Shown one piece after another: positions 1-64,000 of a stretch of 64,000 bases of DNA. The notes under the pieces were generated by a model, which saw only the letters and a list, made by a program, of their open reading frames with translations, ran no database searches and was not told the DNA's origin. The first letter of the stretch is position 1. Each line of letters begins with the position of its first letter. The position numbers and the translations under genes are program-made. The DNA comes from Diadema setosum (lineage: Eukaryota): the NCBI RefSeq assembly GCF_964275005.1, contig NC_092698.1, forward strand, positions 37,552,597-37,616,596. The letters are read 5' to 3'.

Positions 1-529
1 AGTCGAAAGAATTGAATGCGTCTTGCGCCCAACTGAAGTACTGATGCAATATTCATGACTTTCTACAAAATAAGATGCAACAAACGACATACTATGGTAT
101 TAAGAATAGGCCTGGTCTTTCTTTGCTTTCGAAGTTGTTCATCAACTGTGCCTGATTTCTTGACATCGACGATGTAAGGAATGATTCGACGCATGATATG
201 GCTGCCTAAATAGAGTTTTTGAAGTGATCGGCACGTGAAAAAAATTCAGTGCGACTGAGTAATCGACAGAGATTTACATTTATCAAAATCTGTAACTTGG
301 CATATTATGAATATCCTGAAATGTAATCGTTTGCTCATTTTGGATTCCCTGCTTGATCCTCTAAATAGACCACTAAGCACTCTAAAATGGTTTGTATTGC
401 GTGGATAAAGTTCTCAGAGCAGAAATTTAGCAGTAGAGCTAGTATGGGCAAGCGCCTTTTTATTACTCTAGAGAGAAAAAAGCAGACACACCACTCTTCA
501 AAATTGGGTTTAAATCACATTAGGATTAT

Positions 530-1130
530 TTGGTGCCTCCAGCTGTCATAATGCCGATAGCGATTCTACGAGCACAAGCCATAGTTCGTTTTCCTCTCGT
601 ACTTATTCATCCTCTGTCCTTCTGTCACTCTCAACTATCTTCATCTGTGGTTGAATGCTTCTTTATCTTCCTGTCTATCTGCCTTTCCGTCGATCTATCT
701 ATCACTCTATCACTCTATCTTTGAGTCAAACTATCTGTCTACTGTCATCTTATTGGAAGAGGAAATCTCTTACCATTACTCTATCTCTCTGCTTCATTTT
801 CTTTATCTATCGTTACATCTACTTATCTATAATCTATTTTATCTCTCTTTTCACTATTATTATTCCTGTGCAACTCTTTCTCTTTTTCATTTTGCCTTGC
901 ATTGTAATTCGGTATACTCTCACGATAAAATTATCTATCACATGCAAAGGCTCACTGAAGAGTACAAAGGCTGCCTCCTTTATACGAATCCTTCGAATGC
1001 CTTTGAATCACCCTCTTCGCATCTTGTTATCTCTTTTCTTTCTTTATTTATTTATCCTTTTTCTCTATTCTCCATGTTTCTCTCTCGTTGCTCTCCTCCC
1101 TCATTCAATTCATTCCGCTTCCTTGGGTTG
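530..1130. repeat. Pyrimidine-rich (CT / TATC-type) low-complexity region. A second one lies at 1700-1920.
   Basis: Directly visible. It explains the overlapping plus-strand ORFs at 530-1157 and 1667-1939. Confidence 0.8.
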
Positions 1131-3420
1131 ATTCAGAACACCCTGAGTGGAGTCTAAAGAACAAATGAGGCGTACAAGATGCAAGTTTCGTTAGGAGATA
1201 TCGCGGAGAGGCATACATGTCGGTCTATGCAACTCGTATATGTTAAATAGCGGCACTGTCGTTTTTAAATGGCTGTTGATTAATGGGGGAGACCCTGAAA
1301 ATGTCTTTGATTAACGGATCTATTAATTGATCGCTTGCGCCGACCTTTGCTGCTTAATGATTGATAATGCCTATACATCTTCATATGATGTGGGAGAACT
1401 TCATCGCTCTTAGAAGCGTTAGAAAAATAACCACAGTGATACAAACAGCAACTTGAGAAAAAAAAATCAATGTACACTCTAGAACAAAGCCTGAACAGAG
1501 CACTATGTACCAGAGGGTCAATTAGTAATGAGAAGGGAAAATATAGTGAGCGTAAGAACAGTGTGTGAGGAACAAAAACAAATAAACAAAAACATACTAA
1601 GGATGTGAGGAATGACGCAAATGCTTATAAATAATCCTGCCCCCTCCTTCAGAGAGGAGAAGAAAGATGACCCGCACGTCGCTTGGAGTTATTAGTGTGA
1701 TAGCTCAAAGCTTGCCAGTAAATAGCGTTCTATCTCTCTGCGGATTTTTTTTCTTCCTATCGCTTTTCCCTATCCTCCATTCCTTCTTTCTCCTCCTCTC
1801 TCTTATCTCTCTCTCTCTCCCTTGGTGTATATCTGAGTCTGTTCCTCTTGGTCTGTCTGTCTTTCCGTCATCCCCCTTCAAATTTGCCCTTCTCTCCCTC
1901 TTTCTTTCTCTTCTAAGTAATAGCAAAGAAGGTTTATAATCTTGTTGTCACGGTCAAGCTGCATCAAATGACACTGATCTTCCCTTGATATCTGTTACAC
2001 CACGGGGACCTAGCAATTGGTGGCCTTCGCGGCCCCTCGCAAGTCTTAACGATAGATATCTGTGATTAGTGTGTGTGTGTGAGGAAAATCACATTAACCC
2101 AACAAACCGGAAGAGAGGAAACGGGGCACTGCGCCTCAAAAGTGGACATCAGCCATCCGGGAAAGAGGGAACGAGCGAGGTAGCTAGAAAATCGTGTTGG
2201 AGGCTCTTCAGAGATATGATTTTATTAGCATTCTTAGTAAAAAGTAACCCGGAATGGTAATAGCGGTAGTTATTAGCATTAATGTTCATTTTGTTGGTCA
2301 TGTTACGGCCTGTATACGATTACATTACTGTGTGACGTGACGCCATGCCATATTTGGAAGAAGGAAGAGGCCACTTTCTACCAAAGTCTTTTAACAACAA
2401 TTGGTCGTATAATGCAGGGTTTGAATTTCTTTAGAGATTCAAATGGATCCGTCCTCGCTTAGGTACATCTTCTTCTCAGAACAAAAGACAAAACGGATCA
2501 AACGGTTTTCTACGTCTTAAATGTGATTGTAAAATGTTACTTCGTATCAGCATTTCATTATCTCAATATCATGCTCACCGCCAGTCTTCCAAAGGGATTA
2601 TGGAATCAGGGAAGCAGAAAAGGGGGCTTTTATCCCAGAGCTTTTGAATGTCAAGATCATATTTCTCGTGGAGCACGGGCAGCAAGACTTTCGCGCACAG
2701 ACAGGTGGACTTTGCTTTGTTACTGGGCGTGGCTAGCACCGCTAGACGTAGCTTCAAAATACCACGATGTCAATGTCCATTACACGAGCCTTCTATTCTA
2801 GCAGAAAGTAATTTTAAGGGGTCACGGGCCGCTATGAAATTTTCCACGTCCAAATCAAGATGGATGTTGCAGTTCTGTTATTGAGTGCGCCCCTCTCTTA
2901 CATTTCGGATATCTACCCTACTCAACAAGTGGATGAATCTTAATAGACTGACACTTGATTTTCCAATTCCATGTTTTCATAAAGATTTACGCCTTCGTGT
3001 CATCCCTAAACAAACAACACGCATACGCACACACACAACACACACACGCACACACACGTGTGGGTGTATTATACAACCCCCCCCCCCACACACACACACA
3101 AGTTGCGTCACACATAAGCAGCTAAACAAATAAAGAAAAACGGATAGGATGTAGGCACGATTGGATTCAGTGCAATGACAATGTGGATATTGTCATTGCT
3201 TTTACAGAAGGAGAATTAGGTTGTTACTTTCTTTTCTTTCACTCGGTTAAAAAACTCTGACATCTTTTTGGTGAAATGATGAAGACATTAGCTCGGTCTA
3301 AATTAAAAAAAAAAAAGAAGATAAAAGAAACCAACGAAATTCCCAACATCCCGGACATTCTTTTGATCTTGGGGACAGCAGTTTTCTTTCGGAAAGGAAA
3401 ATAGTGCCGCACAAAAATTA

Positions 3421-3700
3421 TATCATACATGATTACATATGCATTTGTATATAGAGATAAAGATACAGATATAGATATAGATATAGCTATAGTATAGATA
3501 TAGATATAGATATAGATATAGATATAGACATATAGATATAGATGTAGATATAGATATAGATATAGATATAGATATAGATATAGTATAGATATAGATATAG
3601 ATATAGACATATAGATATAGATGTAGATATAGATATAGATATAGATATAGATATAGATATAGTATAGATATAGATATAGATATAGATGTAGGTATAAATA
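3421..3700. repeat. (ATAGAT)n-type microsatellite of about 280 bp with a higher-order periodicity of about 90 bp.
   Basis: The repeat is directly visible. The minus-strand ORF 3239..3712 is an artefact of it. Confidence 0.9.
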
Positions 3701-3879
3701 TAGACTAGACAAATCTATTTATTTCTGTATTCAAGATATTGGACAGTAAAATGATGACGACATCGCAATGTATTCAACACGAGAATGGAATGGTCAATAG
3801 AGACTGTGGTAAGTCATAAAGGAGAAGTGATGGGCAATTTTCCCAATCGATTGGCTGTGTGTACAACGTGATTGGTTAG

Positions 3880-4200
3880 AGGAGAAACTGCTTGGGTGTC
3901 TGCTGTCGCTGTCGGCTGCGTAAATACGTTGTTTTTCCGTTAGTTCGCTGACCGTAGGGGGATTCGATAGCGTGCCTAGGCTCTCACTTTCAAGGCGGCG
4001 CAGAAGAACAATCAGCTTCTTTCACCGTCATTTCAGGGAGAAACGATCACGCAACATCCAGACAATGTCATGGAGTGACGTTGGCGGCGAGGTAATGACA
4101 GTCCTCGTGATCGGCGAAGTATTCAGTTTCCTCGTCGTTGCCTTCGTCTCTGTCTATCAGGCAAAGCTGCGACGTTCGTTTGGGTCCAGTCGTTGAAGAC
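3880..4200. promoter_or_regulatory. CpG-dense island in otherwise CpG-poor DNA. It may be an unmethylated promoter or first exon.
   Basis: There are many CG dinucleotides. It contains ATG (4065) ... GAG|GTAATG (donor at 4092), which could form a short first coding exon MSWSDVGGE. Confidence 0.2.
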
Positions 4201-7200
4201 TTCCTAATGTATTTTTTTTTTCCGGAAGGACAAGCCACATTGCGTGGGCGTCAGGGCATCATTGGGATGTAGAAGAGCATAAAACCTGGCTTTCCAAGAT
4301 GATTCCAGATAATTACCACGGTTATAAGACAGGGGTTTTCCCCTTTTCTGGATGATATATTGCCTTAATCTCATTTTATGATGATAATTTTGAAAGTGAC
4401 CACTGGCTTACGTTCTCCGCTCTACTGAAACGGCCATGCATTGAGCTTCAAATAACTCTGAAGCCATTTTTTTAAAGAAAGGTTTTAATGTTACCGCAGT
4501 TCAACTTGATATTGATATGCAGTCTCTCTCTCTCTCTCCCTCTTTTTGCCAGTCAATTCAGTCTACATGATGAGATGATCGATTTCGTTTTATTTGAGTC
4601 TCAGGACAACGTAATCAAAATATTATGGTATAAGTTGGAGTAATTCGAACGGTGAATCGTAACAAAGTGGAGTCGTTTTTTCGTTGACCTTAAAGCTATT
4701 TGTGACTCGTGATCATTTTCGGGATTCCATCGGCCATATCTTGGACTCAGTTCCTTGATGTAACTTTCTGGTGGTTGTCAAAAAACCTGTTCACAGTCCA
4801 GCGTGTGGCATGCAGACCTTAATGTTTTCATAAATAACTGTGTACACCCGACTAAGAGTTGGCTCGGTACAATAAAACAGAGAATGGCACGGTGGGGTAT
4901 GACGTCATTGGCTCACCAACGTCCAGTGGATTCAGGGTGGCTGTGTTTGTGAGTTTGAGCTAAATGGAGAGGTTCACTTCTTGGTTGTCTCCAAACCCCG
5001 ATTTCTTTGCTTTCTTATCCATTTGTATGGCCAGGGTGTATCTCATTTGGATTGCTCATGTCAAAGGCATTGTACAGATAGTGTATCCACTTGTCGTTGT
5101 TTTTTACATGATGCAAGTGCTTGCCACATCTTACACTTCCGTTTTGTTCCATATCAAATCTGCAAGGTTGCAACACGTACGCTGGATTTGCATAATATTA
5201 CTTGTCATGTCTGCATAATAATTATGAATGAATTCAGGCTTGTCCTTGGTCTAGCTTAGACACTCAACGACGCGTTTGAAAGGACAGCCCAAATTTAAGG
5301 CTCTTAAGTCAATTGAACTGCGCCTCCGTTTGCTTTAGTAGAGCTTGTCTCGCCATCACGAATGCTTTCAAACATCATTTTGGTGTGTTTGTCGCGTTCA
5401 TGAAGACAAAGGAATAAAGTCAAGGTCTTTCAGCAGGAGACCAGATTACGCTGTCATGGAAACAATGATCATGGAAGTTGCTTCCTCACAATGGGTGACG
5501 CGTAGAGACTCCTTAGCAACCGATCTCGTGGATGAATGTCTCTTTTTCATCCTCCATTGGAACAAAAAAAAAATAATGCGGACGTGATAGCCTGTAGTGG
5601 GTGAGTTCTACAAAATGGCAGCTGTTGCTTCGTGGCGCGATACAGAATCTAGTTTCTTCGTCTACGCATGGAGCTACAACAGTAACTCCATGGTCTACCG
5701 AAACTCATCGGGGCCAAAGTATCCATATCGGATCGTGCCTTTGTACCATCTTCTCATACCATGGGTCAAACGTTTATCCCCAACTGCACCTATCAAAGAG
5801 AGGAGCAGTGTTTATTGTGCAAATGTAAAGTAGATGGTTGAGCTGTGATAGGAAAGCTTGAGCTTTCCGGGTTTGCTCCTACTACACGACTCGATTTCTC
5901 TGTGAAACAGAAGTCTCTCAAGAAACTCTCTTTATAAAACTAGTTTGGTAATCCTGGCTCAATTTCAGTCGATCTTTATCGATATTGGAATATATTGGAG
6001 GGATTTGTACGCCTGTTCAGAGAAGCAGCGTTAAAGTGGAATGCGAACGCCTCGATCGACATTGCTTGCAAGCTTAGTCACAGTAATCCCAGCTTAATTC
6101 TTACGGCTTAGTGAAGAGGCGTGTTCCTCGGGACATCTCTTCAGGTACGCCATGGTGTGTAAGATTAGTTGTGCGTGCGTTTTTATGTGTGCGTTTGTGT
6201 GTGTACGTTCGTGTGTAAGTGTAGTATTCTCTCTCCCTTCCTCCCTCCTCCCTCTCTCTAAATGTATATTCACTTGTATATTATATTACATACGTCAGCG
6301 AAAGTGAAAGAGAGGGACAGTGACGATCAAGATACGGAGGAGCACAGGGAAGTCAAACCACGAAAGGATGATACATAAGGTTAATATCGTCCGAATAGTG
6401 AAGGTAGAAGCATATTTATGTAAATGATAAAACGACAGCCGTAATCAAAATACGATATCTGTTGCGATTTACCTCGGTATGAATCACAGAACAGGCGTTT
6501 TGGCTATTAACGAGGTAAACGTAGGCTTTCTCGATCAGAGGGAGCATATTAGAATTCCATTGATTTGAATACTCCCGGTATCCTGAACGAATGAAGCCAA
6601 TAGGTCCGGACTTACGGCACCCGAGTGTAGTGTCGATTTGTCCTATCTGATGAGATTACAACGAAATGCACCACAGACAAATCAACCGTAATTCCTAAAG
6701 CGTGCATGCTTGAGGGACCGAAAGAGATTCTCATTATCATGAGAGGTTTGCAGCACATTTCCCGATTCTAGCCATTTTCAATTGGAAATACACATCTGAT
6801 ATCTCACTTTACATGCTGTTGTATATAGACAGCATTGATATGTATAGAGAGTACACAGCACTCCTTTAACCCTTTGATTCCGAGCCATGTTAGTTCTCCG
6901 GAGATTCATCACATGGTGAAGCATTCTCCAGTGAGAAATGGGTTAAACAAGGCTTGGGGCGCTCAGAGTTGGGCAAAACATCATGGCCACCATGTCCCTG
7001 TTGACACAAGTGTAAACTTGGTTACGATAGGGGAATTATATTGGGAGATCCTTTCAGAAGAGATATAACTAAAATGATGAGGTGAGCCTCAGACAGACCA
7101 AGGTTGGAAGCAATAATGGTAATGATGTAATTTCAATAATGGTAATTATCAAGACCATCCCCTCCCCCAACCCCGATTCATAGATCTAATACACCAAAGC

Positions 7201-7339
7201 ACCAAACACCAAAGCTACACACCATTCGAAAGACAGTAGGGGAATCATCAAAGGCTTGGGCAATTTTTTTTTTATTGCTTTTTCCCCCTACAAACTCAGA
7301 GGTTTGGTATTTCATTTAGTGCGTCACTCTCAGCAGAGA

Positions 7340-7600
7340 AGAGATTGGCCAATGGCATTCAAGACTTAGAAACCCGCGCCACAAAACCACCATGCCGAAT
7401 CGTTCATTTTAGAACGGAACGTTAATATCAGAGCACATAGCTTATAGCCAGCGACCATCTTGATTTAATCATCTACGATCAAGCAAAACCACGCACCGGT
7501 GTATGGCGCTTCACTCTAAAGACTTCCTTCTCTGATGAAACCGTGACGTCAGGGCAACTATTTTAGGGTCTTCCCTATATTGGGCACAGAGCTTATTGGA
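7340..7600 (+). promoter_or_regulatory. Candidate promoter-like cluster. It has a palindromic CCAAT element (gattggccaatgg, about 7344), a perfect CRE palindrome TGACGTCA (7545-7552) and a TATA-like tatatt (about 7577).
   Basis: The motifs are visible in the sequence. No transcript is linked to them and I could not find a downstream first exon. Confidence 0.15.
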
Positions 7601-7810
7601 AGAGCTTTAACGGCAAAGCGGCGGAAGGCCGATGTAAAATATTAAAGCTGACTAGAGTGTCATATACAATGCCATGTAGATCTACGGGATGTAGGAATAA
7701 TACAATATCATGTGTGTGTTTGTGTGTGTATGTGCGTGTGTTATGCTGCATGTGTGTTTGTTTCTAAATGCAGGCGTCTTGTATTGTAAGTACGAATGTG
7801 TAGTGAGTAT

Positions 7811-7811
7811 A

Positions 7812-7864
<53 letters not shown>
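7811..7864. repeat. Compound (TA)n(TG)n microsatellite. An imperfect TG-rich stretch sits upstream at 7710-7790.
   Basis: Directly visible. Confidence 0.9.
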
Positions 7865-7865
<1 letters not shown>

Positions 7866-10017
7866 CAATATGCGTTGATTGTATATTTAAATATTTCCAT
7901 GGGGTTAATTTAAATAAGGCCACTTTGTCTTCGCATCAACCCCTTCATCTACCAACTTTTTATCCCATTATGTCACATTGTCGTGATACATTTTGTTTAT
8001 TGTTGTCTTATCTCTTTTTATTCATTTTTTCGAGTGAAACTAGATGAATGAGTGACGGTACGACAGTTTATCTGTCTACTTGTCTCTGCTTGTTTTTGTC
8101 ACACACTTTCTATAATATATCATTTTGTCTCTTCGTAATTCACCTTGATATGAGTTTTTTGTTCCTTCTGTTCCTTAAAATGAAAAGTATGCTCATTTGA
8201 TGGACTTTCTGAATAGATTAAGTACATAAATTATATGTAAGTATCTATATGAATGAATAGTGTGTAATGAATGAATGAATGAATCCACTGAACAATTAAT
8301 CATAAAACAAGCGATGGATGGGCTGCAGTCTCATAATGGTGATACGATCTCCCGAGTGAAGGACATAGCAATGATAGTATAGCTAATCAAAACCACGGGG
8401 ATAATGATTTCTTGCCATGCTGATGCCAGTGCCTATACACTCATCCAAGCTAATCAGTATTAGCACCATTTTTTCCCCATTGCCACTATGAAAAAAAAAA
8501 AATAGGAGAATATCGCCAAATATATTCGAGCTCTAAATTACTTTGCTTATTTCAATAAATACTTTTTCTTTCCTTAGATCTAATAAAGTTCTTTGGGACG
8601 GTGAAAAAGAGACTAGATATAAAGGGAGTAAAAACTACAAGCACGTTCGTTCATAGGGCTACCATTAAAGTAGCCCATTCTGTTGACAATGATAACATGA
8701 TAAAAATATTCAGTGCATCCTACAACAACTACTGTATATACATAAATCTCGAGAAATGTGAAAGCAATATTATACCTTAAAAAAGTAAATCTATCCATCA
8801 ATTTAGATCCATATCACCACCGTAGAAACTCAAACTTGATTATAATGAATGATGGTTCAAATGATTGATACCAGAGAAGATACCTAATTTACGAGTGACA
8901 ATTTTCGTCAACATCCGTTAGCGGATGTAGCTTGCCATCCATCTCTCCTATTTTCCTTGGATTACCAGATAGGCTCCGTGTGGAGATCAGTGTCTTAGAA
9001 GACATCACTCTTTTCATAGGGTTTCACCACACGAGCTGAAAACCACATTGGACATAATCTGCTCTGGCAGAGCGTTTGGTTTCCAAGGCAATGTGTTATC
9101 GGAGCCTATCGGCATTCAGGCGTGTACGCTTCATCGCCTGCCAGGAACAATGAGCCTTCTCTCGAGAACGCACCGTATCACCTGCTCGATACCATGGCAA
9201 CCACAACTGATCGCATCAGCTCTTGCCATGACAATGCATGCACATACGTCTTTACAGGTCTTGGACTATGTAATGAAGATGCATCACAACAAGAAGCTTC
9301 AGGGATGATTGTCATCTTAGTACTTTACGGCAATGTAAACATTGTCATCATTCAATGATGGAGAAAAAAGCAGGGAGTTGGAGGAGACGAGATCTACAGG
9401 CAAGTAATGCACCGACTATTGATATTTAGCTGTTTTGACGTCAACGACGCACGTATACACTGATTGCCACCACGTTCTCGCTCAGCTCTGATGACCAAAC
9501 TAATTCATTACCGTGCCCATAGGTCCTCTCTAGTTTATCAAAACAATTATCATGACAGCGTCCGACTGCCAGCACAATGTCCACTAATGATGCTAATCAG
9601 ACAAGATGAGTCTGGTGATTGTCTCAAATAAGAGGTAGAGGGCCATTCTGGTCGTCATCGTCGCTGCAGACTTGGGGGAAACTTAGCCATAACAGTCCTA
9701 GCCTCTTTCGTTTATCGCGCAGTGATAGCAGTAAAGAATGTCCGGCTTTTTCTGTACTTCCTGCTGTTGTTTGCACGCCATCCGGTAATACGGAGCGGAA
9801 CCATTAGAGGCCAGCTATCTTCATAGACATAAACATTTTCATGGTCGCCAGTCCCAAAGAATACAGACAACATCGCAAATACGGAGACGAATGACTCGGT
9901 TCTGCAGTCCGCGATTTAAATACAATCTAAATTGCGCTTATGGTCACAAGATGACCCTGGTATCACACTCGCACACTTCAACGCGATCTCTCCTGTAAGA
10001 AACATTAGATGTGTAAA

Positions 10018-10073
<56 letters not shown>
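10018..10073. repeat. (TAG)n microsatellite of about 18 units, followed by (GATAAT)-like units.
   Basis: Directly visible. Confidence 0.9.
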
Positions 10074-12988
10074 ATGATAACGATAATAATGATAATAAAA
10101 CTTATAAAGCGCGTGGCAAGCACATGCTTCTCTATGCGCTGTACAATTATACAATACAAAATATAAAGAAACAAATCAGTGGCAAGTATAACAATCAACA
10201 AGATAGCTACAATCATTAACAAAAAGGGTAATGAATGTTTACCTTAATCAAGAAAGACGGAAAAGGCGGGTTTTAAGAATGGATTTGAAATTTGCAAAAT
10301 TGGGTGCACGTCGAATGTTTTGTGAAAGCGTAAAAGTGAGATCATAAGGATGGAGAGCTACTTGGTGGTGTAGTTAGAAGAGTACGGTTAGACTCACAGG
10401 GACTTGTTTGCATTGTAAAGCGGGTTTCACATGATTATAAATATCTCAGTGGCAGTTGTCCCTTCTTCAGTGTTCTACGCCTACACCAAGCGAGGGTGGG
10501 AAAGGAGGGTGGGTGCCCACGACAAAGGAAATAAATCATTCACGTGGCTGTGACGTAAATTTGCAGAATATCATTCCTTTTCTCGAGATCTTTCTTCTTT
10601 ACCAATAATAGTACTTTATTCCATCTTCAATCACGCCATACAAAGTCTCCATCACCATTGAATTTAATTTCAAATGTAGTGTTAGCGATGTATTGGGAGG
10701 AGAATGTGACGTAATGCATTGGTTATCACTCCCACAGCGATTATGATGCAGGATGACGTTCAGATCGACGGTGATAGAGTTTCAGCGCTCTAAAAGCCTT
10801 TTGAGTTTCAAAGATTAAAGGGATCGAACATCGCTTTGATGCCCACGGATACATTCAGCGAGCGGTGAAGCCAAAGCACCGCTCGCGTGCCCGCTGCTGA
10901 GTAGGAAAGTGATTAAACCAACTCCACTCTGTCATGGAAGCCATTCCCATTCACGGTTGCCATGGTGATTTGTCTGGCTAACATCCTGCCTAAATAGGAG
11001 GAGGCGGAGAGGATTCCATGATTGATTGAAATTGGGTGAAAATGTAGATGGACTGACATAGCAAATGCCGCTACACAATACAAAAGCATACTGAACGAGA
11101 TAACGGATATTCCGCTAATTCCTACAAGCAAGGTAGACAATGCGAAACAATGAGAGAATCAAGCATCATTGTAATTCCTTAAGTAATTATTATCAATTCA
11201 TAAAAGACAGGAATTTGATCAAATGATACGCATAAAATGCATAAAAATGCATGAAAAACATGACAACAAACTAGACGCCTTACATAAGGAGAAGAAATTA
11301 TATTACGAGATTGCAACACAGAAAATGGTTATTCTCAGGAATAATGCAAACATTCATCGCGATCGAGCGACGCAATTATTGTATTGATTACTCTCACTAT
11401 TTACAGTCATGAGAAGTATAAGCAATTGTGTCATTGTTACCATGGTCGGTCATGAAGGTCATAGAAATTTGACTCAAAATCATAAGGATTTTTAAACTGA
11501 TTGTGAATCTAGATTCTGTTAAACTGTCATGAAAGTTTGATTTGATTTGATTTGATTTATTGTCTGTACGGCAATATTTTACAATCTCATCAATTTTCAG
11601 CAGTTTCATTAAACATTGTATATACAAAATCTATAACACTGCACAGTTCTCAATACAGAGGAGATAAGCTATGTTGAAAGATTGCCTGTTAAATAATCAA
11701 CGTGTGTCGACAAGAATAATGTTACGCAAAATCGTCGGGATGAAGTGGTTATTGTAATAAAGCGATTGTGAAGGGGCTGAAAAAAATTAATACAGGAGGT
11801 ATGACGCAACAAGTTTACATGGCGAATCATGATACCCATCATCTCATCATGCAAACTTGAATAAAATGACATGAAGTGGGTTGTGCTTTGTGCAATAACA
11901 CAATCATTGAAGGTCAGAATGAACTGCAGCAAATCTAGCATTAAGATACGAAGTCCGGCTTTCGTTGAATCGCAGAGCGCTTGTACCATGCGAATTAATA
12001 ATATTTCGTCGAAAAGGCTGTCGTTTGCTGCCACGATGTTCCAGTGGACACTCCTCACATCCGTGTAGAAAAAAAAAAATGTCATTACAGAACCCATGCG
12101 TGAGTGCATCGCGGAAGAGTAAACGTCAAGTGCTCAAACATAATGTACATCCGCTGTAAACAAATAGGACTGCTCACTTAAAGTGACTTTCGATTTGCTC
12201 GGAGAATGTCAGGGATATGAGTTTGAGCAGCCGAACTCTCACGGTAGTGAATATGACTTGGTGCAGCTACTCTCGGTGGATATGAGTTTGTACAGCCGCT
12301 CTCTCGTCTTAATGGACGGAGTAGAAGCGAAATGCTCTCCACGTCAGATTTTTGTTTTCATGCGAACATGATATGTACTGCGAATATTGCTTTTTCCATT
12401 CGTAAGTAAGATTTTATTGGACTACAGTCCAAGTCAGCATAAATACAGCACGTAAGAGTAACATAGACCAGTGTTATATAGTAAGAGCATACACGAATAC
12501 GCGTTGTATTAATATGAATGCATATATAGTTCTCGTTGTTATGCATAATGTATAATGTATGTATCTGTGTAAAAATATGTTTGATAGTGTTTTTAACATG
12601 ATCTGAAGAATCTTGCGTCTTAGATAGATATAAAAGCTGATGGCGCCATTATTGTATTCATAATTCCACTTTTAATGTATAATAGTATATCAATTATATA
12701 ATTTATATTATATTTCGGGATAATTCACCCTGCAGGCACTGTCTCTTTAGCATCCCTCCCCTTTTCTAGCATTTTCGTTTACTCCAAATGTTTTGCAAAC
12801 TTATAGATTTCGTTTAATGTATAAACGTTATAATGTTAATGATATGTCTTTACCTTCTGTAAAAATTCATATTCATGTGTTTTTGTTGGATATGGAAACA
12901 AAATAAATGAAATGAAATGAAAATAAATATAACGAAGGGAGTTCTACACATCTGGTTGAAAATGATCCTCTAGTCGTAACAAGATAAT

Positions 12989-13008
12989 CACACACATACA
13001 CATACACG

Positions 13009-13042
<34 letters not shown>
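12989..13042. repeat. (CA)n microsatellite.
   Basis: Directly visible. Confidence 0.9.
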
Positions 13043-13982
13043 GTGATAAAAAAGGACATAAAGTCTGAATGATTAGTAAAAACTACCAGCGCTTTTCTAA
13101 ATACGTACTTGTGTGCTTCCCATCAGTCATTAATAGCTCAATTAGTCAGACTTTAAGTACGTCATGACTAACATGGAAACCTGCTTATTAACGTCATCTG
13201 TTGATCATCGCCATTACAATCAACACCACCATTATCTACATCCGGGTCTTCTTACTTCCTTCCGCCATGATGTATAAATCCATGTAAAACTGCAGGGCGT
13301 TTTTGGAAAGCAGTTTTGTATATTCCCAACTGAATAGTCCAGCCCTGCAAGAAAAAATTAAAGGAAAATACCCTCATAACTCTCTAACACTTTAATTCAC
13401 TTTTCTTTTCTCTCTGGAAGCTATTTCATTCTTATTCAACAACAAGTGCAAAAGAAGAAAAAAAATCAATTTCCATAATAAGTTAAGAGTCGTTGACGAA
13501 ACACACTGATGTCAAAACACAATCGTTTTATTAGCATAAAATCCAATGTTAAGCACAACTTCGCATAAACCTATTTGGGTCATACTATACGATACAGACT
13601 GATGCAAACGAACTGGGATGTGTCGGGTTGATGGTACAATTTTGTGGACAGGGTGAAGCAACATCATGCATAATGGATGGGGTAATCTTCCTGGCACTAA
13701 CCAGAGCCGCCCTCGATAATTAGACTCGCTCTACTGAAGAGAAGCCAGGGTGGACGGACGGGGCAAACAACATTGATAATTCATCGCTTGTCCGTTTAAA
13801 TCTTCTTTTGTACAAGGCGTCTACCTGCATCAGGTGTTAAACGTCTTCTCACTCCACTGGTGAAGAACATCGTTTTCCCCTTCGTGATTATCATTCTGCA
13901 AGCATCCTCAGTGCACGGTTGGATAGTTACCTCTGAACTTTCATCAAGGGTGAACTAGATTGCTCGGTCACATGAAACTATC

Positions 13983-14311
13983 AGGCCCGAATTCACGAAG
14001 GTGGTACAAACAAAACCATGGTTTAAACCATGGACAAAAACCATGGAGCGCCAAGTGTCGCACGGGATATTTCGTTACGAAATTGGTCATTTCGTCGATA
14101 AAATGACAGGTTTCGTTAACGAAATTATCATTTCGTGGACGAAATGTTCATTTAGTTACAAAATGTTGTCATTTTGTTACAAAATAATAATTTCATCGAC
14201 GAAATGACTGATTTCGTGACGAAATATTCCATGCGACACTTGGCACTCCATGGTTTTTGTCCATGGTTTAAACCATGGTTTTGTTTGTACCACCTTCGTG
14301 AATTCGGGCCT
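13983..14311. mobile_element. MITE-like element of about 330 bp. Its terminal inverted repeats are about 80 bp long and nearly perfect. The core is an array of short palindromic subrepeats.
   Basis: The left arm at 13983-14066 is the reverse complement of the right arm at 14226-14311, with a single mismatch that I can see. The internal segment is built of acgaaat/atttcgt units. No clear target-site duplication flanks it: the left flank is ..actatc and the right flank is aagagg... Confidence 0.6.
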
Positions 14312-16980
14312 AAGAGGTTATGATAGCAACTTCAAGGATAATATCCAGTGTAGCCTCTTCAGTGTTACCACTACTCTACCAGAGTGCACTGCCATAATTA
14401 TTACCCCAGCGTTGCCAGGTACCCATTTACAGACATGTGTTGAGATGGACATGGTGGGTAAAAACAATCTTGTCCAAGAACGTAGACACTTGATGGGTAT
14501 TGAACTCTGAACCTTCTATTGAAAGTTAAGAGTCCTATCCACCATGCTACAGTACCGCCCACGGGTAAAGACACCATTGGATGTGCACAGTGCTCAGTGT
14601 TTCTCTAAATAACCCACGTTCTAGTCTAATGGGGTTGTTTCTGCCTCCTTAAAAATTATCCGTATAGATTCCCTATGATTTATGAGTCATCTGAAAAAAG
14701 AGAAAGATCCACAATCTCTGTTATGGTGATTGATATTCATTATTAACCCATCCCCTCCCCCACTACCACCACCCACCCACCTCCAAATCCCTTCAGCCCG
14801 CCCTCTTGCAGCCGCATGCAGTTGATCAGTCTACTCAGTCAGCGAATCTGGAGGATGTTGATCAGACACGCCAGGTCTGTTTAGTGACGTACAGGCCCCG
14901 GCGGGCCATAACGGATATTTAGTCTAAGCGGTATTGATGGACTTCATTGGGTGTAACCGTCCTACACGGTCAGATTGCTTAACTGGCGGCTCTCATCCCA
15001 CTCAAGTGAAGCGATGCCTATAAACTGTGACAGCGTTACCTGGCAACGCATCAGCGAATCGGCAGGGGTTATCGTCTGGAGTAGCTTGATTCTACTCTAT
15101 AAAATGACATTGAATTCCCTGAAGGAGGGACAGTATTTTCATCATAATGTCCGCTAAATCGTTTTCATTGAATCTGCGCATTTTAATTGAATGAACGTCA
15201 TCACAATTTGTGTCGGTATAGGCGGGACTTTTCTATCAAGACGAAATGAAAAGATGCTCGCAGCTTCGTCCTTAATTGAATTCAATGATGATGGTATTTT
15301 ACAGATAATTTGAGTTTCGTCGCGGTTGGCAAATTGGCAATTAAGAGCTCAAGAAGACTGACGTAAGGCCATTGTGATGGACGATATTTCGACTGTCTCC
15401 GAAGAGTTTTGCAGAAGTCGCGTCATGAATGCAAGACATGAATTACGCAGCCTTGGAGAGCGGTGTTTTGTTGATGGTGGCGACGTGAGGCGAGCTTCCT
15501 CTCGATATCACAGTGCTCATCACTCAGTATTTACGATAACTATTCGATCTAATAAATATTCAAACAGTCCATAAACTTTAATGATGGATTATGTCTGTAT
15601 CGGCTTCACCAATGACACATACATTCTCACAATTTCTCAAAATATCAGTTGCCCTAGATACTGCAGGTGCTGTCATCGCTCTGCGTGATGGTCCTTCGAA
15701 AGAATTGATTTAATCTTTCAAAACAATTCTGTTCTAGGGGAGAGTACGTAATGGCCATTGAGTCCACACTCTAAGGATGTCTCCCTGAGAATACGCATAC
15801 GATTAACTTTCTCTCATCTACATAACGTATTAATCTCCCAGCATCGCAGAATATTTTAATGTGAAAAGATGGAGAGTTGGGTTTTTTTTTCCCGTCTTGC
15901 TTCGAGACATGTCGGTCTCGCGTTGATATGACTTGAGCATCGTGAGGCCAAGGACATCCCACTAAAGTCCTTCTCCACTGTGTAATACAAGGCAGCACAG
16001 CCTGCTTTACTGACTATAGTTGTATGGGGGCAGAATTGCCGGCAGCAATGCAAAGAGGAACCACTCGCCAGTGCTGGGGATAGCGTGGTCGGATCAAGCC
16101 GACTTCCATCTACAGATAAATATCGCTCGTTCTCGCGGCGAGATGCTGGCTGGCTTACAGGCTGACATCGTTGATGGAAATAGGCTTCCCTCCAGCAAAC
16201 TCTAGGGTCGTCTGTGGTCTGCGGGGGAGGGTGGGGGTTTGGGGTGGGGCAGTGAGAGGTTTGCGATGAATGTGGGGGCGGGCTTTTAACATATCGGTTC
16301 CTCTCTTTCATCTTCTTCATCATTTGGTGAATTTCAAATGAATCGGAAGGCTACTGACTTCTAAAAGAGGCGTACTGATAATTGTTGGGTAAAAGTGGCG
16401 CCACTTTCTGGACATATATTTCTTCCCGCTTGTTCCTTAAACATATTTTGATTAACAATTTGTTATGAAAATGAATCATTCCAATGTGAAATATGTTTTT
16501 CATCCATACAACTCCGCGAGTTCTGTTCTAACTGTGAGTAATATCCATTTATTTGCATATGTTTTATGTCTAACAACCAACAAACTGAATTTACGACACA
16601 TATCCACACTATTCACAAACAGTTAATTGTATATTGCACAGAAGGCCCAATGCACTAAGATTATATCATTATTTTCAAACCTCATATTCTATGTCTTCTA
16701 ACAACAAATGCTTATCATGCTTTTGTTGTTGTTGACTATACGTTATCGATTCCAAAACATCTGCAACATTACATGTGATTAAGGTATTAAGTGGTAACAG
16801 GGATTGTTCACTGCTTGTCTCGATATTCCGCTTTCAGTCTACACTGGTCTAATTTCATATCGTATTCCAGCAAATATACTTGTGGACGATATTCGTTATA
16901 CACTATACCAATTGTATTACCAATGCATTGTGATAATCTATTTTAAATGTTCTTCTCTACTTTTTTTTTCTCCCCTACAG

Positions 16981-17021
16981 AAAGCAAACCAAATGACGGA
17001 CAAGAAGAGGACGTACAAAAG
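16981..17021 (+). CDS. SCG3: SCG3-like exon, most 5' one found. Peptide (x)SKPNDGQEEDVQK. Starts in phase 2 and ends in phase 0.
   Basis: Acceptor ttttttttctcccctacag|AA and donor AAG|GTATAT. The phase is compatible with the next exon at 27231. The exon is short, so this call is weak. Confidence 0.3.
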
Positions 17022-20000
17022 GTATATTTCCTTTCAAATTTTGTTCAGTTCCTCCGAGAAGAAAGAGTAGACGCTGATATGGAAGTGATAGCAGAATTCA
17101 GATCGATAGACTTTTCTCAGAATAAGATTCTTTCTCTCAGATGGTCCATTATCTAAAATTCCTTTGCAGTGTCATCTTTGCTTTTCTCTCTTCATCTCGA
17201 ATACTCTTTCTGTCTTCTAAGTGTAGAATTATATCCTAGTTGGCACGTTTGGGGGAAAAAGAATGAAAAGAGCTATAGCGAGCTAAATTTGGCATTATCT
17301 TGTCCCTTTGTCTGTACTTGATAGGGCTCTGACGTAAAGGGAACGATCACGTGACTAACTCAATAGATACACTTAGTTACAAAACAAATTTAGCTTGATA
17401 CATTGTTCTTGTATATAAATCACACGATGATGAAGGGGTAATGATATGCATAATCTATGCTAATTAGTAAGGGTCTGTTCCTTGCTGTCCATAATGCGAT
17501 GCATTTGTTTGTGTCTGTAGCTATAACAAAAACAAAATGATAAATCGAATACTGAAGATTTTAGACTTAACAAGACAGGCCTACATTTATATTTTGTATT
17601 TAAGATATAATATTTTTAAGTGTGTACAATCTCGATGCCCACCTGTCACATGATTATTTGCGTAACCTTCAGAAGAAATGCTAAGGTGTTGATTTTATGT
17701 CACTGACCAAACACAAACGACACCGGAATAACACTGTGCACGGTATTTGTTACAGAAGATGAATGCATTCATATTGAATGTTAAGACTCTTTATTATTGC
17801 CTGCACTGGAATATTTCTCGTGGAGAAAGATAAAAATAAACATTTCCCTAGGATAGCATTGTTCATGACTTCAACAATTAATGTGGCTGAATAAACACCA
17901 CCCAGCAGCATCAATTGGCGGTCAAAATCAGGGAGAAAGAATCACTCAGGATGTGATTGAAAATCACTGCGAGCTCAGCCTCACGCAGTATGATAATAAC
18001 CCCACCCCAAGCTGCGCCTGTTCTCCACGGATTGCCATAGCAACGGGAGAACGCTGAAAGGAGATAGGACGAGCAGTTACTGATGGGAGAACTGAAGTGT
18101 ACTAGACTTGTAGGAGGAGCATTATCCGCAGTCTATAGCACAATTTCAATGTCACACGCTGTTTGCCCTTCACGTGCCTTCCACTGCAAATGCAGATTTC
18201 CCTCTTACATCAGTGAGAACATGGTCACATTTTTGTGCATGCGCACAAAGTTTGCAGAGCGTTGCACTTTGTTGTTGTATCTTATTGATTTGTTTATTCA
18301 CTTATTCAAGACAAGTTAAGAAAATACAACTTGTAGAAAAACAAACAACCACACGCCCGTCGAAACAGCGGATGAGAATACGTGTTAGTCACAGACAGCA
18401 TTTCTCGGGAAATAAATGGATGTTTTGTGTGCACAAAACAAAGCCATGATCAAGAAACAAAAACAAAAACATATCATTCAAAGCATACGTGGCGTTTCGA
18501 CTTCGATGTCTGGGTAGATGGTGACAACGCAGATTTATTAAATAAAGTGAATCAGACAATTCCCCCCCCCCCCCGAGAATCATCGACTCTCGACGCTCAA
18601 TGCCAAGGCTGCAAACGATCCGGATGTTCGACGAGGCTAATTCCTATTTATTCGTGTCTAAAAAAGGATATTTAGTGAATATTGTATACAGAAAATTGAA
18701 ATATTTACAAGTCGATGAGAGGCTTGAGAGGTGGTTATATCGGCCAATCTGCATAAGTGGTGGCGAGTAGTATCACTGCATTTCATTAAAGACGTGTGGA
18801 AATTTCATTGCTTTCTTATATTAGGGAATGATTTACTTAACGCTCGATCATCGATTTCGTCCACTTCTTCTCAATCCGTCGAAGCCAATTTGAACATGGT
18901 ATGGACCTGTACTTTGATATGAGTGCATTACATGTATTGTGTGTATACAGCTGTGGGCAAACATTGGTTGGTTAAACTCCACCATAAACAAACTAGCATC
19001 GAATAAGCAAACAAAAATGGAGAAGATTCAAAATGTTGGTTGTCCTTGGGTGTAAATCATCGGTTTCATTAATTACCGATCTCCTCGTTAAAGTAGGGTA
19101 GTTTGAATAGCAAGGTAACCACTAGTTCCATTATGTCATGAACTACCATCATCCGTTTCCATGGAAACGCGAGGCAACGGACGGATGGAAACCATGAGAA
19201 AGACCTGGTGACGGCACGTAGTCAGGAGAAGGCTCTTGGGTAATACAGAAATGCCTCGTTGAAGAGGGTTTGATGGAAAACGAAGACTATCTTACCATTC
19301 CAAGAGTACAGCTCATAACCACGACTTGATTTAATTGTATGTCTGTGTTGCTCATTTCATATTGTACCTCCGACGTATTCAGCAAGATGTTCCAACAAAA
19401 AACACACAGACACACATACATGTACATCACACACTCAAGAACATCACTCTCCCTGCTGCTTTTCTGTCTCATGTCACATTCAATTTCTTTTAAATCCAAT
19501 CTAAAGTCGATTTCTCCTAGCCACGTTCAGTCACCACTGGGGAGGAGAACGTGTCGCATCACCTTGAAGACATCATCTCTGACAAAGTTCAAAGTTCTTT
19601 TCTCCATTGACAGCCATTGTTCCATTTGCTCATCTCAAGTTTCCTCCTCTTTCTCCGGTGTCCCTCCATCTTCCTTTACGCCTCTAGCGTCGAACTCGAG
19701 TTGCCAAGTCCCCGCTGAGAATGCTATGCGTGATGATACAAACACCTGGAAAGAAAAAAAAAGAGTAAGATGCTAAAATTTCGTCCAATCATGAGAAAAA
19801 AATAGGGAAGAAAAGGAAGATATAGATGTAATGGCATGAAGAGGCTGAAGGGCGGTGTATGATTCCGGAATTTACCTTCGATCCAGTAAGCAGGAGAAAC
19901 GCGCGCAGGCAGACGTCACTGCGATGCGACGGCGGAAAGGGATAATTGCATTAACCTCCCTTTGTGAGTCCTGCTATCTCCAGAGGGTTCGGGTGTTTAA

Positions 20001-21284
20001 AAAGGGCAATCGAGCTCACAGCTCCAGGAGTGTGAAACACTCTGTCTATATACTCAGCAGCCTCATGACTCGCTAGCAGAAAATAGAATGGTAAAGGCAA
20101 CAGCGGTAATAAAGTTTGCGGAAACTGATAAATATCATAAGAGGTGACGCAAATGCCTTTGGTGAACAATTTATTTTGAACAGAACTTTTAACAAGAAAT
20201 CGATTAATGCAACGGCTTTGATGCAGGAATTGCCCTCATTTTAACTGCAATTTTTCACTTTCTTATCGCGTTGGGAAATTGTCATTCTAGATATACACAC
20301 CATCGACCATGGCATTTATATAGTTGCTCATCGTTACAGCAGCATAATATTCAGATGTACAACGAATTGAATAGCGACCAGCACCCGTAAAATTCGCTCA
20401 ATGTCTGACTATGGTCATGGCTGATTACATATTTCACGTTTGTTCTCTAGAACCACCAGCTTGACTGCAACAGTTCTATTTTAATTAAAGTATAGATTAA
20501 CATTGTTAAGTGCGGCTAAGAAAAATCAGTCTAGAGCGGAAATTTAAAAAAAAAAGTGTTCATTGTAACGAAATAAAGAGAGACTTGGACTTAGAGAGAG
20601 GAAGATGAAGATAAGGATGGAAGAAATAGGAGGGTGTAGTAATGATATATGTAGAGCGGTAACGGTTGTTACCACATGCATGACGTGGCAAATTCACTTA
20701 TCCCAGAGATGGCCATCGAAATTTAGAACTCATCCGCGAAGTTAGGGAGAGCTGGATGACATGTGGAGATAACACCACCGCTTTCGCCAAAATGCCACGA
20801 CCTTTATGCCGGCGACTCGGCGAGATAGATTGAGAGCACATTGCTTCAAGAATTCCAATTGCACCTTCTATTTCTGATATTTCCTCACTCGTCTCTTCCC
20901 CAGATAGCATACACTTCTCTGTCTCTTCAACTCACCATTAAATTTACATTAAGTCTCTTGGCTATTCTTTTTTTGTTTTTCTGTTTCATGAGTGGGTACA
21001 GCAACAGGTGTTTGAAGTCAATAATGTATAGGATAAAGGCGTGTGATTTAAGAAAATTAAATTGTTGGTACTTGAACTATACCCAAATACAAGAAAAGAT
21101 TGAAGACAAAGAGCGGAAAGATAGAGACATCAGAATACATAAAAAGAGGGGAGATTGAGATGAAGAGAGGCAGAAAAAGAGAAAACGAGAGAGATACTAT
21201 GTCGGGAGACCTTTCCGAGGTAACCTTGTAAAAAAAGTTGCAGGGAATTTGAGCTTAAACATGATTAATACATGTAAGAGAAAC

Positions 21285-21500
21285 ACTGACCAATCAGAAC
21301 GCAAAGCTGTCTAGCGATCATTGTGTCGGGTTTCAAATTGTTCCGCGGGGGCCAACCCAACAATTTCTGGTCGTCTGAAGTTATCTCCCCTGCGTGCACC
21401 TTTAACGTGATTGCCCGCGTAAAACGAGGTTAAAGAGAAATAATTTCGAGCGAATTGTCAGCATCTACCTGGAACGAATTTCCTAACGGGCCGTGTCAAA
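21285..21500. promoter_or_regulatory. CpG-dense segment with an NF-Y-type CCAAT box (tgaccaatcag, about 21289). A GC box (gggggcgg) lies at about 21783.
   Basis: The motifs are visible. No associated gene was identified. Confidence 0.15.
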
Positions 21501-24500
21501 ATTGTTCATCGGGGATCACAGGACACTGGAGTAAAGCAGTTACGTCAACATCGTAGACTTAATGTACATTCGCAAATGTGCATAGTAAAATATATGAAAC
21601 GAATAGATTCAAAGTGAGCTAAACCTCTCCACACGTACTTAAACAACTCTCCACGTGGATTTAGTTCGACTAATAAACCTGGACTTTCGGCCGCCGTTGC
21701 TGCTATCAAAGGCAATTTCTTCACTTGAGTCAGTCGTTAAATGTCAAGCGCTTATAGAGGGAAATATCTCACAGGAAATTGAGGGGGCGGTGGAATGAGG
21801 CAGGCTGGTCGCAGAATGACACTGCTCTTTCTTTACTTTCTAAACATGTTTGCATGACATTATCTCGCGGTGTTGATAATCGTTTGAGTCTTTTATGGGG
21901 GAGGGAAACTCGGTCTAAAACCCCTACTGAGGGCGTAAACGTGGAATACCTTGTAGTTATTATCGGAGAAATCATAACTATAGATAAGCGGGAAACAGTG
22001 TCACGGTCTAAATTCCAAAGTAAACGTTGCGTTATAACAGCTTCGCTCTTTGAATTCAACATAAAAAAAATAACCCACTCCCAATGTTTATGGTTACAAT
22101 TAGCTAGGACAAAGATATAGATTTGCTGCAAACAACTCGACAATTGATTAAACTTTTCTTTCATAATGTCCGTCATCTAGAGTACAAACTTCGCCGAACG
22201 CTTTGAAAAAAAAAATGACGCATGATATAACTTACAAAAAGTTGTATTTAATCACTAATCTCTGGACACAACTAGGCCTTTAAACATGAATATTATCAAT
22301 AATGGATTTGATTGACAAGTAATAAAAATAATTATATGTGCTGTTTGGAATCATTGGATAATATTTGACTCGAACTACACTTTAAGCATGTGTGTTTGTG
22401 TGTGTGTGTGTGTTACGAAAACTGTTATATCATTATATTTGACAAACTAGTTGTCAAAATATTTAATCTATATGAGGCTTCCTTATCAATCTCTTTATTG
22501 TCAGGACGCTTGTTACGTTTTTGCATCTCTCGTTTTAGTTACATATGTGTTTGTTTGTTTTTTTTTCAATATCTCGCAACTCTACTTCAACAGACACTAC
22601 TGTGTCTGTTCAAGGGACAAAAACGATTATCTGAGATTGCTTGGCCATACGTTTAATATAGGAATGTGTTATGATAGCAGGCAGGAGGTCATGGCGATAA
22701 TGCTGATATGAAAACGGTATATTTACTGTCGTCATGGTCTGAATCCACCGACAAATAATTAATTGTTCCTGTGATTAACGTTGATTAGAGGAGCTTCAGC
22801 GTCCCGTAGTCCCCCCGGCTCAATTTGTCAGCTTTCACTGGAGCACAGAAAATTGTCTTTCTAAGAGTTGGTTTCATAATTTGGCGCTTAGAGCTAAATG
22901 TCAGTGCTCCCGTAGAATGTTTTGCTTGTTTGCCGCTGAGCGCCATTATAAGTATTGCCGATATGCACTGCCGGGATGGTTCACGTGTACTCTTGGAATA
23001 TTGTCCGCGAGCGAGGCTAAGAACACATCAATTTTGGCGAAGTTATTAGAAAACAGGTCAGCGTCAATCCGTTGTGTGAATATACTGAACTCTCACCTCT
23101 GTATAGAAATGATATCATCGATGTGCCCTTTTATTATCATTTTTACGTTTTATTTCCGTCATGTGGTCTAAACATGATCTATAAACATCGCCTTTTCTGC
23201 GCGCCCGTTATTCATGGCATTGCTATGTATATATATATATACTTTTTTTTTTCGGAAACTGATGCTGACAACGAATATGGAGTAATAGCAATGCGACAAA
23301 ATGGCCGCAGGTATAGGGATAATGGTGGGTGTGGGATGAAGGGTGAAAAGCTTATGCAAGCAAAACTTATATACAATATCTAAAAGCTAATGAAGTACTC
23401 GGACGTCCATAATCTCAACAAATTTGATTCCTCTGTTGATGCACAGTATTGATAAAATACTGGATTACAGTATCAACAAGGAGCAAAGAAGTAATGGCTG
23501 TGGGGGCTTATTTGTTATCCCCGTTTTTCTACACCACCTGACTCAGCTTATGAAAACAGTCTAATTTCCATTCCAATCCACTTCAATCCACTGCACAGGG
23601 TTTTGGAGAGAGAAATCTGGAACTTCGATAATCAGCATTCACATAAAGTGGATTTTGCTCCCACTCCCAATTATGGCATATAGTGAAGAGAAAGAGCGGA
23701 GGTACACCGTGCACGTCTGTCTAAGTAGGCTCCGATGACACGCAGCCAGATAAGAGGCAGAAAAATCAGTCTCGAATCGAACTGCTGTGGGTTCCCTTGT
23801 CGATACCGGATCTCCCCGTTCCAGTCGTTCGGCATATTTTGGGTCGTTATCGGACAGACTTCTGCCCACGCTGAGGTGTAAGAGGATGGAACGTCGCCAG
23901 GCTTCTCAGACATAGTTACCCCACTCTACCTCTCAGCGATGCAAGAAAACATTTTACCCTCAATTCTCGTGATTGTTTTAAATTCAGCGCACCGATATTG
24001 AAGAATGCATCAACTTAGTTTGAATCCGAGCACCGAAAGTAAAAACTGAATTCTCTTCTCACAGGACTAGAGGTGTTTTTTTTTTTTGGGTATTCTTTAT
24101 TCTCTTTCTTTAATTTCACTTGTGCATTATTGATCCTGTACCCATCAATCTAAAACCATTCATCACAGATGTGAGACAGATTCGTCACATCTTTGGCTTT
24201 TCTCTCTTATCTTTGAATGCTTGTCTATTCGACTTCCAAACAAGCTATGTAGTATACAGGGCAATTACAGCAAATTCTATTTACCTCATTCACGACATAT
24301 TTTACTCATACGCTTGCTACTTGTATCCATTATGTTAAACAGGTACATTTGAAAAAAGACTTAACCAAACAAATCTGATTTGAGACTTTGAGACTCATGA
24401 GACTTTGAGACTCGTGATTTGTTCATTCATTCAGCAATAATTTTTGGGAAAAAAGTTTGACTTTCACATTTGGAGGATTCAAAGCATACTTCACGTAGAT

Positions 24501-27230
24501 GGAATCTATGAATACAAAATTTGCGAATATCCTATAAAAGTTCATAATGTAACCAAGTAATTATTAAAGTGAAAGAGTACAAAGGCAAAAAAAAAAAGCA
24601 ACTGAATGGAATGAATTCAGCGAGTGGATCTCATAATGTGACAGGCCTTGAAAGTGTTTCTAATAGCACCTTTCTCCAAGCCAAATCTCTACCAGACGAT
24701 CAGTCTTTCGTCACCATGCTCGACTTGGCTTTCCACACATCGTAAATCGAGCTCTTTATCTTAAGAAAAAAAATGCTTTATACTGTCCGATTAGCTGATC
24801 AAGAAGGAATATAAAATCAAAATTAATGTTTGGGTTGCCTGTTCCATCACCATGGGAACGCATTTTTATGATAACCATCATCAGAACTCCCTAATTCGTG
24901 GCGCTGTTTTCCCCACACTAACACTTTCTGTGCTGGTGACAAGAAATAAATTCACGAAGGAATCAAAAGATGGGAAAGATATAGATAAAAATCATAACAC
25001 AAAATTTGACGCTTCATTCCCATCAGTGCGCCCTAATTCTCTCGCATTGCATTATCTCAACCCATCCTGCTGGTTTTTTTTTTCCTCTCGATTGTTCGCA
25101 ACTGTCCACAAGTTGGGGTGGGCTTGAATGCTTCATTTACCCCCTAGAATGATGGGTTGCATGTCTGATGGATGCCCCTCCCTAAGCGAGCCAATGGGGT
25201 ATAGCTAATTATATGGGGCACGCAGGTTTTAAACCATCACCAACCTATCGCCTTCACTGAAAGCACGCATATCTAGGGCAACTTCGGCATACGTGCTCCT
25301 ATTAAATGTGATACATTTCAATGAAAGAAAGGCCGGTTATTTTCACCTCTCGTCTTCTGTTTCTTTCTCGTTTTCTTCTTCATCTTCCTCTTCTTCCCCC
25401 CCCCCCCCTTGTATTAATCATCATTCTTGCAAACACTGCCCAGGTTTTAATTTAACAATCACCACTGGGATGCAGTGCCCATCAAGTTGTACTGGATGGA
25501 TTGACAATGTTTTTACCAAAAATGTACAAGTAACATCGTATTTTTATTCTTTTCGTCTTTTTCGTCAACGGTAATATCCTTCACTATCCAAAGTGCTCTT
25601 GTGTATGCTTCTGAGAAGCACTTTCCCCGTAATCAAATGCATCTTAGCTGTTAAGTGTTTTCTGTTTCACTGAGACGAAGTCTTTTTAGTCTTTTTCTCA
25701 TAATAGTCTCGAACGATCTCCTTGTTGATTTGTTTCCTTGGAAAAAAAAAATATTCATCAGTGATACCTAACAGTTTGTAATTTCCTCCGAAACCACAAA
25801 ACCCTAGACTGAAAATTATTGATACTCCTGGATTGAATGTATAACAGTCATTATGATAATTCGCTTCACATGTGTGGGCGTCGGAAATAACTTCGAATAT
25901 GATCTTTATAATTCCTTTTGATTCGGTAGTTATCACTTCCGAAATTGGCCACGAGAAATTCTACAGTGCAACGCGAAGTTACCTTTACTGAAGATGATTG
26001 GAAACAGTGATGAAATTTGAAATTCAAAGCTTATTAGAATAAATATTGGTATATCACATGAATTGCAGCCATTAACGAAGGCTTCAAGAAATCAACATTA
26101 TTCATACAACGCGGGCCGTAAAACGTAAAGGTATCTTTAACGTCTTGCATAAAGTGACACCGATACTCAGTAATTAAAACATTCATTCCAAGCGAATCCA
26201 TTGTTTAATTGACGTCAAATACTTCTACTAACTTCGCCGGTAATATTTCTGTAAGTGTTGTGAGCTATTAGAAAAACACCCTTCAACAATGTACACTTTT
26301 ATAAGAAATAAAAAAGACCCTTGCAATATTCATACAAACTATATTTAGTGGTTGGGAAGCATCTATTAAACCACCAGCATTCTTTAATTTCTGTGGAAGT
26401 GGTGTAGGTTCAATCGTGTTCTCTGTTATGCCATAATACTCAACCAACGAGGCGAAAATCTTTAAAAGATCGATTTACCAGGAGGAGGTTATAGCGAAGA
26501 AGGAGCGTGCGCAAAAACACTCGCTTGGTTAATATTTGACGAGACACGTTTCAGGGCCGGGCGTTTGTTGGAGGTCAGTAAATGGTGGTTGGAGGAGCTT
26601 GTCCATCCAAAAAGACATCACCTAGGATCTCTGTTGTGTTTGTCTTCTTTCCTGAAGTATAGTGGGCGGGCGGATGCGGGCACAAGGGTCTGCGAATAGG
26701 CACTTGCAACACATCAGTTGCTCCCGCCCACTCTATGACCTTAAAACACTCTGCCGTCTCCATGACAACGATTATCCATCGTCTGCCCGATCACACTGAT
26801 AGGATGTTTGTGTTTCGCTTCGGACCCTTCTCGTGCACCTGCAAACTTCCATGAAGATTTTGAGCGTTAAGCACCGGACTGCATCATCGCAGCGGTATTT
26901 ATTCATCACTCATCACTGCAATCGATGCGTGATCCTCGTAATTGCTAAAAATACAAGTTCAAAACTACCTGCGAAAATTTATGGGGCAGCTTCCATCGAA
27001 ATACACAAACATTACAAAAGCAATACGACAGTCTTATTTATAGATAGAATAGATTTTACCATCTTACTTTTATCCGAAACCATCTGGCGGCCAAAATGCT
27101 ATCGTATGAAGATATGAAATGACCGGAAACTACATTCTTAAAATGTCTGCTTATTGTTTGTTTGCCTTTTGTAGCATTTTATGTGTTGCATTGCGAACTG
27201 ACTTATTCCTTTTATTTCTCTTTGTAACAG

Positions 27231-27285
27231 GTTGATTCAGCACTGACATTACAAGATGAGGACACACAAGGGAAACAAGTTCCAG
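27231..27285 (+). CDS. SCG3: SCG3-like exon. Peptide VDSALTLQDEDTQGKQVP, then 1 nt left over.
   Basis: Acceptor tttatttctctttgtaacag|G and donor CAG|GTGAGA. The 1-nt overhang G completes GAA with the first two bases of the next exon. Confidence 0.4.
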
Positions 27286-30200
27286 GTGAGACTTTGCATC
27301 CAGCCGGGAGGGTTTTTTTTTTTTTTTTGAGAGAACAATAAACAAGAAAGACAGCTATTTGTTTGCTTCCTTTTCTAAAGTATTCATGGTTGGGCGATTC
27401 TCAACTGGCGAATTGAATCACTCAATTTTGAATTCTTCATGAACACAGTGATATTTATTGAGATGTTCGAATCAATGGGTAAAAAGAGCTAATAATTACA
27501 TAAAAATTCTTCAATCAATACCTCTCAGTTTCTTGGTTATAACACCCAGCTCCTATGGCTATATTACAAGAGATTTGCGGAAGAGTCAACAAAACTCGGA
27601 TGAAAAATGAAAGAGGCTCCTACGTACAGAAATATTCTTTTCTAATCTCATCGGTAAATTCGTTCAGCTTGTAATTAGCAAACTCACGAATTATTGAAAC
27701 GGTCAAGTAAGGTGCGAACATTATTAACGATGAAACAAGAATCTCCATGGTCGAATCACTGAAACGTTCAATTGGTTGAAAGACTCTCCCAGGTGACTAC
27801 TGGAGAAATCCCTCTCTTGAAAAGTTCGTCCACCTTGTTCTCTTGTCACCATAGTAACAGAAACACGTCAATACATTGTTGGCCTCTCTGGTCACGTGTT
27901 CTCACGGAATGTGTCCATCAAGTGTAATAGTGTGCAAACACGTGTAGTGGATCACGTTTATGTTAGGGCTTAATGGACTTCCACTTAGAAATTAACACTT
28001 GGAGGTGACTCACCATGCCTAACAGTGAAATCAAACGGGATGGACGTCTATTTTCATTTTTAAAGTAACTTTACAGACATTCATAATCAAAAGTTCAGAT
28101 AGACCCTCAATAAAGCTCCACCAGGTAGCTTACATCTTGAACGATTCCTGAGAGCGTTCTTGACATCAGATGGTAGGAGTTTTCCAGATAGCGTAAGATG
28201 AGGAAACCCAAAGTTTACATCTAGATATAAGGCAGTTTGATTGAAGATAAATATTCCCTACCTACTCAACTACTTAGTTATCACCAAGAAAGTAGGATGC
28301 CAAATATACAAATCACGTCGTGATTAAACATGGGAAAATCTTCAGAGTTGGCCACAGTTACCCAAGGACAAAGAGAAGTGGATACACCTGAATAGCTTTG
28401 GTGTTTGAAGCGTTTTTACCAGAACATAGGCAAGACTGAAAAAATGTGTCTATTCGCGATAAAATGTGGCTTGCTCTATAACACCTAACTCATCGCCAAA
28501 GAGATGGCAAAATATCTAATTCATATGGTGCACGAATAAACCTGCCCCAACATAAAACAAAAAGGGAAATATCATGCACCAGATGTGGGCACAAAAAAAA
28601 AAAAAAAAGATAGATGAAAGACTTGGAATCATTAATTCCATACACCAGCGAGTAGAATGTCCTGGTGGGTATACACAGGCGTACGCCCCAACTCGACAGC
28701 AGCAGCGGACCCATCCATTGTCACTGTATTAACCATTATTGCACGAATCCCATTCCCACCTCCCTCACTGTACCTCCCATGGGTCTTGTCCTTTCGTGTG
28801 TGTAGGACTTTAATAGAAGTGATGTGAAGCCACGAACCTCTCCTGATTTCACCAAGGAAGTTTAATAAGAGATGGTGTTCCAACTGGCTGTAATTAGTCA
28901 CACAGCTGCCAGTTTTCACGTGGATGGACAAAAAGAATTCCACAGGTGCATTTGTGCCTTTGATGATTGGGGTTCAATGCCGCTGTCTTGCTGAACAATC
29001 TGAAGATTCATTCTGGACGATAGTAACGTCAGCTTTATTTTGCTTGTGTATTTATCAAAAGAAATGAAATTTAACTCGATGAAAAAGCATATTATGACAC
29101 AAAAGCAGGACAAACTGACACAATTCTCAAAAGTGAGGATAGGATGATCAACGAGGCATACCTCCTTGGGCTGATCAAACGTCCATCATCCTATACAACA
29201 AATGCAGCGCTGGCGCTGTCGATATTTCATTAGATATAGAAAACCATTCAGAAACCCCTATGATTGCATGCCTCATTTTACACAGCGCTATACTACTTAC
29301 CATTATATCCCAAGGCTAGTCCATTAAAGTGGAGAAACCAAAACGTTACGGTAACAAGCTTAACTCTAGGCCGTATTGATACGTCTGTACATATTTAAGC
29401 CAAGGGCCAAACGATCACATAACTTTTATGTCTAATATAAGATCGACAAAATGACATAATACATATCTGGATGGAAGTGGGATACTCAGTGAGATATTCA
29501 TTCAGTTTGTCTACCCTTGTGAACGGGCGCGAGGCTCTTTTCCCAATAATGGGAAGCGCATAATACTGGGTTAGTTTTATGAGTGTGTGTGTATAGAGAC
29601 GCGCAGCGGGTCTCTAAAATTGCCCCGGAAAATATGGCGGGTTATCTCGACGAGCAAATTACTCAGTCGACCTCACGCCCTAATGAAATTTTTGCCTCAT
29701 CACCTCCTCCACATACCGCTCTTTCGAAAAGGAGGAAGAGGCTGATGGGGATTCTTATTTTTTGTCAGGAATGCTCATTTCAAACTAGTTGGACGGTCCT
29801 TCTGGTTTCAATATGGCTTCCAGAAACCATCTCATCTAGACAGGGACGACCAAAGATAAAAAAAGGCTTCAAAAACATTATCATGAAAGATAGGAAAGAT
29901 AACTTATCATAGATTTGTTTTATCATCAAACGAAGAAGATATGATACTAAGTTACACAGTTATTTTCGAGACGAGATTAATGTTATGTGGTTATTGATAC
30001 ATATCTGGCCCCGCGGTAACCTAAGCATATTTACAGAGGCGGTTGGAGAAAAAAGAAACAACAACATGATTTTAATTTTTAATGTCACATTAAAGATTTA
30101 CTTGTTTCTCATTTTTAGTTTGATGGAAAGAAATTGCGTTGTTTTCATAGCAAGTTATATGACAGGTAGTTGTTTCAGAAATTGTCAATCCCTACCTACC

Positions 30201-30334
30201 GTATTCACCGATATTACATTGGCTTCATAGACGAATTCTCATAAAGGGGCGTAGAATTGAAAATCGCATTTGGGTGCCAAAATCGACCGTATAGCGCTTT
30301 TTTGACGACTTTAGACTTTGGCTACAATTTAGCA

Positions 30335-30364
30335 CGCACACACAAGCACACACACACACACACA

Positions 30365-30412
<48 letters not shown>
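30335..30412. repeat. (CA)n microsatellite of about 78 bp. A second imperfect CA-rich stretch lies at 30655-30720.
   Basis: Directly visible. Confidence 0.9.
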
Positions 30413-31872
30413 TTCACCCTGCTTTCAAAGTGCTCCAAGATTAAAACTCGTGGTAGATACTTTTTTTTTTCTTTCTGTTTTTGCGTCTGACTGTCGATAT
30501 TGGTTGCCGTGGTGATCTCTGACGTAAATATGTGACGTGGGGACATTTTGAGGGGTTTCAGCGACCAGCAATGTTCTCTTTGTGTATAATCGATTTATTG
30601 ATGAGACATATAATGCCTGTGCGGACACGCGCACCAGCTCATACTCACAGCCAAACATGCACACACACACATACACACAGATACACACAGATCCACAGAC
30701 ATAACACTCACTCGCACACAACTGCTCATTAGCCATAGTTCTGGATTAGCTTTATCAACATTTCCTCAATTACCCCATTACGGTTAATAGCTAATGATGC
30801 ACTGAAGCTGTATTTTGTAAACATTTATGAGTTTTCAATATCTTACGTTTGAAATAGAAATAACAACCACTTACGAACCTCCGAGCCATGGACCCTTCTG
30901 TTCTTACGGGGTGCCGTATAGTAATGATTAGTACACTTACTATGTATTTTGTCAATGCCTATAGACAAAATTACATGTTACACTACACCGTTTTTGCATG
31001 TCAGTCAGTTGGCCTAAGTCAGCTTCGAAGTTTTCTAATATTAAGTGAAACCTTCAGTCCTTATTTCAATAATGTTTTGGATAGCATAATAGAAAAAAAA
31101 AAATAATGGCGATCAACCTTGAGATAATGTAGAATCAACAAACAAACGGGCAATTTTCCATAATGTTTACCTTTGCGATATTTCAACAATAAGGTAACGG
31201 ACATATAGCACCTGCTAACTGAAATCGACAAGAAACTCAGTTGGCCAAAACATAAAGAAGAAGAAAGAATCGCCCTTCAGGGCATCATTTTGAATGTAGG
31301 GCTGACACAAGAAGTAAGCCATGTGGGCGCGTGTGGGATCAGGCTGTAGATTGAGACGGCTTACCACAAGTCGCCTGGGGCGAGATCTTGCTGAGAAGCA
31401 CCTAATACCAGCAGGCGCGTGGGCGTACCTGTCCAACACTGAGTCCAACTGATGATGAGGAGCAGCGAACTGCGCCCCGTACAGCGCCACCGGTGATTGG
31501 ACCAGACGGCAATCAATGTACTGACAATGATCGGGGACCTTTCAGGGTCGCAATTGTGGTTTGTTTCTCAACATATCCAGGGATGGTGGAATCAATCTGT
31601 TTTCTTAGCAGGATCCTTCAGAGACTTGTTTACATTAATTGTCTCCTTCTGGCTTAGAAATGAAAAGACAAATAATAAGTACATTTTTATTTCTGTGCAA
31701 CACAAACGTAACTTACAGCTACATCACACTGACATGACTAGAAAGTGTGTCATGGCATTGATCAAGAGCATGATAATGAAAGTAAACTTGATCGCCTGTT
31801 CATTTGGAATAAGATATAATTACATGAATGTGAGATTGTGATATATACGACTTTATTGTCATTATCGTGCAG

Positions 31873-32016
31873 AAGATCGTCCAGGTGCTGACACGGAACC
31901 AGAAGAAGATGTGCCGGAAGGAGATGAAGACATGGGTCAAGAGGTCATCAATTACCAAGACATTCAAGTAGACCACAACAGTAAAGTGACGAGTGAAAAC
32001 GAAGGACAGAAAAAAG
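31873..32016 (+). CDS. SCG3: SCG3-like exon. Peptide (E)DRPGADTEPEEDVPEGDEDMGQEVINYQDIQVDHNSKVTSENEGQKK.
   Basis: Acceptor cattatcgtgcag|AA and donor AAG|GTTAGA. It starts in phase 2 and ends in phase 1, consistent with both neighbours. The content is acidic and there is no stop. Confidence 0.5.
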
Positions 32017-33406
32017 GTTAGAATAAACAAAATTTTTACTTCTCTTGGGATTCACAGAGTAGGCCTACATTAATATTGCTCTGCATGAGAAGCAAATAAG
32101 AACCTTTAGACAATAGAGCAATATTGTTTTGTTTTATTTACTTCAACTACATATAAAACATTTGTTTTCTAATGTACCGAATGAGACCACATATTACAGG
32201 AAATTATAAAACAAATATCACAGGTTGATAACTCGTAAGAGTATATGCATACACGGTGGAATAACGACATCTGTGAAGAATTTGTGATACGACAGATTGT
32301 CATTAACTTATTTTACTCTCGAGGTGTGCATAAACTAATGTTGCCGATTTTTTTTTTATGTAAATAAGAAAGCAGGTTATTTTCCTCGGAGACTTTCTGG
32401 GTTAACCAATCCCCTGAAACATTTGGTAAGATTCTCGAATAACAAATATAATCACCCGTGATTGAGTTGAACAACTAACTTTAGCCGCTGCTTCACGGTA
32501 TCGGCCTGGCGACGTATAAGAGATCCATTTTGGTAGAGCGGCGCTCTCGCCCACAAGCAAAAATTAGGTTTCGCGCAGACGACGAGTTGGCGCCTACCAT
32601 GAATACTAGTATTTGACGGGTCTGTTCAAGCACGTGACTCTCATTGCACCATCCACGTGACTTCCCTTTCCCATTCTGAATGCTACTGGCCATGTTATGA
32701 GTCTTTTACTTCAGTACCACACCTTTTTGTTTCACTTTCGAGAATGCGCGTTAAATGTAATCAGATAAATTAGAAGCGCACGGACTTAAACGCATTCTCA
32801 TGGTTCACTTTGTACACAGTGAAGACACGCGTACACTTTTCTTTTTCATATGGATTCAACTAAAAGAGAACATGTGAACAGAGTGGACAAAGGTATATTG
32901 CTATTGTAGACAGATAGTGACGCAGTGATGAAGAGCTGAATAGCGTGGAATGAGAGACACTGTTGACCTTCAGTTAGTGGGCTGATGAAGAAAGAAAGAA
33001 AAAAATCATCGGATGTGGTAAACAAATTTGCCGCTTCACTAAAACTTCGATTTGCGTCTGACTATACGCCGCGACTCAAATATTTTGATTTATTTTCATG
33101 ACCTTTTGAATCTTCAGTGAATAGAAGGACATATGATAGACAGCAACGATATAGCAACAAATAACACACAGTACTCACATAACTAACCATTGCTAACCTT
33201 GGCTAATTGCGTCTTGACGGCACACAGCGATTTTTTTTTTCTATCCTACACATGTTGTCCTTTCATGTAATTTCAGGGAGCCATTTTTGTTGCCAATTTG
33301 ATGTACGTAAACAATGTACAGAAATTAAAGATAATCGGCTAAAAGCATAAATAAGACAATCCAGCACAGCAATGATTTTGTATTATTTACATCCATTGTG
33401 CTTCAG

Positions 33407-33723
33407 TAACAGAAAACATTGAAGCTGGCGAGAAGGAGCTCGATGACACGGCACTGGACATCGCAGAAGAACAAACATTGACAGATGATGGTGATGAGGA
33501 GGAGGGGGTCGAGGAGGAGGAGGAGGAGGAAGAGGAAGAGTTAAATGAAGGAATTGGGGAAGAAGATACAGAAGAGGAATTCCAATACATGCTCACACCA
33601 TCAGCTGCCCGCGAACTCATGCTAGAGCTGCAAGATCCCGTCGAAGTGGCGAAGTTCGTGGTCGAAACCGACGATGCGGCGGGCTTCCTTCGAGCTTTAA
33701 GATTACTTCTCCACGATGGCTAC
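33407..33723 (+). CDS. SCG3: SCG3-like exon. Peptide VTENIEAGEKELDDTALDIAEEQTLTDDGDEEEGVEEEEEEEEEELNEGIGEEDTEEEFQYMLTPSAARELMLELQDPVEVAKFVVETDDAAGFLRALRLLLHDGY.
   Basis: The ORF track entry 33478..33747 carries the same frame. Acceptor ttgtgcttcag|TA, with an alternative acceptor 6 nt downstream at 33412. Donor TAC|GTAAGT. The motif FLRALRLLLHDGY followed by ISESQAY in the next exon resembles vertebrate SgIII FDKIVSKLLNLGLITESQAH (from memory). Confidence 0.75.
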
Positions 33724-33924
33724 GTAAGTGATGCCAACGTCTTGTAAACGCGACCAACATCGGGCCTATCAGAATTAATGGACTAAAAACTCATAACTGT
33801 AGAACTCTTTGAGTAAAAATCTTCAAATTGCGATCGTAGATACGCAAGAAAAAGATGTTAGAGTCTAATAATGTTTTAACCATAACCAGTTCTCGTTAAC
33901 TACAGTCAAACCTGTCTATAGCAT

Positions 33925-34100
33925 CCACTCAAAGGGGACGAAAATTAGTGGCCGTTATAGACAGGTGGCCGCTATAGACAGGTGACCGCCGTAGACAGGT
34001 TCGTTAACATGCCTATTCTCTCGGAGGGAATTGTTTCTAGTGTCCATATAAGGCAGGTGGTCACTATAGACAGGTGGTCGCTAATCTGCTCTGATGGTCT
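33925..34100. repeat. Minisatellite of about 18-19 bp units (GGTGRCCGCTATAGACAGGT) with about 5 copies, inside the SCG3-like intron.
   Basis: Directly visible tandem copies. Confidence 0.7.
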
Positions 34101-34378
34101 ATTAGATATATCATGAAACGCCATAAAGGCTTCACCCACGGTCATTAGGCCTTACAGATCAGGAAAAACAAGGTCGGGATGAAACAGAGGTGGGTGGATT
34201 TCATAACACATTCATTACTCAACTTTGTGTGTACACTCTGTGACGAGCAGGACATGGGAGGATCTTGCATGCCAAAAAACTCGATATATGTCGGCAAGTT
34301 GTCCCATGAGCAGCGGGGGCGTGTTAGCCGACATACGGGTCGAGATTTCCACTCAATGCCGCCCTAACATATTACACG

Positions 34379-34452
34379 TTTTTTGTTTTGTTTTGTTTTT
34401 TTATTTGTTTTGTTTTGTTTTGGGTTTTTTTGTTTGTTTTTTTTCATCAGAG
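34379..34452. repeat. (GTTTT)n-like T-rich microsatellite.
   Basis: Directly visible. Confidence 0.85.
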
Positions 34453-34957
34453 AGCTGCTCGGGGTTGGGGCTATTAAAATCTTTAGTCAGTATTAAGCTC
34501 CACACACAAACAACCCTACAAGCGTTAGAATTTCATTCTTGTGTAACTCATCTCTTTACAGTCATGTGATCCTATCTCCTCAAGCCATTAAGGCTTTTAC
34601 GAGACACCTTTTCTTTCACTTTACTGCACGTCTCTTTTCTTGTTTTTTTACCTGATTTATCACCGTTTTGTACGATGACCTTTAAAGTCACCCCTATATT
34701 GTATATTACGTGTGAATTATGCTTCATTTCATTTTTTTAGATTCTGTATATCGTAAAAGTTAAAAGAAATAATAGAGAGTTTTATGCTCTTAGCCAGGCT
34801 CTCAGTCATAAGTTACAACACTTTTTTTTTTACACTTGACTGACTTTTTATGGGGAGAGGGACGAATACCATTCACCATAGTGATATTTCTAGTTCGTAT
34901 TATGTACAATAATTCACCTGGTGTACATGCTCAATTTGAAATTATTTGTATTAAGTT

Positions 34958-34999
<42 letters not shown>

Positions 35000-35000
35000 T
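34958..35000. repeat. (GT)n microsatellite.
   Basis: Directly visible. Confidence 0.9.
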
Positions 35001-35379
35001 TCAACTATTCCCTAATGTGCTTCCTTAAGTTGATTGGAGAGGCCCAAGGGCCATAGTGATTTTGGTTGCTTTATAACCCGGCAACTTAGGGAAGAGCACC
35101 AGGGAAAGCCTGACATCTTGCATCCTTGTATTTTGCTTGTTTTGTTTGTTTATCTTTTATCACTTGTATTGTCTTGCAAATGCTGAACAAATAATAATAA
35201 TAACCACACACACACACACGTACACACAACCACACACAAATAACACCATTAGGCCTATACCTTCACCTTATTGTCTGTCTGTTTTATGTATGCATGTGTG
35301 TGCTTTGTTACTATGCCCGATGTTGGGTAATCCTTTCTTATGCCAAAGTTTTAATGTATTTCTGTGTTGATTCTTACAG

Positions 35380-35526
35380 ATAAGCGAGTCACAAGCATAC
35401 GAACTGAAAGACGCCGTGGCAGCACAGCTGAGAAATCTATTGATGCTACAACAAGTCGAACTATCGAGGGCGCTCTTTGAGACGTACCAACCTCAAATGG
35501 AAGAAGCAAACCCGGACATTGCCCTG
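35380..35526 (+). CDS. SCG3: SCG3-like exon. Peptide ISESQAYELKDAVAAQLRNLLMLQQVELSRALFETYQPQMEEANPDIAL.
   Basis: Acceptor tgttgattcttacag|ATA and donor CTG|GTAAGT. Phase is 0 at both ends, and the other two frames are closed. It resembles vertebrate SgIII ITESQAHTLEDEVAEVLQKLISKEA (from memory). Confidence 0.8.
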
Positions 35527-36190
35527 GTAAGTTACCAGATTGAACTATTTGATATAAACCAAATTTATCCTCACACAGTTTTGGTTTGAGGTCTGTATCC
35601 GATGAGGAGGGGTACTTGTATTGAAGAGAGCCGATAAAATAGACTTGTACATGTTGAAGTATGCAATTACTGGTGATAAGTAACAGAGAGAGAGAATAAA
35701 GAGAGTATAGGAGAGGAATTAGTGAGAGGAGACTCTACTAAAGTTAGGACTTTGGAGAATTAACTTCAATTTGAATATCCAAGAACCTTGAAGAGTCCAG
35801 ACCATGATTAAGAGGAATTGTCTACGTAAAGGGTAGACTAGGGGGACTGTTAACAACATTGCAAGAGACATTCAGCCGCTAACGAACACAAATTACACCC
35901 TAAGGGGATAAACATGGAGATGTAATTATTCGAACGTCTCTCCTGCTTGTGAGTGATTACAATCTAATTTCAATACAACGTTGACCAGAGAAAATAACAG
36001 CCAACAAGAAAATCTAGATGAAAATGAGGGACCTCAAGTGACAAGGAAAACGAACAAACAAGACGTGTTATGTGTCGAACTTTTACTGGAGGTATTCTGG
36101 GCTCCTATTCAAAGTGCAATTAGGCCACATTCGGACATTTTTAATGAATGTTTACCAGTCACGGTGTTTGTCTCTTATTGGTTACCTCAG

Positions 36191-36326
36191 GAGGAATTGC
36201 TCTTTGATCCTGAGCCTCAGCCCATCGACTACTACGACTATGGCAACATGCTGAATCAGGAGGACGCCGCTTACGGCAGCTCACAGGTCAACCTCTATGA
36301 AGCATACCAAGAAGCTCTGGAAGAAG
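36191..36326 (+). CDS. SCG3: SCG3-like exon. Peptide EELLFDPEPQPIDYYDYGNMLNQEDAAYGSSQVNLYEAYQEALEE, then 1 nt left over.
   Basis: Acceptor ttattggttacctcag|GAG and donor GAAG|GTAATT. This is the in-frame portion of track ORF 35981..36475. Confidence 0.75.
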
Positions 36327-36565
36327 GTAATTTTGTTCTTTTGTTTGTTATCTTCTGTACGTATGCATGTTTGTTGGTTTATTTGTTTGTTCATTCGTTT
36401 CGGGTTAAATATCCCGTTGGGTTGATTGTATTTTTGCTTGTTTGTCTTTCTAGCACAATGATGTTAGGACCCTAATTTGGAATAAAAAAACGTTAATTTC
36501 TTTCATTAATTCTGGAGTAATAACATGCGTACACTGTTCGGTAAGGATACTTCGTGAAGGTATAC

Positions 36566-36710
36566 ATTCCGTTATTCCAAAGGTTCGTTATTCCGAAGGT
36601 TTGCCAATCCGAAAACGAAATAAGGTTCCGAATGTTCGTCAGTAGAAACTTTTTTTTTCATTTTTGGCTTAACGAACCTTCGGAATAACGAACATTACCC
36701 TTTTCGTTCA
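36566..36710 (+). repeat. Short copy of the same GTTCGTTATTCCGAAGG repeat family. It has one unit plus an inverted terminal core and lies in the SCG3-like intron between the exons at 36326 and 37306.
   Basis: Forward cores lie at about 36570-36610. The inverted core sits at about 36672-36695. Orientation is the same as the 60955 copy. Confidence 0.55.
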
Positions 36711-37305
36711 ACTATCGATCTTTATCATATTATTTCGGATCCCACATGATTAACCTTCCGTGATATTGAGAGATTATTGATATCTATTCTAATTCTTTTA
36801 CTCATGCCTAAGTTAATTCCTTTCAGTTAGTACATACATCATTGCCATGAAAGGTTTACTGTTCTACTACACTGACTCAGCCTGATTAATAGACGGCCTC
36901 CTACACATACTCGTCAAAATTCCCCCGGTAGATTCAATTCAGGTCATTTGCACATGAATGTAGTTCAGGTAGATAGATTTGACTGATTATTGCGTTTCCT
37001 TTCGTAGTGTACGTTCAAAGATTTTAAAGGGAGCAAATTGCATGTCACATTTCAGCATGCTGATGTAAGACGCGCGCATACGCACAATAATGTGCAGACA
37101 GATACTTAATCATAAGACAGACTAAATACATGTAATGTAATATCTAATCCTTTCGTTTTTGCTCCTTCTATCTCTCCCCTCATTCTCTTTTAGCTTTTTC
37201 CTTTCTCTTTCTTCCATTTCTCCTTTTCACAATCATTTGTGTCACGGTCTCTGCCCTTCTAAATGCACTTTCTAAATATCTTCATTTTGTCATGTCATTC
37301 TACAG

Positions 37306-37398
37306 AAAGCTCCCAAGCGCTCGCACAGATAGCGGAAATATTGGCTCAGCGGATTGCCAAGGGAGAAATTTCACCGGAAGAAGGCGCCAAGATTATGA
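37306..37398 (+). CDS. SCG3: SCG3-like exon. Peptide (E)SSQALAQIAEILAQRIAKGEISPEEGAKIM.
   Basis: A long polypyrimidine tract runs from 37140 to 37300, followed by acceptor cattctacag|AA. Donor TGA|GTAAGT. The motif GEISPEEGAKIM resembles vertebrate SgIII GTISPEEGVSYL (from memory). Confidence 0.75.
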
Positions 37399-38336
37399 GT
37401 AAGTTTCAAATAAAAGCTAATTGTCAACTATTAGGTTGTTGATTCCTTCTCTGCTGCGTCTTTCATTGTAAATTCGCACTTTTGTTTTTCGCTAATCTTG
37501 TAGGAAATCACCAGTTTTGTTACCAAAATTTTGATTGTCTTAATAATGGATACAAAGATAAATGTGTGCCAACATTCCCTTCTGAACTTTAATATTTGAA
37601 CAAAGAATCATTAGCTACTAAGGTTGTGTAGTTTTCGTCCTCGTTTAGGCAAATCTCTCGCACCTTTGCTTTTGCCCCTCGTCTTTTTCTAACATAATCC
37701 TCTTTGCGCATTTTATTCATAGCTCATTTCCTTCACCTTAATGCGTATCTTTAAAAGATCTCTCCCGCCCACTCCGTTCTCCTTTTCACACCGAGTATTG
37801 ATTAGGCACCCGAGAGGCGCGAGTGGAATATGAGAACCCGGCGGCGATCCATTCAATACCCCCGCCCATCCGTCACTTTTATTATTACCCTCTCAATCAG
37901 GCGTCTGATCTCTGGTAGCGCCACTTCTAATTTGTGTGGGACAGGGATATTTGTAACGTTTTTGAGGGGACTATTTTTGCATGTCTTCCTGGAGACAATT
38001 GGGCAAGAGGGGGCGGTATCCCACACCCCCAGAATCGTGTGTGTGTGTGTGTGTGTTTAATTTTAGCAGATGCTATTAGAACCACATCGATTCCAGTGGG
38101 CTGACGTTTCCATGAAAATCAAAAAAGGGTGTATTTTGTCCACCATTGAAGACCTGACTGATCTAATTTCAAACGATTATTGTTGACTTTCAGATAGATT
38201 TTAGATGGGCTAAAGAGATAATTCCGTCAGTGGGTGTGTCATGTCTTACATTGTCTGCGAGATTGTCCCACATATTCACATTTCTAAAAAACACAAACAT
38301 ATTATTTTGATGAATTTGTTCTGCCCTCCTTCCTAG

Positions 38337-38759
38337 GCAAGGTGGTTCAACTTCTCCCAAACAGCTACTGGGAGGGGAGTGAGCAGACCATGAGTTCCGA
38401 AGGAATGCCGAGCGAGTTCCTCAACGGCGAGGAGAATGGTGTCAGCGTCGGCCTCTCATCTCAGGCTAGCGAACAGGATGACGACGTCAAACAAGACCAA
38501 TTCGATGACGACGACGAAGCTGAGGAGGAGGAGGAAGATGAGGAGGAGGACGACGATGATGAAGACACCAAGCCTGTGATTGAAGAGAACTTTGAGGAGG
38601 AGTTGTTGGAGGCAGGTCCAGACGGAGTGGTAAAGGAGATCGAAGAAGAAGACGATAACGGGCAGGAAGACGCCGCCGAGCTCGAGGAAGAGGCAGAGAA
38701 TCTAGCTGAAGAATTACAAGACGAACTCAAGGAGGAGGGCGGCAAGATGGAGAAAGGAG
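38337..38759 (+). CDS. SCG3: SCG3-like exon, hyper-acidic. Peptide (S)KVVQLLPNSYWEGSEQTMSSEGMPSEFLNGEENGVSVGLSSQASEQDDDVKQDQFDDDDEAEEEEEDEEEDDDDEDTKPVIEENFEEELLEAGPDGVVKEIEEEDDNGQEDAAELEEEAENLAEELQDELKEEGGKMEKGG.
   Basis: The track ORF 38342..38827 carries the same frame. Acceptor ctccttcctag|GC and donor GAG|GTATGC. The 141-codon body contains no stop, and the phase is consistent with both neighbouring exons. Confidence 0.8.
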
Positions 38760-39091
38760 GTATGCTGCCGATTTCTTTCTTGATTAATACCAATATGCAT
38801 TCGAATTTATGTCTTTGTAGGTTATGAACATATTTAAAACATATTTTCTTTAACAGGCTTGGAATCTGGGAGTAACATTGTGCAAGGAAAAATAAAACTG
38901 TAGCATGGTGGAATTTGTTTGTAAAAAGTTTTCTTCAAATATTTTCGAGTAAAACTCATATGAACCAAAAGATTGTATGTGTGTCTGTGTGTGTACGCGC
39001 GCGTGTGTGTATGTGCGAGTGGTTATATTCATTTTCTAACCCAATGGCGTTGCATTTTTCTACTATGTTTTTTGTTTGTTTGTTTTTTTAG

Positions 39092-39211
39092 AATCACTCA
39101 AGATCCAGAGACCTGGCGGCATGGCTGTTGTGAATGTTGGACCATCCAATGACGTCATCGATGACAAAGTCAGACAAGACTGGAAAGACATGTCATTACT
39201 CCTAGACAAAA
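39092..39211 (+). CDS. SCG3: SCG3-like exon. Peptide (E)SLKIQRPGGMAVVNVGPSNDVIDDKVRQDWKDMSLLLDK.
   Basis: Acceptor gtttgtttgtttttttag|AA and donor AAA|GTAAGA. Phase is consistent with both neighbouring exons. Confidence 0.7.
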
Positions 39212-39544
39212 GTAAGATATTTGCTTGATATCCATTGTTTTAAAGAGACACACTAATGATCGTAATTAAAAACATTTAAAATGAGATGAAATTGTTGGTT
39301 ATTAGGGGTATTTACTTATCTGTAAAAAAAAAACTCTACTCATTACCAGTGATAGATTTTGCAGCTGTATTTTGGTCGGCTAGTTTTCATGGTTGCCCTT
39401 TGTTATCTGTTTCCTGCGAATTCCATTATTTCAATTTTACAGAGTTTTGTTTTCGTGCGTAATGCGTATTTCTGTATTTCTGCAACTGAGTTGAGTACAT
39501 TACATTGTTAATTCCTTTTATTCCCCCTCTTCTACAATTACTAG

Positions 39545-39645
39545 GTATTCCGGAAGATGTGCTACGAAGTCTCGGCTTGACCTTTGACCTACCGAAGGGC
39601 GGGAAAGAGACGGCGAAGGGATCACTCATGGACAGGAGCGAGTAG
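39545..39645 (+). CDS. SCG3: SCG3-like terminal coding exon. Peptide (S)IPEDVLRSLGLTFDLPKGGKETAKGSLMDRSE, then a TAG stop.
   Basis: Acceptor ctcttctacaattactag|GT. The frame inherited from the previous exon reads through to an in-frame TAG at 39643-39645. Confidence 0.7.
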
Positions 39646-42600
39646 TGTGTATAATGTGAAGGGAAAAGCTTGATGTGACTGTAACGCGTGCAAGCCGCCA
39701 TCTTGAAGCACGCCCCTTCTCATGTGGATGTTGGAGAAAAACAAAAACAAAAACGGGACGGCAGGATGGAAACGCGTCACGTGATTTGAATGAAAAGCGG
39801 AAGGAGATGGAGTATCTATGGAAACGGGACAGTATTTTCAAGAACGGCACTGCATTTTACATGCTGAAAAAAAAAAAAATCTTGTAATAACATAACAATG
39901 ATAATATAGTGATTACTTCAGTGACTGACAATCCTATTCACACCAGTCATCGCGGGTTTATTAGAATAATTTATTGACAACAGAAGGATAATATAATACC
40001 ATAAGTTACTTGAAACTATCGTAATTTTTCTATTAGCATTTGCCCAGTATTTCAATGTTGTTCCAATTTAAGGCTCTGAGGTCAAGAAAATATGATTCGT
40101 AAATAATATCATGTAACACCGTCTATCTACGACCACGTGTTCGTTCGAAAGATTGAGGATACAATCAGTCATCTTCAAATTTGTGCGTGTTGTGACAACC
40201 TTTAAAAGCCTGATCCCTCAGAGTTGCTTCTACATTCTTGCTCAAACACTGCGAGAAGCATGTTAGGAACAAATAGCGCCACCACCTCAGAGTTCAGAGC
40301 GAGAAGGTCATTACTTACGCCTTTATATGACCTCTATAGCTTCACCTATCTTCCAAAATACAGAAACAACAACCAAACACCTTTTTCTAAGTACTTACGC
40401 CTGTGTCTACGGAGTAGTACATTGTGATGACTTTCATGTAACTTGTGTACTGGGGAAATGCAACTATGATTGTTCGTCGCGGATCCATCCTACCGTCCCC
40501 TATTCCTTTTTTCTTTTGATTTATTTCTCTTATATTTTGAATTTTGTTGCAACGAAGATTAAGTGGATTGGTTTATTAAATTTTGCACTTTCATTTGTTT
40601 TCAGTTCATTGCAATTTGAGTTGTATATTAAGAATGTAATTATTTTGATTCTTACCTAAGTACGAGGTCCATCAAACCTTGACAACATCTTTGCCATAGA
40701 AGCATTCTTTTTTTTCATCAGAGGTATTTTTGCATTTTTACGTGCACTACTATGTATAAGTTTTTAAGGTGCAAGAAGAGTTTTCATTTCATAGAGAATA
40801 TATTTTATACTTATTGGAAGCTTTTTACTAGAGGAAGCTTAGAAATATGGAAAATTTACACAGTTGCACATTGAGTTTGTCTATAAAGTGTGGAACTGTG
40901 TTTATTTAAATCATGTCGTTATATCATCTGACCTTGACCAAATCGAATTCGTAGAGCACGGCAAATTCAAAAGATTCTGACAGAAAGCCTTACAAAAAAT
41001 TCTTCTAAAAGTAAGATCGAGGCTATTGCAAATTCATGAAAACCTGTATATTCTCGAATTATATATATAAAATATATATGGAATTCGAGCAACTGCCATA
41101 ACAATTTATGAAATGATTCTACACACTAAAAATTCTTCAGTGTAAAATCTTTCAATCTCTACGAATTTTATTGTTTATCGTCGTATTGGTAATGCCAGTT
41201 TTGGGTTTCATATCGATTTCCATAGACATATTATGATATAGAGTCGTGTCTTTTTGTCCTACGTGTGAAATGAAATGTAATTCGTTGAAACAAAAACTCC
41301 TCGAAAGCAGTATGAAATATCATCACGAAGATTATATTGTGCAATATTTCAGATCTTATCTAAGCCTTAACTGATAAAAAGCAGATCTATTTCTGCAACC
41401 ACTCTCAGTATCTTGACAAACGTCAGTTACTAATATTGGGTGCTCAATGCCTCAAAAAGCACATACATGATTACAATACGTTATTATGTATAATATGCTA
41501 AGATATATATTTATTTATGAGAACTGCTCGTAACAGCTAGTGATAAATCATGTGTTAATCTGTAGCGAGGAATTTTAAAATATTTCATAACATTCCGGGT
41601 ATAAAAAAAAAAGTTTCTTGAAGCGGGCTGTTATGAAATATTGAGTGTAAGAGATTACACTTTATCCTTCTAAAGATTCTGTGTAAAACAAAACTCTTGT
41701 ACATAATTATTGCGAGTGCTACTTTCATCTTTGATAACTGATTGGGGGGGGGGGGGGCATTGAGAGAGAAGTTGGGTTTAGAGAACGAAGCAACGTACAA
41801 AGAGTAGTAAAGTTAAAGAAGAGCACCAGAGTTTATTTTGTCTAACGACAGATCGAAAGGATACAAGACACGTCTGCGCTGATGTGACGTCAGCTTTTGA
41901 ACCAGCTGATCACATATTCATGAAACACGTCGTGGCTTTTGACTGATCTTCGTAATTTACACCCGACAACCCCAGGGTCACTCGAATGTCGCATGATATA
42001 TGTATTCTATTCTTTTTTTCTCTCTGTTCATGAACAATGATGTGAGTTACGTGTAATCTTTTAAGCGGGGTAACCGTAAATGTGTGTACTATATGTACAT
42101 TATACATTATACATATATGTACATTAGACTGGTCACCTAGGCTTCATATTTCAAATGGTTTTACTCTGAAATGATAGATGAATAGAGTAGAAATGGCATT
42201 TCTGCCATATATAGTTTTAGCCTACTGCCTACGGGAAATAGGGGGCTCTGTGCAATATTGTTCATTATTTCAGAGAACTCATAGGGAACAGATGGAATAC
42301 GGCGAAGCTTGCATTGTGTCTACTTGGGATCAAACCGCTTTCATCCATGTACAGAAAACGCACATCAATTTGTTCAGCATCAACTCTGTGCAGTGTAGGA
42401 TTTAGTTACTGATCGTAGGGTGAAATACTACTATGGAAAAAAAAAACAAACGTCCACGAAAGTTACTGTGGCTCGATGGCGGAGCTTCTGCTGTAACTTC
42501 AATGTATGGAAACGGAGAGTCGACAAGATACGCTTAGTGTATATATACAAGTCTATTGTGAGATGACCTACGCCTGCGGTAATTACCAAAGTTGACATTC

Positions 42601-44399
42601 ATTTTAATGGTCGTGAAGCAACGTAATAACATTTGACTTCTCATTTATCAAACATTGTGTGGTTAATCTTGCTTGTGACGCAGGCGAATACGAGTGAACA
42701 GCCATCCATTTTCACTTTTTTTTTCGGCACTCTTACATTCCTTTCACGAAACGTCTCCCTCATGCACAATAAGTTTGCTAGTTTCTCCTAATTATGTTTC
42801 AGCACTTTGTTATTCCTTGTCTGTACGTATACCTCCTTCACAGTTACTTTGATAGCTATTGACTGACCCGCAGTCATAATGTCATTTTCCTTCACATTAG
42901 TATCTATATTCAGCTTTGCAAAATCCCTCGCTTTGTTAAAGGACCAGCTAAGGTTTATTTGTTTTTTAAGTTTTTCAGAAACACTCCGGAACCCCAGGTA
43001 TGGGTCTGTTCATGTGGATGTACTTTTCCTTTCTTCTTTGTTTTGTTTTTTTACTAAATCTACTAAGTCTACTAGTGCCGTTTTAAGACTGAAATCATTA
43101 GGTCATATATGGCTGATGAGATCTGAGATGACACATGAGATTCCGCTGGTTTTTATCAAGTTTTAATGTTAAGATTTTCTTCCTGCATTTCATCAAAACT
43201 ATTTTCAAGCTTTCCTCTCTGAAATACAGCATGCATTTGAAGATAGTGTGATGTGATCTTAAAATATGGTATCTTCCAGGCATGGGGAAGTTACCTGTGG
43301 GTATCTGGACTCCTGGTCTTCAATTCTGTTAAGTAGGAACCAAAGCTTTATGTCATTTTCAGCATGTCATCTTTTAAGAGCAAAAACATCAATTATTAAG
43401 GAAGTTTGAGATTGGTTCGATCGAAACCAAACACACTAAAATACATTTCCCCCGCCTGGAAAGGGAAGAACTTCTGGTTTGTTAGTTGTTGTTGTTGTTG
43501 TTGTTGTTTTTTTTTTTTTACCTTGTTACGATTCATAACCTGTTCATCACGTTTATTTTGCGATTGTTTGCAGAGTTCAGACTTGGAACTATCTAAAAAA
43601 TCCCTTTGTCATGAAACCTCTTGTTAAAATGAACGCACTTTGCAGTTTTTGTTTTGACCCTGTCACCAAATAAAGTGTGCTGACTAGAACTGTCTGTGTT
43701 CCTGCCTCTTCGTTCTTCTCTCTAGTTTCAAAGACTCGGATAAAGGATATAACACACCCACATGTTGATGATTTAGAATGTTGTTTGTTTGTTTGCTTTC
43801 TTTTGTTTTGCTTTTTTTTAGGTGTGACGAAATACATGTAGAATGGAAAGGACAAAACATTGTACAAAATGATTATTGCAGGGTTACTATTTTATATGAT
43901 TTATATGATTGCACAGGTTGAGGTCAAATATAGCATTTCTGTGCATTAGAACGGTTTCACACTTACACAATCTTCTTCTGGTCATCAAATTTGAAAATGT
44001 AGTATTTACTATTAGACTACATATCTCATATACTCTACCCTACCTGGCAAGAACATAAAATCTTTGTTATTCAGTGGGTCGGTATGGTAATGAAGGATGG
44101 TGACGAATGGTGAATCTTAAACAAAACAAAAAAGACAAGTGAGACATAATACTTTTTGAGTCAGAACATTAAAGGCTGACAGCCGTTGATGCAAGTTTCA
44201 AGAGAAAAAAAAAGCAGTCCCTTTTTGTCATGAAAGTTCATTTGAACTGACTGATTTTTCCTGTCTTCGCCTGAAAGTATAAAAAAATTTCAATAAGTGG
44301 AGTTTTTTAGGATAAAGTAAAAAAAAACAACAACTCTAAAATATAATCTTCTCGCAACATTACGACGGGCTAATGTATAGTATACGCCTGTTATTTTCT

Positions 44400-44610
44400 T
44401 TGTTTTTATTGGTTGTTTTACATTTAGAAGAGAGAGAAGAAGAAGAGGAAGACGATGGAGAACATAGAGATGGAAAGAGAGAATTGGAGAGAGAGAGAGT
44501 AGAAAGGACATGAAGGAAGAAGAAGAGATAGTAGGAGAGAGATGAAGAGAGAGATGAAGAAAATATGGAAAACAAAGGATGAGGATGGGCAATAAAGAGG
44601 ATCCCAAACT
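44400..44610. repeat. Polypurine (GA-rich) tract of about 200 bp.
   Basis: Almost exclusively A/G on the plus strand. The minus-strand ORFs at 44290-44636 are artefacts of it. Confidence 0.85.
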
Positions 44611-47600
44611 AAGGGCTCAAATAACACTATCGGCACTCATAAAGAAAACGGTCAAAATCCGGTGCCTTTTTAAAAATACCTACGTCCATTACTCATTCAC
44701 GCACAATTTTTTGCACACGACACAGTTGCTTAGCAGCAATCATGACAGGTAGAATGAAAAGGTCGTTACTTTCAAACAATTTATTTAGTACATTGATATA
44801 GCAGTCTATTTCCGTATACATTTACAAAACATGAAAATACAACACAATAATACATTCAGTGCATGATATGTTACAGTGATTTACATTCTATAGGCAGGAC
44901 CACAATAACGTCAGTAAACATACTAATATCTTCTGACTTTCGTCTACAGGAGTGAAATTGAAATCAAATATTACTAAAAATTGTTTTAGTCATGCTATTT
45001 ATGTACATGTATGATTAATAGATATTTGATTGATTTGCGCATTTTAACAAAAAGTGATTGATGCCTGCATTTTTCTCTCCGTAAGGCTTTTAGAGGTGCA
45101 AACCACCAAATCTTGCAGATAAATTAACTGTTGCAATTGCTTGATTTATGGAAAACCTTTCTTGGTGACAAAGCACATTTTTGAACAAACATCTTCTGTG
45201 ATGATTTTGGTTACTAATGTAATTTGTCAGCGACAGCGCAATGTGTTTGATTAAAAAAAAATGAATGTCCGCAGATCTTGGGTAGGAATCTTGCAAAGCG
45301 ATTACCAACTGGGATATCACTAACTATTTATCATTCATTTTCAATTCTGAACGTACGTCACAAGGCGCGTCAAAAGGCGCGTAACGATCACAGAGAAATT
45401 TGGCTGACTGAACTCACCATCTTAATCTTACATTTTCTTTGAGTAAATTGGCAAAAACTGAGTTAATTCTAAACTTTTGTAGTTATAATGGGTCAAGGGC
45501 ATGTCCCTTTGATGGATGTATCTTTCACCAAAACTCCCCTCCCAATAATATATAGCATGATACAGTATACGAATAAGGTAAAAGTTCAGGGTTATTTAGC
45601 CCGACAGTTGAGATTACAGGCAGAGCAGCAGCATCTCGTATAGGTATAGTGTTGAATAAACCATATCTGGCCCTTAAAGTGTAATATACAAAAATGATTG
45701 TTAATGATTTCTGGCTGAAGAATAAATACAATTATATCTTCTCGCTCCCCTTACATTTCAGATAATTCACCAAGGCTTTCAAATATAGAGCTTTATATTC
45801 TAGATAATCCATTAAATATGTGTAAATTATTCCTTCGGTGCGAAGCAGGAGGCAGGACAAAAATTTTTAACTTAAGTATGCTATTTAAGCAAAAAGAGAT
45901 TTTCCGATTGGCTTTGATGTTTCTGGTCCCAAAGACTGGCAAAAACTTCCACACAAGGCAGGCATCAGTAATTCTTGTGTACAAGTCAGACGAAGTACTG
46001 GAAGAGGATCATTTTCGAAGCATTGCTATATCACACTCATTCACGATGACATACTTTTTCATTTTTATTCAGCATAACACTTTTTTAAAGCACGTTCTTT
46101 TGGTACGGCATTCGATTCATTTTGTAGAGTGAATAACAATGTAGACATTTAACTCTGTTATACCTATTTTACCGGTATCACGCTATATTCACAAGGGTCG
46201 ACATTGTTGAAACGAAGGGAAGAATATACACTATCAAGTATCATACTGAGTGACTTGTTATTTGCTGTACTTAGACTTTCGTAGATAATCAAACATGCAT
46301 GGAATGAAAAAATGAGTTGACGTACTACTGACTATCACGATAGTATATGATACACCTTTATGTCATAATTATCAACACATATGAAGAACACAATTGTGGT
46401 AGACTTAGAAATATGATAATATCAATCATGATTACAAAATGAATAAACCCGAAATAAGGCTAAGTTATGACCAGACCCAAAGTGATATTCGAATAATAAA
46501 GACATATTTTACCTATAATTATTTGGATCTTTCGATTCTTTACAACAAAACTACCCCCTAAACGAATTTCATTTCCCACTAAATCTAAATAAATTTCCTT
46601 CACGTGTATTGCGTATGCTTTTTTTTTTCCAAAAGAACCATAGTTTTAGTATTGCACTTAAGACCGAGTACACATAAACGGTTATGAACGAAATAAAAAT
46701 GTACATAATGACGTAATAAGGGAAGCGGTGTTCCGTGTTACGATAGTCACTTCTCGGCATTCTGGCCTGTCTGCAGTATTAGCTCTTCTCTACCTTTATA
46801 CATAATCATCGCATTCTCGAAACTTTAACCCTTTCTGCGCAATGAGTAAATGCACAAACTGTGCACACATTGACGGGAGAATAAAATAAACATGACTCTA
46901 TGGGTCAGGGCATGTATTCCATGAGTGAGGCTAACAAGACAACGCGACTTAGATATATGAGATAAATTATGTAGATTGTGATTGTGAATAAGTATTTTGT
47001 GTCTTGTGTAGTTTCAGTTAGCTTTACTACAAATTAAGAATAAATCGTTGTTCTTTGAGAAAGAGGGAGAAAGAGAGAGAAACGGGAAAGGAGGGGAGGG
47101 GTCAGACAGTAAACCAAGAAATTACTGATTGTTATTAGTCAAAATCTCGAAAGATGTTCACCAATGTCTTTGCACAAATGACGAAATGGAATATATTGTA
47201 TATGACAACGATTAAGTTTTCTATGACGAGACTTAGACTATGGCTTATTGAAGTCTGAATCTGCAGAGTATGAATGAATGCCTTCTCTAGACATAAGGAT
47301 TTAAGTGGAGATGTTCATTTTTGTCTATAAATTTACACGCCGACGTGTTATTACATATACAGTATTTCAATGATTTTGGCTCGCCATCGATAGAGGGCGC
47401 TCATTGCCTTCTCGTACAGTGGCATCTTGAAGTTAGGCGAGCTCGTTGGCTGGGCGGGCAAGTTCTCGTCACGGCGTCTATCACGATTCGTAATCTGCGA
47501 ACAATAAAACCACATGGCGTCAGAAATAAACATTTAAAAGCGCTTGATAACCCACAGTTTTCATGTAAAAAGAAAAAAACCGCTTCCGGAAATCATCTTT

Positions 47601-47830
47601 TGATATTGGCATAGAACACAATGAAAGGGTTAATTGTATGTGGAAAGGAAAAGAGACGTGCTAGTATCGGATCACTGAGGCTAATATTTTACATCTCGCA
47701 GTTATCATGATGATAACAAAATATATATCTTATTTATGGAATTATTTCAGGCTTTGTGCTGTCTATTTTGTCGTTACATTAAATAAATCCCTCACTGTGC
47801 CGATGATGTTCTCTAGTTTAGTATTTTGTA

Positions 47831-47831
47831 G

Positions 47832-47864
<33 letters not shown>

Positions 47865-47873
47865 TGGTCACGC
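47831..47873. repeat. (TGT)n microsatellite. A second (TGT)n-polyT lies at 43485-43520.
   Basis: Directly visible. Confidence 0.9.
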
Positions 47874-49059
47874 CGTCATCTTTTCAGATGTATCACGTAG
47901 TTCATTGTACTTTTAGAAATTAAATGAAAGCCAGTTTCAAATGTATGTGGCATGACAATGAAGATGCATGATAGATGGAAAACATATCTGAATATATGAA
48001 TTGATAAAAGCAGCTTCAGAGAAATCAGTATGTAGAATTTTTTAACTAACTTAAAATAAAACAAAAGTAAAAGAGATAAATGATAGAATTCTTAGAGTAA
48101 ATGAATAATGTAAATATGAATTAAAAAGAAGATTAACAGAAAAAATATGGCTATATAGACAACATAGAATAAATGGACTTAGAAATTGATAATCAATCAA
48201 TGACATTTGATTATGTTACCAATTGACATGGGTGAAGTTAAGATATCACTGGCAATGGCAATATATTTCATATTTCACTGTAAGTGACTGAAGAAACGAG
48301 AGTATTTAGACAAATAAAAACAGAACATAGTTATAAGTGCGAGGAAGCAACAGATCATTCGTTAACATCAGTAGCCAGAACTAACCCTTATTTACAAAAG
48401 GAATTAGTGTCCAGGAAAACCTGATCTCATGAGTTTATTGTCACTAATTTGTGTAAAGACAAATAAGTACATATTTAGTGTTCAGTTGCATCTTTCACTG
48501 TCCTATTAATTGTCCAACTGTGTACCAGGAGAGTGATTCGAGTATCAAAGAATATCAACAGCAATGAGATGTGATAAGGCATTCTAAATATGGAATGTCA
48601 AAAACCGATCTTCGATCATCAGTCTGGTCTTTTACACTCAAGGTTGCAACTCGTGACGTCATAAACCACCAATATCATACTTAACGGTAACACTAAAGAA
48701 GAAGTGAACAAAGGAAGGGAAGTCGGTAAAGAATCTGAGAGTGGTAAACATCAAGGGGGCGTGCATTCATGCATTATCTAGTTTAGTTACAAAATGATAT
48801 CTATAATTATGCACATAAATATAAATCATTATGGATATATGGATATATATAATAGATAAATTTGTCACATAGGGAAAATGTGACTGACATGTACATTTCC
48901 GCACTCAGCGGTCAGTCTAGCTTCCATACCCCTCTCCAAGGGGGGGGGGGGGTCATGTTGACCTACAAGCAACTTTCGACAGAACACAAAAATGAAAGCG
49001 AAGAGAAAAGATGCGCTATCTAGGCTAAAGAAATAAATATGGACGGGATGGGAACTATG

Positions 49060-49093
<34 letters not shown>

Positions 49094-50917
49094 GGGGGAG
49101 ATAGAATGGATGAAAAAATTGCATAGAATCATGACAGGTTAATAGGATAGAAGATCAAAGCAGAGAAAAGAAACATGTAAGGGAATCAAAGTAGACGAGG
49201 GTTGCAAAGAAATACGGTCAGGAACAAATTCATGGAGGAATAGAGAATAGTGGGACGCAACAATGAATATTGTAGAATATAGGTGGGTAAAGAATTGTGT
49301 GAGGGGAAATGAAGTATAGATGGGTGAAATAATACTTCTCAAACTTATATGATATTTGACTCAATTTCTTTGTCATATCAGATAGCATTTGTTTCTTTTT
49401 GAAATCATTTGATTGCATTGAGATAGATTTTTAATTGGATATTCGTGGACTCAGAGATTTTTGTTTTGAGACGCGGCACTAATCTGTTTATAAAGGCTTT
49501 ATACGAACCATTTTTATGAATCTAAAATTGCCTTTACATATTTCTGGACGTGGTATACGAATTATGCCTACTATATACATCGTGGTTCAAGATAATAGTA
49601 CACCGGGTGTCATGCAAAGTTAATGCTAAACACATCAAACAATCATGGCCTAATCATATAGAGATATGATATTCCATGCCCTCTCTGATACGCTCATTTT
49701 ACTTGTTGATATCATGTTTGATTAACCAAAAAATGCTTTGTGACTATACATGTTTTTGACAGTCAGTTCTGACCTGCCTCTAGAACATGTTGGTCTACGC
49801 TGCACTGAAATGAAAATGTGCATGCAATTGCAATTTATACTAGCGCAAATGAAATGATAATAATCGTCAGTGTATATAAAATCAGTTGGAATAAAAGGAA
49901 GTAGATGATGTTAATGATCATCATGCGCTATTGATATGTGGAGAATAGTATAAGAGGGTTATAGGGTTAAAAATTTTGAGTCATATCCGGAAAAGCCCAG
50001 TTACTATACATCTGATTTGAACTGTCATGCAATGCTGTATCCGAAATGTGCATTTGAATTTCGTTTGTATGATATCATCTTTTTCTTATTTTTTTTTTTC
50101 TTGGCTTAGCACAACTACTCTGCCATAACGAGTTGTTCACATAACAGAAAAACGGGCAAAAATAAAGCTTCAACTCAGTAAAGCTTATTGGTGACACTAT
50201 CTTCTTACACCTGTAAGACCACAGGAAAGCTTCGGTGAGTTTGACACATGTACAGATTACAAAAAAGGGGGAAATAATAAACACATAAAGTTTACATGAG
50301 TTATCATTAGAGAAGATCCATTACCAAACAACTGACACAGCACTTGATCTGTCTTCTGATGGCATGCAGAGAGGGCGGTATTTAGAGAAGAGAGAGAGAG
50401 GAGGAGGTGAAGTTAGGAAGAAAAGGACATTCTGATTTATAACTGATAGCTGATCAAAGATTTCACTTGATTGAAGTTAACATTATAATCCATTTTTTAG
50501 ACTAATGAGTGTGGCAGAACAAACACTTAATTAGCTCCCTTATACCCTTTGAAGTTTCTACAGTGATCCATATCTAAATTCACAAAAGATAGACATCGGT
50601 GAGGTGAACAGAAGGATGTACATTAGGACACTGTTTAACCATCATTGCCGCCATCGTGGCCATACAAATAGTGTCTGAGAGCTATGGTATCATCAGTGTC
50701 TGACTGAATCAGTGGTTAAAGAGGCTTTATATCCGATGGTTTGATAACACGAGGAACTGAGTGGACTTGGTATCATGGTTTCATGGTAACTCATTGACAC
50801 CACATTAGTCATAACAGACAGGCTTCGACCAATCTAGATATAATAGGGAACCATGTTGCATCCAAACGCTGAATTTCAGTTATGTTTTTTCTATTTTAAG
50901 ATATCATAAGAGTAGAA

Positions 50918-50920
<3 letters not shown>

Positions 50921-50950
<30 letters not shown>
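50921..50950. repeat. poly(T) run of 30 nt. Its complement gives poly(A).
   Basis: Directly visible. Confidence 0.9.
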
Positions 50951-50954
<4 letters not shown>

Positions 50955-53900
50955 GAGAAGTGTCGTGGTTCCATGAAACTCGTTGGACAGTCTTGAATAG
51001 ATCCAGGACTACGTTTTATCCCGACAGTTTGTAAATAGAAGCTTGAGATTGGTGTTGGGGAAAAATGAAAGAGAAAAGATCGTTGTGTTTGGATGTAACA
51101 AGGGATGAAAGGAAGAAAGCCAGGATCTACGATATTTTCTGCGTCGAAGTCGCTAAAGCGACATCTCATGTTATGATTTTGAGATGGAAATTTTTCTTAC
51201 TTGCACGCTGTCTGAAATTACGACTCTGGTCGATAAAGTTATTATCCCTACATGAAAACGAAATTACATCGAATACGTTTCAATTGATGCGAGGACGCAA
51301 TAAAGTGAAAACTGAAATACTTAAATCTTTTGGAAGATGGGTCATAACTCTTACTCTCGTACAAACTTTTAACCTGGAAGGCAAGTAGCATGTTATGGTT
51401 GAGAAATTTCCAAACATGAAAAATATAGCTCTATCAGAGCTGACAATTTGGGGATTTATGTGTAATATTCCAACAGAATTACTGAAGACTACATCTTTAC
51501 CAAAAATCAATTTCACAGGTATCAACGCAGATTTTTCAAAGCACCTTGGTAGCGATTTGTCACGTTATTACCTATAAGTTTTTAATCTTTAACAAAGCAA
51601 TATTTCTATTACTCTACAAACAAAACGACTACAGCAACTGTGGGGAACATTTAAAGGAACTGTGTAATACATATGTATGTTGACTTGTATTGATTCATGA
51701 TACCCTCAACATCACTTATGTAGCCAAATGAATTATGAATACATATCATAATAATCATAAATAAATCATATATTTCATAATACTTTTAAGCTATTTTTTT
51801 GTTTCTCGCTCAGATTACTTGGATACGCCCACAAAAAAAAAAAAGAGTTCCGAACCAAGATTCTGCCAGCGACATCATCGTTATATCAATCACTATGATA
51901 ATGGTCATTGCTAAAGTACTAACATCTGATTAACGAACGACATCGCAGAGAAATATACACGTTATGCTATCTAGGTCTAGGGGAGTTCCATTCCAATGTA
52001 CTCTTGCTTATCTTATTCAGTACTTAAGCAATGAACGACAAATGTTGTCACTGACAAAATCTTGGTTTGGAAGATTTGTGTGTTTGTACGTATGTGTGTG
52101 TGTGTGGGGGGGGGTATCAAAGTAATCTAAAAAAAAACCAGTAAAAATATTCAATGTGGCACATAATTATCTAGATATTCTTTTGACAACTTAAGTGGTG
52201 ATCAGGGTATTATGAATCAATACAAGTCAACATGCATATGCATTGCATAGGTCCTTTGATATTATGAAACTTTCTTCTCACGTAAATGTTTACCTATCCC
52301 ATCTGGGTTCGTAACAGACAGCTGCGAAATCATTCGTTGATGTTACCAGCGAGCAAAGCTAATAATGTGAAATGGTCGGGGCCCTAACAAACGACTCACT
52401 AGATTGAAAAGCAAATAAGTTTGAATTAGTATTTTGATTTACTGGGTAGATAGCCTGACAAATATCGAATGTTATAGTCTAGTCCGAGTCTAGCTCGCTC
52501 GTACACAAAGGCAGTATAAAAATCGATGTTCCAAACCTCATTGTGTATTCAAATTCCGTCACTATTATTTAATGCAAACGCTCTTCTCTCGACATCTCAA
52601 CATACGCAGACATACACATTGTTCCCAAATATATAGCTAGTCCCAAATTGTTGTCCTAATGTAGGGTCTACCAATGATTTCGAGTAAGCGTTGAACACAG
52701 GACAATGCCGACGATGAGGGCCCACTTGTCAATAAGGATCCCAGGGAGAAATCCTGAGGCATGGAATTATGGACATTTTTGTGGGTCCCTGTCAACTCTA
52801 ATCTTACTTCAAAAAAAAAATGACTGCAAGGCATTCTGTCATTATATATTAATCCCAGATGAAAAAAAAAATGCTGTTTCTTTTCATTCTTATTTGACTT
52901 TGCGTTCCAAATGTGAGTCAAGGTCCCCCCCCCACACACAAAATGTATTCATAAATGATAGTCCTTAATGAGCCATCTCACTTGATCATCATTATGTAGT
53001 ATCAGAGGAAAGGATGACCCCGATTCAGCCATTAATGACATAAAATATTCCCTCAGCGAACAACAACAAAAACAACAACAACAAACATGTGCCAAGACTG
53101 ATCAAAATCTGTAACAAGTATCACAAGGGAACATTTCTGGTTGGTGAGGCGGGGGGGGGGGGGGGAAGTATTGGGAAACCTTAGCATGTAACAACAAAAG
53201 TTAACTCGGTCATGAATATCTTATAAATCACAAAATTATTTAGGGAAGGATATAATAATTAACTTTGATTCACTCTACATAACTAAGAACATTAATTCGA
53301 CATGACACCAAGAAGTCGGTCCGTGGCGTGGATATGGTGAGTCCTTGGAAGCTTTCAGAATAGCCTCACTTGTAACTACCACACAACAAGAACACTGCTT
53401 ACGTACAGTGGGGAAGAGGTGGACTGCAAGAAGGGAGGGGGTTAAAGAGCATTGCATAGTGTACAGAGAGGCGACACTACTATCCGAACAATGCGAGTAA
53501 GCAGCCCTAATTCTTTCTGTTGAATCTCAAAAAAGATATGAACAGCCTGCGTCGCAATGTGGATAAGCATTGGTAGAACACCTTGGCGGTGTTTCACGAA
53601 GTCGAACTTGATTTAAGATTGATTATTATGCCACTGGTTTCCCTGTTCAACTTCATTAATCTAATCACTACCCACTTCAAATTATCATGAATGTTTACAG
53701 AATAATTCCATTGTTATCTATTTTGTCTTGTATTATCAATGGTTACATGAAAAAAGTCTCCAAAATCTTCATTTTCATTGGAAAGTTGAACAATATTGAA
53801 GACACACACAGCATACCATAACTTATGTCAATCGTGAATTTTAAGTTCGACTTAAATTCTTTGTGCAACACCCGATGATTATGTCCTGTAATGTGATAGG

Positions 53901-54439
53901 ACAAAATTGTGATTTCTCTCCGATTAACTGAATTACAGGACAATCGGAATATTTTCTAACTTTTTAAACGAACAAAAGACGATCGAAAATAGATACAGTT
54001 TCGCTTCTTCAAACAGTTAAAATAGATGCAATTTGTAATGTACAACTAAGGTGATACATCCAATAAATTCACAAGGTTGATATTGTGAATTATAGCAAAT
54101 CAGGGCTGCTACTCTGTAACGAGACAAATCAAATCAAATAAGACGAGATACTTTTGCGCCATACTATTTTGACCGACTAAACTACAAAATAATGAACTGT
54201 CAACCACAAAAATGTCTAATCAAACACGCAACAAATTACAAAATTAGGTAAGCTGTTGTTGATGTCCATGTACTTGCCTTTTTCAAAGTATGATAAGCTC
54301 ATAAACACGTTTCCTGCTGTATATGATAATCTATGGAACACGTGTTCAATGGGAATTGGTGTTTGGTGTATAGGGGGACGACAGCGGTGTGTAGAGTGGT
54401 TTACAGAGTGGTGAAAAAATACGGGAGTCAAGAGCAGAT

Positions 54440-54800
54440 TGGAGTCAGGTTGGGACCGGAATCGGAATTGGAATCGGAATTGGAAACGGAACCATAATGA
54501 ATTCGAAATTGAAAGCAGAGTCGGAAAGGAGTCGAATTGGACACGGAGTTGGAATGAAATCCAATTTTTCACCCGAGAAGGGTAGGAATTGGAATTGCAT
54601 ACGGAGTTTGAATGGAATCAGAATGGGAGACGATGTTGGAATGGAATTGGAATTGGAAAAGAGGTTGGAATGGAAATCGGTATCGGAAATGGAGTCGGTA
54701 TATGGAATCAGAATTGAAATAATTCTCGCATTTGGATTCGGTTTCGTGGAAAAGTTGGTCGGGATTGGATATGGTTTGGGGTGGGGCAGCGTGCAGTTTG
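54440..54800. repeat. Degenerate GGAAT-type satellite-like array of (GGAATYGGAATNGGAAT) variants, about 360 bp.
   Basis: ggaatcggaattggaatcggaattggaaacggaacc and related units are visible throughout. ORFs on both strands in this region are repeat artefacts. Confidence 0.7.
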
Positions 54801-55743
54801 GAGAAAAGCAAACAAAGATACATTGTTAAAATATCTGGCGCTGGCAACGATTTAAGCAATGATCAACAAAATTGCCTATTATGGCTCTATGAATTAACAA
54901 CATCACTATCAAAAAAAAAAAAGATGACAAGGCAAATCAGACGAATCAAGCAAAATCATAGTTTGATGTTTGAATTAACAAGCCATATACATTATATTTG
55001 TCTTTCTCCTATTGACCTGTGGTAATAATGCGATAGAGCTCGCTGTGGAATCAGTTCTTACACTACAGAGGCTACCCTCAAAAGACTTTTAAGAATAGCC
55101 AAACTGATTATAGTTATTGTTATAGTATTATTAAATTTATCATTATTCTATCATCGCTATTATCAATAACTTAGCATCATAATTATAATTGTTATAATTT
55201 GACATTTGAAGTAAATGAAGGTTTGGTTACACGTGTAACATTTCGTCATAAATCATCTGCACACTGATTCTATCCATATTCACATACCGTTTCACTATCA
55301 AAAAGCAGTCACGTCATCAACATTTAACTAACATCTAACATGTACGCTCAACCACCAATTGAGCCTATAGAACGAATTGTTGGAGGGATGGGGGAAAGGG
55401 GGTGCTTTACAATCAAACCAACGGCGGTCACAGTCAAATTTCGACACAAGGACATGTGAGCAAACAAAAACAACAAAATGTAATGCGGAATCATATAGGA
55501 AGGTAATACAATGTATGAGATTCATTCTTCTACTGTCGGCAATGAATAAGATGACAGCAGAGCCCTATCGTACCTAATAAAGATGATTCAAATGAATGAT
55601 TTTTATGTATAGATGTACATACAGTTGTAGTATTAACTGAGAGATCCTACTGAGAATTGTGGTTGACTATGCTGGTTAATTTTGTTGGTAAAGAATTTGT
55701 GATGATCTGAAGACGGTTCTCAAGACCATGTCTTACTTGCATC

Positions 55744-55993
55744 TGATTGCAGAAAATTTCAAGAGTAATTCGAAGCCACGGTGAACCCTTTAGTATTGAT
55801 TTGCGCGTTCTTTGAAACGCATTTGTTGATTGACTATTTGGCACCATTCATTTCGTTTTCAAATGTTATACTTTCGCAATATGTCAAATATTACTTTTGT
55901 AATTTGATTACAGAAAATTTCAAGAGTAATTCCAAGCCACGGTCAACCCTTGTAGTTTTCGATTTGTACACTCTTTGAAACGTATTTGTTGAT
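55744..55993 (+). repeat. Two direct repeats of about 86 bp with about 90 % identity. Their starts are about 162 bp apart, which suggests a local tandem duplication.
   Basis: gattgcagaaaatttcaagagtaattcgaagccacggtgaaccc at 55744 matches gattacagaaaatttcaagagtaattccaagccacggtcaaccc at 55906. Confidence 0.6.
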
Positions 55994-58066
55994 GTACTTC
56001 GTGGTTGCTCCAAACCGGATTCTATACCTTTAAGTGTTAATGACTGCACACGTAATAATAGGTCTCATCGATATGGGAGTATCAACATCTGTTCCGGTTG
56101 ATAAGGTTGTTTTTACTCGTATACACAAACCTTTGATACGATCACATGAGCCTCCATTATGACCTGGTAACAAAAGTTTACTTACGCCAAGAATCTACCT
56201 TTGAATACTGTGCACCTGCAGGCAAAGTTCGCGAAGGCATACTACCAGGACCTATACGTCTTTCCCTATACAAAGTCACTGTCATACGATCACGATGAAC
56301 CTACTATAGGGGCAATTAATTATTGTTACAGAACCTGCAACCTTCATTCTCTTCCGTCATTCATGATGACTGAGTGCATTGATTGAGCTATGCTCTGGTT
56401 CACTTGGAAACCCCTCATCATTATGACACACAATAGAAAGGCTAATAAAGAATGTCCCTTTGGTCTCTTTATAATTGGCTCCCCGTTACACTATTGTATG
56501 CTAGTATTATTATTTTTTTTTTCATGCTACTAAAATCACAAATTTCACATTTTATAACTGAAAAAGGAATATACCTGCATATAGCAATCATCAGATTGTC
56601 TGTGTACCATTATGTAACATAAAACTTTATTACATTTGGATTCATATGAGCTGACCAGAATGTATACCACTGTCAGCACCCAGGCATCTGTACTATGTGT
56701 TATAACTGTTATATAAAAATGTATTATAACAACAGGATGATAATGCGATTGGGCTGGCCCCTTATGACATGGTTCGCTAGTGTACATGATCAACAACCTT
56801 TCAGTCCTCCGTTATAGAGCGTGTCATTTATTGCTCTTTCATTGTCTGCTGATTTTCTTCTTTTTTTTACGATGTTGGGTTGCTTCGTTTTATTCGAATG
56901 AGCTCTACGGTTAAAATGCTCCTGAATTGAACGAAATTTTCATCATAATGACATAAACGCATTCAGGCATGAGACCTGACTTTAGAATTGCGTTCAAAAC
57001 TGAAGCCATTACTTGATCCATGTTTTCTATATATGATGAAAATAAAAATATACTTGTGAGTGCATTGAGGTCTCATTTTATTCATGCCATTTCGCTCCAT
57101 GTTTATCTAACCACAGTTGTATAACAATTCACCACTGGGAAACATAACATGTGTAACATGATGGTACCGAAATTCAGTTGATAAAAGACTGGTGTTGATA
57201 AAAAGAATTAAAGAGAATGCCGTCTGAAAAGGGAGTAATTTGTTATGTTTTTCTTCTACAACATTTGTAATAGCTATTCCAAAGAGTAAACGTATTCTGA
57301 TAAGAGGTCTTTACAACCTGCGATATCTTGATAAGGAAGTTCGTGTAATTGTCATGTTCGAACAACAACCGATGTTGAAGTCCATCAACAACCAGGCGTT
57401 CAATTTTGTAAGTGGGGTCCTACAAGTATTAATGGTAGTTTCCCAAAGCGCTCAATTACACGTAAAGAGTTACATTGTGCTGGTACCCCTTACATACCCC
57501 ATGACCAGTGTAGCTATGTACAGCACCGTCGCCACCGGTTCTTTTCTCAACTCTCGTGTCTGTGGGCTCCCATTCTGTTCCTGTTCCTATTCAGAACTTG
57601 TCACATAATTCCGCATTTGATTTCTGTTCCTTCATATCAAACCAAAAAGAAAAAAAAAAAGCCTTAAGCTGCGTATACATTCCAGATTGAATGCCTCGAA
57701 ACGTATTTCAAAAGGAAAGCTGGCTAAAAGTTCGTGACTGTCCCCTGTGAATAAGGAATAGACTGAATACATTAGTCAACTTGTTTATACAATACAATAC
57801 AATCAGATCATTTATATAGCGCCCTTACACAGTCAATGACTGGTTTCACAGCACTTTACAACAACATTCAGCTACAGATTGGGGAGCACACTCTTGTTAT
57901 CGTACGATAAAAATGGTTTCTTTTTCTTTCTTTTTCCTCAGTGAAATTACATAGTATACCATACATGACAGTCATAAATTTCATCCTATATAGTATTCCA
58001 TATCCGAAGGAATAATTATGAGTTATATTTGGCCTTTCAAATTAAAAAAGTATGCATTCGAGATCA

Positions 58067-58228
58067 GGGCCCCATTTCATAAAAGATGTTATGATAGCAA
58101 CTATTGCTGGAATAGCAACTTCCCATTATAGCAACAGCCAGTCAGGAGGCTGGATTTTTGTCGTTACAATGACAATTGCCATTCCAGCAAGTGGTGCTAT
58201 CATATCAACGTTTTATGAAACGGGGCCC
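58067..58228. mobile_element. Foldback or MITE-like element of about 160 bp. The inverted arms are about 65 bp long, imperfect and about 85 % identical.
   Basis: The left arm starts at about 58067 and the right arm ends at about 58228. They are reverse complements with a few substitutions. The apparent ORF 58052..58246 reflects this palindrome. Confidence 0.4.
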
Positions 58229-60954
58229 AGGACCATTATTGTTTAAGAGAGCTCCGATATTGAATGAAAAACAAAACAAAAAAATCCGTTTTTTGCAAGA
58301 AATGAAGAGACACATGACGCAGCGATGAGAATCCAGCTAACTACAGAAAAGGCCATTAAATCAAGAATAAAAAAAAAGTCATCCCATTTTGGCAAGTTTG
58401 TAGGTCATTCTCATTAATATCGAGAGCGAATAGTGGGAAATCTACTGCACGACGTCGTCAGGTCGTAATCGAAGAGGCAAGAGATCACATGGATGACTCT
58501 GAGCCTATAGCCGTGACCACTGTGAATTTGTGGAAAAGTATTTGAAAAGGGTTACATCTGAGGTCAGTCCTTTCTATTGATGCGACATGAAATGTTTGTA
58601 GTAAAGCTTTAATGACAAAAAAAAATGAAAGAAACAGAAGTTGAACGTTCTTTGACATAATTGAAATCTTATAAAACTGAAAAGATATTCATGAAACTTT
58701 GATAAGATTATACAGTGAGAGTTGTGCGCTTAACAATACTCGTCACGGCTATCTGAGATCTTCGTATATATGCATGTATTTGCTAATGATTTCCAGATGT
58801 TTATGAGGAAGAGTGGCGTGGGTGTTAAGTGATAGCTTTAAAATGTAGCTGATGAGATCATTATCTGTGATGTCCATTATCTCAGCCAAAGCGTGTTCGA
58901 TAATGATGCACGTGGAAGGGTAGACAATGATGTTTTCATCTAGGAGATTATCAATTTAGCTTGCCGGCGTCCCGCGGATAGAATCCCCGTCAGCGAATTT
59001 CTTCGCGGTTGCCATGGCTACAAATACAATCACACATTCTATTGGCGAAGGACTTCTGGCTAACAACATGTTGTGATGGGGAGGAACTTTTACGTAGAAC
59101 TTTGTTTGAAATGGGTCTTCCTCACTCCTTCACAACGATTTATCATCTATTTGCCTTTGCATCTGCAACTTTTTGCTTGTTCATTTTTTTTTTCCATTTA
59201 CATAACTGTGTCATTTTCATAATATCTCTATCACCCCCGCCTCCAACGTTTGCCTGTAAGATGTTATGTAAGTTATTGCAGATGGATTTTGCAAGATGGT
59301 TATAAATCTGATAAAACGGCTAGGCAGTTTTACGATGAGATGTGCATTGCAATGAGATTCACAGTTGTCATGTTAATGTGGCAAAAAATTAATGTAGTGA
59401 ATGAAGGGTATTGAATCACTGCATGTGATTATGCTGTAAACCAAGTTTCATGTTTGTTTCGGGTATACGCCATCATGAATCAAAGTGAAATATCCAAATA
59501 TTGACTATCGAACAATAATGTTCACCAACTCACAACACGTCCAGTCAAATTCTCCTAAAGTAGCTACAAAAAGAACAAATCCACGGAATAAAAGCAAATT
59601 GATTGCGACATTCTTTTCTTTGTCCTGTATCCACGTTAGTTACTAAAACTATCACTCTTTATAGCAATGTTATACAAGATGTGTTTTAGAAAACTTTTGT
59701 TACTCTTCATGGTAATCCCATCATGATGACTTGAGAGTACAAAAATAGAGATATGAAGTGAATAGAAGTGTTACATGCCCGGTTTGGTCAGGTCAGCCTT
59801 GGATATACTAGATATGACAGAAATCTATTTCAGCTCTCATTGGTGGCGACACAGATAATTATCTGAGAGCCAGTGGGCAATTAAGTTTTGACAGAAGAAT
59901 TTAATCTTTGTCATTTACAGTTTCTCTTGGGATAAAGTCAAATTATTTCCCCATTTTTTACATGAACGTGTGATTCTATGAATGAAATAACAGAGCTGGT
60001 ATGGAGAGATGAAATTCTTTATCACTTATGTTTGCTAGTAATAGATATCAATGAAACAGTCATTATTCTCGGATATGATATAGGTAACAAAAAGATGAAA
60101 TTACAAATGTAGTAAAACTTTTTTGAATTATGCCCAATTCATTGTCTACAGGAATTATGTCAGAGAACGTAATGAAAGCAACAAATGTTTGAAAGCGGAA
60201 TTAAGATTTTATATCAGTTTGAAGTACAACCAAACGAGATTCGATGATATCGGATTAAGAAGAATACGCAATTGTTTTGGTTGGTATCAGTGATGTACCC
60301 TTTTAATTATTTTTTCCCCTGTCATGATTATGTTGAACGCCTTTTGGATACTTGCAGATAAAGTGATTGTAAATATGCGAAGTTATGTGGAAAAAAGTAC
60401 CTCGGATGAGGAAAATAGAAAAAAAAAAATGTTTGCTAGTGGATTGCATGTATATATATACGTACATATATATATGAATGGTTTTGTGACAATTGGGTTG
60501 AAGCAAATAATGTATGGCAGAAACCAAAATTCCGGATCCATACCAGTTACTTGTCATACTCTGTGCTCTCGGCTTAAACCTCCTAATGGAGATACAAATA
60601 AACAAGACAAAAAAAAAAAAATCAAGGTCAGAATCAAGCTTGTGGGTGATCTTGTTTAGATAATCATTTCACAAAGGTAATATCGTAAAAGAGCAATTAC
60701 TGCAGTCTAGACAAAGAAATCAAAACATGAATCCTAAGCACTTCATGTTATTGAAGAGAAATGAGGAAATGAAATTGTGTATACATAATCACATAATTTA
60801 TTGTGAGTTGTGCTATATCAGTTAACCTAGATTCAATGGTGTTTACAAGTCCTGGAGAATGATGAGATTGGTATTACCAAAAAGTGGAGCATGTAGTATC
60901 ATTAAAAAAAAAAAAACAGAAGAAAACAGGCAAACAAACAATACAAACGAAAAC

Positions 60955-61272
60955 GATTGATGTTCGTTATTCCGAAGGTTGGTTATTCCAAGATTCGTTA
61001 ATCGAAAAATGAAATAAGGTTCGTTATTCCAAAGGCTCGTTATTCCAAAACATGCACAGATACCTACATGTTCGTTAATTCGAAAATCAAACAGGGTTCG
61101 TTAAACCGAAGGCTTTATTTCGAAGGTTCGTTAATCCGAAAATGAAGCAAGGATTGTTATTCCAAAGGTTCCTTAATCTGAAAATGAAAGCAAGGAGCGT
61201 CCTAACAAACTTTCACAAGTACAAATCTATTTCGTTTTCGGATTAACGAACCTCCGAAATAACGAATTGCGA
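60955..61272 (+). repeat. Tandem array of about four units of roughly 57 bp with a GTTCGTTATTCCGAAGG core. It ends in an inverted copy of the core and a C13 run.
   Basis: Successive units begin near 60961, 61018, 61095 and 61150. The reverse-complement core sits at 61240-61265. Confidence 0.6.
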
Positions 61273-64000
61273 CCCCCCCCCCCCCAAAAAAAAAGACAAA
61301 AAAAAAAAACACACACACACACACAAACACACAAACAAACACAAAAACAAAAACAAAAAATAAAGATAAGAATAAGAAGCAAAACAAACACACACACATT
61401 GGTTTCATACTTATAAGTACAATTCTACATATTAGTTTCTCGACATTATATTGAAGACTAGGAGTACGAATCCATGTCATTGATCTGTGCTTTGGTAAAT
61501 GAAGTTATGCAATGTGTCACAGTGTCACACACGACTTCAGAAGTGTGACTGAGCGAATTAGGCTTTTAAAGTTCCATACTTTGGCATGTCATAGGTTTCA
61601 TGGTTCTGAAGTGATTGCCACTTTTAAAGTAAGGATTACACTGTACAGATAAAGGCTACAACTGTACAGCAAATCAACTGTTCAAATTATCCTTCCATAC
61701 GTTATGCCAAGATGTCATGCCAAAATGTCATATGATTCTGCGTTGGAATACACATATCAATGATTCAGTGTGTGTTTATAAATTAAAAATAATACGCCAT
61801 TGAAAGGACAGGAAAATGAAAAATTGAAATGTGGCACGCTTGAATGTATAAGGAAAAAATTGAAAACAGAACCGCGTATATGAACACTGCAAGCCAGTGA
61901 AATAATTATGATAATTATGTTTGCATTGCATTTCACCATCGATCTATATCATGTCAAAAATATATGTATATCTCAATCATAAAAAGAGTAAAACAATGGC
62001 GAGCATAATGTACACTACCATGAAAACAGCTGCAATTTGTGCCAATAAAATTTGTAAGTCCTGTAGGCCTTACAATCTGAAGCAAATATTGGATGATGAT
62101 GAAATGTGCGCTTAAATCAATTGTAACCTAAAGACCTTTTTGATATGTGATTTAAATTTGCTGTGTGTACTTGTTATGAAGCACAATGTATTCAACACAA
62201 AATAAGAATTCTTCTACCGCATAAATGGGATGATGAAGTCATGCAAACTGCGATCATATTTTTTACTCTCCCACACAAAAGCCTATGAATATGCAGTCTT
62301 GATAAAATTCATTGGTTGTGATCTTTGACCTTATGGGTTGGCCTTTATTCCCTTTGCATGAAGGATGTGTTTCCCACTGTATTTCTGTCTTCTTTATAAT
62401 GTAAACTGCAATTAGACTTTCCACTTTGAAGTTGTGGCTGAAAATCGTTTCAGCCAAAGTTCAATGACCCTTGCCCTTGACTTCTCTGTCACTTCACTTA
62501 TTTAAGGGAGGTAGAAGCTTATACAAATATATCATTATGAGTAATTATCTCTTTTGGCGGCTATCATACCCTTAACCCTTATAAATTTTGATGTACTCAT
62601 TTTCCACTCCCCTGCCAAATTACATTATCACTTGGACATCCCTCAGAAGTTGAAAGTTGAAATTTTCTTTGAAAGTTCAGTGTCATACCACCATTAAGGA
62701 TTTTGCCAAAAATCTAACCAGCAAATCTACACCTTTCATATAACATACACGATCCTGTGCTCAGTATCGACAAAACTCAGTGTAAGTTTTCATAAAATTG
62801 TGATAATGCAGCATGTTGATAGACAGATCAATAGCAAACAAACTAAATACACCAGAAAATTGTACTGCCTCTGGCAATCTGCAGATTAAAGCATTTCATA
62901 TTGTAATTAGTATTTTGATGTTTGATATAACTAGATTTTTGCCAAAGAAACTACTATATTTGTGTCAGATCAATAGATACAGTGTAGTACGATAAATGCT
63001 GAACTTGAAAAAACAAACAAACAAATCAATAGCAAGCAGGCAATTAGTCTAGATATGCATAGATCACTGTGACCAAATAATTTACGTGAATTATTTGGTA
63101 AAGGAGGAACATAGAGTGATGCATGATGTCGGTTCAAAAGAATTGCTTTTCACTCACACAAGGTCTTCTACAATGTACAGTAAAGTCCCAGCTCTCAGAC
63201 TGATTGACTGCACTAATATCCCACCAATAGTCTGGTATTATTGGAATTATTGGATGAAGCAAATGGGTTATCAAAGTTGTGGAATGCTATTATGTGCATC
63301 TTATGGAATATCTGTACACTTCAGGCTCAGAGCTAATTTCAGTTCAATTCAAAGGAAGGATTCAAACGATAAGGATATATTTTGATACACTGAGGGTATG
63401 AAACATACCCCTGAAGGGAAACAATGACAACAGAATGTAAGGAATAGTGCAGGAGACAGTGATATCATATTATTCACATCAAACGATTTGCTTGCAGAAG
63501 AAATGACAGCAACACACATGCTCATAACAAACTACATTGTACTGTATGTTGCTACATTGATACATCAAATCACAGAAATGTTCACTCAACACGGACGCAC
63601 ACATGCACTGACAAAAGCACGAGAACCACAAAAGAAACACTGCTAACAGGCACTTTTCCATTTGTATACAAATACATGAACAATGTAATTCTTTTGATTT
63701 TATGGCAAGCTTCAAATATTTCACCAACACCCTAAGTACTGTACAAACACAGCGCAAAGCACAAACATTTAATGTCCCACGAGTATTCCCATCGACACAA
63801 TACAACGCCAAATATTGTAGATTTCCTACATTAAGTACAGGTTTTCAAAATACACCATTCCTATCAATCCCTTTGAGGAAGTCCTGTTTAATAGTCTTGA
63901 TTTTATCATGTACATATTATACCTGTAAATGTATAAATTACAGCAATTTTTTGGCCTTCTACTGGTACACCAACTAAACACATGAAACCCGCAATCTCTT

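Follow-up and report, generated by a model that had tools for sequence, protein, structure and literature searches.

The window analysed here is a stretch of 64,000 nucleotides from Diadema setosum (contig NC_092698.1). It carries a gene of ten short exons whose product was originally predicted to be like secretogranin III (SgIII), and the question is whether this gene is related by descent to vertebrate SCG3 or only resembles it. Both the protein sequence and the gene structure indicate that the ten exons are very probably exons 2-11 of the echinoid SCG3/SgIII orthologue. By orthology, its product most likely acts as vertebrate SgIII does.

Gene model and the upstream end

The gene model was rebuilt from the raw sequence. 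The ten exons (41-423 nt) lie on the plus strand between 16981 and 39645, and the introns are, in order, 10209, 4587, 1390, 1656, 664, 979, 938, 332, and 333 nt long. The sizes, AG/GT borders, phases, frame of about 525 codons, and TAG at 39643 that had been predicted were all recovered. All acceptors are AG preceded by a pyrimidine-rich tract, and all donors are GT, mostly in a GTAAGT- or GTGAGA-like context. The splice dinucleotides are thus canonical in 18/18 cases, and the phases agree at all junctions. The ten exons sum to 1577 nt, which gives 525 codons and a stop, provided that one base comes from an upstream exon. The reading frame opens in the middle of a codon (phase 1), with neither ATG nor signal peptide; the model is therefore 5'-incomplete. 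With the annotation of Lytechinus variegatus as reference, the window contains exons 2-11 of an 11-exon gene, and this numbering is used below.

494..527, + strand: tentative conserved non-coding element in intron 1, outside the original model
16981..17021, + strand: coding exon 2, 41 nt, in phase 1, out phase 0; encodes (x)SKPNDGQEEDVQK
27231..27285, + strand: coding exon 3, 55 nt, in phase 0, out phase 1; encodes VDSALTLQDEDTQGKQVP
31873..32016, + strand: coding exon 4, 144 nt, in phase 1, out phase 1; includes the conserved motif GQEVINYQDIQVDHNSKVTSE
33407..33723, + strand: coding exon 5, 317 nt, in phase 1, out phase 0; acidic run followed by the SgIII core motif, first half
35380..35526, + strand: coding exon 6, 147 nt, in phase 0, out phase 0; core motif, second half
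36191..36326, + strand: coding exon 7, 136 nt, in phase 0, out phase 1; poorly conserved linker with DYYDYGNML
37306..37398, + strand: coding exon 8, 93 nt, in phase 1, out phase 1; 31 residues with the ISPEEG motif
38337..38759, + strand: coding exon 9, 423 nt, in phase 1, out phase 1; hyper-acidic, disordered, with D/E runs
39092..39211, + strand: coding exon 10, 120 nt, in phase 1, out phase 1; encodes ESLKIQRPGGMAVVNVGPSNDVIDDKVRQDWKDMSLLLDK
39545..39645, + strand: coding exon 11, the last, 101 nt; encodes SIPEDVLRSLGLTFDLPKGGKETAKGSLMDRSE; stop TAG at 39643-45

In tblastn, the L. variegatus protein (P0130) matches gene exons 4-11, the third to tenth in the window, with equal borders, and 9/9 window junctions coincide with annotated junctions of the L. 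variegatus gene. Exon 4 shows blastn identity of 86% to L. variegatus and 79% to the related metagenome contig L001. In exon 7, the tblastn match spans 36197-36325, the junction is as in L. variegatus, and the donor GAAG/GTAATT (a slash marks the exon border) is favoured over a weak in-frame alternative. Exon 9 has borders identical to those of L. variegatus exon 9, exon 10 has the length and phases of its counterpart, and exon 11 shares the acceptor phase.

The two exons upstream of these matches were placed by other evidence. Exon 2 has a strong AG acceptor and a GT donor and is the top match to L. variegatus LKEDRQNDETDVQK within 31.9 kb searched on both strands. Its phases and its end, ...GTACAAAAG/GT, are identical to those of L. 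variegatus exon 2, and a weak collinear match is present at the beginning of L001. Exon 3, with a good acceptor and a CAG/GTGAGA donor, is homologous to L. variegatus exon 3 (VENVVASQNREVDDTQLKQDQ); the phases are equal, and the GTY GAW start and the motif DTQxKQ are in common. No counterpart of exon 3 was found in L001. Conservation against L001 and the L. variegatus sequence (L002) is limited to exons. By the agreement with L. variegatus in borders, sequence, and phases, and by this restriction to exons in L001, the gene model is far above chance. A non-exhaustive look at regions of the window is consistent with the original statement that this is the sole convincing gene within 64 kb.

The 17 kb of window upstream of exon 2 did not yield exon 1, which would carry the ATG and the signal peptide. 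Intron 1 of L. variegatus is 16.1 kb long. The element at 494..527 shows 85% identity over 34 nt (E 0.005) to positions 4162-4195 of L002, which are collinear and follow L. variegatus exon 1 at a distance of 1.1 kb. This collinearity suggests that exon 1 probably lies just upstream of the window. Thus, given the length of the L. variegatus intron and the collinear match, exon 1 is expected to be missing because the window begins downstream of it.

Conservation among ambulacrarians

Relative to L. variegatus, pN amounts to 0.14 for the core and 0.27 outside it, and pS is saturated at 0.86. The gene is under purifying selection. An exhaustive HMMER search gave nine matches at E <= 1e-3. Full-length relatives came from sea urchins (Lytechinus, E 4e-87), a sea cucumber (Holothuria, E 2e-40), a crinoid (Anneissia, E 3.5e-8), and a hemichordate (Saccoglossus, A0A1C9TA52, E 2.8e-6). 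The last is already titled "Secretogranin 3-like protein" in UniProt and NCBI. Signal peptides are present in the orthologues from L. variegatus, Holothuria, Anneissia, and Saccoglossus. The Holothuria orthologue is unbroken on a 2.76-kb RNA-type contig, which points to expression of that orthologue. The HMMER matches place the window protein in an ambulacrarian protein family.

The hyper-acidic character that had been claimed is borne out. Asp and Glu together make up 30.5% of the product and occur in runs; Lys and Arg make up 6.9%, there is no Cys, and the calculated pI is ~4.05. The product has a single dibasic pair, where mammalian SCG3 has seven. AlphaFold predicts a mostly disordered protein whose helices, at residues 141-222 and 270-320, correspond to the conserved motifs. 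The helices of exon 5 are predicted with pLDDT 77-88, and the exon 9 region, apart from one helix, has pLDDT below 50.

Two other readings of the locus are addressed by these data. The missing ATG and signal-peptide exon could be taken as a sign of truncation, with the locus being a decayed, non-functional copy of an urchin SgIII-like gene. This is very unlikely: the 525-codon frame is intact, every splice site is canonical, pN is far below pS, and the window edge accounts for the missing exon. A locus for a kinX-like serine/threonine protein kinase is suggested by the title of XP_054749989.2 and XP_041459495.1 in NCBI and UniRef, "probable serine/threonine-protein kinase kinX". Pfam shows no kinase or other catalytic domain in the window protein or the Lytechinus proteins, the product is mostly disordered and acidic, and its orthologues have secretory signal peptides; the kinase reading is effectively refuted. 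Low-complexity acidic similarity is the most likely source of the name "kinX", which would then be an artefact.

Relation to vertebrate SCG3

The original prediction had matched two motifs to vertebrate SgIII. Compared with actual SCG3 sequences from hyaena (P0008) and chicken (P0101), both motifs align, and in the same order. Of the similarity searches that it proposed, HMMER reached the Saccoglossus secretogranin 3-like protein, and BLASTP matches chicken SCG3 through the core motif of 48-51 residues (40% identity over 48 aa, E 4e-6). The best of 24,736 Pfam families for the window protein is SGIII (E 0.0043), whose score of 16.8 bits is below the curated cut-off of 27. The broader label of granin did not hold in Pfam, where the "Granin" (chromogranin) family has no match. 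The protein is thus assigned to SgIII specifically and not to the CgA/CgB type.

Vertebrate SCG3 is absent among the nine matches of the exhaustive search at E <= 1e-3. Thus, the link to vertebrates hangs on profile comparison and gene structure. In hhalign, the single sequence gave 77%, and an ambulacrarian profile against a tetrapod profile gave 93.9% (E 1.6e-7). The ISPEEG motifs are collinear, and the greedy alignment pairs them with high posterior probability. The observed score was reached by 0/1000 shuffles for the whole protein (z ~6) and by 1/5000 for exon 8 (exon versus exon).

The intron phases are 1,0,1,1,0,0,1,1,1,1 in the urchin and Saccoglossus, and 1,0,1,1,0,0,1,1,1,1,1 in Hyaena SCG3. 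The chance of an identical series of ten introns is ~2e-5, a rough estimate from typical phase frequencies. Two introns are at identical aligned positions. One is the phase 0 intron in the core motif, where exon 5 ends at the exact position and phase of the end of mammalian SCG3 exon 5 (...SKLLNLGL/). The other is the phase 1 intron after exon 8, five residues past the motif Gly, where PEEGAKIM/S corresponds to PEEGVSYL/E in mammalian SCG3 and PEEGEGYL/D in Saccoglossus. Exon 6 aligns with SCG3, and mammalian exon 6 is 150 nt with equal phases. Exon sizes are similar in general (143/150/117 nt versus 149-317/102-147/93-102 nt). Sequence and gene structure together establish homology to vertebrate SCG3 at this level, which supports the secretogranin III interpretation.

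It is unlikely that the gene, although real, encodes an acidic secreted protein specific to ambulacrarians, with its likeness to SgIII arising from convergence of short motifs or from composition and not from descent. Such an origin would fit the sub-threshold Pfam match, the lack of any SGIII match in the other ambulacrarian proteins, and the lack of vertebrate SCG3 in the exhaustive search. It would also fit the extent of convincing alignment, which covers ~80 of ~525 residues (~50 plus ~25, or ~15%), and the C-terminus. The C-terminal exons, the counterpart of the vertebrate CPE-binding region, show no significant similarity; the urchin against Saccoglossus is not significant either, and Saccoglossus against mammals gives p ~0.06. 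Convergence does not readily account for the identical phase series, the two introns at the same spots inside aligned motifs, or the collinear motifs with similar exon sizes, and the hhalign and shuffle results favour real similarity.

Proposed function and comparison with known systems

As an SgIII orthologue, the product would be secreted. It is very acidic, has no Cys, and is predicted to be mostly disordered apart from two conserved helical islands, the core and the second motif region. By orthology, it most likely acts in neurons and endocrine-type cells, within their dense-core secretory granules. Its acidic regions may bind Ca2+ and, at low pH, aggregate together with peptide cargo. The helical islands may make specific contacts with the granule membrane or partner proteins, a sorting or adaptor role that would keep cargo in the regulated secretory pathway. 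The best-known partner of SgIII is chromogranin A, which is not known outside vertebrates, echinoderms included; thus, a part of the vertebrate mechanism cannot apply. The secretogranin III identification is correct yet fairly ordinary. It gives an identity to an echinoid orthologue that is unnamed or misnamed "kinX" in databases.

The direct orthologues are XP_041459495.1 of L. variegatus and XP_054749989.2 of L. pictus. Their identity to the window protein is 65% over the whole length and 76% in the core, and all exon borders are common, but some exon lengths differ between the window and L. variegatus (41 vs 35, 55 vs 64, 317 vs 269, and 423 vs 324 nt). They come from species other than that of the window, with saturated synonymous sites and a misleading database name. 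The Saccoglossus kowalevskii protein (XP_002731170.1/A0A1C9TA52, P0127) belongs to the same family and has the same 11-exon structure and phases; its orthologous exon 1 codes for the signal peptide. It shares the NYxD..VD, core, and SPEEG motifs with the window protein, but is 24-31% identical, less acidic, and, with 419 aa, shorter. Its C-terminal exon (YVDTGKLSDKD) is nearer to the vertebrate exon (YVEKGILDKEE) than the urchin exon is.

Secretogranin V/7B2 (Sp-SecV) is an "extended granin" associated with granules in echinoderm neurosecretory cells and serves as a neuroendocrine marker in sea urchins (PMC6209648). It is of an unrelated family, a PC2 chaperone, to which the window protein has no sequence similarity or Pfam match.

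Vertebrate SgIII is very acidic and helps the packing of hormones into secretory granules; its function and architecture have been reviewed (PMC11746947). Vertebrate SCG3 (PF15467 SGIII; Hyaena, chicken, human Q8WXD2) is, like the window protein, secreted, acidic, Cys-free, and ~470-525 aa long, with the two motifs, the phase series, and the two exact intron positions in common. It has 12 coding exons against 11 (PMC11746947): the single long acidic exon 9 of the urchin corresponds to a mammalian region divided by an extra phase 1 intron. It is also less acidic, with 19% D+E against 30% in the urchin, where basic residues are half as frequent. Among invertebrate deuterostomes, the gene regarded as SCG3 in amphioxus (Branchiostoma), compared here by description only, is a secretory-vesicle marker that labels endocrine-like gut cells (PMC11661445). 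Its expression in peptide-hormone cells is the biology that would be expected of the urchin gene.

Gene model in the window and its relatives

The gene in the window was rebuilt from stop-free segments, AG/GT positions and intron phases. The model consists of ten exons, which correspond to exons 2 to 11 of the gene as counted in Lytechinus variegatus. The gene count is used hereafter.

Exons of the gene in the window
16981-17021, plus strand, model exon 1 (gene exon 2), 41 nt
27231-27285, plus strand, model exon 2 (gene exon 3), 55 nt
31873-32016, plus strand, model exon 3 (gene exon 4), 144 nt
33407-33723, plus strand, model exon 4 (gene exon 5), 317 nt
35380-35526, plus strand, model exon 5 (gene exon 6), 147 nt
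36191-36326, plus strand, model exon 6 (gene exon 7), 136 nt
37306-37398, plus strand, model exon 7 (gene exon 8), 93 nt
38337-38759, plus strand, model exon 8 (gene exon 9), 423 nt
39092-39211, plus strand, model exon 9 (gene exon 10), 120 nt
39545-39645, plus strand, model exon 10 (gene exon 11), 101 nt, with TAG at 39643-39645

The introns are 332 to 10,209 nt long. Splice dinucleotides are canonical at all junctions, and wherever a choice between competing junctions existed, the strongest splice site was the phase-correct one. The coding sequence of 1577 nt corresponds to 525 codons and the TAG, given one base from an upstream exon. The product contains 30.5% Asp and Glu and no Cys, and its pI is ~4.05. 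All the figures of the original prediction (ten exons of 41-423 nt, introns of 0.3-10 kb, about 525 codons to a TAG at 39643) were reproduced from the raw sequence, as were the AG/GT borders, the phase-compatible junctions and the hyper-acidic product that it described. The alternative junctions 36334/37329, 39191/39570 and 38342 have weaker splice sites; L. variegatus uses the chosen junctions instead.

Full-length relatives were obtained by an exhaustive HMMER search with the 218-residue core of the window protein as the query.

Relatives of the window protein (identity to the core, E value, database name)
P0122, Lytechinus pictus: 76%, E 4e-87, "probable serine/threonine-protein kinase kinX"
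P0130, L. variegatus: member of the P0122 cluster, without figures of its own, "probable serine/threonine-protein kinase kinX"
P0123 / P0133, Holothuria leucospilota: 53%, E 2e-40, hypothetical protein
P0125 / P0144, Anneissia japonica (crinoid): 36%, E 3.5e-8, uncharacterized protein
P0127, Saccoglossus kowalevskii (hemichordate): 31%, E 2.8e-6, "uncharacterized protein LOC100373605" at NCBI, "Secretogranin 3-like protein" / "secretogranin-3-like" in UniProt/nr

By these matches, the window derives from an echinoid outside Lytechinus. In the Pfam scan, the protein kinase catalytic domain is absent from the window protein and from both Lytechinus proteins (P0122 and P0130). The name "kinX" is thus baseless, and it probably arose as an artefact, through similarity between acidic stretches of low complexity. 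The word-index protein searches, with the window core or with the family alignment, gave only single-exon fragments (P0001 and P0145) from metagenome or read assemblies. This type of search missed annotated orthologues with 76% identity and members of its own query alignment, which HMMER recovered. Its lack of matches therefore says nothing about absence.

The L. variegatus protein was mapped exactly onto its own locus (L002), where it has 11 coding exons. Exons 2-11 are equivalent to the ten exons in the window, and every window junction is a L. variegatus junction in both residue and phase. With tblastn, the L. variegatus protein matched the last eight exons in the window with the same borders. 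The exon at 16981-17021 is the top match in 31.9 kb to L. variegatus LKEDRQNDETDVQK; it shares with its counterpart the end ...GTACAAAAG before the donor GT and the phases 1 to 0. The exon at 27231-27285 and L. variegatus exon 3 have in common the start GTY GAW, the motif DTQxKQ and the phases 0 to 1. At first doubtful, both short exons at the 5' end are supported by these likenesses.

Between the window gene and L. variegatus, pS is saturated at 0.86, and the non-synonymous value is 0.14 for the core and 0.27 for the rest, which indicates purifying selection on the window gene. The orthologue of Holothuria runs unbroken along a 2.76-kb contig (L005), a spliced mRNA that was assembled from a sequencing run. 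An 8.7-kb metagenome contig from a related species (L001) carries the fragment P0001, retrieved by the word-index search. In the comparison of this contig with the window by tblastx and blastn, only three collinear blocks are conserved. These are the exons at 31.9, 33.6 and 35.4 kb, and no alignment is possible across the introns.

Several irregularities were seen among the relatives. The metagenome contig L001, labelled with 2x coverage, switches reading frame at 4072-4225, inside the equivalent of exon 31873-32016. The donor of its equivalent of exon 16981-17021 is ambiguous, and a counterpart of exon 27231-27285 was not found in it. It is likely that these are due to assembly error, or possibly to a real structural difference. 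The L. pictus model begins with a non-signal N-terminus (MTNNWAIRNQ...), unlike that of L. variegatus.

The first exon and the flanking sequence

The reading frame in the window opens in phase 1, with neither an ATG nor a signal peptide. In the orthologues from L. variegatus, Holothuria, Anneissia and Saccoglossus, a typical signal peptide is encoded by its own first exon, whose end is in phase 1. The coding length of this exon in L. variegatus and Saccoglossus is exactly 27 signal-peptide codons plus one base, and intron 1 is 16.1 kb and 7.1 kb long, respectively. The window holds only 16,980 nt 5' of its first exon.

No credible exon 1 was found in the window, either by scans for an ATG with a hydrophobic stretch and a phase-1 donor or by scanning for similarity to the signal peptide of L. 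variegatus. Candidates were rejected at 16708-16774, where the junction would make TAA; at 4488-4551, which is an acceptor-like (CT)n tract; and at 94-173, where the phase is wrong. A start at an ATG within exon 2 (MTDKKRTYK...), combined with a hydrophobic "exon" at 27175-27230, was also rejected. The hydrophobic peptide is the translated polypyrimidine tract of the exon 3 acceptor, and the L. variegatus gene fixes the other frame.

The sequence at 494-527 (34 nt) is 85% identical to positions 4162-4195 of the L. variegatus locus, in intron 1, and is collinear with the gene. Possibly a conserved non-coding element, it has its L. variegatus counterpart 1.1 kb downstream of exon 1. This collinear match suggests an exon 1 outside the window, upstream of its 5' end by a few hundred bases.

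The window is eukaryotic in character, with a GC content of 35-43% and many microsatellites. Rfam and tRNA scans of the window detected nothing, and outside the gene, the long ORFs consist of low-complexity or repeat-like sequence. The GC content is ~0.40 over the gene and falls to ~0.35 right after its 3' end (~40000-64000), where no convincing coding segment was seen. ATTAAA at 40575 is the sole canonical variant of the poly(A) signal within 2.8 kb past the stop. Members of a small interspersed repeat family, 80-83% identical, are located at 36570-36628, in an intron of the gene, and at 60962-61045 and 61096-61178, ~21 kb downstream. The gene-free downstream region also contains a direct repeat pair (55741-55830 and 55902-55993, 87% identical, 160 nt apart) and an inverted repeat pair (51653-51733 and 52177-52257, 84% identical, ~450 nt apart). 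Microsatellites of the (TA)/(TATC)-like, (CT)n and (CA/TG)n types at 3240-3720, 4512-4545, 7690-7860, 30330-30420 and 34960-35010 yield spurious long ORFs in which Y/I/L or C/V/H/T abound.

Relationship to vertebrate SCG3

The gene structure is regarded as the strongest line to SCG3, independent of sequence scores. SCG3 was mapped onto its locus in Hyaena (L003), and the Saccoglossus protein onto its own locus (L004). The 12-exon map in Hyaena agrees with the human gene as described (PMC11746947).

Intron phases, in order from the first intron
Sea urchin (L. variegatus): 1,0,1,1,0,0,1,1,1,1
Saccoglossus: 1,0,1,1,0,0,1,1,1,1
Mammal (Hyaena SCG3): 1,0,1,1,0,0,1,1,1,1,1

Introns 2-10 of the window gene have the phases 0,1,1,0,0,1,1,1,1. 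By our rough estimate from typical phase frequencies, ten phases would match by chance with a probability of the order of 1e-5. Two introns coincide exactly in position, and they fall in the two confidently alignable regions. One, in phase 0, follows LLHDGY in the urchin, LIEDGL in Saccoglossus (LIEDGL/ISEEE, with the intron at the slash) and LLNLGL in the mammal. The other, in phase 1, interrupts PEEGAKIM/S in the urchin, PEEGEGYL/D in Saccoglossus and PEEGVSYL/E in the mammal. The neighbouring exons are alike in size; for exon 6, the lengths are 147 nt (window), 102 nt (Saccoglossus) and 150 nt (mammal). The extra mammalian intron divides the acidic exon 9 of ambulacrarians; its two parts of 84 and 132 nt add up to 216 nt, compared with 222 nt in Saccoglossus.

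For the sequence comparison, a search with the human sequence gave 587 matches named secretogranin-3 and carrying Pfam PF15467. The core motif of SgIII, which spans exons 5 and 6, and a collinear second motif are both present in the window protein. BLASTP of the window protein against chicken SCG3 aligned the core motif with 19 of 48 residues identical (40%, E 4e-6). With hhalign, the single window sequence reached a probability of 77%, and the five-species ambulacrarian profile (A3) against the ten-species tetrapod profile (A2) reached 93.9% (E 1.6e-7, 51 columns). None of 1000 shuffles of the whole protein attained the observed score. In a greedier alignment, the counterpart of the second motif, GTI[ST]PEEGVSYL, lies on the same path, collinear with the core and with high posterior. 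For the exon with this motif (ISPEEG, exon 8) against its mammalian counterpart, one of 5000 shuffles reached the observed score. The alignment with SgIII segments, which the original prediction had proposed, thus stands against real SCG3 sequences for both the core and the PEEG motif.

In the Pfam scan, SGIII was the best of 24,736 families for the window protein, at profile positions 136-185 in the right part of the profile, with 16.8 bits (E 0.0043) against a gathering cut-off of 27 bits, an operational threshold for a family whose seed is mostly vertebrate. The scan gave no SGIII match for the other ambulacrarian orthologues, and vertebrate SCG3 is absent from the exhaustive HMMER results at E <= 1e-3. 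A chromogranin-type Granin match (the CgA, CgB and SgII family) was not found in the window protein at E <= 1, and since the protein has no Cys, the disulphide loop of CgA and CgB cannot form. Of the database matches anticipated for the gene, that to SCG3 by BLASTP was obtained, Pfam SGIII stayed below its cut-off and Pfam Granin was unmatched. Both the observation of the gene and its interpretation as SgIII-like hold.

The window protein has one dibasic (KK/KR/RR) pair, KK, and the other ambulacrarian proteins have none or one, against seven in Hyaena SCG3; human SCG3 also has seven (PMC11746947). Several dibasic pairs are a descriptive vertebrate trait, which is not required for the sorting role. 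At the C-terminus, the CPE-binding part in vertebrates, the last urchin exon has no significant similarity to that of Saccoglossus and resembles neither it nor the mammalian one. The last exons of Saccoglossus and the mammal show a weak likeness (YVDTGKLSDKD versus YVEKGILDKEE, p ~0.06). The phase of the last intron is common to the urchin gene and vertebrate SCG3.

Proposed function and place among the granins

AlphaFold was run on a shallow alignment of five sequences. In the model, order is confined to helical islands, and the pLDDT of 340 of the 524 residues is below 50. Helices are confidently predicted at residues 141-222 and 270-320, which coincide with the two conserved motifs, and a weaker one at ~420-444. 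With a pTM of 0.23, the model is too disordered to be fit for a fold search, and PDB holds no solved structure of any relative. The urchin protein is an acidic, Cys-free and, as predicted, largely disordered polypeptide, as is SgIII.

In vertebrates, SgIII is an acidic granule protein with a cholesterol-binding N-terminal region, a CgA-binding central region and a CPE-binding C-terminal region, and it helps cargo aggregates to be sorted into dense-core granules and kept there (PMC11746947). Amphioxus Scg3 is a marker of endocrine-like cells in the gut, in which Sst-like and PACAP/GCG are expressed (PMC11661445). Judged by orthology, a signal peptide like that of its orthologues most likely takes the urchin protein into the regulated secretory pathway. 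Under acidic, Ca2+-rich conditions, the protein would form aggregates with peptide cargo by means of its D/E-rich segments, and the two conserved helical islands would make specific contacts.

Outside vertebrates, chromogranin A is not known. The conserved function of SgIII is thus unlikely to be CgA binding as such. We consider it rather probable that SgIII is an ancient, deuterostome-wide granule protein, whose 11-exon architecture and two helical core motifs are older than vertebrates and CgA. Its ancestral job would be independent of CgA, such as anchoring aggregates of acidic cargo at the granule membrane, and its echinoderm orthologues would have been overlooked as "uncharacterized" or "kinX". 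If this is true, the urchin gene offers a tractable system, in pluteus larvae, for the role of the conserved granin core.

The significance is mainly evolutionary. The comparison delimits ~80 residues retained since the deuterostome ancestor as the ancient SgIII core, and they are the best candidates for essential interaction surfaces. Misleading database names such as "kinX" can be corrected. A modest practical gain is a candidate marker and knock-down target for the neurosecretory cells of sea-urchin larvae, alongside Sp-SecV.

Granins, 7B2 aside, are usually treated as a vertebrate family. A survey in 2005 considered SCGIII to be restricted to vertebrates (PMC1215479). In the literature found, 7B2/SecV is the only granin discussed in sea urchins, and our search gave no publication about SgIII for echinoderms or hemichordates. 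It is already known that the Saccoglossus protein is labelled secretogranin 3-like in databases and that amphioxus Scg3 is used as a marker. The window gene is a member of SgIII that is elsewhere unnamed or misnamed. Clear orthologues of SgIII are present in sea urchin, sea cucumber and crinoid, with intron positions as in mammalian SCG3, and they extend the family to Ambulacraria.
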